This document shows positions 1 to 64,000 of a DNA stretch of 64,000 nucleotides, piece after piece. Both the position numbers and the translations under genes were made by a program. Source of the DNA: Candidatus Obscuribacteraceae bacterium (GTDB lineage: Bacteria > Cyanobacteriota > Vampirovibrionia > Obscuribacterales > Obscuribacteraceae). The notes under the pieces were generated by a model. It did no database searches. It was not told the origin of the DNA and was given only the letters and a program-made list of their open reading frames with translations. The DNA lies in assembly GCA_044226015.1 (NCBI GenBank), contig JBGAHS010000002.1, forward strand, positions 979,435 to 1,043,434. The letters run 5' to 3'. The number at the start of each line of letters is the position of its first letter. Position 1 is the stretch's first letter.

Positions 1-248
1 TGAAACTTTTGACGTTCTTCATCATCACGCGTGTGCTTAAAGGTTAACAACTGAGATGCCGCATCGTAGTACTGCTTCACCATTGAATTAGCTGACGAAA
101 TAATGGTTTTGGAATGATCTACTTCTGAGGCTTCTCTTTCTACTTTCTGGAATAGAATGAACAAAGTCAAAAGGAAAATGAGCATGAGCCCAATGGGCAC
201 GCCAACTAGAATTGCTGCTTTGTGTGAGAGTTTAAGACTCTGAGCCAT
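1..248 (-). CDS. N-terminal part of a membrane sensor protein, probably a histidine kinase (runs off the window edge)
   Basis: Manual translation from ATG at 248: MAQSLKLSHKAAILVGVPIGLMLIFLLTLFILFQKVEREASEVDHSK..., open to base 1. One TM helix then a helical region; divergent from an OmpR regulator. Confidence 0.6.
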   Translation of the reverse strand, partial: MAQSLKLSHKAAILVGVPIGLMLIFLLTLFILFQKVEREASEVDHSKTIISSANSMVKQYYDAASQLLTFKHTRDDEERQKF

Positions 249-337
249 AATAAACGCCGAATTCGAAGAGCCTAAGCATAGCAAGGCGAAAGATGCCTTA
301 CAATAACAAAATTGAACGAGAGCGAAAGCATCCCTAT

Positions 338-1018
338 ATGGCAAAAATTCTAATTATTGAAGATGACAAACAGCTGTCAATGTTGATTTGCGACTTTCTT
401 CAAGGCGAAGGTCACACAGCAGAGGCAGTCTATAAAGGAAAAGAGGGACTGGAAAGGCTTCTCTTCTATAAATACGATGTTGTTATTCTCGATTGGGAGT
501 TACCCGAACTTTCTGGACCAGAAATTTGCAAGAGGTATCGCGAGAAAAGCGGAAACAGCCCAATTCTCATGCTAACGGGAAAGAAAGAGCTTGAGGAAAA
601 AGAAACAGGGCTAGACTCTGGCGCTGATGATTATTTGACAAAACCATTTCAGCTTCGTGAGCTCGCCGCGCGCTTACGAGCGCTTCTGCGTCGCCCTGCA
701 GTAGCAAGTTCACCCGTACTCAAAGCAGGAAATATTAGTTTCAACCCAGCCAGCAGGCAGGTGTTCAGAGATGATCTTGAACTCACGATGCAACCCAAAG
801 AAATCGCCTTACTCGAATTTTTCATGCGCCATCCAAACGTTCCATTCAGCGCAGATGCAATTATGGATAGGGTCTGGCCGTCCGAATCGGATGCAGCACC
901 AGATACGGTGCGAATTCAAATCATGCGACTTCGAAATAAGCTAGACATCGACGGCAAAGAATCAATGATAAAAACAGTGCACAGAGTAGGCTACATGTTT
1001 GTTCCGCCCGAGGTATGA
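338..1018 (+). CDS. OmpR/PhoB-family response regulator
   Basis: MAKILIIEDD, ILDWELP, GADDYLTKPF, C-terminal winged helix (IKTVHRVGY). Start moved to ATG at 338. Confidence 0.95.
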   Translation: MAKILIIEDDKQLSMLICDFLQGEGHTAEAVYKGKEGLERLLFYKYDVVILDWELPELSGPEICKRYREKSGNSPILMLTGKKELEEKETGLDSGADDYLTKPFQLRELAARLRALLRRPAVASSPVLKAGNISFNPASRQVFRDDLELTMQPKEIALLEFFMRHPNVPFSADAIMDRVWPSESDAAPDTVRIQIMRLRNKLDIDGKESMIKTVHRVGYMFVPPEV

Positions 1019-1136
1019 CAAGCGAAGGAAGCCTAACAATATATAAAACTGACAAAATGAGTCAACACAGAATGCTAGGATTTGCAGTTCAGCTTGAGGC
1101 AACGCTTCGAACTTCATCTAGCTTGAGGATAAATAA

Positions 1137-1589
1137 ATGGCAGTCAAACCAATTCCAGAAGGGTATCACAGCTTAACCCCATATTTTGTGGTTGATAACG
1201 CAATCAAATTCATCGAATTCGTCGAAAAGGTTTTCGATGGCAAAGTTTCAGAAAGAATGATGCAGGAAGACAAAGTTAGGCACTGCGAAATGCAGGTAGG
1301 CGATTCCAAAATGATGGTAGCTGACTCGATGCCAGAATATCCGGCAAACCCAATGATAATGTACCATTACGTCGCCAATGTCGATGAAGTCTACAATAAA
1401 GCAATTAAAGCCGGTGCCAAGTGCATCTCGGAACCAGCAGACATGTTTTATGGAGATCGCCACGGTGGGGTAATCGACCCCGTGGGAAATAAATGGTGGA
1501 TCGCTACACGCATTGAAAACGTCAGCGAAGAAGAACTGAAAGCTCGTGCCGCAAAACACCAGCAAGGCAGCTGTGCTTCAACAAAATAG
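1137..1589 (+). CDS. VOC/glyoxalase (PhnB-like) family protein
   Basis: MAVKPIPEGYHSLTPY, DMFYGDRHGGVIDPVGNKWWIAT; GAGG RBS. Confidence 0.9.
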   Translation: MAVKPIPEGYHSLTPYFVVDNAIKFIEFVEKVFDGKVSERMMQEDKVRHCEMQVGDSKMMVADSMPEYPANPMIMYHYVANVDEVYNKAIKAGAKCISEPADMFYGDRHGGVIDPVGNKWWIATRIENVSEEELKARAAKHQQGSCASTK

Positions 1590-1641
1590 ATCTGAGAATT
1601 AGTTCGCTGAAAGCGCTAGCTCTATAAATCAAAGACATAAC

Positions 1642-1669
1642 AAAACGGAAGCCCTGAGGCTTCCGTTTT
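1642..1669. terminator. Bidirectional intrinsic terminator
   Basis: aaaacggaagcc-ctga-ggcttccgtttt perfect hairpin between convergent genes. Confidence 0.85.
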
Positions 1670-1685
1670 CACATTTTCTAGTGCG

Positions 1686-2147
1686 CTACGCCAGCTTTAT
1701 CAATTCTCTGAACTTCTCGGCACTGACACCATATTCGGTGAATATTTTTTCAGCGCCACCACTAAAAGCCTCAGCCAGCCCCTGCAGAATATGCTCTGTT
1801 CCAATCTTGTCTTTACCCTCAGCTTCAGCCACCGCAAGTGCACATTCGAGAGTCCTATTAACATCATCTGTAAAAGGAACTTCAACACCGACAAACTCGG
1901 TTTCGGCCGCATACATTTTGGAAATTTTCTGACGAATCTTCGAGGCGTTCAGCCCCACTTCATTAATGACTTTTGCGGTCCGGGCGCTGACACCTGGCGT
2001 CAACAACCCCAGCAAGAGTTGCGCAGTATCCAAGTGCTTCAATCCTGCCCTGCGCGATTCTTCTTCGGCGGCAAGTATTACTTTCACCGCCTGTCCATCC
2101 AGCTTATCGAAAACTTTAATTCTCGGTTCACAGCCGTCGTTCGACAA
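1686..2147 (-). CDS. Stand-alone Clp protease N-terminal (Clp_N repeat) domain protein
   Basis: AEEESRRAGLKHLDTAQLLLGLL ... VPFTDDVNRTLE ... IGTEHILQGL resembles the two ClpC N-domain repeats; no AAA module; TTG start after GAGGTG. Confidence 0.8.
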   Translation of the reverse strand: MSNDGCEPRIKVFDKLDGQAVKVILAAEEESRRAGLKHLDTAQLLLGLLTPGVSARTAKVINEVGLNASKIRQKISKMYAAETEFVGVEVPFTDDVNRTLECALAVAEAEGKDKIGTEHILQGLAEAFSGGAEKIFTEYGVSAEKFRELIKLA

Positions 2148-2295
2148 TTTTGCACCTCATGCAAGCTCAGCCGTTAATTTTAGTTGTGGCGTTAGCTTGC
2201 TTCAAGCTTTTTGATTAATTGGCAAGTATTTTCACTGAGTTCCAAATAATAGGTTATATAGGTAATAGGTCGTCCCTTATTCACGAGCTACAAAA

Positions 2296-3513
2296 ATGGT
2301 TGTAAGACAAATCAAATCCAATTCTCGAGGCGCAGCCAACACGGGCTCAGTCCTTCTGGGACTGGGACTTGGTCTAGCTATTTCTGGTGCATTCTGGGCC
2401 GGACATGAGTTCTGGCCCCAACAAAACAAAGCTCAAACGGCTGCGGTCGCTCCAGCTCCGAAGATGGAAAATGTAAGCCCAAAATCGCTTGCCAACAGTG
2501 GCAACAATTTCATCGCTGACATCGTGGCTGCAGCCAGCCCGAGCGTTGTGAACATTGACACAAGCACAAGCGTGACAGTGCCAGCTCACGGCATTCCGCT
2601 GGGCATCGAACAGTTTTTCTTCCAGGGTGAAGACTTGCAAGCCCCGATGCGCAAATATGAGAGCCATGGCGCAGGGTCCGGGGTGATCATCCGCGCTGAC
2701 GGTTACATCATCACTAACAACCACGTAGTTCAGCAAGCTGACGACATTAAAGTCACACTTAGCGACGGCCGCACCTTCAAAGGAAAGGTCATCGGAAAAG
2801 ACAAGTTCACTGATGTTGCTTTGATTAAAATTCCAGCTACTGGGCTTCAAGCTGCCAAACTCGGCTCCACACAGATGATTCGCCCAGGAGACTGGGCTAT
2901 CGCTATCGGCAGCCCGCTAGGCTTGAGCCAGAGCGTGACACTGGGGATTGTCAGCGCACTCGGACGATCACTTGGCGACATCAACTCAGTCGACCTGATA
3001 CAGACCGACGCCGCCATCAACCCTGGAAATTCCGGTGGACCGCTGCTCAACATTAAGGGCGAAGTGATCGGAATTAACCAAGCCATAAGGCGAGATGGAC
3101 AGAACATCAGCTTCGCCATACCAATTGATATTGCGAAGAACATCGCAGAACAATTGATGAGCTCAGGATCGATCAAGCATGCTTACCTGGGAATCAGCAT
3201 GGTTGATATGGAACCCAAAATAGCAAAACTTGTTGGACTGCCGGAAGACACCAAAGGAGTTTTGATTGGAAAAGTCGAAGATGGCAGCCCTGCCCAGAGA
3301 GCAGGACTTCTCCCTAAAGACGTGTTACAGCGAATTGATGGCAAGCCAGTCGGCAGCTCAAAAGAGGTTCAAACCCTTGTGAGAATGCATAAACCTGGCG
3401 AAAAACTAGACATGGCTTTATTGCGCCAGAACGAGGTAGTGCTGATACCCGTCAAGATAGGCGACTATGAAGAGCTTAAAAGCCAGGAACAGCAAGCAAT
3501 TCAGATTCCATAG
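2296..3513 (+). CDS. htrA: HtrA/DegP-family serine protease with one PDZ domain
   Basis: GSGVII, TNNHVV, IQTDAAINPGNSGGPL, N-terminal TM segment, C-terminal PDZ. Confidence 0.95.
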   Translation: MVVRQIKSNSRGAANTGSVLLGLGLGLAISGAFWAGHEFWPQQNKAQTAAVAPAPKMENVSPKSLANSGNNFIADIVAAASPSVVNIDTSTSVTVPAHGIPLGIEQFFFQGEDLQAPMRKYESHGAGSGVIIRADGYIITNNHVVQQADDIKVTLSDGRTFKGKVIGKDKFTDVALIKIPATGLQAAKLGSTQMIRPGDWAIAIGSPLGLSQSVTLGIVSALGRSLGDINSVDLIQTDAAINPGNSGGPLLNIKGEVIGINQAIRRDGQNISFAIPIDIAKNIAEQLMSSGSIKHAYLGISMVDMEPKIAKLVGLPEDTKGVLIGKVEDGSPAQRAGLLPKDVLQRIDGKPVGSSKEVQTLVRMHKPGEKLDMALLRQNEVVLIPVKIGDYEELKSQEQQAIQIP

Positions 3514-3601
3514 TCGATCCTGAAATGCCTTGCAGGTTAATCCAAAAGATATCTGGGATAATGCATTCGTTTCAATTTGCTTAGACCCAAAGGATATCAA
3601 G

Positions 3602-4657
3602 ATGTCTGCTTGCTGCACAAAAGAATCTCAATACTCAACCCCTGGCAATGGCAAGGAACAGAGTGATGCTGCCCTCAAGACAGTAAATGGAGAAGTCAGA
3701 CACGACTGGACCAAAGAAGAAATCGGCGCAATCTATAACTCGCCTGTTTTGGAATTAGTCTTCACGGCAGCAACAGTTCACAGAAAGTACCACGACTCTC
3801 GTGCAGTTCAGCAGTGCACTCTACTATCAGTGAAGACTGGCGGCTGCTCTGAAGACTGCGCTTACTGCCCACAATCTGCTCGCTATGAAACTGACGTCAA
3901 AGCAGAAAAGTTGCTCGACCCTGAAACAGTGTACATGGCAGCAAAGCTCGCCAAGGAAAGCGGCAGTACAAGGTTCTGTATGGGCGCAGCCTGGAGAGAA
4001 GTGAAAGACAACGAACAATTTGACCAGGTTATTTCAATGGTTGAGAAAGTCAAATCTCTCGACATGGAAGTATGTGTAACTCTCGGCATGCTAAATCTCG
4101 ATCAGGCGCAAAAATTGAAGGATGCAGGCGTACACGCCTACAACCATAACCTTGACACCGGTGAAGGTTACTATTCAAAAATCATCAGCACACGCACTTA
4201 TCAGGACCGCTTAAACACTCTGAAAAATGTTCGTGAAGCTGGCATCACAGTCTGTTGTGGTGGCATTGTTGGAATGGGAGAAAGCGATGAGGATCGTGTT
4301 GACCTGATTCACACTCTTGCCACGATGGAAGAGCATCCAGAATCAGTTCCAGTGAACGCTCTGGTTGCTGTAGAAGGCACTCCTCTAGAAGAAAAGGCAC
4401 CAGTAAATATCACTGAGATGCTTCGCATGATCGCCACTGCTCGCATAACGATGCCGAAATCGGTGGTCAGATTGTCTGCCGGCAGACTGCAAATGTCACT
4501 AGCAGAACAGGCGCTCTGCTTCATGGCTGGTGCAAATTCCATATTCGCTGGTGATAAATTGCTGACGACTTCCAACCCGGAATTCGACGCAGACAAAGCG
4601 ATGTTTGATATGCTTGGCTTAAAAGCAAAAACACTGGAGCACGCCGCATGCAGCTAA
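3602..4657 (+). CDS. bioB: Biotin synthase (radical SAM)
   Basis: KTGGCSEDCAYCPQS, RFCMGAAWR, YNHNLDT, RLSAGR, GANSIFAGDKLLTT. Confidence 0.97.
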   Translation: MSACCTKESQYSTPGNGKEQSDAALKTVNGEVRHDWTKEEIGAIYNSPVLELVFTAATVHRKYHDSRAVQQCTLLSVKTGGCSEDCAYCPQSARYETDVKAEKLLDPETVYMAAKLAKESGSTRFCMGAAWREVKDNEQFDQVISMVEKVKSLDMEVCVTLGMLNLDQAQKLKDAGVHAYNHNLDTGEGYYSKIISTRTYQDRLNTLKNVREAGITVCCGGIVGMGESDEDRVDLIHTLATMEEHPESVPVNALVAVEGTPLEEKAPVNITEMLRMIATARITMPKSVVRLSAGRLQMSLAEQALCFMAGANSIFAGDKLLTTSNPEFDADKAMFDMLGLKAKTLEHAACS

Positions 4658-5700
4658 GTCCTATTTCCGAAATCAGAAAGCTCAAACAGATCTCGTTAAG
4701 CTTACTTCTTGCGACAAGTGTCTCTGCTTCATTTGCGATCTGCACGTTTGCAGAAGACACGCCACCAAAAGACGAGAAAGCAAAAACTGGTGAACAACCG
4801 CTGTTTCCGTGGGCACAGCCAGGCGGAAAAGAGACTTCTGACAAAGAGAAGGAAAAAGAGGAAGAGGACGAGGACAAGCCACCGGTAGCACCTGTAGTGC
4901 CACAGAAGCCAGCAACTCCTCCGCCGAAACAGGAAGATGATCCTGAAAAAGCCAGAAAATTCAAAGCACAACTGCACGCATTTGAAGCGGGAAAACTGCT
5001 CAAGCAAAACAACTACCATTATGCTGCAATCGAATTTAAAGCAGCATGTGGTTTCGAGCCCGAAAATACAAACTATGTTTTGGGTTATGCAAATGCTGCG
5101 CACAAAGCTAACAACTGGGCTGATGCAATCGATGCCTATACAAAACTGCTGAAGGCAGACCCGACACACAAAGAAGTGCACAAAACCATGGCAGAGTGCA
5201 TGCAAAAACTTGGCAGATATGATGAGGCTGTGGCAGCTTACAGAAAGTCTCTTGACTTCGAAAAGGACAAGGCTGAGATTTGGCGACGAATCGCCTCTAT
5301 TCGCACCGGACAATCCAAACAGCAAGAAGCTATGGACGCATACAAGAGTGCCACAAAATGTGACCCTAGCGATGCAGCATCATACAAAGCACTTGCATCA
5401 ATGCAGTGGAATAATGGCAACAAAAGTGGTGCCCTGCAGACGTACAGAGAAGGTATAGCACACGCTAGAGATCGCGATTTGTCGGCAGCATATGCTTATG
5501 CACTCATGAGCAATCAGCAGTGGCAAGAAGCAGCTGACGCCTATATGGCTGCAGCCAAAATCGGTGGCACCACGCCACAAATCGATGCCGGGTACAAGAG
5601 CGCCATGGAGCACATTGCCTACGACAAGCAAATGGCCCAGCGCAAAGCCGAAGCCGACGCAAAACGAGAAGCCAAACTGCATCCGCTGCGAAGCAAATAA
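4648..5700 (+). CDS. Exported TPR-repeat protein
   Basis: Signal-peptide-like N-terminus, Pro/Glu/Lys linker, TPR-like units (LGRYDEAVAAYRKSLDF). Confidence 0.8.
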   Translation: MQLSPISEIRKLKQISLSLLLATSVSASFAICTFAEDTPPKDEKAKTGEQPLFPWAQPGGKETSDKEKEKEEEDEDKPPVAPVVPQKPATPPPKQEDDPEKARKFKAQLHAFEAGKLLKQNNYHYAAIEFKAACGFEPENTNYVLGYANAAHKANNWADAIDAYTKLLKADPTHKEVHKTMAECMQKLGRYDEAVAAYRKSLDFEKDKAEIWRRIASIRTGQSKQQEAMDAYKSATKCDPSDAASYKALASMQWNNGNKSGALQTYREGIAHARDRDLSAAYAYALMSNQQWQEAADAYMAAAKIGGTTPQIDAGYKSAMEHIAYDKQMAQRKAEADAKREAKLHPLRSK

Positions 5701-5721
5701 TTAGAGCGGTCGCCCGATAAT

Positions 5722-6018
5722 CTAGCCTTTGATCTGCAGCTTCTTCGGAACTTTATGCTTCTTTTTGAGTGCTTTCACTAGATCAAAACAATCGTCAATT
5801 TCTAAGTTGCCGACGTACTTGTCCATACTTTTCACTTTGGCAACGGGACCCCGTCCGCACTTTCCTAAGCATTCCGACTTTTTGAGACAAATTCTGTCTT
5901 CTGCCTCATAGTCATCGAGAGCCTCTTCCAAGGCATGAAGGATCTCACGGGCCCCACGCTTCTTGCAGGTCTTCCCTTCTGTACAAACTATCAATTTCAA
6001 CTTCGTTGACATATCCAA
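5722..6018 (-). CDS. Thioredoxin-like [2Fe-2S] ferredoxin
   Basis: VCTEGKTCKKRGA ... ECLGKCGRGP cysteine pattern. Confidence 0.8.
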   Translation of the reverse strand: MDMSTKLKLIVCTEGKTCKKRGAREILHALEEALDDYEAEDRICLKKSECLGKCGRGPVAKVKSMDKYVGNLEIDDCFDLVKALKKKHKVPKKLQIKG

Positions 6019-6169
6019 ATTATAGACAGGAAACTCTCAATTTATTGAGAATAATGTCAATTTAGAAATGAGAAAATTGCCAGAATTGTCAAGCGCCGCT
6101 CAGCCATTGCCAACAAAGCGTTTCTTGGGTGAGAATGATGATAATTGGCTTCATCTAATCAGGAACCAC

Positions 6170-6592
6170 ATGAGCAATTTCTTTATTGCTTCGCTAGAGG
6201 AATTGAAGGGTCTAATAGACTTCAGCCCAGGCATGGGAACCGGCATAGGCGGCATAGAGGTAGATCTCCTCATGCTCTGCAACCTTGAAGCAATACTCAC
6301 TGGCATAGACTGGGAATCAGTCTTCGACAAAGACTACATAAATCCTATAACTGATGAAGGTCCTGATGGTCCCTGGGTGTACAAAGTCTCAGAAGGACTA
6401 CTCGAGGCATTGAAACGATTGAGCCCAGATGCAGTGCTGAAGACTGCTAAAGAATGGGCAGAAACAGATGAATGGACGCTGCGAGAAAACGAACCTCAGG
6501 AAAACATTGCAGCAGTCATTCAAAAACTCGCAAGCATGGCCAAGAAAGCTAAATCCGAAGGCAAAAGCATATTTATAAGAACGGAACCATGA
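6170..6592 (+). CDS. Hypothetical acidic protein
   Basis: ORF with AGGA RBS before ATG at 6170; globular composition; family not recognised. Confidence 0.65.
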   Translation: MSNFFIASLEELKGLIDFSPGMGTGIGGIEVDLLMLCNLEAILTGIDWESVFDKDYINPITDEGPDGPWVYKVSEGLLEALKRLSPDAVLKTAKEWAETDEWTLRENEPQENIAAVIQKLASMAKKAKSEGKSIFIRTEP

Positions 6593-6653
6593 GAATCAGA
6601 TCTGAGCGAAGCAAGCAAAGCTCATAATCATGAATCGACCCGAAGGGCAGAGC

Positions 6654-7190
6654 CTATTTCTTAGCGTAGGCAAAAAGCGCATCGCTGAGCACTGTACGCA
6701 ACGGGTCAAAGCCCTGCTGAAGCATTTCTTTGTAGGCTTCATCCACAGTCCAGTTTTGAACTTTGACGCGATAAGTAGCTAGCATAAAGCCAGTTCGCTC
6801 ACGCCCATGCAAACAATGAACATACATTGGCAGATTTGTGTCATCAGCAAACAAAGATACAAAACGATCAATATCTTCAAAGCCAGGGGCATTCACACCG
6901 TCCAGCGAAATATTCAAAAACTTCAGACCAATGCGATCGCACACTTCCTGCTCTTCGTCGATTTCATCGTCGTCAGAATGCCTGCGAAAGAAGCTGTATG
7001 AGCTGGCTGGCTTGGGAGAGTTCTTACTGTGATGACGCAGATTCACAACTAGCTTTACCCCTGCTTTTTGCAATAAGAGCAGCGCATCTTCATCAGGCTG
7101 ACTACCGCGCAGCACCGCTGGCGATACCATCATAAAATTGACCAGGTAGTCTTCCGCGTCCTTTAATGCGTCTTCATCTAGTTGACTCAT
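6654..7190 (-). CDS. Siw14/PFA-DSP-like cysteine phosphatase
   Basis: RGSQP, VVNLR, active-site loop VHCLHGRERTG (CX5R). Confidence 0.85.
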   Translation of the reverse strand: MSQLDEDALKDAEDYLVNFMMVSPAVLRGSQPDEDALLLLQKAGVKLVVNLRHHSKNSPKPASSYSFFRRHSDDDEIDEEQEVCDRIGLKFLNISLDGVNAPGFEDIDRFVSLFADDTNLPMYVHCLHGRERTGFMLATYRVKVQNWTVDEAYKEMLQQGFDPLRTVLSDALFAYAKK

Positions 7191-7461
7191 ATCTATTCCA
7201 GCCCAAAAGTGACATGTCGCTACAAGTTATGCCCAGATGAACTAATAATTCATCAAACATCAGCTCAATTTCAGATTTAGCCAATCTCTTGCCTGAGCAC
7301 AAAAACGCTCGCGTGCCAAACATTTCAAGCATCTGATCCGCCTCTCATCTGAAAGCTTAAGTATGTTAATAACTGATCTTGAAGCTAGATGAGTTGGCTA
7401 AAAGGCAATACAGTTACAAAGTGCTATTATCAACGCTGCTCCTGCTGGAGCTGTTCCTATC

Positions 7462-7785
7462 ATGGTGTCTATAACGATGTTAAACAAGCCAGTGCAAGTC
7501 CTCAACTCTGTTTTAGGTGCAGCCCTTTTGGCAGCGACGCAACTTTATGTCGGCACCGCAGCTGCGCTAGCAAAAGACCCTCTGGAAGCAGCCCAAGACC
7601 TTGCCGGAACCAATAATTCTGACCCCAATGGATTCACTCTGATGATCGTAAGCATCGGAATGTTGTTTGTGTTTGCTATTACACTAATAGTCGCGACTTC
7701 AGTGCACGTCTTCAAGAAAAAACCACAACGCCAGGGGCTCCGTCAGCCAAGCGCTAGTTATACCAGTTCAGCAGCTCAACGTTAA
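7462..7785 (+). CDS. Small hypothetical membrane protein
   Basis: Two hydrophobic segments followed by KKKP; 3' end overlaps moeA on the opposite strand. Confidence 0.55.
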   Translation: MVSITMLNKPVQVLNSVLGAALLAATQLYVGTAAALAKDPLEAAQDLAGTNNSDPNGFTLMIVSIGMLFVFAITLIVATSVHVFKKKPQRQGLRQPSASYTSSAAQR

Positions 7786-9001
7786 CCTGCGAACCCTGTT
7801 TCAAATGTTCTTCATCCTGCGGAAAGACAATGAGTCCATTCGCTAGCGAAAGCCCGCCCAGCATGTGTGAATCTTGTCCCGTAGTTGGATGAGCATAGAG
7901 TTCGCCACCAGAACTCGAAACAACAGCACGAACCAGCTCAGTTCGTCCTTTTGCCTTACGCAAGTCACGACTTAGAATTGCTCTGAGATGCGAAACGGTC
8001 TGTCCGTACAACGCATTTTCCAGCCCCATGAGTTTGAAAATCGCTGGCTTCACGAATTGATTGAAGCAGACCATGGCTGAAACAGGGTTGCCTGGAAGTC
8101 CAAACACATACTGAACTTTGTTTTTGCGACGATGCTTTGCAGTGCCGAAAAAGACTGGTTTGCCTGGCTTTACAGCTACTTTATAGAAGATCGTTTGCAC
8201 GCCTAACTCATCATAAACTTGCTTCACGTAATCATGATCGCCCACGGACAATCCGCCCACAGTGATAATCAAGTCGGCGAAATCGAGCCCTAAGCCAACA
8301 ACTTTTCTCGTTTCACTCAAATCTTCACGACAACTCAAGGGCAAGTAATCATCAAGCCCCAACGCATCGCATGCAGCTTTAAGGGTGAAACTGTTTGAGT
8401 CATATATTTTACCAGGCGATAATGGCTTGCCCGGCTTTACGATTTCATTCCCCGTTGAGATAATCGCCACGGTCGGCTTTTTGTGCACCATAAATGATGC
8501 TTGTCCAAGAGAGGCAAGAAGCCCTATAACAGCCGGAGTAACGCGAACGCCTTCTGGCAGTATTTCTTGCCCGCGCAAGAATTCTTCTCCTCGACGGCGA
8601 ATGTTCTCACCCGACTTAGGTTCTTTGAGTATGCGAACGCGTCCACTTTCCTCAATGCAGTTCTCACGCATTACAACTGCGTCTACGCCGACTGGCACCA
8701 TTCCGCCAGTAAAAATTCGAACCGCACTCGATGAGGGCAAGCTCTCCGGCACTTCATCTCCTGCTCGAATTTCTGTCGCAACAGGAAGAACCGAGGGCGA
8801 TGCTTCGTTTGCTCCCCTGACATCAGACAGACAAACACCATACCCATCAACGGCTGAGTTATCAAAAAGCGGTAAGTCGTGCGTCGCTAAAACAGACTCG
8901 CCAAGCACGGCTCCAAGAAGTTTCTCCAGGCGCACTCTGACCTTCGGAAGTGCATTCACGTTCGAAAGCACAAGAGAACGCGCTTCATCGTATGAAATCA
9001 T
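7754..9001 (-). CDS. moeA: Molybdopterin molybdotransferase
   Basis: FDNSAVDGYG, RIFTGG, STGNE, GGLSVGDHDY, KPGKP, GLPGNPVSA. Confidence 0.95.
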   Translation of the reverse strand: MISYDEARSLVLSNVNALPKVRVRLEKLLGAVLGESVLATHDLPLFDNSAVDGYGVCLSDVRGANEASPSVLPVATEIRAGDEVPESLPSSSAVRIFTGGMVPVGVDAVVMRENCIEESGRVRILKEPKSGENIRRRGEEFLRGQEILPEGVRVTPAVIGLLASLGQASFMVHKKPTVAIISTGNEIVKPGKPLSPGKIYDSNSFTLKAACDALGLDDYLPLSCREDLSETRKVVGLGLDFADLIITVGGLSVGDHDYVKQVYDELGVQTIFYKVAVKPGKPVFFGTAKHRRKNKVQYVFGLPGNPVSAMVCFNQFVKPAIFKLMGLENALYGQTVSHLRAILSRDLRKAKGRTELVRAVVSSSGGELYAHPTTGQDSHMLGGLSLANGLIVFPQDEEHLKQGSQVNVELLNWYN

Positions 9002-9006
9002 TTAGC

Positions 9007-10002
9007 TCAACCACCTATTTCTACCATTGCACGATTTGACATCTCAGCAAGCTCTTCCATTGGGGGATGAGCCTCAGGCTTATTCGCCAGTGCATAGAGT
9101 ATCATCTCTCGGATTTCTAAATCACTAGCTCCAGAGCGTAATTTTTCCTTGAAGCTGATTTCGGCATCGTAAAACAAGCAAGATTTGATAGAACCATCAG
9201 CAGTCATGCGCAATCTATTGCATGTGGAGCAAAAGCTATCTGTCATCGAGCTTATGAAACTGACTTTGCCTCTAAAACCAGCGATCTGGAAGTCTTTGGC
9301 AACATCTGACGGAAGTCCTTTAAGAGGTTCCAACTGATAACGGGTTTGAATCACTTCTTTCATTTCGCCAAATGAATAGACATTTGCAGCATCCCAATGG
9401 TTATCTTTGAAAGGCATATATTCAATAAATCGAACGTTGAAATCGCGATCTCTCACGTAATCAACGAAATCTAGTACTTCATCATGATTGCGTCCCTTCA
9501 TCACCACCACATTCAACTTTATCGGGCTCAGCCCCACTGATTCAGCAGCATCTATTCCGGCGATGACCTTATCGAAATCGTCGCGTAAAGCTATTTCTTT
9601 GAAGCGGTCTGAACGCAAGGAATCAATACTAATATTGATGGACTGCAAGCCTGCGTTTTTCAAAGCAGCAGCTTTTTGTGCGAGCAGAACTGCATTGCTG
9701 GTCATTGAAAGATGCTTCAAACCGGGCAAAGTAGCAAGTCCTGCAATTAGAGCTTCGAGATCATGCCTGACCAACGGCTCACCACCGGTAATGCGAATTT
9801 TATCGATGCCCATTTCCACAAACACGCGAGCAACTCGAACAATCTCTTCAAAGCTAAGCAACTCATTTTTCTTTTTCAGCGGAATACCTTCTGGCGGCAT
9901 GCAGTAAACACAACGCAGATTGCACCTGTCTGTAACTGATATTCGCAGATAGCTATGCTTTCTTCCGAACTTGTCTATCAAGAGATTCTCTGCACTGCTC
10001 AT
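9007..10002 (-). CDS. moaA: GTP 3',8-cyclase
   Basis: RISVTDRCNLRCVYCMP, TGGEP, FCSTCNRLR, C-terminal IGG. Confidence 0.97.
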   Translation of the reverse strand: MSSAENLLIDKFGRKHSYLRISVTDRCNLRCVYCMPPEGIPLKKKNELLSFEEIVRVARVFVEMGIDKIRITGGEPLVRHDLEALIAGLATLPGLKHLSMTSNAVLLAQKAAALKNAGLQSINISIDSLRSDRFKEIALRDDFDKVIAGIDAAESVGLSPIKLNVVVMKGRNHDEVLDFVDYVRDRDFNVRFIEYMPFKDNHWDAANVYSFGEMKEVIQTRYQLEPLKGLPSDVAKDFQIAGFRGKVSFISSMTDSFCSTCNRLRMTADGSIKSCLFYDAEISFKEKLRSGASDLEIREMILYALANKPEAHPPMEELAEMSNRAMVEIGG

Positions 10003-10505
10003 GATTTAAAACCTGCACTGAGGTCATTTGAACAAGATTTTTTTCTGGATTCATCTAAATGTTCTGGGCTCGAGGAATGCGCATGGCTCGAGCATTGCAC
10101 GCAATTCACCCATTCTGCAGTTTCGTCCACATAGTATTCTTTCTTCCATATCGGAACACGTGCTTTTATTTCATCGATAATGAAGCGGCATGCATCAAAA
10201 CCCTCCGCCCTATGCCTTGAGAGAACACCAACCCAGACAGCGATATCACCGATTTCCAAAAGCCCGGTTCGGTGAATACAGCTAGCAGCAATTATCGGAA
10301 AGCGCTCTGCAGCCTCTTTCATAATGAGCGCAGCTTCCTTCTCAGCTAGTGCCGCGTAGGCTTCATACTCCAAACGCAGAACTGCCTTTCCTTCATTATG
10401 ATTGCGCACGCGCCCTTCAAAGCAAACAAAGGCGCCCGCTTCTTTGCTGCTCATTTTGCGACTTTCTTCTGCCGCATCTATAGTCTGTTCTGAAAGCTTG
10501 AACAT
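9999..10505 (-). CDS. moaE: Molybdopterin synthase catalytic subunit
   Basis: GAFVCFEGRVRNHN, LEYEAY, HRTG, PIWKKE. Confidence 0.95.
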   Translation of the reverse strand: MFKLSEQTIDAAEESRKMSSKEAGAFVCFEGRVRNHNEGKAVLRLEYEAYAALAEKEAALIMKEAAERFPIIAASCIHRTGLLEIGDIAVWVGVLSRHRAEGFDACRFIIDEIKARVPIWKKEYYVDETAEWVNCVQCSSHAHSSSPEHLDESRKKSCSNDLSAGFKS

Positions 10506-10751
10506 TCACCCCCCAGCGACTGGTGGTATGAACACTATTTCATCGCCACTTTTGAGTACGGCTTCCCACGGGCAAAATTCGCTATTTCTCGCAACTCTTA
10601 AAGTGTTGATGGATAAAGCAAAGCCATACTTTTCCTTGAGTTCCTCATAGAAATCAGCGAGTGTATTGGCTTCAGTTGCACACTCCTCGCTGGAAACGCC
10701 TCGTTTCTCGCGAAAGAGCGCAAAATAGCTAACTTTTACAGTTTTGCTCAT
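10506..10751 (-). CDS. moaD: Molybdopterin synthase sulfur carrier
   Basis: YFALFRE, C-terminal FIPPVAGG; first gene of the Moco operon. Confidence 0.95.
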   Translation of the reverse strand: MSKTVKVSYFALFREKRGVSSEECATEANTLADFYEELKEKYGFALSINTLRVARNSEFCPWEAVLKSGDEIVFIPPVAGG

Positions 10752-10921
10752 AACAGCACCTCTTGTACAAGTTTAATACGTAGCAGGCCTTTACACCCAC
10801 TTGTCAACGCAATGTTCACATTTGCGCTTATCCGCACAAATGAGCTTTTACTCTCGAATTCCACAATATTTTTACCTGCGATTTCTAAGCTTAGTGTCAT
10901 AGCCCAAACGAGGACAAAACA

Positions 10922-11065
10922 ATGGAACTAGCAAACCCCGAAGCGAACAAGCCGACGCATACTCGGCTGATCCTGGTTCTACTAGCATTTTTATTTTCGC
11001 TATCGGGAGGAGACTATGTAAAAATACTAAGAGAGCTGCTTCATTGTCGAAGTAAATCTAAATGA
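10922..11065 (+). CDS. Putative 47-aa single-TM small protein (not in the ORF track)
   Basis: GAGG RBS; MELANPEANKPTHTRLILVLLAFLFSLSGGDYVKILRELLHCRSKSK. Confidence 0.45.
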   Translation: MELANPEANKPTHTRLILVLLAFLFSLSGGDYVKILRELLHCRSKSK

Positions 11066-11097
11066 GCCCTCGTCTTTGACTTGCTAGAGAATTCATC

Positions 11098-11397
11098 ATG
11101 CAGAATAAAACAGATACACGCGGAGAACTCATTACGTGGTATCTCGCTAAATTGAGAAAAAATGCTCAGCAAAGTACCCGAGAGCGTAAGTTGACGCCGA
11201 TGACTCTGGTGGAAACAGACAGACATTTGATTCAAGAGCTGGTCATGAGTTCGCAACTCGATATTGAACAAAAGACAGCCAATGTGCTTGAAACTATTCA
11301 AAAGCAAAACAAGGGAATCAGAGACAGCCTCTCAGCACTTATTGTCTTGACGGCAATTGTTGCAGCGGGGCTCTTCCTACTTGCATTCCTCAATTGA
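11098..11397 (+). CDS. Hypothetical protein with C-terminal membrane anchor
   Basis: Helical body ending in hydrophobic LIVLTAIVAAGLFLLAFL. Confidence 0.6.
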   Translation: MQNKTDTRGELITWYLAKLRKNAQQSTRERKLTPMTLVETDRHLIQELVMSSQLDIEQKTANVLETIQKQNKGIRDSLSALIVLTAIVAAGLFLLAFLN

Positions 11398-11409
11398 GAA
11401 TCAAGAACT

Positions 11410-12111
11410 CTATTCGCCCGCGACGGTATCTGGGGCATCAGAAACCGAAATAACATAACCTTCGTTTTTATTTGTCGCAATCCCAACTACCGTGCCGGAA
11501 GCCGCGAGCTTCTTTCTCAAATTCTTCACATGGACTTTTACCAGTTGCTTCGAGACCTGAGGCTTGTCTGACCAGAGGCGAGATAGCATAGACTCTGTAG
11601 AAAACACTGTGTCAGGATTACGTGCAAACAGTTTGAAAATTTCAAACTCAATAGGAGAAAGCTGTAGCTTGTCTGTGCCCTTCAAAACCTCGTGAGAATC
11701 TAACTTTATCTCAAGGTCACCTATGAGAAAACAGCGCTCTTCATTCTTACCATGACGACGCAAAAGAGCCCTGATGCGAGCAGACAGCTCCTCAAGCGAA
11801 CAGGGCTTCACGAGGTAATCGTACGCACCCACATCGAGTCCATGAACACGATCATCAAGAGAGCCACGCGAGGTCAGCATCAAAATTGGAACCTGACTAC
11901 CTTCATTGCGCACTGTCTCGCAAATTTTGGACCCTTCCATTCCCGGCAACTGCCAATCAAGAATGGCAAGGTCATAAGCATAGTGGCGCAGCATCTCGAG
12001 CCCTTCCAGGCCGTTTGCAACAGTGTCTACTACATGCTTTTCCTTTTCGAGCCAGGCTTTCAAATTGGACGAAACAGATAGGTCGTCTTCAACAAGAAGA
12101 ATTTTTGCCAT
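11410..12111 (-). CDS. OmpR-family response regulator
   Basis: MAKILLVEDD, ILDWQLPG, GAYDYLVKP, VHVKNLRKKL. Confidence 0.95.
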   Translation of the reverse strand: MAKILLVEDDLSVSSNLKAWLEKEKHVVDTVANGLEGLEMLRHYAYDLAILDWQLPGMEGSKICETVRNEGSQVPILMLTSRGSLDDRVHGLDVGAYDYLVKPCSLEELSARIRALLRRHGKNEERCFLIGDLEIKLDSHEVLKGTDKLQLSPIEFEIFKLFARNPDTVFSTESMLSRLWSDKPQVSKQLVKVHVKNLRKKLAASGTVVGIATNKNEGYVISVSDAPDTVAGE

Positions 12112-12250
12112 TGGAATCCATCACGAAATGCGATTGCATAATCATATCGAAAGATCACCGTTTAATCCATGTTCACCTTGCCAAGACCGGCTGCTCTATT
12201 TGTCCCGCAAAGCTTTGATGCTACGATAGTTCAGCGAACGAACCACTCAG

Positions 12251-13624
12251 ATGAAGCTAGAGAACCCAATCAAATTATTACTAGTACTGGTGTCAGCAAA
12301 TGCGCTGTTTTTTGCCGCAATTGCTTTTTTGATCAAAAGCAGTTCAAGCTCCGCTGATGAGAAAATGCACTTGATCTTGCTCTGCGCAGTCGGCTTCACC
12401 CTTGCTTCTGTCGCGGCAATATTTGCTGGCAAACGACTTTTGAAGAATTTCGTTGAACCTCTCGAAGAGTCTGCTAGCAGAATGAATGCCGTCCTAGACA
12501 CTGACTCAAAGAGTTCTAGCCTGAAGGATCTATGCAACGCTCTCATTACGAGATTGGAAACCGCTACACAAAGAGAGCGCTTAATTGCAGACTACTCTTC
12601 TGACTTGCTTTTCTGTTTGGATGGAGAACGCAAGATTCTGGATCTAAATGCACAGGCGGAGTCTGTTCTTGAATATCCGCCCATCACCTTGCTGGCAACT
12701 CCGATTGATGTGGTGGTTTTTAAGGAAGATATCAACGATCAACTTCTCTATTTTGAAGCGTGCAAGATTCAAGAGCAGCAAAAGTTTCTCGAAACCAGAG
12801 TGATGTCTCGCACTGGCAAGGTGCTGGATCTTGAATGGCAAGTAGAATGGTCGCAAAAACTATCGCAGTATTATTGCCTGGCTCGAAACATAACTGAGCG
12901 CAAAGAAGCACAACGTTTGAAAGCTGAGATTACTGCAATGGTAGGACATGACTTGCGGGCTCCAGCATCTTCACTTTCCTTTCTACTGCAGAATTTGAAG
13001 GCTGGAACTTTTGGTAATTTACCAGCCGAAGCAGTAGAAAAAGTAAATCGCGCCAGCGACAATGTCGAAACTATGCTAAAGCTCATCAATCAGCTGCTTG
13101 ATGCGGAAAAGCTCGATGGTGGACAGATGGAAGTTGAGCTAAAGATAATTCCACTGAGCGAACTCTACGAGACCTGTACGGATCTCTTAAGTGATTTGGC
13201 CAGCAGAAAATCCATCACCATCACATTCCCAGAAGAAAGCAGCAGTATGGTCATGGCAGATTTTGACCGTTGCGTGCAGATTCTCTGCAATCTCCTCTCG
13301 AATGCAATTAAGTGGTCACCGGAAAATTCGCGTGTGGAAATTAGTGAAGCACAAGAAGGAAAAAGCATTTGCATTAAGGTCAAAGACTGCGGACCAGGCA
13401 TAGAGAAAGAGCGTCAGGAATCAATTTTTCATCGTTTCAAATCCGTTGATACCAGAGCAGATAAATCACTTGCAAGTACAGGGCTCGGCTTGTACATCGC
13501 AAAAAAACTCATCGAATTGCAAAATGGCAACATTTCAGTTGAAAGCGAACCAGGGCACGGAAGCACTTTTACAATCTGCCTTAAACGGGTTCGCGAGGTC
13601 GATCTGCCCGGTTATTTGGATTAA
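12251..13624 (+). CDS. Membrane PAS-domain sensor histidine kinase
   Basis: Two TM segments, PAS ending RNITERK, H-box GHDLRAP, NLLSNAIK, DCGPGI, GLGL. Confidence 0.93.
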   Translation: MKLENPIKLLLVLVSANALFFAAIAFLIKSSSSSADEKMHLILLCAVGFTLASVAAIFAGKRLLKNFVEPLEESASRMNAVLDTDSKSSSLKDLCNALITRLETATQRERLIADYSSDLLFCLDGERKILDLNAQAESVLEYPPITLLATPIDVVVFKEDINDQLLYFEACKIQEQQKFLETRVMSRTGKVLDLEWQVEWSQKLSQYYCLARNITERKEAQRLKAEITAMVGHDLRAPASSLSFLLQNLKAGTFGNLPAEAVEKVNRASDNVETMLKLINQLLDAEKLDGGQMEVELKIIPLSELYETCTDLLSDLASRKSITITFPEESSSMVMADFDRCVQILCNLLSNAIKWSPENSRVEISEAQEGKSICIKVKDCGPGIEKERQESIFHRFKSVDTRADKSLASTGLGLYIAKKLIELQNGNISVESEPGHGSTFTICLKRVREVDLPGYLD

Positions 13625-13735
13625 AGAATTTAGCGAGAGGCTGACACACGGAATTCGCCAATTCTCAAAGTTAATACAAAAAGCAGAAAGAGATGCTCAT
13701 ATGAGCATCCCTCACTACTACCGTCCAACAAATTA

Positions 13736-14920
13736 CTAGCGTCGGAAATTGCCACCAACGGCGATATTCCAATCGTCATCCCATCCGCCATAGGTGCGAA
13801 TTGGAATGTTGCCGTTTCGAGTGACAATCTGAACATTGTCCCATGTGCCTCGAGCGGGATCCCACGCGCCAAGATACAGATCGGCGCCAAATCCTTTGCG
13901 GTCAAAATTATTGACACGGCTCAGTAGCTGATCTTGAGCATACATGTCACCGCGCAGATTGTAGAGGTCTTCGCTGAGTTCCGCAGCAGCACCAACAGCA
14001 TTTCCTGTGTCAAGCTGGAATGCGATGTTACTCGCTTCGCGCCCTATATTGTCATTCCACCGTGGATAGTTTGGACTCTGCCTCCAGAACCAGTCGTCCC
14101 AGCCATGGTGCCAGCGATTCTGATCATGCCAGCCCCAGTGATGTCCAGGTTCTGGACCCCAACGATGCCCGCCCGGAAAACCATGATCTGGTGGATGAGG
14201 TCTTGGATGCGGATGTGGTTCTGGCCTCGGAGGATGTGGTTCCGGCCTCGGAGGATGCGGTTCTGGCCTCGGAGGATGCGGCTGCGGCCTCGGAGGATGT
14301 GGCTCCGGTCTCGGAGGATGTGGTTCTGGTCTCGGAGGATGCGGTTGCGGCCTCGGAGGATGTGGTTCCGGTCTCGGAGGATGCGGTTCTGGCCTCGGAG
14401 GATGCGGTTGCGGCCTCGGAGGATGTGGTTCCGGTCTCGGAGGATGTGGTTCCGGTCTCGGAGGATGTGGTTCCGGTCTCGGAGGATGCGGTTCTGGCCT
14501 CGGAGGATGTGGTTGCGGCCTCGGAGGATGCGGTTCCGGTCTCGGAGGATGCGGTTCTGGTCTCGGAGGATGCGGTTGCGGCCTCGGAGGATGTGGTTCC
14601 GGTCTCGGAGGATGCGGCTGAGGCCTCGGCACATCATGCCCGCCACCTGGACGTGGGAATCCGCCACCACCACCACCTGGGTGCGGTCTGGGCACATCGT
14701 GCCCGCCACCAGGACGCGGAAATCCGCCACCACCACCACCTGGGTGCGGTCTTGGCACATCATGCCCACCGCCTGGTCTCCCACCACCACCGCCTGGTCG
14801 TCCGCCACCACCACCGCCACCACGTAATTCAAACGCGATTTCTTCGTTCAATGCCGAGTTTCTATTTTCCTGCACCTTTCCCGGCGTATCTTTTGCAGGT
14901 TGAAAATTCTCAATTGCCAT
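13736..14920 (-). CDS. Gly/Pro/His tandem-repeat protein with a globular C-terminal domain
   Basis: Only frame spanning the repeat with protein-like unique N- and C-termini; GAGA RBS-like sequence upstream. Confidence 0.75.
14210..14629 (-). repeat. 20 tandem copies of a 21-bp unit encoding PRP(E/Q)PHP
   Basis: Plus-strand unit of the type cctcggaggatgtggttccgg repeated head-to-tail with synonymous variants; 420 bp. Confidence 0.95.
14621..14780 (-). repeat. About 2.5 copies of a 63-bp unit encoding [21 protein letters not shown]
   Basis: Visible in DNA (aatccgccaccaccaccacctgggtgcggtc occurs twice) and in the translation. Confidence 0.85.
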
Positions 14921-15320
14921 ATTCTGTTCTCACCCAATGTCTTAGCAGTTTCTAAGCGCCAAACCATCACACAGTAATTGCTCCCCACCTCAGTAAACAA
15001 TTCACCAAACACAGTTACAATGCGGTTTTTACGCTTAGCCAAGCTTAAGGTAGGAAGATCAAAAAGAATATTGAGTGTTTATCAAGCTTTGAAGCAAGCT
15101 TGTAATTAATCTCATTCTTTTGTTGTCCAAAAACAGGAGGAACCGTATATCGGCAGATATTGCGCCTGTCGGCTATTTCAACTTTGCCGCAAGTGCTTGT
15201 CATAGAGCGAATGCCACCACTATTAGTTGCACGTAATATTGAATACGCACCTGATTCTCGATCCCTTTAACAAACGGCACATCGTGAACATCGGTCAGAA
15301 TCGCGCTTCGGCAAGCATAA

Positions 15321-16445
15321 CTATGCCGACCATATGCTCTTCTTGTTCCTTACTTTCCAAATAAAACCATCTAATACGTAGTGCGTTGATTGGGGCAATG
15401 CCAAAAACGGAATTAGTAAAGCCATGATGCTTTTGTCAGCAATGGCTGGCAGCACGACAAAAGGTGCAAACACATTAAGGTGTTCTCTCCAAATAAAACC
15501 ATCCCAGAGACCCTCTTCCAAATAAGCACAAACAAATAACAGAAGGATGAATGCAGGCAGATACCTTGCACAAACAGAAGCCAACATCTCTAGTAAGGGA
15601 GAGGCTTCACGCACTTCAGATTGCGAACTCGTCGGCTTATGCATGTACATCCAGATAAGTGCCATGTAAGGAACACCATGACTAATCACATTCACAAGTG
15701 TAAAAGACAAATCCGAATTGATTGCGATAATCGCCACCCACCAACTGAAGGCTGTTCCAAGAATGGTTAGAAGCTTGGGCCAATTTATGATCTTCAATCG
15801 TGAAAATAGAAAGCACTCCTTAAGCAAAAAAAGCACAGCACTTATTGCATAAAGAAGAAAACCTACATCAGCAAGAAATGCAGGTGTCGACTCGACGAAA
15901 TCGCCCTCAACAAACCAATTGAAGTTACGTGGCATATGAGTATGCCAAAACACTAGCGGAAATAAAACTGCAGCGTACAAACAAAACTGATCGAGAATCT
16001 GAAACCTTCTAGCTAGCGGCGAGTCAGTCCTTGAGTACAGCGCCAGAAAACCGTACTGTTGGCGCATAAAGTGAAACACCGCTAAGTATGCCAGACAACG
16101 CCAGAAGAAAAGTGCATCCACTGAGTAGAGCATCGCTCCAACAGCCCAACACACTATCGGTATACCAATTAGCAAGGATTTGTGCTGCTGCCAGGCGTTT
16201 TGGTTCAAATAGGTGCGGAACAATGTTGCGTAGACATGGGCCACATCGACAAAAAGAACGAAGCTAACCCATGCCCATAGAGGTAACGCTTGAAACTGCT
16301 CGATCTGTGGCTTCAGTACAAGAGCAAGACCAGCACTAATAAATGCTGGTCCAATTATCCACAACCCATCATAGGCAGCAGACTTCAACCACGGCTGCCG
16401 AAATTCAACACCTTCGCCTGCGGAATCTATTAGAGTTTGCATCAT
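15321..16445 (-). CDS. Polytopic membrane protein with conserved-looking His motifs
   Basis: Many TM segments; DVAHVYATL, FHFMRQQYG, SHGVPY, THYVLDGFIW; ATGA overlap with the upstream oxidase. Confidence 0.8.
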   Translation of the reverse strand: MMQTLIDSAGEGVEFRQPWLKSAAYDGLWIIGPAFISAGLALVLKPQIEQFQALPLWAWVSFVLFVDVAHVYATLFRTYLNQNAWQQHKSLLIGIPIVCWAVGAMLYSVDALFFWRCLAYLAVFHFMRQQYGFLALYSRTDSPLARRFQILDQFCLYAAVLFPLVFWHTHMPRNFNWFVEGDFVESTPAFLADVGFLLYAISAVLFLLKECFLFSRLKIINWPKLLTILGTAFSWWVAIIAINSDLSFTLVNVISHGVPYMALIWMYMHKPTSSQSEVREASPLLEMLASVCARYLPAFILLLFVCAYLEEGLWDGFIWREHLNVFAPFVVLPAIADKSIMALLIPFLALPQSTHYVLDGFIWKVRNKKSIWSA

Positions 16446-18061
16446 ACCTTTAACTCTGTAAGTACCCGCCGCGCACACTCGACTCCCTGATACTGAGCCT
16501 CTTCGAAGTTGGAAATTCCACTCATGTCAGAATGTGCAAAATGAATTCGTCCCATTCTCTGACTCATAGAGCGTCTAGATTCGCCCCAAATATGGCCAGG
16601 GCGAGGAGAAACCATTCCATGCCCCCACCGCCACATATCGATTGAAAGAATATTGCTACTGATTCCTGGATGCATTTTTTCCAAATCGTCGAGAATGACC
16701 TTCTTCCAATCTGTCATGCTCGCCTTCAGTAACTTCATGCGAGAAATATCGGTTGGGTCGGAGGATAAAGGATAGTAATAGGTAAGAACTGTTGGTCCTT
16801 GCCTGGTACTGATGTTCTGATGTGTCGCAACAACATATCCGAGTGAGGGACTGTAATAGCTGACATTGTCCCATGCAAGGTCTTCGCCGCGCGCTGCGGG
16901 CACTTTGGATACTGTAAGGTTCGCCACCATCCACGGTGCATAAGCAGGAAGAGAAGAACTGTCAACTTTTGCATCATCTAAAACATGCTTAGCAACAAAT
17001 CTGGGTGCAGCAAAAATTAGCTGCTCTGCAGCATAGCCATCAGAGCCATTGTCCTTATTCAGGACTGATAATAGAACACGCCCCTCTCTTTCTTTGGCCT
17101 TATAAACTATTGCAGCAGGAACAATGTGCTCACTCAACTTTTCTCGCAACTTGGACACGAGATAGCCATTTCCCTCGGGCCAGGTGACAACCGCGTTGTT
17201 CTCAGCATTGGCAGCGCGACCTCGTCTTCCAGCAAAGTAATGCAGGCCTGCCCAGGCTGAAACATCGGCAATACCTACTCCGTAATCATCTCTACAGCAA
17301 TAGTTCACGTACCATAGAAGCGCCTTAGAATCGAACCCCTTTGACTCAAGCCATTCTTTCATCGAAAGCTTATCGAGTTCCAAAAATTCTTTGTCCCGAG
17401 AGCTCAGATCAAGTGGAATTGCAAATGCTTTTTTTCCATCTGAACCTACTTTTTCACGCAGCTGAGCAAGCTCATCAAAGAACAGCGCCATTTGTTTAGT
17501 ATCCGACGGCTGCAATCCCTTTTTAGGGACTAATCCTTCTTGAAAGCTACCATCCTTCAACAAGCGCTCCTGCGGCTCGTGACACAAGAACAGCTCATCA
17601 TAAACTGGCAAATTTGTGTCCTTGTTTATATCGGTGATTACTCCAATTTCTTTGAAGAATTCCATTACATACTCAGACTCTTCGTTGGCTAAAGGCACAT
17701 AATGTGCAGCCCAGGGAAAAGAACTCACCGAGTTTTTTCCGGAACGCGAATTCCCTCCGACTTCATCTTCAAGTTCAAAAATTTTGAAATCACTGAAATT
17801 ATGCTTTTTCAGCCACCATCCAGCCGACAGCCCAGCAATGCCGGCCCCGACAATTGCGACTCTCAGAGGTTTTGACTCACGCGCAGGAAAGAGATCCGGC
17901 GCCCAGAGTTTATGTCCTCTCTCAAGCGAAGGACCTAACATACGGCAAGGGATGCGATCCTTACGTATATATTGTTCATAAAGAACCTTGCCCGCTACAC
18001 TGGCAGAACCCAAACCAATCAGCCCCTTGACGAAACTAGAGCGGCTAATGCGTTTCGACAT
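16442..18061 (-). CDS. FAD-dependent amine-oxidase-like oxidoreductase
   Basis: GAGIAGLSAG dinucleotide-binding motif, GGNSRSG, WGHGM, FAHSDMSG; Tat-like N-terminus (RISRSSFVKG). Confidence 0.88.
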   Translation of the reverse strand: MSKRISRSSFVKGLIGLGSASVAGKVLYEQYIRKDRIPCRMLGPSLERGHKLWAPDLFPARESKPLRVAIVGAGIAGLSAGWWLKKHNFSDFKIFELEDEVGGNSRSGKNSVSSFPWAAHYVPLANEESEYVMEFFKEIGVITDINKDTNLPVYDELFLCHEPQERLLKDGSFQEGLVPKKGLQPSDTKQMALFFDELAQLREKVGSDGKKAFAIPLDLSSRDKEFLELDKLSMKEWLESKGFDSKALLWYVNYCCRDDYGVGIADVSAWAGLHYFAGRRGRAANAENNAVVTWPEGNGYLVSKLREKLSEHIVPAAIVYKAKEREGRVLLSVLNKDNGSDGYAAEQLIFAAPRFVAKHVLDDAKVDSSSLPAYAPWMVANLTVSKVPAARGEDLAWDNVSYYSPSLGYVVATHQNISTRQGPTVLTYYYPLSSDPTDISRMKLLKASMTDWKKVILDDLEKMHPGISSNILSIDMWRWGHGMVSPRPGHIWGESRRSMSQRMGRIHFAHSDMSGISNFEEAQYQGVECARRVLTELKV

Positions 18062-19547
18062 ATTCGCTCCACTCTGATTCAAACATGTGCACCAGCGCCT
18101 GATTATTCAACTTATTAACAAGATGCTCTGTCGGCATCATGTCCGCCGGAAAATGCAACATTTGAGAGAATGCATCTGCGGACAAATAGCGCAGTCCATC
18201 AGGATACTTAGTGGCAGCGACAAATGGTCGCTTCGAAGCAATCACATAGCCCCAATCTCCAAATGACGGAACATAGGCATGATATGGCGTGGTGTTCAAT
18301 CCAACAGTGTGCAGAGTATTCACAACACACCAATAGGAATTCTTAGCAAAATAAGGTGATGTACTCTGAATTACTATCAAACCATCGTCTTTCAACACGC
18401 TTTTCAATGTGCTGTAGAAAGTATCTGTATAAAGCTTCCCGAGTGAAAAATTGCTAGGGTCAGGAAAATCAACCGCAATAAAATCAAATTTGTTTTTGCA
18501 CTTCCGCAGCCAGAGAAATGCATCATCGTTGATTACTTGCACCTTTGGATTGTTCAGCGAATCTTGATTCAGCTCTGAGAAAAGCCCCTTGGATTTGAAC
18601 AGGTTGGTCATCTCTTTGTCTAAATCGACAAGCGTGATGTGCTGTACTGATGGGTACCTTAGCAGCTCACGCACGGCCATTCCGTCACCGCCACCGAGAA
18701 CAAGGACTTCTTGGGGATCCTTCAAGCTAGCCATGGATGGATGAATCAAGGCTTCGTGATAGCGGTATTCATCACGCGAGCTGAACTGCAAGTTTCCGTT
18801 CAGAAACAACTTAAAATCCTTTCCACTCCCGGTCAGGACGATGCGCTGATAAGGTGTAGAAGTTGAATAAATGACGTTTTCAGAAAATGTTGTTGATTCT
18901 GACAGAGTCATGATTTTGTCAGAGAAGGCAAAGCCCGATACCATAAAAATGATCAGACCATAAGCCAGCGTCCTGAACAGTCGCAGCCAGGGCATTTCTT
19001 CTCTGAACAAATGGATAGTCCAGATTGCAACACTTACGTTGAGTATGCCAAAGAGAAAAGAAGAACGAACAAGCCCAAGCACTGGCACTAAAACAAGGGG
19101 AAACAATACTGACGCAATTAATGCTCCGATGTAGTCGAAGGTAAAAACCTGCGATACAAGCTCCTTAAACTGCAAGCGATCCTTCAAAACTTGCATAAGT
19201 AGCGGCACTTCCATACCAATTAGAATGCCGATCGCACTGACTATCAAATAGAGAAGCACCTTAAAGTTATCGACATGGTTAAACAAGAGAAATAAAGTCG
19301 CAGCCGAGCAGCCACCAATAAGTCCGACCATGAGTTCAATTTGCACAAATGTGGCAATAATGTTCTTTTCGATAAAGCGAGAGAAATAAGACCCCACTCC
19401 CATAGAAAACAAGTAGACGCCAATTACAATCGAAAATTGAGTAACCGAGTCTCCTAATAAATAGCTAGCAACCGTACCGGCTATCAACTCGTATACAAGA
19501 CCACAAGTCGAGATTATGAATGCAGTTATGAGAAGTGGATAAGTCAC
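18045..19547 (-). CDS. speE: Membrane-bound polyamine aminopropyltransferase (spermidine synthase-like)
   Basis: N-terminal TM domain (CGLVYEL), LQFSSRDEYRYHEAL, LGGGDG, DFPDP, VPSFGDWG. Confidence 0.9.
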   Translation of the reverse strand: MTYPLLITAFIISTCGLVYELIAGTVASYLLGDSVTQFSIVIGVYLFSMGVGSYFSRFIEKNIIATFVQIELMVGLIGGCSAATLFLLFNHVDNFKVLLYLIVSAIGILIGMEVPLLMQVLKDRLQFKELVSQVFTFDYIGALIASVLFPLVLVPVLGLVRSSFLFGILNVSVAIWTIHLFREEMPWLRLFRTLAYGLIIFMVSGFAFSDKIMTLSESTTFSENVIYSTSTPYQRIVLTGSGKDFKLFLNGNLQFSSRDEYRYHEALIHPSMASLKDPQEVLVLGGGDGMAVRELLRYPSVQHITLVDLDKEMTNLFKSKGLFSELNQDSLNNPKVQVINDDAFLWLRKCKNKFDFIAVDFPDPSNFSLGKLYTDTFYSTLKSVLKDDGLIVIQSTSPYFAKNSYWCVVNTLHTVGLNTTPYHAYVPSFGDWGYVIASKRPFVAATKYPDGLRYLSADAFSQMLHFPADMMPTEHLVNKLNNQALVHMFESEWSEYVETH

Positions 19548-19561
19548 ATAAGCTCCATTGT

Positions 19562-19705
19562 TTACTTATGAAAGCGAGCGGCACTTCCTGTAGGCTTATC
19601 AGCCGCACCTGCGTCAGCCAGTCCCAGCCTGGTTCCCGATCCATACAGAAAGAAGAACCAAGCCAAAATACAAACGCAATAAACAATGTAGAACTTGTTC
19701 ATCAT
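19562..19705 (-). CDS. 47-aa small membrane protein inside the operon (not in the ORF track)
   Basis: MMNKFYIVYCVCILAWFFFLYGSGTRLGLADAGAADKPTGSAARFHK; its ATG overlaps the upstream TGA (ATGA) and its stop lies just before the speE RBS. Confidence 0.75.
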   Translation of the reverse strand: MMNKFYIVYCVCILAWFFFLYGSGTRLGLADAGAADKPTGSAARFHK

Positions 19706-21039
19706 GACTCACCCGATTGATAAATTGACGGCGTGAAGTCGCTCTGACTCCAGCGCTTCACATTGTCGTTGTAAACCGCAAATGAATAAAACATCGGAAA
19801 AATCGAAATCAGAATCAGCGAAATCCAATAGTTCGAAAAATCTGGAACATCTCTTTTCACAATCATACTCACAGCTCGAGTGCCACTATCGGTAAAAGCC
19901 CCCGACTCATAATCAAGACTTACATAGTATTTGCCAGAAGGAACATTTGAAAATCCAAGTTCTTCAGAACGAGAACCTTCTGACCATGACTCACCATCTG
20001 AATAGCCGTGATAGTACTCAATCGATTTCTCAAAAGGATAACTAACACCAGTGTCATTATTCACAAGAACGCCAGACACCCAGAACCAGGAGTTGTCTAC
20101 AGGCGCAAGGAAATACAAATCGACATTTGCCTTGTCCTTATCCAGTTGAAACACACGACTCGTTTGGCTGCCCTTTTTGTTCACCTCAAATGATATTTCT
20201 TCGGCATCAGCTATTTTGTTTGAAGACATAAAACAAGTGAGTATTTGAGCGCACGTTAGAAGTCCGGCAAAGATCAACCAAACTTTCTTCATCGAAGCAA
20301 GAGTTCGCTGGGAATGTGTTAGCTGGTTAGCCCCGACTCCTGAAGGCTTCCTAAACCCCTTGATCTTAAAAGCTTTGGCAACATCGTCAGCCTCTACATA
20401 CTCTCCAATGCTCCAATTAATTTCAAGCTTGTCCTTTTCAGAGGAAAGCATGTAAGGCGGGTTTATGTAGTCTGACATCTCGACAGATGTTTCAACATGC
20501 AGGTTCCAATAGAATTCTCCCAGCACAAATTCATAGACAGCAGATCCACGATTGAACAGTGTGTATTTTTTGCCATCTAGGAGAACTGATTTTGCGTTCG
20601 AATCATCTGGCACGTCTTTGATGGGGCGCACAAAATTCCAGTGCCCGCTTAAGTTCACCAGCCATCGATAACCATAATATGGGTTAAAGAGAAGATACTC
20701 TTCCCAATAATATGCACCATCTCGCCTAACGCAAAAACCAATACACTCCCACAGTTTCCCAAAAAGCGTGCCGCGAGTGCCGAATGCTATCAAAGGCTCT
20801 TGCCCACGTCTAGCATCGGCACAGCTATCTATTATTCTGAAGTTCGCATCTTGTGCATCGAGTACAGCCTTGCAAGACTGACACACCACAGAAAGTGATG
20901 CTCCAGGGTTACGTATAGTGACAGAGCCGCCGCAACGAGGACAAGAAATCACTTTGACTTTTCTTGGACGAGACGAGGCGGGCAAGTTAGGCTCGCCCTT
21001 TTTCGACTCAGACTCAAAATCGTGTGATTCACCAGCCAT
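19702..21039 (-). CDS. DUF4178-family protein with Zn ribbon and two TM segments
   Basis: CPRCG...CQSC, WEEYLLFNPYYGYRWL, GEFYW, YYHGYSDGESWSEGS. Confidence 0.8.
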   Translation of the reverse strand: MAGESHDFESESKKGEPNLPASSRPRKVKVISCPRCGGSVTIRNPGASLSVVCQSCKAVLDAQDANFRIIDSCADARRGQEPLIAFGTRGTLFGKLWECIGFCVRRDGAYYWEEYLLFNPYYGYRWLVNLSGHWNFVRPIKDVPDDSNAKSVLLDGKKYTLFNRGSAVYEFVLGEFYWNLHVETSVEMSDYINPPYMLSSEKDKLEINWSIGEYVEADDVAKAFKIKGFRKPSGVGANQLTHSQRTLASMKKVWLIFAGLLTCAQILTCFMSSNKIADAEEISFEVNKKGSQTSRVFQLDKDKANVDLYFLAPVDNSWFWVSGVLVNNDTGVSYPFEKSIEYYHGYSDGESWSEGSRSEELGFSNVPSGKYYVSLDYESGAFTDSGTRAVSMIVKRDVPDFSNYWISLILISIFPMFYSFAVYNDNVKRWSQSDFTPSIYQSGES

Positions 21040-21658
21040 CGATTTCCCTCAAGTGCTTGAATTTGAAATCGTCAAACTCCTGGTAGGAACCAACATAAAT
21101 TCGCGTTTGGTCGGGTGCACACTCAATTGTTGCCATCTGTTTTCTTGGACCGCGTAAGTCTAAACTACGAGACCTTCGTCCCGCAGCAGCATTCATTGGT
21201 AATTCACCCTCACTGAATATACAGACCACATCATGAATATCATCGACCATGAATTCACCATAGGGAGACAGGGTCAAGCGTTTGCCGAGAGAGAAATGAC
21301 TTGCGTCAAAGTTCTCATTGAATTGATACGGAAAACAAACCGCATAAAATCCCTGCGCCTCAGCCAACCAACCTTCTTTGCCGGCACTATCGATCGTATA
21401 CCACTCGTTCCAAAACCCGTCATGATAACGAATTTTCAAACGTCCGATGATATTGAAAAACTGATTCTTGTAATAGCCCTGGGTTCCTACCTGCAGTGGG
21501 GATATTTCGTCCTGCAAATCGGCCATTTTCCCAATGGCTTCAAGATTCATATCCTGTCGCACAAGAGTTGATTTGCAGTACTGACATACGGCAAACACAG
21601 AGGCTTTAGATAGAAACTTTACTTCAGCACCGCAAGAAGGGCAGCTTAGTTTCAACAT
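21029..21658 (-). CDS. Short DUF4178-family Zn-ribbon protein
   Basis: CPSCGA...CQYC, SPLQVGT, WNEWY, GWLAEAQG, EGELP. Confidence 0.8.
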   Translation of the reverse strand: MLKLSCPSCGAEVKFLSKASVFAVCQYCKSTLVRQDMNLEAIGKMADLQDEISPLQVGTQGYYKNQFFNIIGRLKIRYHDGFWNEWYTIDSAGKEGWLAEAQGFYAVCFPYQFNENFDASHFSLGKRLTLSPYGEFMVDDIHDVVCIFSEGELPMNAAAGRRSRSLDLRGPRKQMATIECAPDQTRIYVGSYQEFDDFKFKHLREIDGW

Positions 21659-22650
21659 CAGGAAATTCTCTTTAGTATCTCCGCTTTCTTCGCATCAAAC
21701 TCATCCTGGGTGATCAATCCCTTTTGAAGAAGATTCCCAAGCTTTTCCAACAACTCAAAAGGGTCGACTTCCGGTGCTTGTGCTTTTCCAGCATCAGCAG
21801 CATGCTGCGTATTTTGTGCAAACATCTGCCCGATGACTTGTCCGGCACCCAAGCCGACTCCAGCGCCAGCCAGTCCGCCTCCATTTGCCGCCGCTGCAGC
21901 AATGCTGTCGGCAGCCTGGAAATGTGCGTACTTGTTCAAATCGCCAACAAGATTCATAGAAGAGCGCTTGTCGAGATATTCTTGAAGCTCTTCCGGCAAA
22001 GTAATACTCTGCACCATAAAGGAACAAAGCTTCAATCCATAGGTGAAGAACACCGAATCAAGTTCTTTCTTCATTTCTTCAGAGAACAGCATCTGATTTG
22101 CTGCAAGGTCCAGAAATGCCGTCTCAGCCTTACCCAACTTTGTCGCAATGCCAGTAATAATCGCTGCACGTAACTGCCCATCTAACTCAGCAACAGTGTA
22201 GGTCTGCCGCGTTCCACTAATTTTTTGATAAAAAGTTGTAGGCTCTTCAATTTGATAGGAAAAGGTGCCAAACGCTCGCAAGCGAATTGCGCCAAATTCT
22301 TTGTCTCTTACTGTGATAGGTTGCTGCGTTCCCCAGCGCTGGTCAATTTGTTCTCTTGTAGAGAAGAAATAGACATCTGATTTGAAGGGCGACTTGAAGG
22401 CCTTATCCCAATTCAGCAAAGTTGTGAGTATCGGCAGGTTAGCGGTTGTTAGCTTGTAACGACCCGGAGTGAAAGAATCAGCTATGTTGCCCTCATTAAC
22501 AAACAAAGCGAGTTGCGTATCACGCACAGTCAATTGAGCACCGTTTTGAATTTCACGATCCAACGTGGGAAAACGATAGGCAAGGACGCCATCAGTCTCT
22601 TCGGTCCATTCGATTACTTCGATAAATTGCTTTTTGAAAATGTCAAACAT
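21658..22650 (-). CDS. SPFH/band-7 (YdjI-like) protein with C-terminal SHOCT domain
   Basis: QFIEVIEW, IQNGAQLTVR, SPFKSDVYF, WGTQQPIT; ends KGLITQDEFDAKKAEIL. Confidence 0.88.
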   Translation of the reverse strand: MFDIFKKQFIEVIEWTEETDGVLAYRFPTLDREIQNGAQLTVRDTQLALFVNEGNIADSFTPGRYKLTTANLPILTTLLNWDKAFKSPFKSDVYFFSTREQIDQRWGTQQPITVRDKEFGAIRLRAFGTFSYQIEEPTTFYQKISGTRQTYTVAELDGQLRAAIITGIATKLGKAETAFLDLAANQMLFSEEMKKELDSVFFTYGLKLCSFMVQSITLPEELQEYLDKRSSMNLVGDLNKYAHFQAADSIAAAAANGGGLAGAGVGLGAGQVIGQMFAQNTQHAADAGKAQAPEVDPFELLEKLGNLLQKGLITQDEFDAKKAEILKRIS

Positions 22651-22814
22651 AAGCGCTCCTCGCGTCCATCTTTGCAACAGGTATTGCTATTGCTGTCAGG
22701 ATAGCAAAACAGCTGATTTCATGCATGAGAACATGAGACTTAAGTTCTGCTGGACGCAGAAAGAAAATGCAGGATAATTGTCCTTCCTTCATTCTTACCA
22801 CTGGGAAAGCAAAG

Positions 22815-24155
22815 ATGAGTATTCATACACCCAAAGACACTGACAATCTCGTTATTTACAGTGTGTATGTCAGGGCCCACGGTCCAAGTGGGACATTCAA
22901 AGATGTAGAGAACGACCTCGAGCGCATCAAAGGAATGGGCGTAGACGTCGTCTGGTTCCTGCCCATACATCCCATCGGGAAACTAAAAGCCAAAGGCAGC
23001 CTTGGCTGCCCCTACAGCATCAGCGATTACCGGGGAGTTAACCCCGAGTATGGAACTGAGGAGGACCTGAAGCGCTTGATCAAAAAGGCGCATCAATTGG
23101 GTCTCAAAGTGATGATCGATGTGGTCTACCATCACACCTCACATGATTCAAACCTGATAACTGAACACCCCGAATGGTACCGACAAAATGCTGATGGAAC
23201 TCCACAGACTTCAGTTCCTGAATGGAGCGACATCATCGACTTGAACCATCCAAACGAAGAGCTGACTCAGTACCTGATTGACTCTTTGCGTAAATGGGTT
23301 GAGCTAGGCATCGATGGCTTCCGCTGCGACGTGGCTTCTTGCGTGCCGATTGAGTTCTGGAGTAAGGCAATAAAGAAACTGCGTGAAATAAATCCCGATT
23401 TGCTCTGGCTAGCAGAGTCAGTAAACCCTGATTTTATAAGGGACCGCCGAGCAGCAGGGCTCATCGCACATTCAGATGCTGAACTCTTCGAGCATTTCGA
23501 TATTTTGTACGACTATGACATTTGGTTTGCATTTAAAGCAGTTCTCGCCGGAAAAATGAGCATTGAACGTTATCTTGAGTTGATGGCACTGCAAGATGCG
23601 CACTTCCCGCACAATTTTTCAAAGATGCGTTTCGTTGAGAATCACGATCAAAAGCGCATCATGGATGCAGCCACAAGCGAGCGTCATGCATTTGCCTGGA
23701 CAGCCTTCCAAGCATTTAACAAGGGACCGTTTTTGATCTACGCTGGCCAGGAATCGAAAGATAAACGAACGCCATCGCTTTTTGAAAAAGAGGATGTGAA
23801 TTGGGACCAATATCAATGGCAAAACCGATTGACTAAATTATCGTTTCTGAAAAAGCACGAAATAATGCTCCACGGAAAATTCAAAATTCTCTCCAGCAGC
23901 CCCTGCCTTCAGGCTGCATGGGTGGAACCCTCCGGTCAAAGCCTCTATGGAATTTTCAATGTTGCAGGAAGTTCGAGCCAGGAAATTGAGACGCAAGCAC
24001 CTGACGGCGAATATGTAGACATTTGCTCAGAAACAGGAAGCCACATTGTGATCAAGAATGGCAAAACAAAGCTACCGGCAGATGCCTGCATCTTCCGAGT
24101 TAGCACCCGCTGCTCTTACAAGACCCATGTACCAGACTTCTGGACATATAATTAG
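22815..24155 (+). CDS. Alpha-amylase family (GH13) glycosidase
   Basis: WFLPIHPIG, DVVYHH, DGFRCDVA, LAES, FVENHD. Confidence 0.92.
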   Translation: MSIHTPKDTDNLVIYSVYVRAHGPSGTFKDVENDLERIKGMGVDVVWFLPIHPIGKLKAKGSLGCPYSISDYRGVNPEYGTEEDLKRLIKKAHQLGLKVMIDVVYHHTSHDSNLITEHPEWYRQNADGTPQTSVPEWSDIIDLNHPNEELTQYLIDSLRKWVELGIDGFRCDVASCVPIEFWSKAIKKLREINPDLLWLAESVNPDFIRDRRAAGLIAHSDAELFEHFDILYDYDIWFAFKAVLAGKMSIERYLELMALQDAHFPHNFSKMRFVENHDQKRIMDAATSERHAFAWTAFQAFNKGPFLIYAGQESKDKRTPSLFEKEDVNWDQYQWQNRLTKLSFLKKHEIMLHGKFKILSSSPCLQAAWVEPSGQSLYGIFNVAGSSSQEIETQAPDGEYVDICSETGSHIVIKNGKTKLPADACIFRVSTRCSYKTHVPDFWTYN

Positions 24156-24163
24156 CGCTCGAA

Positions 24164-25399
24164 TTAATCAGCGCACTGAATCACATGACCTTCGCGCACG
24201 AGTTGCTCTTTGTGCGCACCATTGAACTTCGAATCTTTCACAGGCTGCTTAAGCCCTTTCTCATCGTTTGAGAAAAAGGCATTTAAATCTGGAACTTCAC
24301 CCAGGACCGTAAACCTATCAAAGAGGTATGGCACACCATTGCTTCCGAGTATGTGGGGATCGTCCACAACATGAAAATGTAAATGAGGACCCGAAGTATT
24401 TCCCGTGTTTCCCACTTCAGCTATTTGCTGACCGCGCGAAACTTTGTCACCAACATTGACTTTAATGCTACCCGGTTTCAGGTGAGCATAAAATGCATAG
24501 AGCGACTCCGAGCCATTAGAGATTTTGAGCACGATAGAGTTGCCACCAGGATACTTGATGCGATCAGGACCTTTTACATCTTTGTATGGAGTCTGATTTT
24601 CGAAGCCTTGATTAACGCCCACCACTACTCCATCAGCCACCGCATATAGTGGCTGCGCATAACAAGAAGAACTCTCGCACTTTGAGCTATCACTTTTAGT
24701 TGAGAAACCTTGTTCATCAAGACGGACCCAATCAATGGCAAATCGTTGCGCACAATAGCGCTTGTTATCAATGCCGAATATCGCTCTGCGATGACCTGCT
24801 ACTCCTGCATAGCCACCGAATGCAACCCACTTCCCACCCTTGAACGGAGGGCTTATGACTAGAGCCGGCTTTTTGTTTACCTCAATACCCGAGCAATCAA
24901 CTATCTTCGTGGCTGGCTTTTTGTCGAAATCAATTGTTTTGTAGGTAAATCTGTAAGCAAGTCGATCTGGGCACTGACTCGGATTTTCAAATTCTAGATT
25001 CACAAACAAAACAACGTCTTGCCCCGCCTTCAAGACCGCTGTTTTGGTCTTATCGTATTTCAGCAATAAAGCAGCAATGTCCTTTGCAGCCAATTCTTTT
25101 AGCACAGAATTGTTTTCTGCGTTCAATATTTCAACCTTGCTGAGTTCAATCTCAGACACTGATACATTAGTCAAAAAGAGTTCATAAGCCAGGATAAACC
25201 TGCCCTCGCTACCCTGAAACAATTGCGGACTGACAGACTCCCGTACAAGCAACATAGTCCAATTAACAGCAGCCTCAGCAGGGTTTTTCGGGTCTCTTCC
25301 CTCAGAAGCAACTGCTGCTAATGCGCAAAAAACAAGAATCGCAGCAGTACTGCTAACTAGAGCAAGCTGAACTAATTGAAAACCAGAATTTACACGCAT
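24164..25399 (-). CDS. Exported M23-family metallopeptidase
   Basis: Signal peptide, YAVADG, YAHLKPGS, GNTGNTSGPHLHF. Confidence 0.9.
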   Translation of the reverse strand: MRVNSGFQLVQLALVSSTAAILVFCALAAVASEGRDPKNPAEAAVNWTMLLVRESVSPQLFQGSEGRFILAYELFLTNVSVSEIELSKVEILNAENNSVLKELAAKDIAALLLKYDKTKTAVLKAGQDVVLFVNLEFENPSQCPDRLAYRFTYKTIDFDKKPATKIVDCSGIEVNKKPALVISPPFKGGKWVAFGGYAGVAGHRRAIFGIDNKRYCAQRFAIDWVRLDEQGFSTKSDSSKCESSSCYAQPLYAVADGVVVGVNQGFENQTPYKDVKGPDRIKYPGGNSIVLKISNGSESLYAFYAHLKPGSIKVNVGDKVSRGQQIAEVGNTGNTSGPHLHFHVVDDPHILGSNGVPYLFDRFTVLGEVPDLNAFFSNDEKGLKQPVKDSKFNGAHKEQLVREGHVIQCAD

Positions 25400-25528
25400 T
25401 TTGACTCTCCAGAAACAAGAGACTCAATTTAGCACGAAGCGAACTAAACCAGGCAAGTTCAAAATAGTGAGATGCTCTTGTGCAAATAATTCATTAGCGA
25501 AAGAGGATGCTAAATTTGAAAGACTTAG

Positions 25529-26254
25529 CTAAATGTCAACGCGTTTTGCAGCAGCGGCCGGTCCACCCTGGCGATGAGTTCTGGCCCTCCACTTTTCCAG
25601 GGCTCGAATGCGCTTCCGTTCATTATTACCCTCTGAAAGCTGATCATCGTAGGGGTCGAGAATTTTGTCAAAAACGCGATAGCCGATTGTTGCCGCAGCG
25701 TTAGATGACTTGTAGCCCAGCTCTTGCGCAACCTCTGCCCATGAGCAGCCCTCATTAATCAACTCCATCAACCGAGCTTCCTTAGTGGATAACTGTTCCC
25801 TGATAAAAACATGGCGCATTTCGCGCGAGACAAGAACAACGTGACCCTGCATAGCAAGCTTTAATTCTGCCACCATGGATGGAATCTCAGCAAGTGGTGC
25901 ATGCTTGCACAAATATCCATCACAACCAGCTTGCAGAGCCCGCTCACCATCCTCCAACAATCGGGAGTTGGTCAAAACCAAAATTGTTCCGAAAAACCCA
26001 TCCGCATGACGAAGTTCTTTCACGATTCGAAGACCCGCCATAGAGTTGGCTTCCTTCAGCCCTTCTGATTTCGGAATCACAAGATCTACCAGCGCGCAAT
26101 CTAGCTTAGAGAGGTCGTTTGATCTAATCCACTCATTTGCAGCTTCTTCATTGTTCAATACTGCCAGTACCTTAGTGGCGCCATCCTCCTCAAGACACTC
26201 TTTGAGGATTTCAGCGAAATCAACATCGTCCTCCACTATTATTATGTTAATCAT
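25529..26254 (-). CDS. Response regulator (receiver plus NarL-like HTH)
   Basis: IIIVEDD, LVDLVIP, GCDGYLCK; C-terminal LSTKEARLMELINEGCSWAEVAQELG. Confidence 0.85.
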   Translation of the reverse strand: MINIIIVEDDVDFAEILKECLEEDGATKVLAVLNNEEAANEWIRSNDLSKLDCALVDLVIPKSEGLKEANSMAGLRIVKELRHADGFFGTILVLTNSRLLEDGERALQAGCDGYLCKHAPLAEIPSMVAELKLAMQGHVVLVSREMRHVFIREQLSTKEARLMELINEGCSWAEVAQELGYKSSNAAATIGYRVFDKILDPYDDQLSEGNNERKRIRALEKWRARTHRQGGPAAAAKRVDI

Positions 26255-28625
26255 TTTCAGAACCTCTGGCTTCCTGGACTATAGCACCCACAGTTGCCTT
26301 CGACGACATTGATAACGAACTACTTTTTTCTTCCACTATTATAGTATGTTGCCCCGTTGAAAGTATGTCCTCACCGGAATCTCCACCAGCCTCAAGATGA
26401 CTTGACGGCAGGGTTATCGTGAACGTTGTACCTCGTCCTACTTTGCTGCTCACTGCAATTTTCCCCCCAAAGGACTCCACGAAAGCGCTGACAATTTGCA
26501 GTCCCAAACCGTCGCCATTGCTACTTTTCAGCTCTTGCATCCGGCTCTTGTCAAACAGCAATGGAAGTTTGTCTTGGTCTATACCCTTACCATTGTCACT
26601 AACGAAAATCTGGTGAACATGTGCACTCGAGCGAGCTTCAATAGTAATATGAATTGCATTAGGATTATGGAGAATGGCATTTCTGATGAGGTTATCGAAT
26701 ATTCTGGACAACCTTAGCGGCACTGCATTCATCCAGAGAACGCGCTCAGGAAGTAAGAGTTCGATCTTGTCATTTTTCATCTCGGCGAGGGGACGGGCCA
26801 TCGCAACACAATCGATCAATATCTTGTTCAGCTGACAACGCTCAGAAACAAACCCCTCCTCATGCTCTGTAGATGAAACAACATAGCTAGAGGAGAGTTC
26901 ATGAAGAAGGTCGATCAAGCGGTTTGATGTCTTTGCCAGCTTATCTATCTTCTCAGAGACAGCCTCAGGCGGAAGCTCACCAAGCTTGAGCCTGGAGAGA
27001 ATCCAACTCATAACTGTAACTGGAGCCTTCAGATCATGATTGATTCGCCTTATGAACTCTTGTCGCCTATACTCATCTTGAAGAACTTCTTGAACCTGAA
27101 GCTCTGCTAATTGCCTCTTGAGCTCTTCTTCATACTTTTCCTCCTGCAGCTTAAGCCTCTCTTCAGCGTGCTCGAGTTGCCTCTTCAAGGAAAGGGTACG
27201 CTCATTTTCGCGTTCCCAAAGTGCAGCCGATAGAGACGCAATCATGATTGAAATCGATGGCACAATCACAGGGACAATCAAGCCAAAATAAGCAAAGACA
27301 AAACATGCCGTTAGATAACAAATGTTGATGCTAATAACACAACAGGCAATGTCTAAAATCAGACCTACAGCCAGAGTCTTTCCGAGTCCTTTGACTGATT
27401 TCATCAAATACTTCCAGGCAGACAAGAATGCTGCACCTAGCAAAGAACAAAGGAAGAGATACACAAGGCTTCCCGAAAAGGACAAGCGGTGGCGCCAACT
27501 ATGCCGAGCGATTGTGTCAATCGACTGAGCAATGATTTCGGACCCACTCATCAAGTTGACACCAAGATTTGTAAATGGCGTAGCGTAGACGTCGGTTACG
27601 CCATCACCCACAATGACAATGGCATCATCGAGTGTCACATCCTCGTTCTGAGGGTCAGCATTTTGAAGTAAGCGCGACTTTAGCGCAGGGTCCAACAGAT
27701 ATTGAAACGGTCTTACTGGATATAAGTCGGAGTTTGGAGGTCCGGCAAAATCAATGTCCATCTCACGGGGCAAATCAGGTGGAATTGTTTGCCCAAGAGC
27801 CTGCAGGACCTTAACAGTTATAGAACTTCGTTCCTTCGATTTTAGATCCGCAGCACTACATACGGTGCGTCGAACAACCAGATCTTCATCAAGCATCATG
27901 CTTGTTGTGCCAGTGTACTTCTTCAAAACATCCACACCCGGCTCAAGGTTTGAGAGTTCCTTCAAAACGCCAGATGGATTCGACGTTACATCGAGCTGTA
28001 AGATATTGATAAAACTGCGCCGATTGACAGTACTTGCCATCAAGACAGGAACCTTTTTTCCGGTCAGCGTGCCGTTTGAAGCTTCGCTAATTGCTTTTGC
28101 CAGAACAGCATCGTCTTCAGAAAACTGGGGGAAATCGTTGTCCAAAATCACAAGCTTGGCATTTGATTTAGCCAGAAAACGCACAATGTTTGCGATCTCT
28201 GCTCTTGAGTACGGAAACTTCATCAGGGGTTTCATCCACGGAAACGTTTCCACAGCCTCAGGCGGTGGCTCGTCTTCTAACAGATGATTGAAGATGACAA
28301 ACTTATTTTTTACCGGTATATGATTGGGCTCTAACAGCCAGCTCAGAGTATAATCCCACGCCCACCACCTTCGCGGAATTTCGTGCTTTTCGTGGTAAGC
28401 CCAAAGCCTGGATATATCTAAACGGTCGAAAGCTTCTGGCGACCATACAAGAAATCGCCTCGCCTCAAACATGCGATCTATCGTCTGCAGCTCTGCTCTG
28501 CTAAGCATGCCACTCATTAAAAGAATAGTGCCACTGAGGAAACATGACAGAACAAAAACCAGGAAGAGCAGAACACTCTGGCGCGTCTTGATTGCGCTAA
28601 ACAGCTTATGAAGACGCAGGTTCAC
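26247..28625 (-). CDS. CHASE2-domain sensor histidine kinase
   Basis: FPYSRAEIA, DDAVLAKAI, DEDLVVRR, DVYATPF, three TM segments, coiled coil, H-box INHDLKAP, DNGKGI, GLGL. Confidence 0.88.
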   Translation of the reverse strand: MNLRLHKLFSAIKTRQSVLLFLVFVLSCFLSGTILLMSGMLSRAELQTIDRMFEARRFLVWSPEAFDRLDISRLWAYHEKHEIPRRWWAWDYTLSWLLEPNHIPVKNKFVIFNHLLEDEPPPEAVETFPWMKPLMKFPYSRAEIANIVRFLAKSNAKLVILDNDFPQFSEDDAVLAKAISEASNGTLTGKKVPVLMASTVNRRSFINILQLDVTSNPSGVLKELSNLEPGVDVLKKYTGTTSMMLDEDLVVRRTVCSAADLKSKERSSITVKVLQALGQTIPPDLPREMDIDFAGPPNSDLYPVRPFQYLLDPALKSRLLQNADPQNEDVTLDDAIVIVGDGVTDVYATPFTNLGVNLMSGSEIIAQSIDTIARHSWRHRLSFSGSLVYLFLCSLLGAAFLSAWKYLMKSVKGLGKTLAVGLILDIACCVISINICYLTACFVFAYFGLIVPVIVPSISIMIASLSAALWERENERTLSLKRQLEHAEERLKLQEEKYEEELKRQLAELQVQEVLQDEYRRQEFIRRINHDLKAPVTVMSWILSRLKLGELPPEAVSEKIDKLAKTSNRLIDLLHELSSSYVVSSTEHEEGFVSERCQLNKILIDCVAMARPLAEMKNDKIELLLPERVLWMNAVPLRLSRIFDNLIRNAILHNPNAIHITIEARSSAHVHQIFVSDNGKGIDQDKLPLLFDKSRMQELKSSNGDGLGLQIVSAFVESFGGKIAVSSKVGRGTTFTITLPSSHLEAGGDSGEDILSTGQHTIIVEEKSSSLSMSSKATVGAIVQEARGSEND

Positions 28626-28634
28626 CAGAGCACC

Positions 28635-30140
28635 TCAATGTCCTAATCCTAAACCGCCTCCAGACCCGCCCCCCAAAATCGAGCCAAGACCACCAGTAAG
28701 TCCTCCAACGGTATTGCCCACGCCACCGACCAATCCACCGCCGTGCGTTCCGCCCGTAAGCCCCCCAGTGAGTCCTCCTACCGCACCAGTGACACCGCTG
28801 GTCACGCCTCCCAGCGCGCTGCTTGCACCGCCAGTGACACCACCCACCGCACCAGTGACACCACCGACTACGCCTGACATACCACTCACGGCACCGGTCA
28901 CCGCACCAACACCGCCCATAGTACCACCTACCAATCCATGACCTGCTCCGATACTTCCCAGAGCAGCTGTTGTTGTGGTCGGAAGCACGTTAATAGAAGG
29001 AACTATGTTTGCCCCTCCAGCCCTATTTAGGACGGGGCCATTTGTAAGCTGCGACAGATCCGACATTCTGTTGAGCGACCCACCCGGACCTATCAGCCCA
29101 GGAACGGCGCCACTTGCAGTATTGCTCAACTGACCTATGACACCGCGAGGTGGAAAGAAAGTAACCGATTGGGGCAATGCAAAAGCTGTTCCAGCGAGCG
29201 AACCCACGTTATAACTCAAGGTTGTTGGAACCGCAAGAATTTTCGACTCGGACGAAAGCGTTTGACTCAACAATGGCAAAGCACCGTCTTTAAGAAGCCC
29301 AGTACTGGCATCAAGCAGATTATTTACTGTAGGCAGAAGAGAGTTAAGCGTGCTCCCAACAAGAGGAAGGCTGCTAAGCGGGGTTTCCAGAGAATTTAGC
29401 AATGGATGCTCAAGTAAACTCTGTGGATTTGCCACGTAAAGCGAGGTGATTGTATTTTTCGTCTCGAAGACTTGAACAGGAGGAATATTTCCCAGGGCAA
29501 TTGGAGTCAAAGATTGCTGCGTCACATTTGCAGATGGACCCTGGCTAGAGGAACCAGATGCATTCGGCATCGATTGATTTAGTTCCTTGATTTCGTAAAT
29601 GACGCCTGGCTCCAAACGCAAAACACTTTTGTCTTTGCGATTCAAGATATCGACGCATCCTTCTAGCACCGTTATTCTTGTTGTATCATCGTGGCACTGG
29701 AACAGCACAGTGGTGCCTCGCAGACGGGCCTGAATAAGCTTCGTCCAGACGAAATAATCACTTTTATCCTTTCTATTTTTGTCGAGGTGATATAGCATCT
29801 CTCCACCAAGAAGATAGACGAGCCTCTGATTTGGTGCAATAGCATAAACAGAATTCGACCAGGCTCTAGCAGTAATGTAATTCCATGTAAGTTGCGCCCA
29901 CGATTTCTCACCAGTGCCAACTTGAGTTCCTTCTTGAAGAACATCACCTTTAGCAGCTTTCGATGGGTCACCCCACTCTTCCTTTTCCCAATCAACAAAG
30001 CCGCGCTTATAAACATCTCCGTGCGCTTCAGTAATCTTCGCTTCAGTGTTTTTCTCAGCCCTTGCAAAACAAGATGTTTGAGAAGTCAGAATCATGCACA
30101 AACTGATCGTTGCCAACACCGTGGCCATACAGTTCTTCAT
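28635..30140 (-). CDS. Exported FecR-domain protein with Gly-rich tail
   Basis: Signal peptide; VGTGEKSWAQL, ARLRGT, TRITVLEGCV typical of the FecR domain; C-terminal GGVTGAV-like repeats. Confidence 0.75.
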   Translation of the reverse strand: MKNCMATVLATISLCMILTSQTSCFARAEKNTEAKITEAHGDVYKRGFVDWEKEEWGDPSKAAKGDVLQEGTQVGTGEKSWAQLTWNYITARAWSNSVYAIAPNQRLVYLLGGEMLYHLDKNRKDKSDYFVWTKLIQARLRGTTVLFQCHDDTTRITVLEGCVDILNRKDKSVLRLEPGVIYEIKELNQSMPNASGSSSQGPSANVTQQSLTPIALGNIPPVQVFETKNTITSLYVANPQSLLEHPLLNSLETPLSSLPLVGSTLNSLLPTVNNLLDASTGLLKDGALPLLSQTLSSESKILAVPTTLSYNVGSLAGTAFALPQSVTFFPPRGVIGQLSNTASGAVPGLIGPGGSLNRMSDLSQLTNGPVLNRAGGANIVPSINVLPTTTTAALGSIGAGHGLVGGTMGGVGAVTGAVSGMSGVVGGVTGAVGGVTGGASSALGGVTSGVTGAVGGLTGGLTGGTHGGGLVGGVGNTVGGLTGGLGSILGGGSGGGLGLGH

Positions 30141-30400
30141 AGTAACCTCTCCCGATTGGGAAACACTTTCAATCCAACTAAATCGCCTGGATTTGATATG
30201 CCCATTTTACACCAAAGTCATAGTGTTTCTGAAGCTAGTAGTCACCTTAAATTTGCTCTGGGACCTATTTCTAACCAAACGGCTATTTTTCTTTCTATAG
30301 TCTGCAACAGCTAGATGCCTATGAACAGCTATTTTCCACTTGTTTTGTTAGGGTAGCTCACGGAAGACTGATACTAAGTGCATAAAGGAGGGAACTTGAT

Positions 30401-30910
30401 ATGCAATGCGAACCCGAGCTTGAGACCCCCAACTTCGCAGAAGAATTGCTGTCCGAGGTGGAAACTAGCGCTAGTGCACGGCACGAGGACCACGTCAGCG
30501 ACACAATTTTCATGCCCAACTCTGAAATGACTGAGAAAGAGTCAATTCGATTCCTTTGCAGAATGGCTGAGGATGCGTCATTACCACTGGAAATTTTGGA
30601 AAAACTAGCCCAACATGATTGCCCAGAAGTAAGAGAAGCTGTATCAGACAACCCTGGGCTATCAATAGATATTCTGAGGAACTTGGCACAAGATGAGTGC
30701 CTAGACGTAAGATTTGCCATCGCAGAAAATCACAACGCACCCTCAAATGTATTGTACGAACTCTGCGAAGATGACAATCCCTATGTGAGCCATCGAGCAA
30801 GAAAAACAATTGAGCGACTTCGCCGCAGTTGCATGTTCGGCGCACACAACTTACTAGACATGGAACGTAAACTTGAGATAAAGCACTCTCGCTTACAATA
30901 TTCTGTCTAA
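30401..30910 (+). CDS. Leucine-rich variant (LRV/HEAT-like) repeat protein
   Basis: Repeats LEKLAQHDCPEVREAVSDNP, LRNLAQDECLDVRFAIAENH, LCEDDNPYV; strong AAGGAGG RBS. Confidence 0.8.
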   Translation: MQCEPELETPNFAEELLSEVETSASARHEDHVSDTIFMPNSEMTEKESIRFLCRMAEDASLPLEILEKLAQHDCPEVREAVSDNPGLSIDILRNLAQDECLDVRFAIAENHNAPSNVLYELCEDDNPYVSHRARKTIERLRRSCMFGAHNLLDMERKLEIKHSRLQYSV

Positions 30911-30941
30911 AACATAATCCTTTTTTCCGGATTGGGAGCAC

Positions 30942-30980
30942 ATAAGAGCAGGATACCCTAAATGGGAATCCTGCTCTTAT
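30942..30980. terminator. Hairpin terminator between convergent genes
   Basis: ataagagcaggat...atcctgctcttat inverted repeat. Confidence 0.75.
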
Positions 30981-31009
30981 CAGGTCTCCAGGCGACCTTT
31001 GTCAGCACC

Positions 31010-31465
31010 TTATTTACTGGCGTCGATATTCTTGTTAATGGCGTATTGCAAACCAGTCATGTGTTTCTCCATTTGGTCTACATCAGCTGTCGGCACACGC
31101 CCATATCCGGACTCTCGCATTGCTAGTTCTTCTTTAGCGACTGAAGAATGCCAGTCGGAAAGGTCTTTGTATTGTGCGTCTGTAAGCCAGCCGTTCGATC
31201 GAGCATTATTTATTTGCTCTGCCATATCATTTAGCCGTTTGACGTAGTTGGATCTTTTTACAAGGTCCGCATCCGATTGAATAAATGTTTCTGGCTCGTG
31301 AATAACTTGCTTTTCTACAACCTTCTGAATACGTTGATCTCGCATTAACACTGGTGGTACTCGTTTAACGACAGTTTGTTCAATGACTTCCTGTCCTAGC
31401 GCGCCAGTTGATTGCACACAAGATGTAACGAGTACCGCCAAGGTTAATTTACCAATCATTTTCAT
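31010..31465 (-). CDS. Exported hypothetical protein
   Basis: Signal peptide, GGAGG RBS, helical C-terminal part; last gene of a three-gene unit. Confidence 0.75.
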   Translation of the reverse strand: MKMIGKLTLAVLVTSCVQSTGALGQEVIEQTVVKRVPPVLMRDQRIQKVVEKQVIHEPETFIQSDADLVKRSNYVKRLNDMAEQINNARSNGWLTDAQYKDLSDWHSSVAKEELAMRESGYGRVPTADVDQMEKHMTGLQYAINKNIDASK

Positions 31466-31487
31466 ACAAAATATCCTCCACTAGTCC

Positions 31488-32096
31488 TTACAACACATGT
31501 AAGTCGAGGAGATGACGTTTTTTCTTTTCGATGATCACGGGCTGCTGAATTGTGCGTTCCATCATAACCGGTCTATGAATCACAACGGGTTTGCTAACAG
31601 TCCTTTGAATAATTACAGGACTTGAGACAACCCTACGTTCAACAACCACTGGTTTCTCTACAACACGGTCGATGTAAACTGGTCTTTCAACCATTCGACT
31701 TCGTTCAACAACTACAGGTCTTTCGACAACAATCGGTTTTTCAATCGTTCTCTCAATAGTGCTGCTGCTGCTAATTACTTTGTTTGAACACGCTGTAGTA
31801 TGCGCGCGAGCAATTCGTCGCACTCTATGATGTTTCACAGGGCGATAAGAAACTCGGCGATTGATGTACACAGGTACCTTTTCCTTCACGATTTGCTTTT
31901 CAACAATTCGGTTTTCTAAAACAACAGGACGTTCTATAATCACGGACTGAGCCGGAGTTACGGTCTCTGTATAACGGTATTCAGTCACACCTGGACCGAT
32001 CATTGTTTTTGTAGTATCACAGGAATCAGCCTGAGCCATTGGTGCCAAAAACAGACCTAGCCCAGCGATTGCCATCGCTATTACCCTACCCTTCAT
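31488..32096 (-). CDS. Exported Val/Glu/Pro-repeat protein
   Basis: Signal peptide (AQA); repeats IEKPIVVERPVVVE, VERPVYIDRVVEKPVVVE; AAGGAGG RBS. Confidence 0.8.
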   Translation of the reverse strand: MKGRVIAMAIAGLGLFLAPMAQADSCDTTKTMIGPGVTEYRYTETVTPAQSVIIERPVVLENRIVEKQIVKEKVPVYINRRVSYRPVKHHRVRRIARAHTTACSNKVISSSSTIERTIEKPIVVERPVVVERSRMVERPVYIDRVVEKPVVVERRVVSSPVIIQRTVSKPVVIHRPVMMERTIQQPVIIEKKKRHLLDLHVL

Positions 32097-32143
32097 CTTA
32101 CCTCCTTGGTATAAACCTTGTTTCCAACCTCTATCCGCTAGTA

Positions 32144-32551
32144 CTAGAACAAATCAACTCTGCCAAGCGGAGATACACCAACGTGAAGCAAGTGATGACC
32201 GTGTTTCTTAATCACTACTGGCTGTGCCATAAGGGTGTCTCGTTGCACGACTACTGGACTTTCCACCACCACCGGTCGTTCCACCATCACTGGGGACTCC
32301 TTGATTACGACAGGTTTTTCAATAACCCGATCAAAGCTAGTTAGAGGAGCGTCTGTACAGCTTGCTGCTTCCTCAACTGTCACTGGGCTTTCTACAATCT
32401 GCCGCACCGTATACGGTGCGCTCGAACTCGTTGTCGTCGTAACGGTTTTTGTAGTCTTCGTGCAAAAAGTCTCTGCTGAAACTGGCTGCGTAAGCGCTAA
32501 ACCTAACAAACCCATGATGGGAGCTATAAACAGTTTCTTCGATATCTTCAT
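32144..32551 (-). CDS. Exported Val/Glu/Pro-repeat protein
   Basis: MKISKK signal peptide, AAGGAGA RBS, repeats IEKPVVIKESPVMVERPVVVESPVVV. Confidence 0.8.
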   Translation of the reverse strand: MKISKKLFIAPIMGLLGLALTQPVSAETFCTKTTKTVTTTTSSSAPYTVRQIVESPVTVEEAASCTDAPLTSFDRVIEKPVVIKESPVMVERPVVVESPVVVQRDTLMAQPVVIKKHGHHLLHVGVSPLGRVDLF

Positions 32552-32594
32552 TGCAATCTCTCCTTGTATTTTCCTTCTGGAGCATGTAGCGAAC

Positions 32595-32619
32595 GACGCC
32601 TTGAGCCATCCGCAGTTCC
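32595..32619 (-). promoter_or_regulatory. ECF-sigma-type promoter GGAAC-N16-CGTC
   Basis: Minus strand GGAACtgcggatggctcaaggCGTC, 43 bp upstream of the ATG at 32551. Confidence 0.75.
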
Positions 32620-32827
32620 CAAACATCGCCTAAGAGCATCAGCATGCCCCCACTTTCGACGGACTGCCGAATCCTCCTATTGCCTGATGATCAGAGCTTT
32701 TCAAAGAATTAAGTACGCTCTACATTTTTGCAGCCATATTTTGTTCAATCTGCTTTAATTGTCATTAGCCGACTCGACCAAGGTCTGATCGGCTTCCTGC
32801 ATTATTTGAACAGAGCACCGCTAGACG

Positions 32828-33553
32828 ATGAAAATAAAAAACCTGCTATGGCAGTCAATGCTGCCCGCCATTTTGTGCTGCGTACTTTTACAAGCTTCTT
32901 CCCCAGCCAGACCGAATCTCGCTTCAGTGAATACAATAGGCGAGACCAACTATTCAAGCGACCTGGCTTCAGATGGATATTACACATGGTCACCAGACAA
33001 GTTTCCTTTGAAAGTTCATTTTGCGAAAAATGCAAATACACCAGGGTTCAAATCGACAAATGTGGACCTTCTCAAAAACTGTTTTGATGAATGGTCTCGC
33101 GCCTCAGACGGACGAATAAGTTGGGTCGAAACCCAAAATGCCAACGACGCAGATATTGACGTTGTATGGTCAGACCGAGCTGTTGAAGCCAGCCGCGGTA
33201 CCGAAGCTGGCAACACCAGAAACTACGCCAGATATAACCCGGAAACCAATTGGGGAGAGATTGATCACAGCAGAATGCGCCTACTCACAAGATTACCAGA
33301 ACGCGAATTTACTCCAGTTGAAACCAAGAAAGCCTACTTACATGAAGTCGGACACGCCCTCGGCATAGCTGGCCATTCAGCTGACCCCGATGACATAATG
33401 TACTTTTCTGTTTCAAATCATAAGCGAATCAACCTGAGCTTTAAGGATATAGGAACACTGCATTTCCTTTACGAGAACAAAAATTCGAATTCGAATACGC
33501 TCAGCCACGCGAACGTTTACACCGACAGAGCTTCATCTGTGCATCGACCATGA
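32828..33553 (+). CDS. Exported matrixin-like zinc metalloprotease
   Basis: Signal peptide, HEVGHALGIAGHS zinc motif, DDIMY Met-turn. Confidence 0.88.
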   Translation: MKIKNLLWQSMLPAILCCVLLQASSPARPNLASVNTIGETNYSSDLASDGYYTWSPDKFPLKVHFAKNANTPGFKSTNVDLLKNCFDEWSRASDGRISWVETQNANDADIDVVWSDRAVEASRGTEAGNTRNYARYNPETNWGEIDHSRMRLLTRLPEREFTPVETKKAYLHEVGHALGIAGHSADPDDIMYFSVSNHKRINLSFKDIGTLHFLYENKNSNSNTLSHANVYTDRASSVHRP

Positions 33554-33648
33554 GATGCACGTTCCAAACAGACGGTATCACTCGCTAACCGATACTAATA
33601 GTGATGCTTAGCCAGCACACTTTTCGGGACCTGACTCTAAAAAACTGG

Positions 33649-33673
33649 GGAACTGCACGTTCTCCAGTCCGTC
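33649..33673 (+). promoter_or_regulatory. ECF-sigma-type promoter GGAAC-N16-CGTC
   Basis: GGAACtgcacgttctccagtcCGTC upstream of the DUF2383 gene. Confidence 0.75.
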
Positions 33674-33722
33674 TGCTTTCCACATCCAACACTGGCTTGC
33701 CAGAATGAGGAGAGGAGGAAAT

Positions 33723-34292
33723 ATGAAAGCAAACCTATCGATTAAAGAGATACTCGGGCGCGAATTTCTCGACAATAAGGAGCTTACAGCGCTAAGTGCT
33801 CTTTTAGCGGGCGAGCTCTCAGCGATTCAAGCTTACAATATGGCCATCGACAAAGTGCGCAACAAGCATTTGATACCAACACTCGAAGAATGCCGCAATT
33901 CACATGCACTGCGCGTTCAGCCATTACGTGAGCGAATGGAAGCTCACGGTGCACCGGCACTGCGCAATGCTGGCTGGTGGGGGTCATTCGTGAGCGCTGT
34001 AGAAAACGGCGCCACATTCATTAGCGATCGCGTGGCAATGAGTGTACTTTGCGCTGGTGAAGATTATGGCTTTGAGCAATACGAAAAAAACATGAAAGAT
34101 TTGGATTCGGAATCTTATGAGTTAGTTGATTCAGAGTTACTTCCAGCCCAATCACAGACGCTTCAAACCATGACTCTTCTATGTGCATATTTGAAGTCCG
34201 AAGAGACTAGAATCGCCCAAGAAAACAAACTCAGCCAGGAAGAAACCGAAGATTCTGAGGTTGTGAGCATGAAGAGACCAATTCAAGAATAG
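33723..34292 (+). CDS. Ferritin-like DUF2383-family protein
   Basis: LLAGELSAIQAYNMAI, SHALRV, GWWGSF, GEDYGFEQY; AGGAGG RBS. Confidence 0.78.
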   Translation: MKANLSIKEILGREFLDNKELTALSALLAGELSAIQAYNMAIDKVRNKHLIPTLEECRNSHALRVQPLRERMEAHGAPALRNAGWWGSFVSAVENGATFISDRVAMSVLCAGEDYGFEQYEKNMKDLDSESYELVDSELLPAQSQTLQTMTLLCAYLKSEETRIAQENKLSQEETEDSEVVSMKRPIQE

Positions 34293-34320
34293 ACCGATAA
34301 GAAGCTTGCGAAAATAATCA

Positions 34321-34347
34321 AAGGGAGGTTCAGATTGAACCTCCTTT
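34321..34347. terminator. Bidirectional terminator
   Basis: aagggaggttca-gat-tgaacctccttt between convergent genes. Confidence 0.75.
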
Positions 34348-34348
34348 C

Positions 34349-35377
34349 TCAATTTGAGAACAAAAAGCTTTCGGCATTTTTTATCAAAAGCGACTCGATA
34401 ACAGCCTTGTCAAATCCACATGCTCTAAGACGAGGCACAATGGTCCTCAAAACATGGTCGTATCCCATGCCACCATATTTACGCAACTGCATTTTGGTAC
34501 AGACGTCTTGAGAAATCAAAATCTGCTTTTCGAAGCCGGCTTCAATCAGTCTTGAAAGAAATCCAATTCGCTCAGCATCAGAAGGTTCACGTAAAGAATC
34601 CTCATCAAAATAGACTTCGGACCCAAAACAATCCAGCTCAACAAAACATCCCCTTTGCGCTAGCGAAATGCGATATTCATCGTCAGGCAATTCGTCCAAA
34701 TGACTTAGAGCCACTTTATTGAGTGAAAGCCCTGTACTCTCTAAAATATCCAGGACATTGTGCCCTTCCTTTGCAAAAATTGCTAGATGCACATTGATAC
34801 TTGCACCTGTAAGCTTGCTGGCCTCAGCCGCCGCTAGCAATACTTTTTTCTCGTCAGGATGAATCGGAGAACTTGTTCCAACTTCACCAATAATTCCGGC
34901 ACGCACGCTTGAGCCTTCAAACCCATCGTTCAAGTCGCGAATCATTCTTTCTGCAAGCTGCGAAATTGTCTGCTCAGCAACACATGGTGGATGCGCACGT
35001 TTAGTATAGAAACCGGTCGCTGCAACGATATTTACGCCGGTGCGCTCCGAAATCACCCTGAGCTTATCCGGGTAGGGACCGATGGTTTGAGTAGAAAGAT
35101 CAAGAATCGTATTGCCGCCCACGTTCTTAAACAGGAGAACTTCCTGCACCGCTAGCTCGATGTCATCGAGAATCAAATTATCTTTGCAGTGATAGGGGTC
35201 ACCCATCAAAAGACCGCGAATGCCGCAACAAACATCAGCCGCAACCAAATGCTCTCTAGACTCATCTTTTGGAAAATGCCACAAACAGGAAAGATCAATC
35301 AGTAAGTGTTCGTGTGGCAGAGTTACGCCCAATTGCTCTGCTTTGATAGGACCTGTCACTGTCATCAACTCGTGCAA
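34349..35377 (-). CDS. Phosphotriesterase-related amidohydrolase (Php-like)
   Basis: LGVTLPHEHL, ATGFY, AGIIGEVG, SHLD, LISQDVC. Probable TTG start at 35377 after GGAGG. Confidence 0.9.
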   Translation of the reverse strand: MHELMTVTGPIKAEQLGVTLPHEHLLIDLSCLWHFPKDESREHLVAADVCCGIRGLLMGDPYHCKDNLILDDIELAVQEVLLFKNVGGNTILDLSTQTIGPYPDKLRVISERTGVNIVAATGFYTKRAHPPCVAEQTISQLAERMIRDLNDGFEGSSVRAGIIGEVGTSSPIHPDEKKVLLAAAEASKLTGASINVHLAIFAKEGHNVLDILESTGLSLNKVALSHLDELPDDEYRISLAQRGCFVELDCFGSEVYFDEDSLREPSDAERIGFLSRLIEAGFEKQILISQDVCTKMQLRKYGGMGYDHVLRTIVPRLRACGFDKAVIESLLIKNAESFLFSN

Positions 35378-35481
35378 TATTCTTCCTCCCATCGAGCACA
35401 AGCAGTCTATCAGCCTCATGAATCATTGTCGATGCCACCCAATATCAGTGGGAACAATCTCTCAGTTTCCTGGTCTTCATC

Positions 35482-35596
35482 TTCGAACGAACCGAAAGGT
35501 TCAACCTATCCAGTAAAAAGGAAGAGGTTAAAAAAAGAGCTGAAAAATGCACTTTCCCCTGCAGAAGCGTGATCCCGACTGCAGGGTTTTTCTTTT
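35482..35596 (+). ncRNA. Candidate structured small RNA
   Basis: Preceded by GGAAC-N16-GGTC (35451-35475); GAAA-tetraloop hairpin, two further stems, then a GC stem and U-tract; no convincing ORF. Confidence 0.4.
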
Positions 35597-35668
35597 GAAA
35601 CACCAGACAAAGAAAACGGCGCAGCCGTAGTTCCCACAACACGACTGCGCCTGGCAATTGTTCAGTTC

Positions 35669-36664
35669 TTAGGATTGATTCAAATCATCAAGAAGTTTTC
35701 GTGCATTAGATGCATGCCCTAGCTTTCTCAATGCAAGACACTCAATTTGCCTCACCCTTTCACGAGAATATCCAAGCGATCGACCCACCTCTGCTAGCGT
35801 CATTGGCACACCATTGGCGATACCATACCTGAGCTCAAGCACGGAGCGCTCTTGGTCGCGCAACTTAGAGAGAAGTCCTCTAATTTTGTCCTTCAAGACT
35901 ATTTTCTGCACAACCTCGTCCGGATTTAGAGAACGACTGTCTTCCACAAAGTCCTTCAACTCTGCATCAAAATCAGCTCGTGGTTTGCAATCAAGCGATA
36001 CCGGCTCTCGGAATGCAGACCATACCGACAACAAAGTCTCTTCGCTTATTCCCGTTTCTTTCGAGATTTCAGGCAACACTGGACTACGACCTAACTTAAC
36101 GCTAAGCTTTTCGACTGCCTTTCTTACAACATTTCTCGTTTCAGATAGGTGAACAGGAACTCTTATCGTTCTGGAATCATTCGATAGTGCCCTCGTTATC
36201 GCTTGCCTGATCCACCAGGTGGCGTAGGTTGAGAACCTGAATCCCTTCTCGGGATTGAATTTCTCAACAGCCTTCAACAATCCCATATTTCCTTCTTGAA
36301 TGAGATCTTGAAAGCTGAGCCCACGGTTCTTATAATTTTTCGCAACACTAACCACGAGGCGAAGGTTCGACTGCACAACTCGCCTCCTCGCGGCATCGCT
36401 TCCTTTCACTACCTGCCGAAACAAATCTACTTCTTCGGACTTTTGCAAAAGTCGATGTTTGCCTATCTCTTTCAAATACACTTTGATTGAATCGCTTTCG
36501 GTTAAAGACATACCCCGAGTTTCGGGCACACTCTCAGGAGCCTCTGGTTCCGTCGTTTCCTCAAACTCGTTTTCCACATCTAGGAAATCGATATCATCGA
36601 GAATATTCGGCGGACCGAAAGAATCATTTACGTCAAAGGTGCTGTTTTCATCTTGTAATTTCAT
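35669..36664 (-). CDS. Sigma-70 RpoD/SigA-family alternative sigma factor
   Basis: DSIKVYLKEIG, NLRLVVSVAK, DLIQEGNMGL, FSTYATWWIRQAI, SRERVRQIE; lacks region 1.1. Confidence 0.92.
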   Translation of the reverse strand: MKLQDENSTFDVNDSFGPPNILDDIDFLDVENEFEETTEPEAPESVPETRGMSLTESDSIKVYLKEIGKHRLLQKSEEVDLFRQVVKGSDAARRRVVQSNLRLVVSVAKNYKNRGLSFQDLIQEGNMGLLKAVEKFNPEKGFRFSTYATWWIRQAITRALSNDSRTIRVPVHLSETRNVVRKAVEKLSVKLGRSPVLPEISKETGISEETLLSVWSAFREPVSLDCKPRADFDAELKDFVEDSRSLNPDEVVQKIVLKDKIRGLLSKLRDQERSVLELRYGIANGVPMTLAEVGRSLGYSRERVRQIECLALRKLGHASNARKLLDDLNQS

Positions 36665-36895
36665 ATCTATCGCCGCTGCAAAAGCGCTGATGTAAAGGAA
36701 TCCACAACAAGATTCGCATGCCCTCCGTAGCTCAGCCATCTGAGTTAGATGAGGTATGCAATCATGTCACATTCTAAGCCTAACATGATTTCGGAAACCC
36801 GCAGAAATGAAGCAAAAAGATTCTCTGCAAAACAGTAATTGACGAACCAAAACAGAAATTCGTAACTGCAAGTAAGCTAGAGCGAGCTCAAGAAC

Positions 36896-36929
36896 AAAGG
36901 GTTGGCACCACTACCAGTGCCAACCCTTT
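36896..36929. terminator. Intrinsic terminator hairpin
   Basis: aaagggttggcac-cactacca-gtgccaacccttt. Confidence 0.75.
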
Positions 36930-36958
36930 CGGTACACGCATAAAGCGTTCCAGCGCTA

Positions 36959-37666
36959 CTACTGAGCAGGCTGAATGGGCAAATCAGTCTGTATTGTTTG
37001 ACCAGCATTTGGAGCTGCTGGCACAAGTGCTTTTGCGCTTAAGATTGCTTGCTCATTTGCAAAAACCGACCAGCGCAAGCCCAGCAATATGGGATGAAAA
37101 CCATAATTCAGCATTTCTCCATAAGCTTTCTTTGCTGTCCAATTCTCCACATTCATTCTGTACATTGCGACCATTGTGCCGCATCTGTCCATTCCCTGAC
37201 GACAGTGAACGAACGTCTTTCCATCTTTATTTGCGCTTACAGTTTTCAGAAATTTATCAACCTGCGACGGAGTAGCTGTTTTGAACACGCTCATCGGAAT
37301 GCTCACAAACTTGAGTCCAAGCTTATGCGCTGTTTGCTTCTCGCGCTCGATGTCCTCCAGTCCATCCCTCAAGTTAACAATAGTGTTAACACCCGCTTTT
37401 TTAAGCGCTTCCAAGCCACCTTCTCGTGGCTGTCCACCTCGAAGAAGCTTTTCCGAAACAACGCCAAAATTAGGAACGACAGTGTTAATTTCCTGGGTAA
37501 GACCAGCACTCAACAATGGAGCTGCGCTGGCTACAGAAGGCGACTGTGCAAAACACACAGGTGCAGCGGCTGAAACAATACAAACTGACAAAATAAAACG
37601 ACCGAGACTCTTAGTCACTAGCGCAATCCTCACGCGAGATCTCACCAACGAATTTGAGTCTAACAA
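36959..37666 (-). CDS. Exported Siw14/PFA-DSP-like phosphatase
   Basis: Signal-like segment, PNFGVV, RGGQP, IVNLR, VHCRQGMDRCG, EMLNYGF. Confidence 0.85.
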   Translation of the reverse strand: MLDSNSLVRSRVRIALVTKSLGRFILSVCIVSAAAPVCFAQSPSVASAAPLLSAGLTQEINTVVPNFGVVSEKLLRGGQPREGGLEALKKAGVNTIVNLRDGLEDIEREKQTAHKLGLKFVSIPMSVFKTATPSQVDKFLKTVSANKDGKTFVHCRQGMDRCGTMVAMYRMNVENWTAKKAYGEMLNYGFHPILLGLRWSVFANEQAILSAKALVPAAPNAGQTIQTDLPIQPAQ

Positions 37667-37763
37667 CCTAAAAAAATTACCGCCCGCTCTAGCTCAGGCG
37701 AAATAATACACCATTTCGTTTTTTTTACAAAAGTGCCAAATTACTGATGCCAGGCTGCACTAG

Positions 37764-38876
37764 TCAGCTAGCTGCTCGGTCATCTGACCTATACATACTT
37801 GCATGCTTTGTAATCTGACTGACACCACAAATTTCACCTTCGTGCCTTTCTACGTTTATCAAGTTCATCGATTCAGCAACTTCTTTTGGTACCAGAATTG
37901 TTGCTGCTTGTGGAATAACCGTTACCCTCATTGGAGTTGTAGAATGAAGGTCGCCATCTATCATGCATGGCATTTCAGTAATTCGCGGCTCATCATCTAA
38001 CTTCTCGCGGGTCACAAACTCTACGACTTTCTTAACCATCAACTGAAACGATGAGCGCACTCCGCGCCTGGGCAACACCTCTACGACAGCTTCCTTAACT
38101 CGAAAAAGCATCTCTGGAGCTTTATTCGAAAGGTCTCCCGCAGCATATCGCTTAGTCAGCTGAATAAAGTCCCCCAGCCGCTTAGGATTCATTACATGCA
38201 AATCCAACAACCCATCGGAAAGAAGCCCAATGTCAGCACGTTTTCCTATTCCCAGGTCTTCAACGTTACTCAAAAACACGCCACCTGCCTCGACCTTAAA
38301 TGAGCCGCCCGAAGTAGTAATTCTGAAATGACGACGAGGCCTGGCAATACTGGTAATCAGCGACTTGAAGTAAGCTTTGAGCTTATTTTGGGTCTTTTCT
38401 TCACGTGCTGGCAGCATGAAAGCATCAGCAATGGGTCCGACTCCAGCCATTCCGGCAAAATACTCACCGTTCATCATTCCCATGTCTATTCTCATAGGTA
38501 CGCCATTTTTGATGTATTCATAGGCATTTTTCAGTGGATCGGCCATCAAGTGTTGTTCGATGATACCTATATTCCTTGCCATGACATTGCCAGTGCCCAT
38601 TGGGAAAATAGCCACAGGAATAGAACTCTTTGCTTTGGCGACGGCGGCTAGCGCGAACCTGAGCGTTCCATCACCACCCCCAGCAATGATAAGTTCCAAT
38701 GGATCCTGAATTAAGGGAATCAAGTCATCTGGGGTGGTATGAGCCTCTGTTGGAAAGAAAGATACAAGATATTGATCGTCTTTGTTCAGCTCAGCAACCA
38801 ATTGACCAATCCATTCCTCAGTCTTGACTTGTGACTTGGAGACAGGATTATAAATAACTAGCGCGTGTTTAACCAT
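37764..38876 (-). CDS. Diacylglycerol/lipid kinase family (YegS/DAGK-like)
   Basis: IYNPVS, AGGGDGT, PMGTGN, AGVG, DGLLD, IDGD. Confidence 0.88.
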   Translation of the reverse strand: MVKHALVIYNPVSKSQVKTEEWIGQLVAELNKDDQYLVSFFPTEAHTTPDDLIPLIQDPLELIIAGGGDGTLRFALAAVAKAKSSIPVAIFPMGTGNVMARNIGIIEQHLMADPLKNAYEYIKNGVPMRIDMGMMNGEYFAGMAGVGPIADAFMLPAREEKTQNKLKAYFKSLITSIARPRRHFRITTSGGSFKVEAGGVFLSNVEDLGIGKRADIGLLSDGLLDLHVMNPKRLGDFIQLTKRYAAGDLSNKAPEMLFRVKEAVVEVLPRRGVRSSFQLMVKKVVEFVTREKLDDEPRITEMPCMIDGDLHSTTPMRVTVIPQAATILVPKEVAESMNLINVERHEGEICGVSQITKHASMYRSDDRAAS

Positions 38877-38988
38877 CTCAGAGTTCCCCGGTTTACGTCG
38901 CTATAGATTCACCATCGACTAAGTAGTTCCCAACTTTTAACTCTGTGTTTGGACATGTTTCGCAAACCATCTGGTAAAACTAGTAGTA

Positions 38989-39474
38989 ATGAAAGATGAC
39001 ACACCCAAAGTCCGAGTGAGAAACTTCCACCAGATTCACGACTGGCTATACCGTGGCGCCCAGCCGCCAATGGACAGTTTTGCCGAACTTAAGGCAATGG
39101 GGGTGAAGACAGTTGTGAACCTGCGCTGGCGCAAGGGTCCTGTGAACAGAGAGCGAGCACGTGTCACAGAACTCGGCATGAACTTCATCCATATTCCATT
39201 GAACTATTGGACACTGCCAAATCGTGCAAACGTTGATGAATTCCTAGACGTATTAGATAAAGAAGAACTGCGCCCGTTTTTTGTCCATTGCCTTCACGGG
39301 GCAGATCGGACAGGAATTCTGTTTGCTATGTACCGTATCTTGCGCTGCCAGTGGAGCTTGAAACAAGCCTACGAAGAAATGGTTCGCTGTGGTTTCCATC
39401 GCTTAGCTACAAGACATTTTAAGTGGGCTCTGTGGCGCATGGTCGCACAGAACCGTGAAAGAACTAAGGTTTAG
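38989..39474 (+). CDS. Siw14/PFA-DSP-like phosphatase
   Basis: NFHQI, YRGAQP, VVNLR, VHCLHGADRTG. Confidence 0.88.
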   Translation: MKDDTPKVRVRNFHQIHDWLYRGAQPPMDSFAELKAMGVKTVVNLRWRKGPVNRERARVTELGMNFIHIPLNYWTLPNRANVDEFLDVLDKEELRPFFVHCLHGADRTGILFAMYRILRCQWSLKQAYEEMVRCGFHRLATRHFKWALWRMVAQNRERTKV

Positions 39475-39478
39475 TTCG

Positions 39479-39503
39479 GGAACTGAAGTAGTCGACCTGC
39501 GTC
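39479..39503 (+). promoter_or_regulatory. ECF-sigma-type promoter GGAAC-N16-CGTC
   Basis: GGAACtgaagtagtcgacctgCGTC in the short gap upstream of 39550. Confidence 0.75.
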
Positions 39504-39549
39504 CCATCTAGCGCAGTGACAATACTTTCGTTCAACAGGTTATAGCAAA

Positions 39550-40320
39550 ATGAATATGCAATTCTCCTTTCGCAATCTCCTTATCATGAGCGTTGTTCCC
39601 GCGGTTTTAGCACTCACGGGATGCAAGGGATTCGGTCAAGTCGACCAGATGTGTTTTTATGGCCCGGTGCCAGATGAAGCCAGAATGAATGAACTAGAAC
39701 ATCTCGGCGTCAAAACGATGGTAGATTGCCGCCAGCGACCTAATCACAAACTCGAGAATGCGCAGCTCTGTGAGAAACACCATATTCAATACATTTTTCT
39801 GAAAACAGGTCTCTATAAAAACCCTGACGAAGCCGTCATGGACAAGTTTGTCACTATGATTAGTGACCCGAAAAATCTCCCCATCTATGTTTGTGATGTC
39901 GCAGCAAAAGATAGAACCCAGTTTTACCTCGCGGTATACCGAATTGCAAAAAATAAATGGACAGCGCAAGATGCATCTTGGAAGATGTACCGTAGCGGGT
40001 TGCGACACTGGTGGCCCTGGTTCTATAAGTTCCCTAGTGTCCTGGAAGCTCACGAGCAAAAATTCAAAAAGGACTTTGACAGACAACACGAACGGGCTCT
40101 CGCTCTTGGTGACAAGACTGACGCTCCGAACGGTCTGGTCTTGAGTAAAACCTCAGACGAGATATTCGCAGAAATGAGTGGCGGCAAAAAAATGAAAAAG
40201 CAGGATAATGAAAAGCGTTCTGTTAGCGAGAAAAAGCCACTCAAAAAAGATGAGCTAGTTGGTCCGAGTGTCATTACCGAAGAAGCTCCAGAGCAAAGCA
40301 GTATTAAGGCTTCTTTGTAA
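39550..40320 (+). CDS. Lipoprotein with DSP-like fold and degenerate active site
   Basis: Lipobox LALTGC; FGQVD, GVKTMVDCR, PIYVCDVAAKDRTQ aligns with the VHCxxGxDRTG motif of its neighbours. Confidence 0.75.
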   Translation: MNMQFSFRNLLIMSVVPAVLALTGCKGFGQVDQMCFYGPVPDEARMNELEHLGVKTMVDCRQRPNHKLENAQLCEKHHIQYIFLKTGLYKNPDEAVMDKFVTMISDPKNLPIYVCDVAAKDRTQFYLAVYRIAKNKWTAQDASWKMYRSGLRHWWPWFYKFPSVLEAHEQKFKKDFDRQHERALALGDKTDAPNGLVLSKTSDEIFAEMSGGKKMKKQDNEKRSVSEKKPLKKDELVGPSVITEEAPEQSSIKASL

Positions 40321-40448
40321 AGCTCTTGAAATAGCAATGTGGCGATAACAAGAAGTAACACGTTACATTTAGTATGGAACAACACCCTCGCGATTTTGCG
40401 AGGGCTCTTGCTTCGCTGAATTTCCTTTTTCGGAGGAGGGCATTCGCA

Positions 40449-41546
40449 GTGCGCTTTTTTGTTTTCTTTACCATGTCACTTTCTCTGGCAATCGCCAGCA
40501 TACCCTCTTCCGAGGCTCAAATGAGCGCTCTGAAAAACTTTCGTATTTCGAGATCTACCAAACCAGCCGAAGGCGAAAATACGCAACGTAGCCGCTATTC
40601 GGGTGATGGTATCAACGCCCCGTTAACTGGTGGCATCGAGCACCAGGAGGAAGACTCCCTGGTATCTCCTGACGAATTCAAAACGCTGCCAGCAAAATCG
40701 GACAGTTATAGCCGACCATTGTCAGGAATGACAGATAACACGCAACTAAGAGCGAACACCGGCATGAGCAACCTTCGCTCAGGTACAGATGCGTTTAACC
40801 TTAAATCTGGTTTGCTCAACAAAGTTTTGCCCTTGATCCAGGGAAATCCAACAGAAGACGCACTGCCTCCGCTGCCCAAGCTTCACGCAGACGTAAACAA
40901 CGACGAACTAAAAGTTCTCAAATCACGAGACATCGTGATCATGCAAGATCGATCAAGTTCAATGGGAGAGCGTGAAAATTTTCCTGAGGGAATGTTTCCG
41001 CGCTGGTACTGGTGCTTATCGCAAGCGATGGATTTCCGCCGACAAAGCGCACGAATCCCCGACTGGACCTTCAATCTAGTAATGTTCTCCAGTCAATATG
41101 ACGTTTACCGCAGCGTTCGCATGGAAATGCTGCCCACGGTCTTTTCTCGCAATCACATATGGATCGGAACAAAATTGGCCGAGCCTATGGCACAACAACT
41201 GGGAGAGTACTTCCAAAAACGAGGAATGCAGAGACAAGCGAAGCCGCTCGTAGTAGCAGTTATCACCGATGGCAAGCCACAGGATGAAAGCAATCTCAAA
41301 GATGTAATCATAAACGCTACGCACCAAATGCGATACCCGACAGAGGTTCAAATTGTATTTCTTCAAGTTGGAACAGACGATGAAAGCTACAAGAAATTGA
41401 GTAAGCTGGATAATCGATTGGTCTCAAACGGTGCAAAATATGACATTGTAGGCGTAATGCCGTTCAATGAGGTGACGCGCCTTGGGCTTGCAAGAGCACT
41501 CGTTAAAGCTGTGCAGACAGTGCCACAAGCTATGCCGCGCTATTAG
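40449..41546 (+). CDS. Exported vWA-domain protein
   Basis: Signal peptide, MIDAS DRSSSM, VITDG, FLQVG. Probable GTG start after GGAGG. Confidence 0.8.
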   Translation: MRFFVFFTMSLSLAIASIPSSEAQMSALKNFRISRSTKPAEGENTQRSRYSGDGINAPLTGGIEHQEEDSLVSPDEFKTLPAKSDSYSRPLSGMTDNTQLRANTGMSNLRSGTDAFNLKSGLLNKVLPLIQGNPTEDALPPLPKLHADVNNDELKVLKSRDIVIMQDRSSSMGERENFPEGMFPRWYWCLSQAMDFRRQSARIPDWTFNLVMFSSQYDVYRSVRMEMLPTVFSRNHIWIGTKLAEPMAQQLGEYFQKRGMQRQAKPLVVAVITDGKPQDESNLKDVIINATHQMRYPTEVQIVFLQVGTDDESYKKLSKLDNRLVSNGAKYDIVGVMPFNEVTRLGLARALVKAVQTVPQAMPRY

Positions 41547-41589
41547 GTCGAATCCTTCAACATTGTATGATAAGCAATCAGACTGAAAC

Positions 41590-42714
41590 TCATCCTAGCT
41601 GACGACGGAAACGCCACGCACTGATACTCAATAAAACGGAAGCGCTGATGATCAGAAAGGCGACGTTTGGTAGCAGAACGTCCCACGATGCACCTTTCAA
41701 TAAGCTTTCTCGCACAAACAGAGTAAAGTAACGCAGTGGGTCAAGCTTAGAAAGGCTCTGCAGGAAAGCTGGCATACTTTCAAATGGCACCACGCTTCCA
41801 GACAACTGTATGAGTGGAATACTAATGAAAAAGGACGATAACTGCGCCTGCCGTTGACTTGAGCAAAACGTTCCTAACAGCATCCCGAAACCGATGCAAG
41901 AAACTATGTAGGCTGATGCTCCCATCAGGAAAACCAGAGGATTGCAGAGGAAAGGTAATCCAAAGAACATTCTAGACAAAAGCAAGGCCAAAGTAAGATC
42001 GCACACGAGCAAAAACACCAGGGGCAAAATCTTGGCGAGAATAATCTCTCCTGCCGTAGGTGGAGCCATCAGCAATTGCTCAAGAGTACCATGCTCCTTC
42101 TCCCGCAAAAGCACTGCAGAAGACACCAGTGTTCCAACCACAGTCAGGACAGCACCTAAGACACCGGTGACAAAAAACCAGCTGCTCTTCAATCCCGAAT
42201 TGAATAACATCTTCGTTTCAATATCGACAGCAGGCTTGTGCTCTTCATTAATGTCGGATGGATTGAAATGAGCAGCAATGTCTTTGAGATAAGCTTTGGC
42301 AACATTTGCTGTGTATGCGTCAGTTCCATCAAGAATGGTTTGACTCTCAAGGATATTTTCCTTATTGTATTTTTCTGCAAAATCGCTTGGGATAATCAAG
42401 GCCGCAGAAGCCTTTCCTTGCTCAACCATCTTGTAAGTCTGGTCAGGATTGTTCATTCTCTTGATTGGATTGAAGACTGATGCAGAGCTAAACGCATCTA
42501 CATAATCTCTGCTAATGGCAGTATTGGATTGGTCACAAACTGCAAGACTTAAGTTGTGCAATTCTGGATCTAGAGAAGCAGAGAGAATCAATAACTGCAC
42601 AGTCGGCGGAACAAGCAAAAGATACAATAAAAGCTTGTTTCGCAGTGTCTGCCTGAACTCCTTTTTTACGAGAGCCCAAAGCCTTGAACCTAAGATAGCG
42701 TCAAAAATATTCAT
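41590..42714 (-). CDS. ABC-2 exporter permease (YbhR-like)
   Basis: KKEFRQ, REKEHGTLEQL, LSGSVVPFESMP, DPLRYF. Confidence 0.9.
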   Translation of the reverse strand: MNIFDAILGSRLWALVKKEFRQTLRNKLLLYLLLVPPTVQLLILSASLDPELHNLSLAVCDQSNTAISRDYVDAFSSASVFNPIKRMNNPDQTYKMVEQGKASAALIIPSDFAEKYNKENILESQTILDGTDAYTANVAKAYLKDIAAHFNPSDINEEHKPAVDIETKMLFNSGLKSSWFFVTGVLGAVLTVVGTLVSSAVLLREKEHGTLEQLLMAPPTAGEIILAKILPLVFLLVCDLTLALLLSRMFFGLPFLCNPLVFLMGASAYIVSCIGFGMLLGTFCSSQRQAQLSSFFISIPLIQLSGSVVPFESMPAFLQSLSKLDPLRYFTLFVRESLLKGASWDVLLPNVAFLIISASVLLSISAWRFRRQLG

Positions 42715-42722
42715 ATGCGCAT

Positions 42723-43826
42723 CTATTCCTTAAACTTCATCTGGCGCCAGGAAAACCAGGAAATCGAAAAAAGTCCCAAGCAAAACAAAATCAAAACTGT
42801 AATATCCTGAACAACTGCGAAGCCGCCCATTCCGCGCTCGAACGAGTCGCGACTTACTTCAATGAAATATCGGGCGGGTACAAGATAAGAGAACAAAGAC
42901 AACGGGAATGGAATATTGCTGATTGGATAAACGAACCCAGACAAAAGCAAACACGTAAAAAACCCCAAACTAGAAACGCCCTGAACTGCATTGCTCTGCG
43001 AATTCGCACACGAACCCAGAGCCATGCCAAACAAAACAGAGCACAGAACATAGATGGGCAATGCAATAAAAAACAACGGCGCACTCGCAAGAAAATGCAG
43101 CCCAAAAATAAAGGTTGCAAGACTGATGATTATCACAGCCTGAGCCAAACCTACGAGTGTGTACACAAGGGCCTTTCCCAGAACAAGCTCATGAGCTTTT
43201 ATGCTAGAAACGAAAACTTGAAGTACCGTCCCCTGCTCTTTTTCTCGCGCCATTGCAACACAAGCCAACAGAGATGGAAACATCCAGAGCACAATGCCGA
43301 AGACTCCTGGCACTATGAATAGCGACTCCTTCAAGCCTGGGTTGAACCACACTCGCAAATTTGGCTTAACCTGAACAGGGGGCTTGTCTATACCGTTGGC
43401 CAGGACAAAATAAGTGCAGGCTCCTCTTATAGTGGCATCTATCAAACGGGCATTAACGATATCAGTGCCATCCACCGAAACGTCAATTGATGTTGGACTC
43501 TTCGATAACAACTTGCTCTCAAAATCTTGAGGTATTGTCACGCTAGCTTTGGTTTCGCTGGCAAGCTCTTTCTCTACTGAAATTGCCTTATCAGCATCTT
43601 GTATGTGCAACGTGTTGGTTGCTTCTAGCCTTTCAATAAATGCTCTGCTGGCAGTAGTCTTACTGTTATCATGCACTGAAACTAAGACGTTATGAGATTG
43701 CATTCGGACTCCAAAGCCAAAGAGCAATAGCGTAATAAGCGGTAGCAGGAATGCCAATGAGAGACTCAAGCGATCGCGTTTGAACTCGCACCACTCTTTA
43801 AGCGCTTGCTCCAGGATATGTCTCAT
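42723..43826 (-). CDS. ABC-2 exporter permease (YbhS-like)
   Basis: WFNPGL, FIVPG, AREKEQGT, LSGFVYPI, PARYF. Confidence 0.9.
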   Translation of the reverse strand: MRHILEQALKEWCEFKRDRLSLSLAFLLPLITLLLFGFGVRMQSHNVLVSVHDNSKTTASRAFIERLEATNTLHIQDADKAISVEKELASETKASVTIPQDFESKLLSKSPTSIDVSVDGTDIVNARLIDATIRGACTYFVLANGIDKPPVQVKPNLRVWFNPGLKESLFIVPGVFGIVLWMFPSLLACVAMAREKEQGTVLQVFVSSIKAHELVLGKALVYTLVGLAQAVIIISLATFIFGLHFLASAPLFFIALPIYVLCSVLFGMALGSCANSQSNAVQGVSSLGFFTCLLLSGFVYPISNIPFPLSLFSYLVPARYFIEVSRDSFERGMGGFAVVQDITVLILFCLGLFSISWFSWRQMKFKE

Positions 43827-45601
43827 CTGACACCTCCCTGCGGATAGCGTGCATTCTGAACGAGCTGAATGAAGGCTTCTTCAATCGAGCCTGCATTTTG
43901 TGAAGCTTTAAGTTCAGATGGCGAAGACTCCGCAAGAATCTGTCCTGCGACCATTACTCCGAGGCGATTGCAATATTCCGCTTCGTCAAGAAAATGAGTG
44001 GTGAGAAGCACAGATGCACCATTTGCTGCAAAGAGCCTTATCAAACTCCACAATTCTCTACGAGCAACCGGGTCAACGCCTGAACTGGGTTCGTCAAGGA
44101 ATATAAGCTCCGGAAAGTGCATGACAGCAGCGGCAAATGCTACTCGTTGTTTCCAGCCTCTAGGCAAGGAAGATACTATCTCCCTGGTATGGTCAGACAG
44201 TCCACAAGACTCAATCATCCAGTCCAAACGTGCCTTTCTCTGACGCAGAGGAATCTCATAAACACCAGCAAATAACTCAAGATTTTCGGCAACGCTCAAG
44301 TCGCCGTAGAGCGTGCTTTTCTGGCTCATATAGCCAATTCTCTTGCGCAGCGTTCCATTCTCGAGAGCGTGCTCACCGAGTATTTTTATTTGACCTGAAC
44401 TCGGGCGTTGTAATCCACAGAGCATTTGAATCGTAGTGGTCTTGCCTGCACCATTCGCACCGAGCAGTCCGTAAATTTCACCACGCTTAACTTCTAAACA
44501 AAAGTCCTGAACCGCGACAAACGAACCAAATTGTTTGCGCAGGTTTTTCGCTTCAATGGCTGCACCATTAGTGGCATCGACTCGCACGCAGTTCTCTGGC
44601 AAAACGTGAGTTATAACAGGCAGCTCTCCTCTCTTTGCCATGTGCAGATAAAAGACATTTTCCACGCTTGGTTCTGTCAGTATAATGCGATCAATTGCAA
44701 CCTCATCTTGAGTCAACAAAGAACGCAACTGCTCAACAAGTTCGGCTTCCCGTGGAACGAGTATATCCACACGATCTCCCAGCGGCGAGACGTCCCTAAT
44801 AAAATCGGGACTATGAACTTGAGCAGCTCTACAAACCTGAACTGCTTTATCAATTGCTGACGTATAGATTTCAATGCGGTTCAAGTTTAATGCATTTTTC
44901 AGCTCACGCGGCGAGCCTGAAACCTCAATAGCACCATCCATCATAAGACCAATGCGATCGCAGAACTCCGCTTCATCCCAATACGGAGTAGCCAGAAGTA
45001 TTGCTGTACCCGACCGTTCCCTTGCTTCCTCCACAAGGTCCCAAAACTCGCGTCGAGAAAGAGGGTCAACACCAGCAGTTGGCTCATCCATCAGAATTAA
45101 CGCGGGCTCAGAAATCAGCGCACAACAAAGTGCCAACTTCTGCTTCATGCCACCAGAGAGTCGTCCACTTGGACGATCCCTAAATCGGGCCAGGTCCATA
45201 TGCTCTAAGAATTCTTCTTTTCGCTGCTCGAATACGTCTCGAGGTACATCATGCAGCCCGGCAACGTAGCGCAGATTTTCTTCAATACTCAAATCGGGAT
45301 ACAGAGAGTACTGCTGGCTCAAATATCCAATCAATTGCCTGGCGTCATGAGGTTTGCGCCCCAGAACTTCTAGCTCGCCAGAATGAGAGGAAAGCACACC
45401 AGCGAGAATTTGCATTGCGGTTGTTTTGCCGGCTCCATCTGGACCGATCAAACCATAAAGCTCACCCGGTTTGACATCGAAACTAAGATTTCTCAATACC
45501 TCTTTCGTGCCAAAAGATCGACAAAGTTGATTGACTCTCAGTACTAGATTGTGGGTTTCCATTTTGGTATCAAAAGCGGTGCGCGATACTCCTGCCGTCA
45601 T
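43823..45601 (-). CDS. Double ABC ATPase (YbhF-like)
   Basis: GPDGAGKTT/LSGGMKQK/DEPT and GANGAGKTT/LPRGWKQR/DEPS; start overlaps the upstream stop. Confidence 0.93.
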   Translation of the reverse strand: MTAGVSRTAFDTKMETHNLVLRVNQLCRSFGTKEVLRNLSFDVKPGELYGLIGPDGAGKTTAMQILAGVLSSHSGELEVLGRKPHDARQLIGYLSQQYSLYPDLSIEENLRYVAGLHDVPRDVFEQRKEEFLEHMDLARFRDRPSGRLSGGMKQKLALCCALISEPALILMDEPTAGVDPLSRREFWDLVEEARERSGTAILLATPYWDEAEFCDRIGLMMDGAIEVSGSPRELKNALNLNRIEIYTSAIDKAVQVCRAAQVHSPDFIRDVSPLGDRVDILVPREAELVEQLRSLLTQDEVAIDRIILTEPSVENVFYLHMAKRGELPVITHVLPENCVRVDATNGAAIEAKNLRKQFGSFVAVQDFCLEVKRGEIYGLLGANGAGKTTTIQMLCGLQRPSSGQIKILGEHALENGTLRKRIGYMSQKSTLYGDLSVAENLELFAGVYEIPLRQRKARLDWMIESCGLSDHTREIVSSLPRGWKQRVAFAAAVMHFPELIFLDEPSSGVDPVARRELWSLIRLFAANGASVLLTTHFLDEAEYCNRLGVMVAGQILAESSPSELKASQNAGSIEEAFIQLVQNARYPQGGVR

Positions 45602-46695
45602 TTCTCTGATGGCTCCTCCGCTTCTAGCTCTGCTTCGCAAGACATTCCTGGCTTGGCAGTTCCATCAGGATTGTCAATTCTCAGCTTCATTCCAAAAACT
45701 TGTTTGACACGGTCATCTTTGAAGTAAATATTTTCAGGAGTGAAGGATGGCTTAGCGTCAATTGAACTGATATGAGCGCTAAGTCTCTTCTTGCTATTGC
45801 CTTCATCAATAAGCACAGTAGCAGACTGACCCACTTTCACCAGCCCGATCTGCGACTCAGGAATGAAGCCTCTTACATAAACGCTCGCTGGGTCGTTAAT
45901 GAGCATTAACGGCTTCCCGGCAGGTACGACATCGCCGCCATGCACCAGCACATTAGCAACGACTCCATCGATTGGCGAAACAATCTTGTACTGTCCTTTT
46001 TTGATGGACAACTGCCTCTTTGCTGACTGAGCTTTTTCCACACTTGCCTGCGCCAGCATAATTTGTGAGTTGACCTGCGCAAGCGCCATCTGCTGCGAAT
46101 CATGCTGTGCCCTGGCAATCTGCTGCTTTATCGACTTTTCAACTTTTTCTGCTTTCTTGGCTGGTGCCGTTATCGGTTTCATCAGCAAACGGGCTGGAGC
46201 CGTAACAAGACTGAATGCTTTCTTGCCGAATCCTGCTGGTTTAGCTACAGTAGTTTCTTCGCTAGCTACTTGTGCCTGAGAAGTCTCAAGCATTTTTTGT
46301 CCAAGCTTAGCCTTCTGAGATTTCGCATACACGAGTAAACGTCTTGCCTCAACAAGCGCTCTTTCGGCTTCGACAGCTCCTGCAGAAAGGGCGCTATCAT
46401 CGAGCTTTACAAGCTCCTGCTCTTTCTTAACCGTATCACCTTCTTTGATCAATACGGTTTCGATTCTTCCTGGCGCAATGCTTGCTACTCTAAATTGCTC
46501 AATCTCAATTCGTCCACTAATTGAAAGCTCAGGCTTTTCTAGCTGGGAATCAGTCAGCGTCTTTAGCCAAACCAGAAGAGCGACCTCCAGGATAACGAGG
46601 GCTATCGCCCCCATGACCAGAAGGGTTCTTTTTCTAGCACGACTGCTCGCGGCCGCACTCGTGCTGACTGTCGCTCTTCCTGTTTTTGTATACAT
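45598..46695 (-). CDS. HlyD/membrane fusion protein (YbhG-like)
   Basis: N-terminal TM, SGRIE, EGDTVKK, SPIDGVV, FTPENI, KPGM. Confidence 0.9.
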   Translation of the reverse strand: MYTKTGRATVSTSAAASSRARKRTLLVMGAIALVILEVALLVWLKTLTDSQLEKPELSISGRIEIEQFRVASIAPGRIETVLIKEGDTVKKEQELVKLDDSALSAGAVEAERALVEARRLLVYAKSQKAKLGQKMLETSQAQVASEETTVAKPAGFGKKAFSLVTAPARLLMKPITAPAKKAEKVEKSIKQQIARAQHDSQQMALAQVNSQIMLAQASVEKAQSAKRQLSIKKGQYKIVSPIDGVVANVLVHGGDVVPAGKPLMLINDPASVYVRGFIPESQIGLVKVGQSATVLIDEGNSKKRLSAHISSIDAKPSFTPENIYFKDDRVKQVFGMKLRIDNPDGTAKPGMSCEAELEAEEPSEK

Positions 46696-46715
46696 CTTTG
46701 GCTCCGAAATGTGTA

Positions 46716-48089
46716 TTAGTTTGATGTGGATGGTTTAACACTAATTGTGGTGGCTGGCGTTTTTTCAGCGATTAGTTTCATAAGCGCATTAGCTCTTTGC
46801 ACACCAGCGTCTTCCTTTCCGAGACTGTCAGATCGAACCTTTATGATGTCCTGCAAGTGTTTTTGTGCATCAGCTATTTGTCCTTGCGCAACATCGACAT
46901 TGGCAATTGTTTCTTTGTCACTCATTAAGAGAAGAGCTGGCTGACCCATCGCCTGTCTTTGCGCTAAGGATTGCTCTGCAAGACTTTTTCCTTCATGAAG
47001 TTGTTTGTTTGCAACAGCTATCTTGCCCAGCAAAGACAGGTAATCGGCGTGTGCTGCTGCATCCTTATTCTTAGAAATCAAATCTGCTTTCGCCATTTCA
47101 TCGAGCAGTTGCTTTGCAGCACTATTCTCTCCAGCAGCAAATTTGAGCTCAGCTAACGACTGCATATCGCAAAGATAATCGGCTGCATCTGGAGCAAGAT
47201 TTTTGCGATCATATTGAAGCAGTTTTGCAACGTGCACACCCAAACCATCAGTTCTGCCCAGAGCCAATTCAGCTCGTACGTAGTTTCTGGTACACGCCAT
47301 CATTGTTCCCGCATCTTCATTGGCTTGCGCAGCCCGAATTGCAAAAGCCTTTTCCATGCATCTAGCAGACTCGACTATTTGTCCAGCCTGCCAATTAACA
47401 ACCGCAAGCAATTCTTGATGTCGAGCTGCCATGTCAGTTGAGGCGTTATTATCAAATTCAACAAGCTCATTAATGTACTTACTTGCAGAGACAAAGTCTC
47501 TGTTACTCATAGCAATTTTGGCGAGACCTTCCTTTGCAAGAGCAATTGATTCTCCACTACCGCCTGCAACTGTCGCTGCCTCACTGTAGCTGGCTTTTGC
47601 CTTTTGCGAATCTCCTGCTTCTTCATAAAATTCTGCAGCTTTCAGCAACGCATCAATTTTTGCTTGTCCCTGAAGAGTCGACGAATCACCGCGAACAGCA
47701 ATCGCTTTTAGCCCAGCTTGCAAACTGTCCTTTTGATCCCCAGTGATTTTGTAAGCTTGTGATAAAGCCTCGAAAGTCTCAGCCATTTCAGGGCGACTCA
47801 ACTTTAGCAACTCTGCCTCTTCGACCGCTTTGCCAAGCATATAAAGAGCAGCGTCATAGTCACCCTTTTTCATGGCTTCTACACCACATCGATGATATTT
47901 CGACCAGAGCCCATATACAACTTGTTTTCGTTTTGCTTCGTCTAGTGGAGCAGCCTGGCCTGGTACAGTTTGATTTGACGGCAGCGCATTGAGTGCCTGC
48001 GCAAAAACGGAATTTGTTGAAACACTGAAAAGTGCGAGTCCAAACATCAATGAACATGCACTGTTTTTTATAGAAAATTTGGCCGTCAT
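46716..48089 (-). CDS. Exported TPR-like helical repeat protein
   Basis: Signal peptide, Ala-rich TPR-like helices; GAGAGG RBS before ATG at 48089. Confidence 0.75.
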   Translation of the reverse strand: MTAKFSIKNSACSLMFGLALFSVSTNSVFAQALNALPSNQTVPGQAAPLDEAKRKQVVYGLWSKYHRCGVEAMKKGDYDAALYMLGKAVEEAELLKLSRPEMAETFEALSQAYKITGDQKDSLQAGLKAIAVRGDSSTLQGQAKIDALLKAAEFYEEAGDSQKAKASYSEAATVAGGSGESIALAKEGLAKIAMSNRDFVSASKYINELVEFDNNASTDMAARHQELLAVVNWQAGQIVESARCMEKAFAIRAAQANEDAGTMMACTRNYVRAELALGRTDGLGVHVAKLLQYDRKNLAPDAADYLCDMQSLAELKFAAGENSAAKQLLDEMAKADLISKNKDAAAHADYLSLLGKIAVANKQLHEGKSLAEQSLAQRQAMGQPALLLMSDKETIANVDVAQGQIADAQKHLQDIIKVRSDSLGKEDAGVQRANALMKLIAEKTPATTISVKPSTSN

Positions 48090-48165
48090 ATTCCTCTCCC
48101 TGAATATACGATTTTTTGTATGCTCCGGACAGGACAACCCTGCCCGGAGCGTGTACCGCGAACCC

Positions 48166-49218
48166 TTAATAAGGCTTCGTCAGTCTCCAACCAATCTGGT
48201 CTTTTCTACGCAGTCTCAGATAATCGCTTTGCGGTGCGTTCTGAGAAGCGACGGTCAGTTCTTTCACGGACTTACCGATATCGTCACGAACCTCTCTCAA
48301 ATCTGCGATAAAGAGAGCAGGCTCTGGATCCTCAGGATGCAGCAATTGTGCTTCTCTGTAGCGAACTAACGCAGCCTGATCAAGCCCCTTACTTTCCATA
48401 GCTTCCCCCAGGGCGAGATGAACTTGCGCATCATCATGGTCTAACCATCGAGCAGACTCGAGTTCAGAAATTGCTTCCTCGACTCGACCTTGCTTAAGCA
48501 AGGATGTACCGAGACCATAATGTGCACGCTGATTATTTGGTTCCATAGCAAGCGCTCTGCGGAACTGAATTTCTGCAGCCTCAGGGTCACGCTTCATCAT
48601 CGATTGGAATCCGTCATCACGCACGCTGGCGGAGCTGACCATGTCGAGTTGAAGTTCTGGACGAGCCTCGTTTGCAGCATGGTTTAGACGAGCTGCTTTC
48701 CATTGCGCTCTCTTGAATGGAGGCGAGTAAGGCGCGTACAAATAGTCGCCAGACAACTGGGCGACGTAATTGTTGACTTTCTCACCGTCAGCAAGAGCAC
48801 TTCTAAGATTAGCAGCCCACTCATCTGCGAGCGCCTCCATCGAAGTACCGTTCATTGCGGCGAGGTTTGAGTCGATAGTGAGTACGTGCTTGCCACCTAC
48901 GCGAATAACCGGTAAGTGATTAACAGTCACGATCTCGACTGCCGACGGTGAACGATCCTTGCTCGAAATTAGAGCGTTGTTCAGATTGCGTTCAATAATC
49001 GTGCTTCTTTCTTCGGCGGTAAAACCACCTGCAGCAGCCCGAATAGTGAACACATCTGTTCCAGCGCAACGAACTGGACTAATCGCCGAGCTAATATAAC
49101 CTTTCTGGATAACAATTTTTTCAGTGCTCGTCTGCACTGTCTCTGCCGATGCCGGCAACGCGGCTACTGCCGTAAACAGTGCCAGAGCACTAAGAATAAT
49201 TTGATTCTTGCTTCTCAT
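48166..49218 (-). CDS. Exported protein with N-terminal alpha/beta domain and C-terminal TPRs
   Basis: Signal peptide (ASA), TPRs RAHYGLGTSLLKQG and QVHLALGEAM; AGGAG RBS. Confidence 0.8.
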   Translation of the reverse strand: MRSKNQIILSALALFTAVAALPASAETVQTSTEKIVIQKGYISSAISPVRCAGTDVFTIRAAAGGFTAEERSTIIERNLNNALISSKDRSPSAVEIVTVNHLPVIRVGGKHVLTIDSNLAAMNGTSMEALADEWAANLRSALADGEKVNNYVAQLSGDYLYAPYSPPFKRAQWKAARLNHAANEARPELQLDMVSSASVRDDGFQSMMKRDPEAAEIQFRRALAMEPNNQRAHYGLGTSLLKQGRVEEAISELESARWLDHDDAQVHLALGEAMESKGLDQAALVRYREAQLLHPEDPEPALFIADLREVRDDIGKSVKELTVASQNAPQSDYLRLRRKDQIGWRLTKPY

Positions 49219-49278
49219 GGCAATCTCCTCAACTGGGACCTAACAATAACGACTATTGAAAGCACCACCGGTGGATAT

Positions 49279-49303
49279 GACGCGGGGCCACCCTTCCGGT
49301 TCC
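49279..49303 (-). promoter_or_regulatory. ECF-sigma-type promoter GGAAC-N16-CGTC
   Basis: Minus strand GGAACcggaagggtggccccgCGTC upstream of 49218. Confidence 0.75.
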
Positions 49304-49613
49304 AAGTCATAAGAAGCCATTTTTCAACGACTAACACCAGGCAAGGATGCTGCTCAACCCTTTCAACAGGGAGGCGCCAATGCATAGCCAGAGAAGCTTT
49401 GTATCGATTTCAAATCAGAACGCGCAGCGCACCATGTAGCAACTGCATTTGACGTCAAGCTGGGAGAAACCCGATCAGATCTAATGCAATCCGATTGCAG
49501 GCAGAAATGATGAGCAGTCCAGCTTGCATCAGCAAATAATCAGCAGGAAGCGCCCATTGAGGGTCTCATCCGATCCCATATAAATGAATAGAACGCGACA
49601 GAGGCGGTAACGC

Positions 49614-49659
49614 AAAAAGTTTGCGGCTAGCGCTGTAATAAACGCGCTAGCCACAAACT
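49614..49659 (-). terminator. Intrinsic terminator after the XRE regulator
   Basis: Minus strand agtttgtggctagcgc...gcgctagccgcaaac followed by ttttt. Confidence 0.8.
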
Positions 49660-49685
49660 AAGCTGATTATTGAAAAACTCGGTGA

Positions 49686-50021
49686 TTACTGAGCTCTTTC
49701 AAACATTCCGATATCTGCACCTGGAGGCGGGCTGAATGATTGCACAAAACCTGGAGCCACTGCTGTGGTATCGGCGTCGGATTCAAGAGCATGAATCATG
49801 TCTTTTAGTTCGAGTCCCAATCCATGGGCGATAAACCAAGCAGCACCGATTGTGAGGTTACGAATTCCACGTTCAACATCACTTACATATGTGCGGTGCA
49901 AACCGGCTCTGTCAGCAAGCTCTTCTTGGGACAATCCTAACGATTGTCTTTTTCTTCTGATGAATTTGCCCAGAGCAATCAGCTTTGGTTCAACTTCTTG
50001 TTTCAACATGAATGTCTCCAT
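49686..50021 (-). CDS. XRE-family HTH regulator
   Basis: GLSQEELADRAGLHRTYVSDVERGIRN; AAGGAG RBS. Confidence 0.92.
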   Translation of the reverse strand: METFMLKQEVEPKLIALGKFIRRKRQSLGLSQEELADRAGLHRTYVSDVERGIRNLTIGAAWFIAHGLGLELKDMIHALESDADTTAVAPGFVQSFSPPPGADIGMFERAQ

Positions 50022-50875
50022 GATTTTTCTCCTTCGATTCTTCTAGATTGATTCAGTTTGGTCTAGCCAAAGCAAAAATTCCTGCGAGCGACCAAGCAGT
50101 TCTTCGCTGCCGCTCATCACTTCAAGTTGGGGATGCATTTCCACAAATCTGTTGTGGTGATGCAATTTTTCGACAAAATTACCTTGTATTTCAAATACTA
50201 CCAGCAAAAAATCATAATGGTGCTTCCAAAAGACGAAGCTTGGGGATAACCCGTAAGAAATACAAGGCTATCTATATGGTTTCACTAAAGATTGCTCAAC
50301 AATTCAACACGTCAAGAGAGGACACAAATTATAGTCATCATCCGCATAACGCTTGCTGAACAAGCACTTACGGCGACGCGTCCAACCCCTTGGCAATAAC
50401 ATTTCTGTTAGGGTTTACTTTTTTGTTCGAATAGCCAACTTGTGCGAATTCCTTTATATGGAATACGCCAGTATGTAATGCGATATTGAAGAACAAGTTG
50501 AATACTTTCGCAAAATCTGCGAATTTCACGCCCAATTATAAGAGCGATTAATGCTCCAGTCGATCCGCGCCTAGCGCAGAGCAAAATCACGGACGCAGTA
50601 GGACAAAAAATTAAATTTGCTTGCGTCTCTTTTAAGAAGACGAATAAAGCACAATGCCACTGACACCAGCATTGGTATCACCGACTCAGTAGCCTTTGTG
50701 CTGCAGCATGCATTAGTGAGCATTCGAGAGACCAGGGAAATCCCTTAGGAAAGCTCCTCGATCCCCTAATTTTTCCTCGCATAAAACAAATATTGGTTAT
50801 TCTCGAATGAGGGAGATACATTGCAAAACCGCCAGGAGAGCGTGGACCCTAACATAATTGTTGGATTTCCCGAGG

Positions 50876-50900
50876 GGAACCACAAAAATGAATTGCCGTC
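50876..50900 (+). promoter_or_regulatory. ECF-sigma-type promoter GGAAC-N16-CGTC
   Basis: GGAACcacaaaaatgaattgcCGTC upstream of 50966. Confidence 0.75.
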
Positions 50901-50965
50901 CAATTCCGTGATCTGAAATGGAACAGAAATGTTTCCAATGATGGAAAAACTTGGAGGAATGAACA

Positions 50966-51286
50966 ATGGGCAACTGCTGCAACAACAGCGATAAGAGTTC
51001 TTACGAAGGCGATATGGAAGCGCGTCTTGCAGAACTTGGTAAAAACATAGATAGCTTCGTCGAGAAAGCTGCGGAGAAAGCCGACAACTCCAAATGTCAG
51101 GCACTTGATGCACTCAAACAGAAGCGTGACGAAGCAACATCTAAATTGAAAGAACTCAAAGAATCTGGAAAAGATGCTTTCTCAGAACTAAAAAAAGGTA
51201 CGGATAGAGCCTGGGAAGACCTGCTCTCTGCCTGGGATGAAATGAAAGTCGCTGGCGATCAAGCGATATCGAAGTTTCAACACTAA
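50966..51286 (+). CDS. Small coiled-coil stress-type protein
   Basis: MEARLAEL...LKQKRDEATSKLKELKESGKDAFSELKKGTDRAWEDL amphipathic helices; GGAGG RBS. Confidence 0.8.
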   Translation: MGNCCNNSDKSSYEGDMEARLAELGKNIDSFVEKAAEKADNSKCQALDALKQKRDEATSKLKELKESGKDAFSELKKGTDRAWEDLLSAWDEMKVAGDQAISKFQH

Positions 51287-51296
51287 ATAAAAAACT

Positions 51297-51326
51297 GTGC
51301 TATCCGACGACTTAATCGGATAGCAC
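51297..51326. terminator. Intergenic hairpin (terminator or mRNA-stabilising stem)
   Basis: gtgctatccga-cgacttaa-tcggatagcac. Confidence 0.55.
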
Positions 51327-51361
51327 TCAAATTTTCTTTTCGGTTATTGGAGTATTTCAAA

Positions 51362-52828
51362 ATGGATCTCATATCATACAGAGGACCTGGTGTTGCAGGT
51401 GGTGTCTCGTCGGGTCTCGGCGCTGTGTGGATTGGACAACAAGAAACACAATCTCGTTGGTACTACATCAACAAAGAAGTATTTGAGATGCGCCAATCAG
51501 ACGAGCAGCGCAGCAAATTTATAGCCATGCTACCGGAGGCTATGATTGATGGTCATTACCGTTATTGCAACGAATTAATCTGGCCTATCATGCATGACCT
51601 GCCGGAGCATGCGTCGTACAACGCTGACCAACACTATCAATACAACGCATTTAACAAATTGATCGCAGAGCAAATTGATGTTGAATCGCCAGGCTCGAAT
51701 AAACATTTTGTTCAAGACTATCAATTAGCTTTAACACCTCAGTGGCTCAACCTGCATGGTCACCACTCCGTTGTTTTCTGGCATATTCCCTGGCCCAAAA
51801 ACGTGCCAGATGAATTTGTAGAACCTATTAAAGAGATTGCCCTCGGACTGCTGGGCGCCGACGCCGTAGGCTTCCATACAGATGAATATGCAAAAAACTT
51901 TCAACAATTTGTGAGCAAGCACATTCGCAACCACCGCGTTGTACCGCAAGCGATGGCGATCATAAATGAGTCACAAGCGTGGCCACCATTTATGAACAAA
52001 TCAACGCGAATGGGTCACAAAGCCTTCGTTATGCAAGAGCCTAACTTCGTACCCAGACACAGCAACGTCTGCCAATTAGTTGTACACCCGCTCGGCATTG
52101 ACTTCAAATACTGGCAGGACATGAGCGAAACACCAGTTGCTGAAGAGACACGAAGCAGTCTTGCATCACTTACAAACTGCGATTTTATTCTCTCGGTTGA
52201 CCGCGTCGACTACACAAAAGCTGTATTTGACAGAATTCTTATAGTAGATAGATTCTTCAGAGACAACCCAGACCTCGTGGGCAAGGTCACATTCGCGCAG
52301 GTGTCGGGACGCTCGCGAGCAGGACTGCCAGCCTTTGATAAATACTGGACTGATTGCAAAGCCTTGTATGCAGCGTTGAATAACACCTGGAAAACCGAAG
52401 ATTGGCAACCTCTGGTGTGGATTGACCAAGCACTAAAACCATCAGACCTCGCTTATCTCTATCGCCACGCAAAAGCACTCATGGTAAACGCAGTAAGAGA
52501 TGGACTCAACTTAACCGCTAAAGAGTACGTCGCTTGCCAGGAAAACAATCCAGGCGTTCTACTACTTTCACCAGGTGCTGGCGCCTGGGACGAGTTAGGC
52601 GAATACGCTCTTCCCACTCACCCAAAGAAACCGGAAGAAGCAGTTCAGTCTATTCTGCAAGCGCTCTCAATGCCGCTATGGGAACGCCACCAAAAAAGCC
52701 TAAAAATGAAAACGTCGATTGCTGGAAATCAACTCACCCACTGGTGGGATCTATTTAGTCAGATCGCACACGCTCCGATGCCTGCAGCATTGGAAGAGGT
52801 GCATACGAAACATGCTCAGCTGGGTTAA
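51362..52828 (+). CDS. otsA: GT20 trehalose-6-phosphate synthase-like protein
   Basis: AGG, IWPIMH, VQDYQL, FWHIPWP, SVDRVDYTK, RDGLNLTAKEYVA. Confidence 0.85.
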   Translation: MDLISYRGPGVAGGVSSGLGAVWIGQQETQSRWYYINKEVFEMRQSDEQRSKFIAMLPEAMIDGHYRYCNELIWPIMHDLPEHASYNADQHYQYNAFNKLIAEQIDVESPGSNKHFVQDYQLALTPQWLNLHGHHSVVFWHIPWPKNVPDEFVEPIKEIALGLLGADAVGFHTDEYAKNFQQFVSKHIRNHRVVPQAMAIINESQAWPPFMNKSTRMGHKAFVMQEPNFVPRHSNVCQLVVHPLGIDFKYWQDMSETPVAEETRSSLASLTNCDFILSVDRVDYTKAVFDRILIVDRFFRDNPDLVGKVTFAQVSGRSRAGLPAFDKYWTDCKALYAALNNTWKTEDWQPLVWIDQALKPSDLAYLYRHAKALMVNAVRDGLNLTAKEYVACQENNPGVLLLSPGAGAWDELGEYALPTHPKKPEEAVQSILQALSMPLWERHQKSLKMKTSIAGNQLTHWWDLFSQIAHAPMPAALEEVHTKHAQLG

Positions 52829-52865
52829 CCAGTTGACGCAAATAAAGGGAGAATAAAAAACAAAT

Positions 52866-54740
52866 ATGAGAACCAAGAATAAAGGTGCGTGGCTCGTACT
52901 CGCAGCAACCCTTTTGCTATCAGTCAGTTCAGCTGCTATTGCGGCTCCGGCTGGCATGCAAGTAACACCATTTCGTGATGGAAAGTTATTCAAGGGTAAT
53001 GTTAGCTACCATGTATCTAGAGCAGAGAATGCACTCATAAACGGCAGCTATCAAAAGGCTGAGACTTCTTTCCGTTCAGCGATAGCAAAGAACCCGAGGG
53101 ATTATCGGGCCAGGGCCGGGCTGGGATTAGCACTTGCAATGCAATTCAAATTGGATGGCGCTGAGGACCAGGTTGATAGGGCTCTAAAACTTTCACCAAA
53201 AGACGCTCTTGCTCACACAGCAAAAGCTATGGTGCTCATGAATCGGTTGCAATCCTCTTCTGGAACTGTTATGAGAAATCGCCAGTCGATTTTATCGCAA
53301 GCAGAGCAACACGCTCGTGAGGCAATCAATTCAGATCCTAATATGCCTGAAGCACGGTTCATGATGGGGTCTATATACAAAGAAGAGGGTCGCTTAGCAG
53401 ATGCTAGCCGAGAATTCGAAAAAGCTTGCGATTTGGACCCGCACTATTCGTCAGCACAATCGGCTCTGGGTCTGAGTTATCTTGCACAGGGCAAGTTGGA
53501 CGATGCTAGCAACAGCTTCAAGCACGCAATAGCGATCAAATCGAAAAACAGTACCGCCCATTACGGGCTGGGGAAAGTTTACCTGCAGAGAGGCCAAGCC
53601 GACGCAGCTCTCAAAGAATTAAATACTGCGTTGTACCTCAATCGCAACAGCGCACCAGTACAGATTGCGCTGGGTGACACCTACACCGCACAAGGAAATA
53701 CTGTGGGTGCGTTGAAATCTTATCAGGAAGCCATTCGCATAAAGCCAGAGAGCCCCGATGCCTATATGCGCATTGCCGATATAAGAGAATCTCGCGTCGA
53801 CCTTGAGCACGCTATCGCCGAACTTCACTCTGGACTTGCGATGAATCCAGATAGCATCGAATTACACAATCGAGTCGGTGATATGTCACTCAAGCTTGAA
53901 AAACTCGATGATGCAATCAAAGAGTACCGTGCCACTCTGGCAGTCGACCCAGGCAACATTCAAGCTGTGGATGGTCTAACAACTGGTCTTTATTTGAAGA
54001 CTCAAAAAGAAGGTCAAGGTGCATTCTTTGTCAGCGATGATTATGAAAGCGCTCAACAAAATATAAAAGAAGCGATCACATTGGCACCCAATAATATGAT
54101 GCTAAGACTAGCTGATGCAAAACTCAGAGCACTTTCTGGACAAGAGATAGATCTCAAAGCGATCGGTGAACCCAGAAATGACGGAGAGCGTGTAGCATAT
54201 GCAGAAGCACTGATGAGCCAAAATCGCTTCGATGAGGCAAGTCAGCAGTTCGGAGCGCTGATAGTCAATGCACAAAATGCTAAACAGACCTTTGCCGTGG
54301 CAGATCTAGCGTTAATGCTAAAAGACCTCAACAGTGCACAGCTAGCCTATGCAAAAGCGAAGACTTTTCCTGGCTATGAAGAACGCGCAAAGCGAGGAAT
54401 GGCAAAAATTGCAAAGGTAAAAGAAGAGTCAAGACAGCATCTAACAATGGCAAAAGACTTTTATAAAAAAGGTCAATACAATAGCAGTGTCGATCAATAC
54501 AGAGCGGCAATTTACAATAACCCCAAGGATGCAGCAGCAAGACTGGAGCTTGCAGAAGCAATACAGAAAACACATCCTAATGCTGATTTGATGCGTGACG
54601 TAGCCAATCAATATCGCGCATACCTGGCGCTAAGTCCTACACTGGAACAGAAGGAACAGGAGAAATTTAAAAAGAAGATTGCCAGTGCAGAATCGAAAGC
54701 GTCAAAGATTGAACATCGTGCAATAGCACGGCAGCGCTAA
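52866..54740 (+). CDS. Exported multi-TPR protein
   Basis: Signal peptide and many canonical TPRs (AHYGLGKVYLQRG, VQIALGDTY). Confidence 0.88.
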   Translation: MRTKNKGAWLVLAATLLLSVSSAAIAAPAGMQVTPFRDGKLFKGNVSYHVSRAENALINGSYQKAETSFRSAIAKNPRDYRARAGLGLALAMQFKLDGAEDQVDRALKLSPKDALAHTAKAMVLMNRLQSSSGTVMRNRQSILSQAEQHAREAINSDPNMPEARFMMGSIYKEEGRLADASREFEKACDLDPHYSSAQSALGLSYLAQGKLDDASNSFKHAIAIKSKNSTAHYGLGKVYLQRGQADAALKELNTALYLNRNSAPVQIALGDTYTAQGNTVGALKSYQEAIRIKPESPDAYMRIADIRESRVDLEHAIAELHSGLAMNPDSIELHNRVGDMSLKLEKLDDAIKEYRATLAVDPGNIQAVDGLTTGLYLKTQKEGQGAFFVSDDYESAQQNIKEAITLAPNNMMLRLADAKLRALSGQEIDLKAIGEPRNDGERVAYAEALMSQNRFDEASQQFGALIVNAQNAKQTFAVADLALMLKDLNSAQLAYAKAKTFPGYEERAKRGMAKIAKVKEESRQHLTMAKDFYKKGQYNSSVDQYRAAIYNNPKDAAARLELAEAIQKTHPNADLMRDVANQYRAYLALSPTLEQKEQEKFKKKIASAESKASKIEHRAIARQR

Positions 54741-54761
54741 TAAAATAAAGCATAAGAAAGA

Positions 54762-54790
54762 AGAGCCCCCTGAGCAAAACAGGGGGCTCT
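54762..54790. terminator. Terminator hairpin between convergent genes
   Basis: agagccccctg-agcaaaa-cagggggctct. Confidence 0.8.
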
Positions 54791-54799
54791 AGCTGACCG

Positions 54800-55042
54800 C
54801 TATTTAAGGCGACTTCCGTGCCGATGCCTATGTAGCGAAAACGTTTCCGTCAAACCAAGTGTTGAACTTCTAATTGTATTTGCTAGATCACCTGCGCAGC
54901 CTGAGTGTCCGCAGTCACAGGTATCCGATACTGTGGCATGCCTGCACTCCTCACTGCAATAACTATCGCTCAAATCAATTTTGCACGAGCAGCATGCATG
55001 CTTGCATCTGCTCTCCTCATCAAAATTACCAAAAAATTCCAT
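54800..55042 (-). CDS. Bacterial metallothionein-like Cys-rich protein
   Basis: CKHACCSC...YCSEEC...CDCGHSGC, comparable to the YCSEAC and CGHTGC motifs of SmtA. Confidence 0.65.
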   Translation of the reverse strand: MEFFGNFDEESRCKHACCSCKIDLSDSYCSEECRHATVSDTCDCGHSGCAGDLANTIRSSTLGLTETFSLHRHRHGSRLK

Positions 55043-55066
55043 TTCAGATTACCTGCATCTGACTGA

Positions 55067-55101
55067 CTAGAAAGCCAATTTTTCAGAAACTGGCTTTCTA
55101 G
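55067..55101. terminator. Intergenic hairpin
   Basis: ctagaaagcca...tggctttctag. Confidence 0.6.
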
Positions 55102-55123
55102 AGTCAACTAACTAAACTTGTGT

Positions 55124-55402
55124 TTAGTAATAAGGATAGTAGCTGGTGCCCCATCCGTTATTGCCCCATCCATATGGGTTTCCGTAGAAAGCACGATTAT
55201 TGTAGGAGTAATTACCCCAATTCATATTTCGTCGCCACGAATTATTCCAATTGTTTCGATGGTGATGATTCCAGCCGTTGTTGTAATTTCCCCAGCCGCC
55301 ACGATAATGATGATGATCATGCGCCTCTGCTTTAGGAATTGCTAAACCAACAGTTAGTGCCGCCAGCGAGAATAGTAGTGCTTTCTTCATTAGACTCTTC
55401 AT
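55124..55402 (-). CDS. Small exported His/Gly/Asn/Trp/Tyr-rich protein
   Basis: Signal peptide ending AEA, low-complexity mature part; AGGAGG RBS. Confidence 0.8.
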   Translation of the reverse strand: MKSLMKKALLFSLAALTVGLAIPKAEAHDHHHYRGGWGNYNNGWNHHHRNNWNNSWRRNMNWGNYSYNNRAFYGNPYGWGNNGWGTSYYPYY

Positions 55403-55440
55403 TATTTTTCCTCCTGCTGAGAGGGTCTCATGTGCTAATC

Positions 55441-55465
55441 GACGACTCCCCCTTCCGAAGGTTCC
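55441..55465 (-). promoter_or_regulatory. ECF-sigma-type promoter GGAAC-N16-CGTC
   Basis: Minus strand GGAACcttcggaagggggagtCGTC upstream of 55402. Confidence 0.75.
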
Positions 55466-55613
55466 GAAATCGCCTTAAGAAAATCCCCATCAAGCCCTAT
55501 TGAAAGTACTTTCGAGGATCACATCGCAGACACAATGCAGACGATTTACACTGTTATTCAAAACAAAACAAGTGTCGATTGAGACTCGCAGATCATCGTG
55601 TTCGATATCACTT

Positions 55614-56864
55614 CTAATTAATATCGAAGCTGCCAGAATATCTGGTAGAGCCCTCGGGAGTCCATATGATTGCTCCGTGCCGTGCAAGCCCAGGCGTTTC
55701 GTTCGGCGCTTTCAAAGTCTTACCTGAAAGCCGTTTGTTCAAATCTTCCACAAAAGATTTCAAGCCCGAATCACCACCCGCAATATGAATGGAAATCAGG
55801 CTCGCTCGCAGCTGTTGAGCGCTATTGTCTTTATCGCTTGCACCCGCAAGCACAGCTTCCACATTCTTTATAGACTTGCTCATAAGAGCAGCCCTACGAC
55901 TCTCAAAACTCAAGCGCTCGATTTCATCTTTCATTTCAACACTATCGATAGAAGCGAGATGGCGATTGAGCGCATTAGCATAATCGACGGTTTCTGGAGT
56001 ACCGGCTCCATAGCGATTTCTAACCACATTAAGAGCGGATCTCAATTCGCTTTCTGCAGAAGCGTTCAATTCAACCGAATGTGCTCCATCGATGTTAGCT
56101 GTTTTTTCCAACAGCAAGCCTAAATCGAGGCTAGCCTTTGCAGAAATCAAACCAGCAGCATCCACATTACCCTTTGCCATAGCATGTGTCGCGTCTTTCT
56201 TTTCTGCTTCAATATGGGCTAAATCCTGCTTCAGGTCGTTACGCTGTGCATCAGTAAACGTCTCTAGCAAATCTTGATTAGAGGGCAAACGAGGAGTACT
56301 GCCCACATGTTTTGGAGAGAATGAAAGAAATAAATCTTCGACATTGTCTTTCTGAATCGATTTGAGACGTTCTCCACTAAAAGTTAAGCGCAATCCATTC
56401 GCGTTGGTTAGCACGGTTTCTTCCCAGGGTGAGTTGAAAAAACGCACTTCTTTTTGCAAACGGTCTTCACTATCGACAAAACTAGCACCATTAACGGTAT
56501 CGATGTGAATCGCGCGCCCTTTATCGGAAAGTTCAATATCTATTCCATTACCCGATCTTCTAATAGTGCCACCGACCTGCAGCTTTTCTGAATTCTGTCC
56601 AATCTCAGAATGAGCTTTAACCAGATCCGGCTTTGGCATGTTGTAGCTGGTTTCTCGTAAGGGCTCAAATGACTGCCCTGCTGAGTGATCAACTATTTCG
56701 ATTTTAACGAGTGTGGTATTTGCATCATAAGCCTGAGGAATAGAATCGGCTTCACGCGAATCATCAAGCAAAAGCCGCGTTAATACGTTTTCACCAACTG
56801 CTTTGCCGGCAGAATTATCAGGCAAGTCACTGGCAGCAGCATTTGCTGCTTCATTCCAGATCAT
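55614..56864 (-). CDS. Hypothetical protein
   Basis: 416-aa ORF with purine-rich RBS; helical C-terminal half; family not recognised. Confidence 0.65.
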   Translation of the reverse strand: MIWNEAANAAASDLPDNSAGKAVGENVLTRLLLDDSREADSIPQAYDANTTLVKIEIVDHSAGQSFEPLRETSYNMPKPDLVKAHSEIGQNSEKLQVGGTIRRSGNGIDIELSDKGRAIHIDTVNGASFVDSEDRLQKEVRFFNSPWEETVLTNANGLRLTFSGERLKSIQKDNVEDLFLSFSPKHVGSTPRLPSNQDLLETFTDAQRNDLKQDLAHIEAEKKDATHAMAKGNVDAAGLISAKASLDLGLLLEKTANIDGAHSVELNASAESELRSALNVVRNRYGAGTPETVDYANALNRHLASIDSVEMKDEIERLSFESRRAALMSKSIKNVEAVLAGASDKDNSAQQLRASLISIHIAGGDSGLKSFVEDLNKRLSGKTLKAPNETPGLARHGAIIWTPEGSTRYSGSFDIN

Positions 56865-57013
56865 AGATTCTTCCCCCTATGGGCAAATGCCCTTCCTGAT
56901 GCGATGATAATGTCGCTTTCAGTTTAGAAGAAATGAGGAGATCACGTAGAATAATGCGCCTGCTACGTTGATTTTTGCTCATATAGCACTTCAGTAATCA
57001 GTTGGAGACTCGT

Positions 57014-57232
57014 ATGTCATTATCCATTAGCGGTAGAAATAAGCTCACAGGGAAGATTGTTGCCATTGAACTGGGGGACATAATGGCCCTTATAACGGTT
57101 CAGGTAGGTGAGCATCTGGTTGACGCCGTTATAACGAGACGATCTGCCGAAGAACTTCGCCTTCAAGTCAATGACGAAGTGGCTGCTCTCATTAAGGCGA
57201 CTGAGGTCATGATCCTGAAGAACTCCGGCTGA
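57014..57232 (+). CDS. Mop/TOBE molybdate-binding protein
   Basis: ISGRNKLTGKI, AVITRRSAEELRL, ALIKATEVMI. Confidence 0.88.
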   Translation: MSLSISGRNKLTGKIVAIELGDIMALITVQVGEHLVDAVITRRSAEELRLQVNDEVAALIKATEVMILKNSG

Positions 57233-57315
57233 GCATTGATTTCGAAATTGAACCTTCTGTCAGCATAGGAACCTTCTTCTAGCGTCCGCGCCATGAATTA
57301 CAACCAAGGAGGACG

Positions 57316-57843
57316 ATGGAAATGATTGAAATGTTCGTAGCAGGTATCACCATGGACCAAGCCCATTCCTGTCCTATTCTTGTTCTAATCGACGCTCAAA
57401 AGCAGCGCGCTCTACCCTTCTGGATTTCACCAACCGATGCCAGTTCAATGCTCTCATCCTTGAGTGGAGATCAGCATAGTCGCCCAATGACGCATGAACT
57501 TACTATCGACATCTTGAATAACATTGGCTGGCAAATCGAAGATGCAGAAATCAACGAAGTGAAAGATGATGTACTGATGGCAAGTTTACGTTTAAAACCG
57601 CGTGAGGGATCGCCCATTGAAGGTCTGGATGATCTGGTTATTGATGCACGCCCATCTGACGCTGTTGCATTAGCTCTAAAAGCTCAAGCACCAATACTGG
57701 TATCACTAGAAATCGTAGCAAACGCAACTATTCCAGCAGATTTTAAGAAGGACAAGAATTCGGCAGAACAATTTGAACGCTTTGTTCAAGATTTGAAAGC
57801 ATCTGATTTCAATACAATAACCAAACGAGAAAGAGGCTCTTAG
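57316..57843 (+). CDS. Bifunctional nuclease (DUF151) family protein
   Basis: RALPFWI, RPMTHEL, IDARPSDAVALAL. Confidence 0.9.
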   Translation: MEMIEMFVAGITMDQAHSCPILVLIDAQKQRALPFWISPTDASSMLSSLSGDQHSRPMTHELTIDILNNIGWQIEDAEINEVKDDVLMASLRLKPREGSPIEGLDDLVIDARPSDAVALALKAQAPILVSLEIVANATIPADFKKDKNSAEQFERFVQDLKASDFNTITKRERGS

Positions 57844-58136
57844 GCGCTGCTCGCCATAGAGTTGAGATCTCCAACAAGAGAATACTTTTGTTTCATCGAA
57901 AGTTCGACCAATTCATGGGCAGTCATTCCCAAAATGCTGGCGCAATCTTCTAATATCTGGCTGGTTATTGGAACCTCAGCCCGCTCGATTTGAAGAACGA
58001 ACGTAAGAGTGGAATGTAGCCTACTGGCAAATTCCCTTGGAGAAAGTCCCATATCCAGGCGACACTTCCTAATAGTTTCGCCCAAGGCAGGAGAATTGGT
58101 GTTTATCTGGATATCAATTCTTCTGTTTTTCAGCAT
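57840..58136 (-). CDS. XRE-family HTH protein
   Basis: LGETIRKCRLDMGLSPREFASRL...QIER; start uncertain. Confidence 0.7.
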   Translation of the reverse strand: MLKNRRIDIQINTNSPALGETIRKCRLDMGLSPREFASRLHSTLTFVLQIERAEVPITSQILEDCASILGMTAHELVELSMKQKYSLVGDLNSMASSA

Positions 58137-58498
58137 GTGGTGTCCCCAACTTTCTAGAGCAGATACTTTAATGATTTCACAAATAACTCGAGGGCGCCCA
58201 CTATATCTGCTACGGGAAAGCCCTATAATCTCTGGTTTTTTGTTGGATTTCGTCGAAGACTTGCATGCGCTGATCTGCGTTAGACGAAACAACAGCGATG
58301 TTAGACGGCGAAAGCAGTCAACTCAAACCATTCGCCCAGTTTTGTCTTATTTACAGGCAAGCCATATCATATATCGAGCAAACCCCAGCTTTTAGTCTTA
58401 AACAGATCTATTTCCTCATTCACGCTGGTATTCTGAAATTCAGGCAAGCATAGTTTGCCAAACCTGAATTTTGACGAGTGCTGACTTGGAGACTCACA

Positions 58499-58792
58499 AT
58501 GTTCGAAGATAAGCAAATTGTTTGTAGAGACTGCAAAAATTGGTTCAATTTCTCCGCAGGAGAACAAGAGTATTTCGCTCAACGATGTCTGGCGAATAGA
58601 CCAAAGCGCTGCCAGAACTGCCGTCTCGAAATGAGACAAAAGCGCGGAAATAATCCATCAAAAACAGTCGCGGAAATTTGCTGCGCTGGTTGTGGCATCC
58701 CAACGAAAGTGCCCTTTCAACCAAAGGGACATAGCCCTGTATACTGCATCACCTGCCTGGTGACCATTAGACAGAGCGCAGCAGTCTCCTAG
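58499..58792 (+). CDS. Zinc-ribbon / CxxC-x17-CxxC domain protein
   Basis: MFEDKQIVCRDC...FSAGEQEYF...PKRCQNCR; CAGCG..VPFQP..PVYCITC. Confidence 0.88.
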   Translation: MFEDKQIVCRDCKNWFNFSAGEQEYFAQRCLANRPKRCQNCRLEMRQKRGNNPSKTVAEICCAGCGIPTKVPFQPKGHSPVYCITCLVTIRQSAAVS

Positions 58793-58819
58793 CCTGCTTG
58801 CTCACTTATAGGATAAATG

Positions 58820-58853
58820 GGAGGGAATCAAACTTGATTCGCTCCTTTTCTTT
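58820..58853 (+). terminator. Intrinsic terminator
   Basis: ggagggaatcaa-ac-ttgattcgctcc then ttttcttt. Confidence 0.65.
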
Positions 58854-58883
58854 GTTAGCGCTGTGAGCTTGAAACTGAAACAT

Positions 58884-58908
58884 GGAACTGCAGAAATTGC
58901 TTCTCGTC
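58884..58908 (+). promoter_or_regulatory. ECF-sigma-type promoter GGAAC-N16-CGTC
   Basis: GGAACtgcagaaattgcttctCGTC upstream of the cupin gene. Confidence 0.75.
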
Positions 58909-58942
58909 GCAGAACAAAATGCGAACACAGAGGAAGAATTCT

Positions 58943-59290
58943 ATGCACGATACAAGTATTACAAAGGTCAACTCTAACTTCTCTCCCACTGGCAAAATGG
59001 GGCAGAAGTATCTTGCCTCAGGCGTGAGCGTTTCTATGCGCCTCTGGAATGAAGAGCCCGCAGAAGAGCAAAAAGAGTTTAACAGTCGAGATTACGAAAC
59101 AGTAGGTTATGTTCTAAAGGGTCGCGCCGAATTGCATATAGAAGGACAGATGGTTCTTTTGGAAGCTGGGGATTCGTGGGTTGTTGCGAAAGGGGCGCTG
59201 CACAGCTACAAAATCCTGGAGAGTTTTTCAGCTGTGGAAGCAACAGCTCCACCTGCACATGCACACGCGCGTGACGAACAGGCAACCTAG
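58943..59290 (+). CDS. Cupin-domain protein
   Basis: GQKYLASG, YETVGYVLKGRAEL, GDSWVVAKGALHSY. Confidence 0.88.
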   Translation: MHDTSITKVNSNFSPTGKMGQKYLASGVSVSMRLWNEEPAEEQKEFNSRDYETVGYVLKGRAELHIEGQMVLLEAGDSWVVAKGALHSYKILESFSAVEATAPPAHAHARDEQAT

Positions 59291-59293
59291 AGT

Positions 59294-59638
59294 CTAGGCT
59301 GATTTAGCTCTATTGCTGTTAACTCTGGAGAAGTATTTCTCAAGGTGAATAGAAGTAAGAGCATTTACTGTTTCTGATATGTCTGGATGGTTTGATGGCA
59401 AGTTCTTGCGCTCAATCTCCAGACATTTCATTAGCAACTGCTCAGCTTTTGAGTAATTCTCAAGCGCAAAATACAGCATGCCGAAGTTATACATAGTCGT
59501 GGTGAGGTTCAAGCTGTCTTTGCCCCACTTCTTTTCTTCCATAGAAAGCACTACAGTCCACAATCTTTCCGCAGACTCGTAGTCACCGATTTCTTCATAA
59601 CGCTCAGCTCGCGCAGTTAAATATGAGAGCGCATCCAT
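59294..59638 (-). CDS. Small TPR protein
   Basis: MYNFGMLYFALENYSKAEQLLMKCLEIERKNLPSNHPD kinesin-light-chain-type TPR. Confidence 0.8.
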   Translation of the reverse strand: MDALSYLTARAERYEEIGDYESAERLWTVVLSMEEKKWGKDSLNLTTTMYNFGMLYFALENYSKAEQLLMKCLEIERKNLPSNHPDISETVNALTSIHLEKYFSRVNSNRAKSA

Positions 59639-59887
59639 TTACCAAATACCCCTGCTTCACAACGTCATAAGAATATAGCTTGTAATTCGAGTTTATAGAT
59701 CAAAGATTAGGGATTGCACTAGTATTTGATGCTCAATCCCTTAACTCAAGATATACAATCGATACCGATCGAGATCCACTTGGACTGCGCCTTGGCAAAA
59801 ATAGGAAAAAAGAAAGCGGGCATTAAGTCCCGCTAACTGATTCGATCAATTCAAATTGCTTCCTAACAACCTAACCGCTAACCGCGA

Positions 59888-60400
59888 TTACTTATCTACG
59901 TCAGGTCCAGTCCCTGTATCCGGAGCGATGTACATCGCCCCCCACAAATCGCGATCGATGAACTCTTGTTCTGATTCTTTCGAAATATTCCTGAAGGTCT
60001 CTTCGACGCATTCTGGGCTGAGATCGCTATAAAGCGTTATATCAGCAGTTGAAACAATGCCTTGAATTTTGTGCTCGCTATCAAGAACTGGTATTCGCCT
60101 GACCTGTTGTGCTCTCATCAACTCAGCAACTTTATCGACCTCGTCATCTGGTCCACACCAGACCACCGGCGTGTGCATCAGTTGATCTAGCCTTGTCGCC
60201 TTCGGGTCTTTGCCATCGGCTATTACAGCCATACACAAATCTCTGTCTGTAATTACCCCGACAACCCGATAGCTTTTCTCATTCTCGACAACTGGAATTG
60301 CACCAATGTTGTGTTCCTTCATCCTCTTTGCGGCGACGTCGGCTGTTTCCGTTCCGTAACAGCAGATCGGATCGACCGTCATGATTTCATGCACCTTCAT
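59888..60400 (-). CDS. CBS-domain pair protein
   Basis: MKVHEIMT, IGAIPVV, GVITDRDL, QVRRIPV, GIVSTADI. Confidence 0.92.
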   Translation of the reverse strand: MKVHEIMTVDPICCYGTETADVAAKRMKEHNIGAIPVVENEKSYRVVGVITDRDLCMAVIADGKDPKATRLDQLMHTPVVWCGPDDEVDKVAELMRAQQVRRIPVLDSEHKIQGIVSTADITLYSDLSPECVEETFRNISKESEQEFIDRDLWGAMYIAPDTGTGPDVDK

Positions 60401-60428
60401 GTCATGTCCTCCACTTTGCGAAAACTTA

Positions 60429-60453
60429 GACGGAACAATTCGTTAGCAGTTCC
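60429..60453 (-). promoter_or_regulatory. ECF-sigma-type promoter GGAAC-N16-CGTC
   Basis: Minus strand GGAACtgctaacgaattgttcCGTC upstream of the CBS gene. Confidence 0.75.
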
Positions 60454-60518
60454 GGAACCAAATTGCCCAAAGCTAGTCTTTATCCAGGTCGTTTAATAAG
60501 GTAAATGGGGATCGAACA

Positions 60519-60722
60519 ATGAAAGCAAAAATGCCGGACAAACCACCGGAGGCAGCCAATTATCTGTGCACAAAATGCGGAAAGCAATTCGCATTCCGCA
60601 TGGGTGAACTCGTCTGTCCAAAGTGTTCAAGCGACAAGCGCTCAGATTTCGTTCCCATTTTTGTAAAGAGCGATCCTCAAGAAGATTCAATGTACACAGC
60701 GGACGATTTCCCTGGAGGATAA
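60519..60722 (+). CDS. Small zinc-ribbon protein
   Basis: YLCTKCG...VCPKCSS; ends 2 bp before the nitroreductase start. Confidence 0.7.
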   Translation: MKAKMPDKPPEAANYLCTKCGKQFAFRMGELVCPKCSSDKRSDFVPIFVKSDPQEDSMYTADDFPGG

Positions 60723-60724
60723 GA

Positions 60725-61387
60725 ATGCTCAAATTAGTAACTCCTATGCGAGGTGCCACCACTCCATTAAACGAGGCGGTGACTCAACGCAGGGCAACAC
60801 AAGGCTTCAAAACAGATCCTATAGCTGACGAAGTCTTGCACGAGCTACTCGGTCTTGCGTTGCTGGCTCCTTCTGGGTACAACCTGCAGCCCTGGAAATT
60901 TATAGTGGTGCAAAACCAAGATAACAAAGAGCGATTAATGAAGGTCGCAATGAACCAGGCAAAAGTGGCTGAAGCACCAGTAGTGGTGATAGCATGCGCA
61001 AATCCAAATGGGTGGCGTGATGACCTGGACAAGGTTATTGCGATGGCCCGGGAAACAGGACAGATCAAGGATGACAACGTGGCTTCCCAAATGAGGGAAA
61101 AAGCCAGCACTTACTTGAGTAGCGTTGACAATCGAGTCTGGGCTACAAAGCAAACAATGATAGCTTTTTCTCATTTGATGTTGCTTGCGGAATCGTACGG
61201 CATCGATACGGCTCCAATGGAAGGTTTTAACGAAGTCGAAGTGAAGGCTGAATTCAATATTCCAGACGATTTTCTCGTACTGGCTCTATTGGCCATGGGG
61301 TACCGTTCAAAACCTGATAGACCATATGGTGGAAGATTCGAACTTGGAGAACGCGTGTGCTTTGAACGCTACGGAAATCCTGTTTGA
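60725..61387 (+). CDS. Nitroreductase family protein
   Basis: RRATQGF, APSGYNLQPWKF, TAPMEGF; GGAGG RBS. Confidence 0.93.
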   Translation: MLKLVTPMRGATTPLNEAVTQRRATQGFKTDPIADEVLHELLGLALLAPSGYNLQPWKFIVVQNQDNKERLMKVAMNQAKVAEAPVVVIACANPNGWRDDLDKVIAMARETGQIKDDNVASQMREKASTYLSSVDNRVWATKQTMIAFSHLMLLAESYGIDTAPMEGFNEVEVKAEFNIPDDFLVLALLAMGYRSKPDRPYGGRFELGERVCFERYGNPV

Positions 61388-61465
61388 TCCACTCTAGACC
61401 ATTTAGAAAACCCAAAGGAGGAATAATACCTTAAATTAAGTAATTGAGTTTTCCCACCTGGAAAA

Positions 61466-61503
61466 TCGCCATGCAGCGCAAGCTGCGTGGCGACTTTGTT
61501 TTT
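61466..61503 (+). terminator. Intrinsic terminator
   Basis: tcgccatgcagc-gcaa-gctgcgtggcga with GNRA loop and T-rich tail. Confidence 0.75.
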
Positions 61504-61527
61504 GATGCCATGCGAGAACCAGATTTT

Positions 61528-64000
61528 CTAGCTTTTTGCTCTCTTAGGATTCTGTTGATTGTTCGCTGACTCCGGCGTTGTCTGCTGGTGCTCCTCATGC
61601 TCCCTTTGCTGTAAGCGAGCTCGCTGACGACTATTAGGTTTTAGAGCTCTTACTCTCTCACGAATTCCATTTGCGATTTGCTCTGCGTTTGTCTTACCGT
61701 CACCCTGTTCAAGAAGCTCTTTAACAGGGACAGGCTCGCCGAATATAACAGTAATTTTTTCGAACTTCGGCCAGAACGCCCCTGGAGGAAGTGCCTCACG
61801 CGTTCCATCTAGATAGACAGGAACAACCTCTATTTCTTCAAACTTTTCAAGCAACATACCAATACCAGGTTTGAACGTGAGTAGTTTTCCATCTAATGTC
61901 CTTTCACCTTCAGGAAACCAAATCAAGCTTCGGCGTTTTTTTAACACAGCCGCTCCCAAGGCTAAACTCGAGATAAGTGATTTTTTCGCTTCAATTGGGA
62001 ATGCGTGCACCAGACGGCTCATGAATGTATTGAACGGATTGTGGAATGCGATACCGCTCCACGCTGCCACCTGAGCCTTCTTTAACATCCTGTGCGGAAG
62101 CGCAGAGCACAAAGCGAAGATATCGAGATAACTGGCATGATTAGGATTGAAGACATACTGCTTACTTTCATCAAGCTTTTCTAGCCCCACGGCACTCGAA
62201 TGAAAGAATGTACGCATCAAGCCCAGGTTGAAAGCAAATATTGAGTCAGCAAGAGACTGTTCCCAGCTGCTCAAAGGACTGAGCCAGTGCTTTTGTTCTT
62301 TACTAAGATACTTCTCCGGTTCTTCTAGCGGCGAAGCTTTGGCTTCGCTGCCCTGGTCTTTTGCTTCCACAACTTTTTGTATGAGATCTCTCACGCTACT
62401 GATAGAAGCAATTGCTTCATCGTCCAGCTCAACTCCGGTTGTCTCCGATAGCTCAAGGGAGAGATTTAGCCATTCGAAAGAATCAATATTCAAATCGAGC
62501 GCAGGACTGGTATCTAACCCGATTTCGTGATCTGGAAATCTTCCTTTCAACCAGGACATGACCTGCTCTGCGGCATTGTTTTCCATAAGCGCACTATCTT
62601 CAGCACTTAGCCGCGGCTCGCCTGATGCTCCAGACTTGCTGTTTTCCTTCACCTTGCCAGATTTAATGCCCTTATACTGTTCTTCAAGCTCTTTCCTCTT
62701 TAACTTGCCCAAATTTGTTTTAGGCAAGGGTTGCTTGGTGATAGCAAAACCACGCACGCGTTTGTATGAGGCTAACTTCGAAGACATAGAAGAAAGTGCT
62801 TCAGAGATTTTGTCTTGACTATCACTCGCTGATGCAGGCAGAACCAGAGCAACCAGCTTGTTATCAACCTGGAGAACTCCAATTTCTTTTATAGCAGGAT
62901 GTTCTCCATACACTTTTTCAATTTCATCTGGCTGAACTTTTTTGCCACCCTCCATCACTATTAATGACGATGCCCGTCCATTGATGTGCAGCTTTCCCTG
63001 AGCATCGAGGTGCCCAAGATCACCAGTTTTGAACCAACCATCACTAGTGAAGGCTTCAGCAGTTACTTCCTCTAAATTTAGATAACCAGAAAAGACGTTA
63101 GGTCCGCGAGCTTCAATTTCTCCTTCGTTGGAGCCAGATGATGATTCGTCAGCATCATTCTTGCTTGGATCAGGATAGTGAGTTATGCGAAGCTCGACTC
63201 CGTTTATTGGTTTGCCTGCGGTACTGAAATTAGTATCGTCAGGCAAACGCATTGTTAAAAGTGGTGCTGTCTCGGTAAGTCCATACCCCACTGCAATTCT
63301 CCATCCAAGCCCACTCAATTTATTTGCAAGCTCTTCCTCCAGCAAAGCACCTCCAGAGCAGAGCAACCGAAGACCAGGAGATAGCTCCTTATGGACTTTA
63401 GAGAACAGAGCTTTTCCGCAGTTCACGCCTGTTAAGCGTTGAATCACTCCGCTTGTACTCATTAAAGTATTAAAAGCAAATTTTGAAACTTTCGAATCAA
63501 GCTTGCCTTCAATTCCATTCAAGATAGATCGAAGCAGTCTTGGCACAGCGACAAGGACAGTAGCTTTACCCATCTTGAGGGCTCTCATCAACTCAGGACC
63601 CGTTACTGACTGCGGCAAAATTACAGGCAACCCCATCCTCAGTGGACCTAACAGTCCTACATTCAACGGGTACACATGAAAGAGGGGTAGCGGCAAAAGA
63701 ACACGATCCCTCTTCTCAAGAAGCTCAGATTCGGATATGGCAGAATCGAGCTGCATCATTATATTTGCATGAGTTAGAGGTACGCCTTTTGGCATACCAG
63801 TGGTGCCAGACGTGTAGAAGATGCAAGCAAGGTCGTCGGGAGCCAATTCCATTTCTTCGAGTTTTTCATCGGTATTAAGCAAATTTTTCCAGCTCTTTTT
63901 TTCACTCTCGAGATCAAGCCTGAATACACGAAATGGCTTGCGGTGAAAAAGTCTATGCAGAACCTCGTTTCCATTTGCATCAGTAAACACAAACTTTGGT
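61528..64000 (-). CDS. Acyl-AMP/CoA ligase + ACP + lysophospholipid acyltransferase fusion (5' end outside the window)
   Basis: YTSGTTGMPKG, GYGLTET, TGDLG; ACP motif LNIDSF; acyltransferase motifs NHASYLD and FPEGERT. Confidence 0.9.
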   Translation of the reverse strand, partial: PKFVFTDANGNEVLHRLFHRKPFRVFRLDLESEKKSWKNLLNTDEKLEEMELAPDDLACIFYTSGTTGMPKGVPLTHANIMMQLDSAISESELLEKRDRVLLPLPLFHVYPLNVGLLGPLRMGLPVILPQSVTGPELMRALKMGKATVLVAVPRLLRSILNGIEGKLDSKVSKFAFNTLMSTSGVIQRLTGVNCGKALFSKVHKELSPGLRLLCSGGALLEEELANKLSGLGWRIAVGYGLTETAPLLTMRLPDDTNFSTAGKPINGVELRITHYPDPSKNDADESSSGSNEGEIEARGPNVFSGYLNLEEVTAEAFTSDGWFKTGDLGHLDAQGKLHINGRASSLIVMEGGKKVQPDEIEKVYGEHPAIKEIGVLQVDNKLVALVLPASASDSQDKISEALSSMSSKLASYKRVRGFAITKQPLPKTNLGKLKRKELEEQYKGIKSGKVKENSKSGASGEPRLSAEDSALMENNAAEQVMSWLKGRFPDHEIGLDTSPALDLNIDSFEWLNLSLELSETTGVELDDEAIASISSVRDLIQKVVEAKDQGSEAKASPLEEPEKYLSKEQKHWLSPLSSWEQSLADSIFAFNLGLMRTFFHSSAVGLEKLDESKQYVFNPNHASYLDIFALCSALPHRMLKKAQVAAWSGIAFHNPFNTFMSRLVHAFPIEAKKSLISSLALGAAVLKKRRSLIWFPEGERTLDGKLLTFKPGIGMLLEKFEEIEVVPVYLDGTREALPPGAFWPKFEKITVIFGEPVPVKELLEQGDGKTNAEQIANGIRERVRALKPNSRQRARLQQREHEEHQQTTPESANNQQNPKRAKS

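Follow-up and report, generated by a model that had tools for sequence, protein, structure and literature searches.

Which sigma factor reads the promoter-like element that recurs in this stretch of an Obscuribacterales genome, and what kind of response does it serve? The window, by which we mean the whole 64,000-nucleotide stretch analyzed, comes from a member of the Melainabacteria, non-photosynthetic relatives of the cyanobacteria (genome label G000, 92% complete). A preliminary description had listed eight exact copies of GGAAC-N16-CGTC, and each was confirmed in coordinate and strand, lying in an intergenic region, in sense orientation and 28 to 65 bp 5' of a called start (Table 1), with zero exact copies in the first 32 kb of the window, where the description had noted none in intergenic regions. 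In 100 dinucleotide shuffles of the window, the mean number of copies was 0.32 and the maximum was 3. We consider it probable, on the evidence of sequence, that the element is a SigG-family promoter and that duplicated copies of an envelope-stress SigG took over a general-stress regulon, the window being the start of its densest cluster.

Table 1. Features of the window and of the sigG loci in G000 (positions are those of the window unless prefixed by C5, C7 or C11; promoters are predicted).
Feature	Position	Strand	Remarks
Candidate promoter, GGAAC-N16-CGTC	32595..32619	-	43 bp 5' of 135-aa exported protein
Three tandem small exported Val/Glu/Pro-rich proteins	32144-32551, 31488-32096, 31010-31465	-	no Pfam family
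Candidate promoter, GGAAC-N16-CGTC	33649..33673	+	49 bp 5' of DUF2383 gene
DUF2383 protein	33723..34292	+	PF09537, E 4.5e-7
Group-2-like sigma factor	35669..36739	-	regions 1.2, 2, 3, 4
YegS/DAGK lipid kinase	37764..38876	-	target of near-match site
Near-match candidate, GGAAC-N16-AATC	38906..38930	-	29 bp 5' of YegS/DAGK
Candidate promoter, GGAAC-N16-CGTC	39479..39503	+	46 bp 5' of DSP-like phosphatase
DSP/PTP-like protein with lipoprotein-like leader, then VWA protein	39550..41546	+	
Exported TPR protein (48166-49218), second TPR, HlyD adaptor, ABC ATPase, two ABC-2 permeases	41590..49218	-	
Candidate promoter, GGAAC-N16-CGTC	49279..49303	-	60 bp 5' of exported TPR protein
Candidate promoter, GGAAC-N16-CGTC	50876..50900	+	65 bp 5' of coiled-coil protein
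106-aa coiled-coil protein, trehalose-6-phosphate synthase (GT20), TPR protein	50966..54740	+	
92-aa exported Asn/Trp/Gly-rich protein, then 80-aa Cys/His-rich ORF	54800..55402	-	no Pfam match
Candidate promoter, GGAAC-N16-CGTC	55441..55465	-	38 bp 5' of 92-aa protein
Near-match candidate, GGAAC-N16-CGCC	57268..57292	+	23 bp 5' of BFN nuclease
Bifunctional nuclease (BFN/DUF151)	57316..57843	+	PF02577
Candidate promoter, GGAAC-N16-CGTC	58884..58908	+	34 bp 5' of cupin
Cupin	58943..59290	+	PF07883
CBS-pair protein	59888..60400	-	PF00571 x2
Candidate promoter, GGAAC-N16-CGTC	60429..60453	-	28 bp 5' of CBS gene; back to back with 60454
Candidate promoter, GGAAC-N16-AGTC	60454..60478	+	40 bp 5' of Zn-ribbon ORF
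67-aa Zn-ribbon ORF, nitroreductase	60519..61387	+	
sigG (ancestral SigG)	C7:19045-19674		
SigG anti-sigma gene	C7:18152-19048		overlaps sigG stop; three PF13490 (zf-HC2) stretches
SigG paralogues	C11:1011766 and C5:136041		

The genome-wide test of upstream regions that had been suggested revealed an excess confined to the N16 spacer, together with clustering of the sites. In promoter position, GGAAC-N16-NGTC occurred 92 times in G000 versus 3 to 14 times at control spacers; for exact CGTC sites the figure was 54 of 82, versus 0 to 5 at spacers of 10 to 15 and 17 to 24, and AGTC was the second commonest -10 across the genome (27). A search 3' of GTC for a pyrimidine-purine start signal gave no clear peak (17 to 35 per position). 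The cluster comprises 22 of the 92 sites in 75 kb (C1:1.011-1.086 Mb), compared to at most 7 in 2000 random draws, and extends about 45 kb beyond the window, to a window-equivalent of about 106 kb. The remaining 70 core sites fall outside it, and the "physically clustered island" of the preliminary description is thus truly clustered, yet forms the densest portion of a regulon that spans the genome rather than a self-contained unit.

The boxes GGAAC and GTC are those given for cyanobacterial SigG in the supplement of PMC7826278, where SigG is ECF25 and ECF23 a Firmicutes group. All 92 promoter-position sites carry this pair, which suggests a motif of the SigG/ECF25 type, native to the phylum. 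The element had at first been likened to the EcfG promoter, an assignment we do not retain because the corresponding -10 was not enriched (2 promoter-position copies of GGAAC-N16-CGTT versus 55 for CGTC) and because a search of the 92% complete genome for a PhyR-like protein gave a best match of 46.5 bits to NF006623 (PRK09191, which we take to be the PhyR label) against a cut-off of 240.

The sigG locus itself connects motif and sigma factor. In G000, an exact GGAAC-N16-CGTC lies inside the sigG coding sequence, 5' of the anti-sigma gene, and the same in-gene site was present in 88 of 89 distinct orthologues spanning 32 to 64% GC, with AGTC in the remaining one. Among the synonymous positions of sigG, the four that fall within this site rank highest in conservation (99 to 100%; other Pro codons 30 to 43%). 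An autoregulatory site was sought upstream of sigG in G000 and not found, the conserved copy being the one inside the gene; an upstream site occurred in 27 of the 89 orthologues, and at other-class cyanobacterial sigG loci the motif lay 127 to 152 bp upstream in 24 of 25. The G000 anti-sigma factor, encoded at +1, combines its zinc-binding domain with one hydrophobic, presumably membrane-spanning segment close to the C-terminus, as judged by eye. SigG of G000 is 50 to 56% identical to the single-copy ECFs of other-class Cyanobacteriota, which we infer to be SigG, with ECF25 membership suggested by proxy from identity, shared segments and the motif upstream. The region 2 segment NxFYDELRxR and the region 4 segment GTVKSRIARAR are common to SigG, nearly all of its paralogues and other-class cyanobacterial SigG, and are absent from the other ECFs of G000. 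The GGAAC-N16-(C/A)GTC element is likely, then, to be a promoter recognized by sigma factors of the SigG (ECF25-like) family.

That family has expanded in these genomes through orphan paralogues that have no anti-sigma partner, as many as five in a single genome. The in-gene site was present in 0 of 28 such paralogues, and no HxxxCxxC gene adjoined any of the 27 that could be checked; in G000, only the C11 copy has a site, at -270. Nine of the 28 share an upstream box, ACCCCTA, versus a background of 1.1%, a count that includes near kin and that we treat as a lead only. The paralogues grouped with Obscuribacterales SigG (SH-aLRT 90), provided that the root is placed outside; we claim no order of events beyond this grouping because the tree was a quick one without bootstrap, from which six long rows had been dropped (four other ECFs, L172 and L183:10143).

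We hypothesize that a membrane anti-sigma factor restrains ancestral SigG, whose release would lead to transcription of envelope genes and, from the in-gene promoter, of more anti-sigma, giving negative feedback. In the Obscuribacteraceae, sigG would have been duplicated, and the copies would have lost the neighboring anti-sigma gene and the in-gene promoter while keeping the DNA-reading residues. These copies may switch on a general-stress arm consisting of trehalose synthase, DUF2383, CsbD, hemerythrin, CBS, cupin, Ku and many small exported proteins, and their own control would likely be transcriptional, via the shared upstream box. Transcription from the sites, the pairing of sigma with site and the inducing signal are predictions of this model; motif statistics, clustering, conservation, gene content and co-occurrence are the observations behind it.

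The gene content of the island bears out the general-stress character first ascribed to it, with stress-protection genes abundant. In G000, sites precede genes for CsbD, hemerythrin, YtxH, ABC1, Gfo/Idh, GH65 and MIP, with Ku one gene behind a site, and in relatives they precede Ku, catalase, DUF4142 and BON; many island genes, among them those for LigD, a ferritin-like protein (C1:1062669), PTE and a group-2 sigma, lack a site of their own, which weighs against our reading. By a crude heuristic, 48 of 90 targets were signal-like versus 23% genome-wide, in agreement with the proposed recruitment of exported proteins.

Conservation was assessed in relatives (genomes G001, G006, G007, G012, G014, G016, G019, G020, G021 and G023; L-numbers denote loci from relatives). 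Sites recurred at 10 of 13 cupin homologues (1 more with N17), 5 of 10 DSP homologues (the five closest), 9 of 29 DUF2383 homologues within 300 bp (2 more with N17) and 4 of 13 exported TPR homologues (2 more with N17), versus 0 to 2 at control spacers. A syntenic island in G007, in which 16 of the 24 genes of L190 match C1:1.00-1.09 Mb, contains a SigG paralogue, as does the island of G001. Twenty loci chosen solely for a paralogue held 33 sites in 384 kb versus about 5 expected at the rate of G000; 9 of the 20 had no site, which counts against our preferred explanation. Co-occurrence of paralogue and DUF2383 was 12/12 versus 0/8 and, as predicted beforehand, 23/24 versus 5/16 in 40 new genomes, although the relatedness of the genomes, their size and their incompleteness confound these figures. 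CsbD was a weaker marker than DUF2383: of 60 genomes, 44 encode it, including 5 with no SigG-like match at all, and among 26 csbD loci taken from genomes with SigG, only 13 had a loose site within 1450 bp. The genome-wide excess per Mb was 2.3 to 8.8 in paralogue genomes (n=17) and 1.2 to 6.2 in SigG-only genomes (n=5), ranges whose overlap counts against our reading. Two genomes without a SigG-like match had no motif excess over the control spacer N19 (4 versus 8 and 4 versus 5), and G014, also without a match and 65% complete, had 2.7 per Mb.

An alternative that we regard as unlikely, though with a real minority chance, is that SigG with its anti-sigma partner serves all sites on its own, the paralogues being minor, silent or drifted in specificity; the island would therefore simply be an enlarged envelope-stress regulon. 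The site inside sigG is the sole direct sequence link to a sigma factor, over half of the targets look exported, some motif excess persists in SigG-only genomes and the G000 island has no SigG copy inside, which also weighs against the explanation that we prefer. Yet the paralogues keep the DNA-reading segments, lie in the islands of G001, G007, G019, G020 and G023 and track DUF2383. Furthermore, in SigG-only G012 (12% contaminated, its genes called using a model that had been trained on G000), 10 of 49 fetched exact sites were in promoter position; their targets included PBP1A, TPR/exported proteins and a protein resembling Spy/CpxP, and general-stress families were absent. The site lists of G012 and of G016/G021 contained no dense cluster.

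Another ECF of G000 is an improbable reader. C1:118313 and C10:281235 are both intact, and -35 GAAC boxes are common to many ECF groups; however, both proteins, which have ZAS anti-sigmas, differ from SigG in regions 2 and 4, and C1:118313 has a different upstream site, TGAAC-N17-CGTT, that forms its own class (20 promoter-position copies). Still harder to credit, and largely refuted, is a recently acquired foreign block with EcfG-like promoters: the gene set does resemble alphaproteobacterial EcfG regulons (csbD, catalase, mscS, ku-ligD) and blocks are shuffled between relatives, but base composition is typical of the genome (GC 46.0%, GC3 44.5 versus 46.2%, and rank 26 among 102 bins by tetranucleotide distance), the G007 island has the same flanks, most sites lie outside the island, and neither the -10 nor the NF006623 search points to EcfG. 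Hardly any weight falls on a chance motif or another regulator's binding site, for although 24 of 116 intergenic NGTC sites had no sense start within 250 bp, the two boxes are strand-polar at a fixed 16-bp spacing, lie a median of 50 bp 5' of starts and are identical to a published ECF promoter class.

Returning to the takeover by SigG copies, we put a fuller version of it at somewhat below even chances: the lineage would have gained its own general stress response by SigG duplication, with anti-sigma-less copies that travel with CsbD/DUF2383/Ku/trehalose islands and drive their genes through the original SigG promoter, and all SigG-family proteins would fire the sigG-codon promoter, such that the three-domain anti-sigma could damp the whole family.

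The motif type, the internal anti-sigma promoter and the stress islands each have precedent in other bacteria. The rseA P3 promoter of Escherichia coli lies inside rpoE. This promoter depends on sigmaE, so that, as we propose here from synonymous-site constraint, the sigma's own promoter type governs the anti-sigma operon but leaves out the sigma gene (PMC8595263), in another ECF group and phylum. Nostoc punctiforme SigG/SapG (Bell et al. 2017), as represented in the supplement of PMC7826278 and in papers citing that study, shares the GGAAC + GTC promoter, an anti-sigma at +1 with a zinc-binding domain and one membrane segment, and envelope-type targets (PBP1A, exported proteins); in contrast to that account, the Obscuribacterales site is inside sigG rather than upstream, there are three zf-HC2 units and orphan paralogues, and some 90 sites include general-stress genes and islands. 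The alphaproteobacterial EcfG/NepR/PhyR system (ECF15; PMC7083833) is similar in its -35 GGAAC and 16-bp spacer, its regulon size (79 units there) and content (including envelope genes) and its paralogous sigmas with a common promoter, and differs in having CGTT instead of CGTC/AGTC; here the sigma is SigG-like, and no partner switch is evident. Pseudomonas aeruginosa PA2134-PA2192 (PMC3224232; bioRxiv 10.1101/523126) is a co-induced chromosomal stress cluster of about 60 genes with trehalose synthesis and metallothionein, comparable to an island known here from its genes; it is found in an unrelated lineage, and these sources place the cluster under quorum sensing/RpoS control (AlgU in the preprint's title) and not under a SigG-type ECF.

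Our findings assign a sigma family to about 90 predicted promoters of an uncultured lineage and give a likely stress role to some 48 exported proteins, of which many have no assigned family. Should the paralogues run the island, a general stress response was born from duplication of an envelope-stress ECF, and feedback wiring changed between oxygenic cyanobacteria, where the site precedes sigG, and Melainabacteria, where it lies within sigG ahead of the anti-sigma gene. Such an origin, in a sister group of the cyanobacteria that does not photosynthesize, would add a further path to a general stress regulon, distinct from those of RpoS, SigB and EcfG.

Within the window, the target labels trehalose-6-phosphate synthase, DUF2383 (presumably what was called ferritin-like), CBS and cupin all hold. 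The only sigma gene is group-2-like, consistent with the earlier statement that no ECF gene is present; a search upstream of it found no motif, and an orthologue lies in the G007 island. Three of the four near matches (38906, 57268 and 60454) are in promoter position, whereas 35451 (GGTC) was rejected, being antisense to the group-2 sigma gene with no called plus-strand gene within 3.5 kb. The three Val/Glu/Pro-rich genes likely form one transcript, and their homologues occur in identical order in L344 (G006:C21), with the same divergent layout and sites as at 32595. The genes at 41590..49218 are possibly a single operon, and the HlyD gene has a site of its own in G001, as does trehalose-6-phosphate synthase. 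Homologues of YegS/DAGK (G001, CGCC), the coiled-coil protein (G020) and BFN (G007) also carry sites, and nitroreductase homologues sit behind sites in G001 and G007.

The motif GGAAC-N16-CGTC is fixed in spacing, strand-polar, of the SigG type, clustered, kept before homologues and constrained inside sigG, and we regard the observation as real. All eight exact sites reported in the preliminary description were reproduced at their coordinates (0.32 expected from shuffles), each intergenic and in sense orientation 28-65 bp upstream of a start. Of its four near matches, three are in promoter position and the one at 35451 is not. The genome-wide enrichment and clustering proposed as a check were borne out in the 8.19-Mb source genome (G000; 5848 genes called in this analysis). 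The exact motif occurs in 82 copies, compared with 25-55 for other spacers; 62 are intergenic, and 54 of the 82 have a sense start 10-250 bp downstream (0-5 for other spacers). In the form GGAAC-N16-NGTC, promoter-position copies number 92; the corresponding counts are 3-14 for spacers 12-15 and 18-21, while spacer 17 gives 19. The 75-kb island, which runs about 45 kb past the window end, holds 22 of these 92 sites, against a maximum of 7 in 2000 random gene draws.

Past the window, the island carries hemerythrin, CBS, PBP1A, HAD-GH65, Ku, LigD, YtxH, ABC1 kinase, Gfo/Idh and patatin genes, and its base composition is native to G000. Window positions 48000-61500 are covered unbroken, with 79 differences, by a contig assembled in a separate study (run X2), so this stretch is not an assembly artefact. 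Outside the island, sites also precede CsbD and aquaporin genes and two group-2-like sigma genes, and another such sigma gene has a third site 365 bp upstream; the site before the group-2-like gene at C11:1374560 was kept in 4/4 relatives, themselves selected by site similarity. By a heuristic, 48/90 targets look exported, compared with 23% of all G000 genes.

The motif had been assigned to the EcfG promoter type, which we now replace. The EcfG consensus, GGAAC-N16-CGTT according to PMC7083833, was not enriched in a genome-wide count of G000. The motif matches the ECF25/SigG type, for which the ECF classification gives GGAAC plus GTC and of which Nostoc SigG is the studied member (PMC7826278 and PMC8155712). 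SigG family holoenzymes very probably initiate transcription at the motif. N16 was commoner than N19 in 22 of 24 family relatives, and the two exceptions (4 vs 8 and 4 vs 5) had no SigG-like match. TGAAC-N17-CGT(T/C) forms a further ECF-type promoter class in G000, with 20 + 14 promoter-position copies versus 0-4 at neighbouring spacers, and GGAAC-N18-TCTA is a possible third (26 intergenic; 11 in promoter position versus 1-3 at spacers 15-17).

A search of the ECF sigma genes for an autoregulatory copy found none upstream of the SigG-like gene of G000 (sigG) and an exact motif inside it, within codons 148-156, 159 bp ahead of the stop that the anti-sigma start overlaps. Across 110 orthologous loci (89 distinct; GC span 32-64%), the in-gene motif is exact in 88/89 and AGTC in the remaining one; these orthologues are mutually related and thus do not represent 89 independent events. 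The four synonymous bases forming the motif rank as the top four in synonymous-site conservation across sigG, and codons for the same residues elsewhere in the gene vary freely. An upstream site is additionally present in 27/89. Elsewhere in the phylum, 25 loci of other classes, presumably oxygenic cyanobacteria, were compared: 24 have the upstream site, none has the codon 148-156 site, and two have an N17 match elsewhere within sigG. Four small-genome relatives have neither the upstream site nor the one at codons 148-156. The E. coli sigmaE-dependent rseA P3, as described in PMC8595263, is a precedent for a promoter of this kind. An element, AGTGTTA(A/C)CAT, is conserved 5' of sigG (L098, L018, L020, L030, L059) and is possibly an extended -10 housekeeping promoter.

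In relatives, an N16 site lies within 300 bp upstream of homologues of the window's cupin (10/13), phosphatase-like DSP (5/10, the five closest), DUF2383 (9/29) and exported TPR protein (4/13) genes; control spacers gave 0-2 each in the same scan. In one relative, G001, 17 sites fall in a 40-kb island containing Ku, LigD, CsbD, DUF2383, hemerythrin and ferritin-like genes, and there is a second island in which homologues of the window's DSP, YegS, HlyD and trehalose-6-phosphate synthase genes all have a site; both were selected by site density and are therefore informative in gene content only. The window's island and its flanks have a syntenic counterpart in another relative, at G007:C18. Stress islands as such are already known, such as P. 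aeruginosa PA2134-2192 (PMC3224232; bioRxiv 10.1101/523126). No account of such a regulon was found in the Melainabacteria/Obscuribacter sigma or ECF literature, in a search that mainly covered papers available without subscription.

Coordinates of the features discussed, with accompanying observations
Position	Feature	Observation
C1:1.011-1.086 Mb	Island	
C7:19045-19674	sigG	
C7:18152-19048 (L010:266-1159, -)	SigG anti-sigma gene	Three tandem zf-HC2 units
C1:118313 (L011)	ECF gene	Preceded by one TGAAC-N17-CGT(T/C) copy; its anti-sigma has two zf-HC2 units
Window 30401-30910 (+)	Small LRV/HEAT-repeat protein	Recurrent in or near islands and beside many paralogues (also L167, L168)
Window 31010-32551 (-)	Three tandem exported proteins	Made up of short VIEKPVV-like repeats; assigned to no Pfam family; block kept in G006
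Window 35451-35475 (+)	GGAAC-N16-GGTC	Antisense to end of group-2 sigma gene; antisense RNA possible, or chance
Window 35669-36739 (-)	Group 1/2-type sigma gene	One of two inside the island, of nine in G000 (see also L009)
Window 36959-40320	YegS lipid kinase flanked by three DSP/PTP-like phosphatases	Block plus ABC exporter found again in G001 and G006
Window 54800-55042 (-)	80-aa ORF, Cys/His-rich	Metallothionein-like by eye; missed by gene caller; no Pfam match at E 0.05

Obscuribacteraceae genomes carry 0-5 additional SigG copies of 42-67% identity, which in G000 are two intact paralogues and a degenerate one adjoining csbD. The paralogues group with Obscuribacterales SigG in a quick tree, and their region 2 and region 4 segments are near-unchanged in every one examined except the degenerate copy; residues of this kind determine ECF specificity (PMC7776599). 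The in-gene site was found in 0/28 paralogues examined, and an adjoining anti-sigma zinc-binding domain gene in 0/27 that could be checked. We consider it reasonably probable that the paralogues would drive a general-stress arm from SigG-type promoters. Twenty loci selected solely for a paralogue hold 33 sites over a total of 384 kb (~5 expected at the G000 rate), with 9 of the 20 lacking any site. Gene coordinates place csbD no more than 4 kb from a paralogue in 10/60 relatives. DUF2383 was present in 12/12 genomes with a paralogue versus 0/8 without in a first set, and this link, predicted beforehand, was then seen in further genomes (23/24 versus 5/16). That SigG by itself drives the general-stress arm appears unlikely. 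In the SigG-only genome G012, 10 of 49 fetched sites are in promoter position; their targets are of the envelope type and include no general-stress family. Three points nevertheless speak against the paralogue model: site excess per Mb overlaps between paralogue-bearing and SigG-only genomes, CsbD is present in genomes without SigG too, and the co-occurrence counts are confounded by kinship, size and incompleteness. As for control of the paralogues that we favour as drivers, their upstream regions have in common a box resembling TAGGGGTTT/AAACCCCTA, in most cases 120-170 bp 5' (L158, L170, L171, L186, L190, L194, L195). The TAGGGGTTT-like box offers a lead to a candidate, putatively NarL-like transcriptional regulator.
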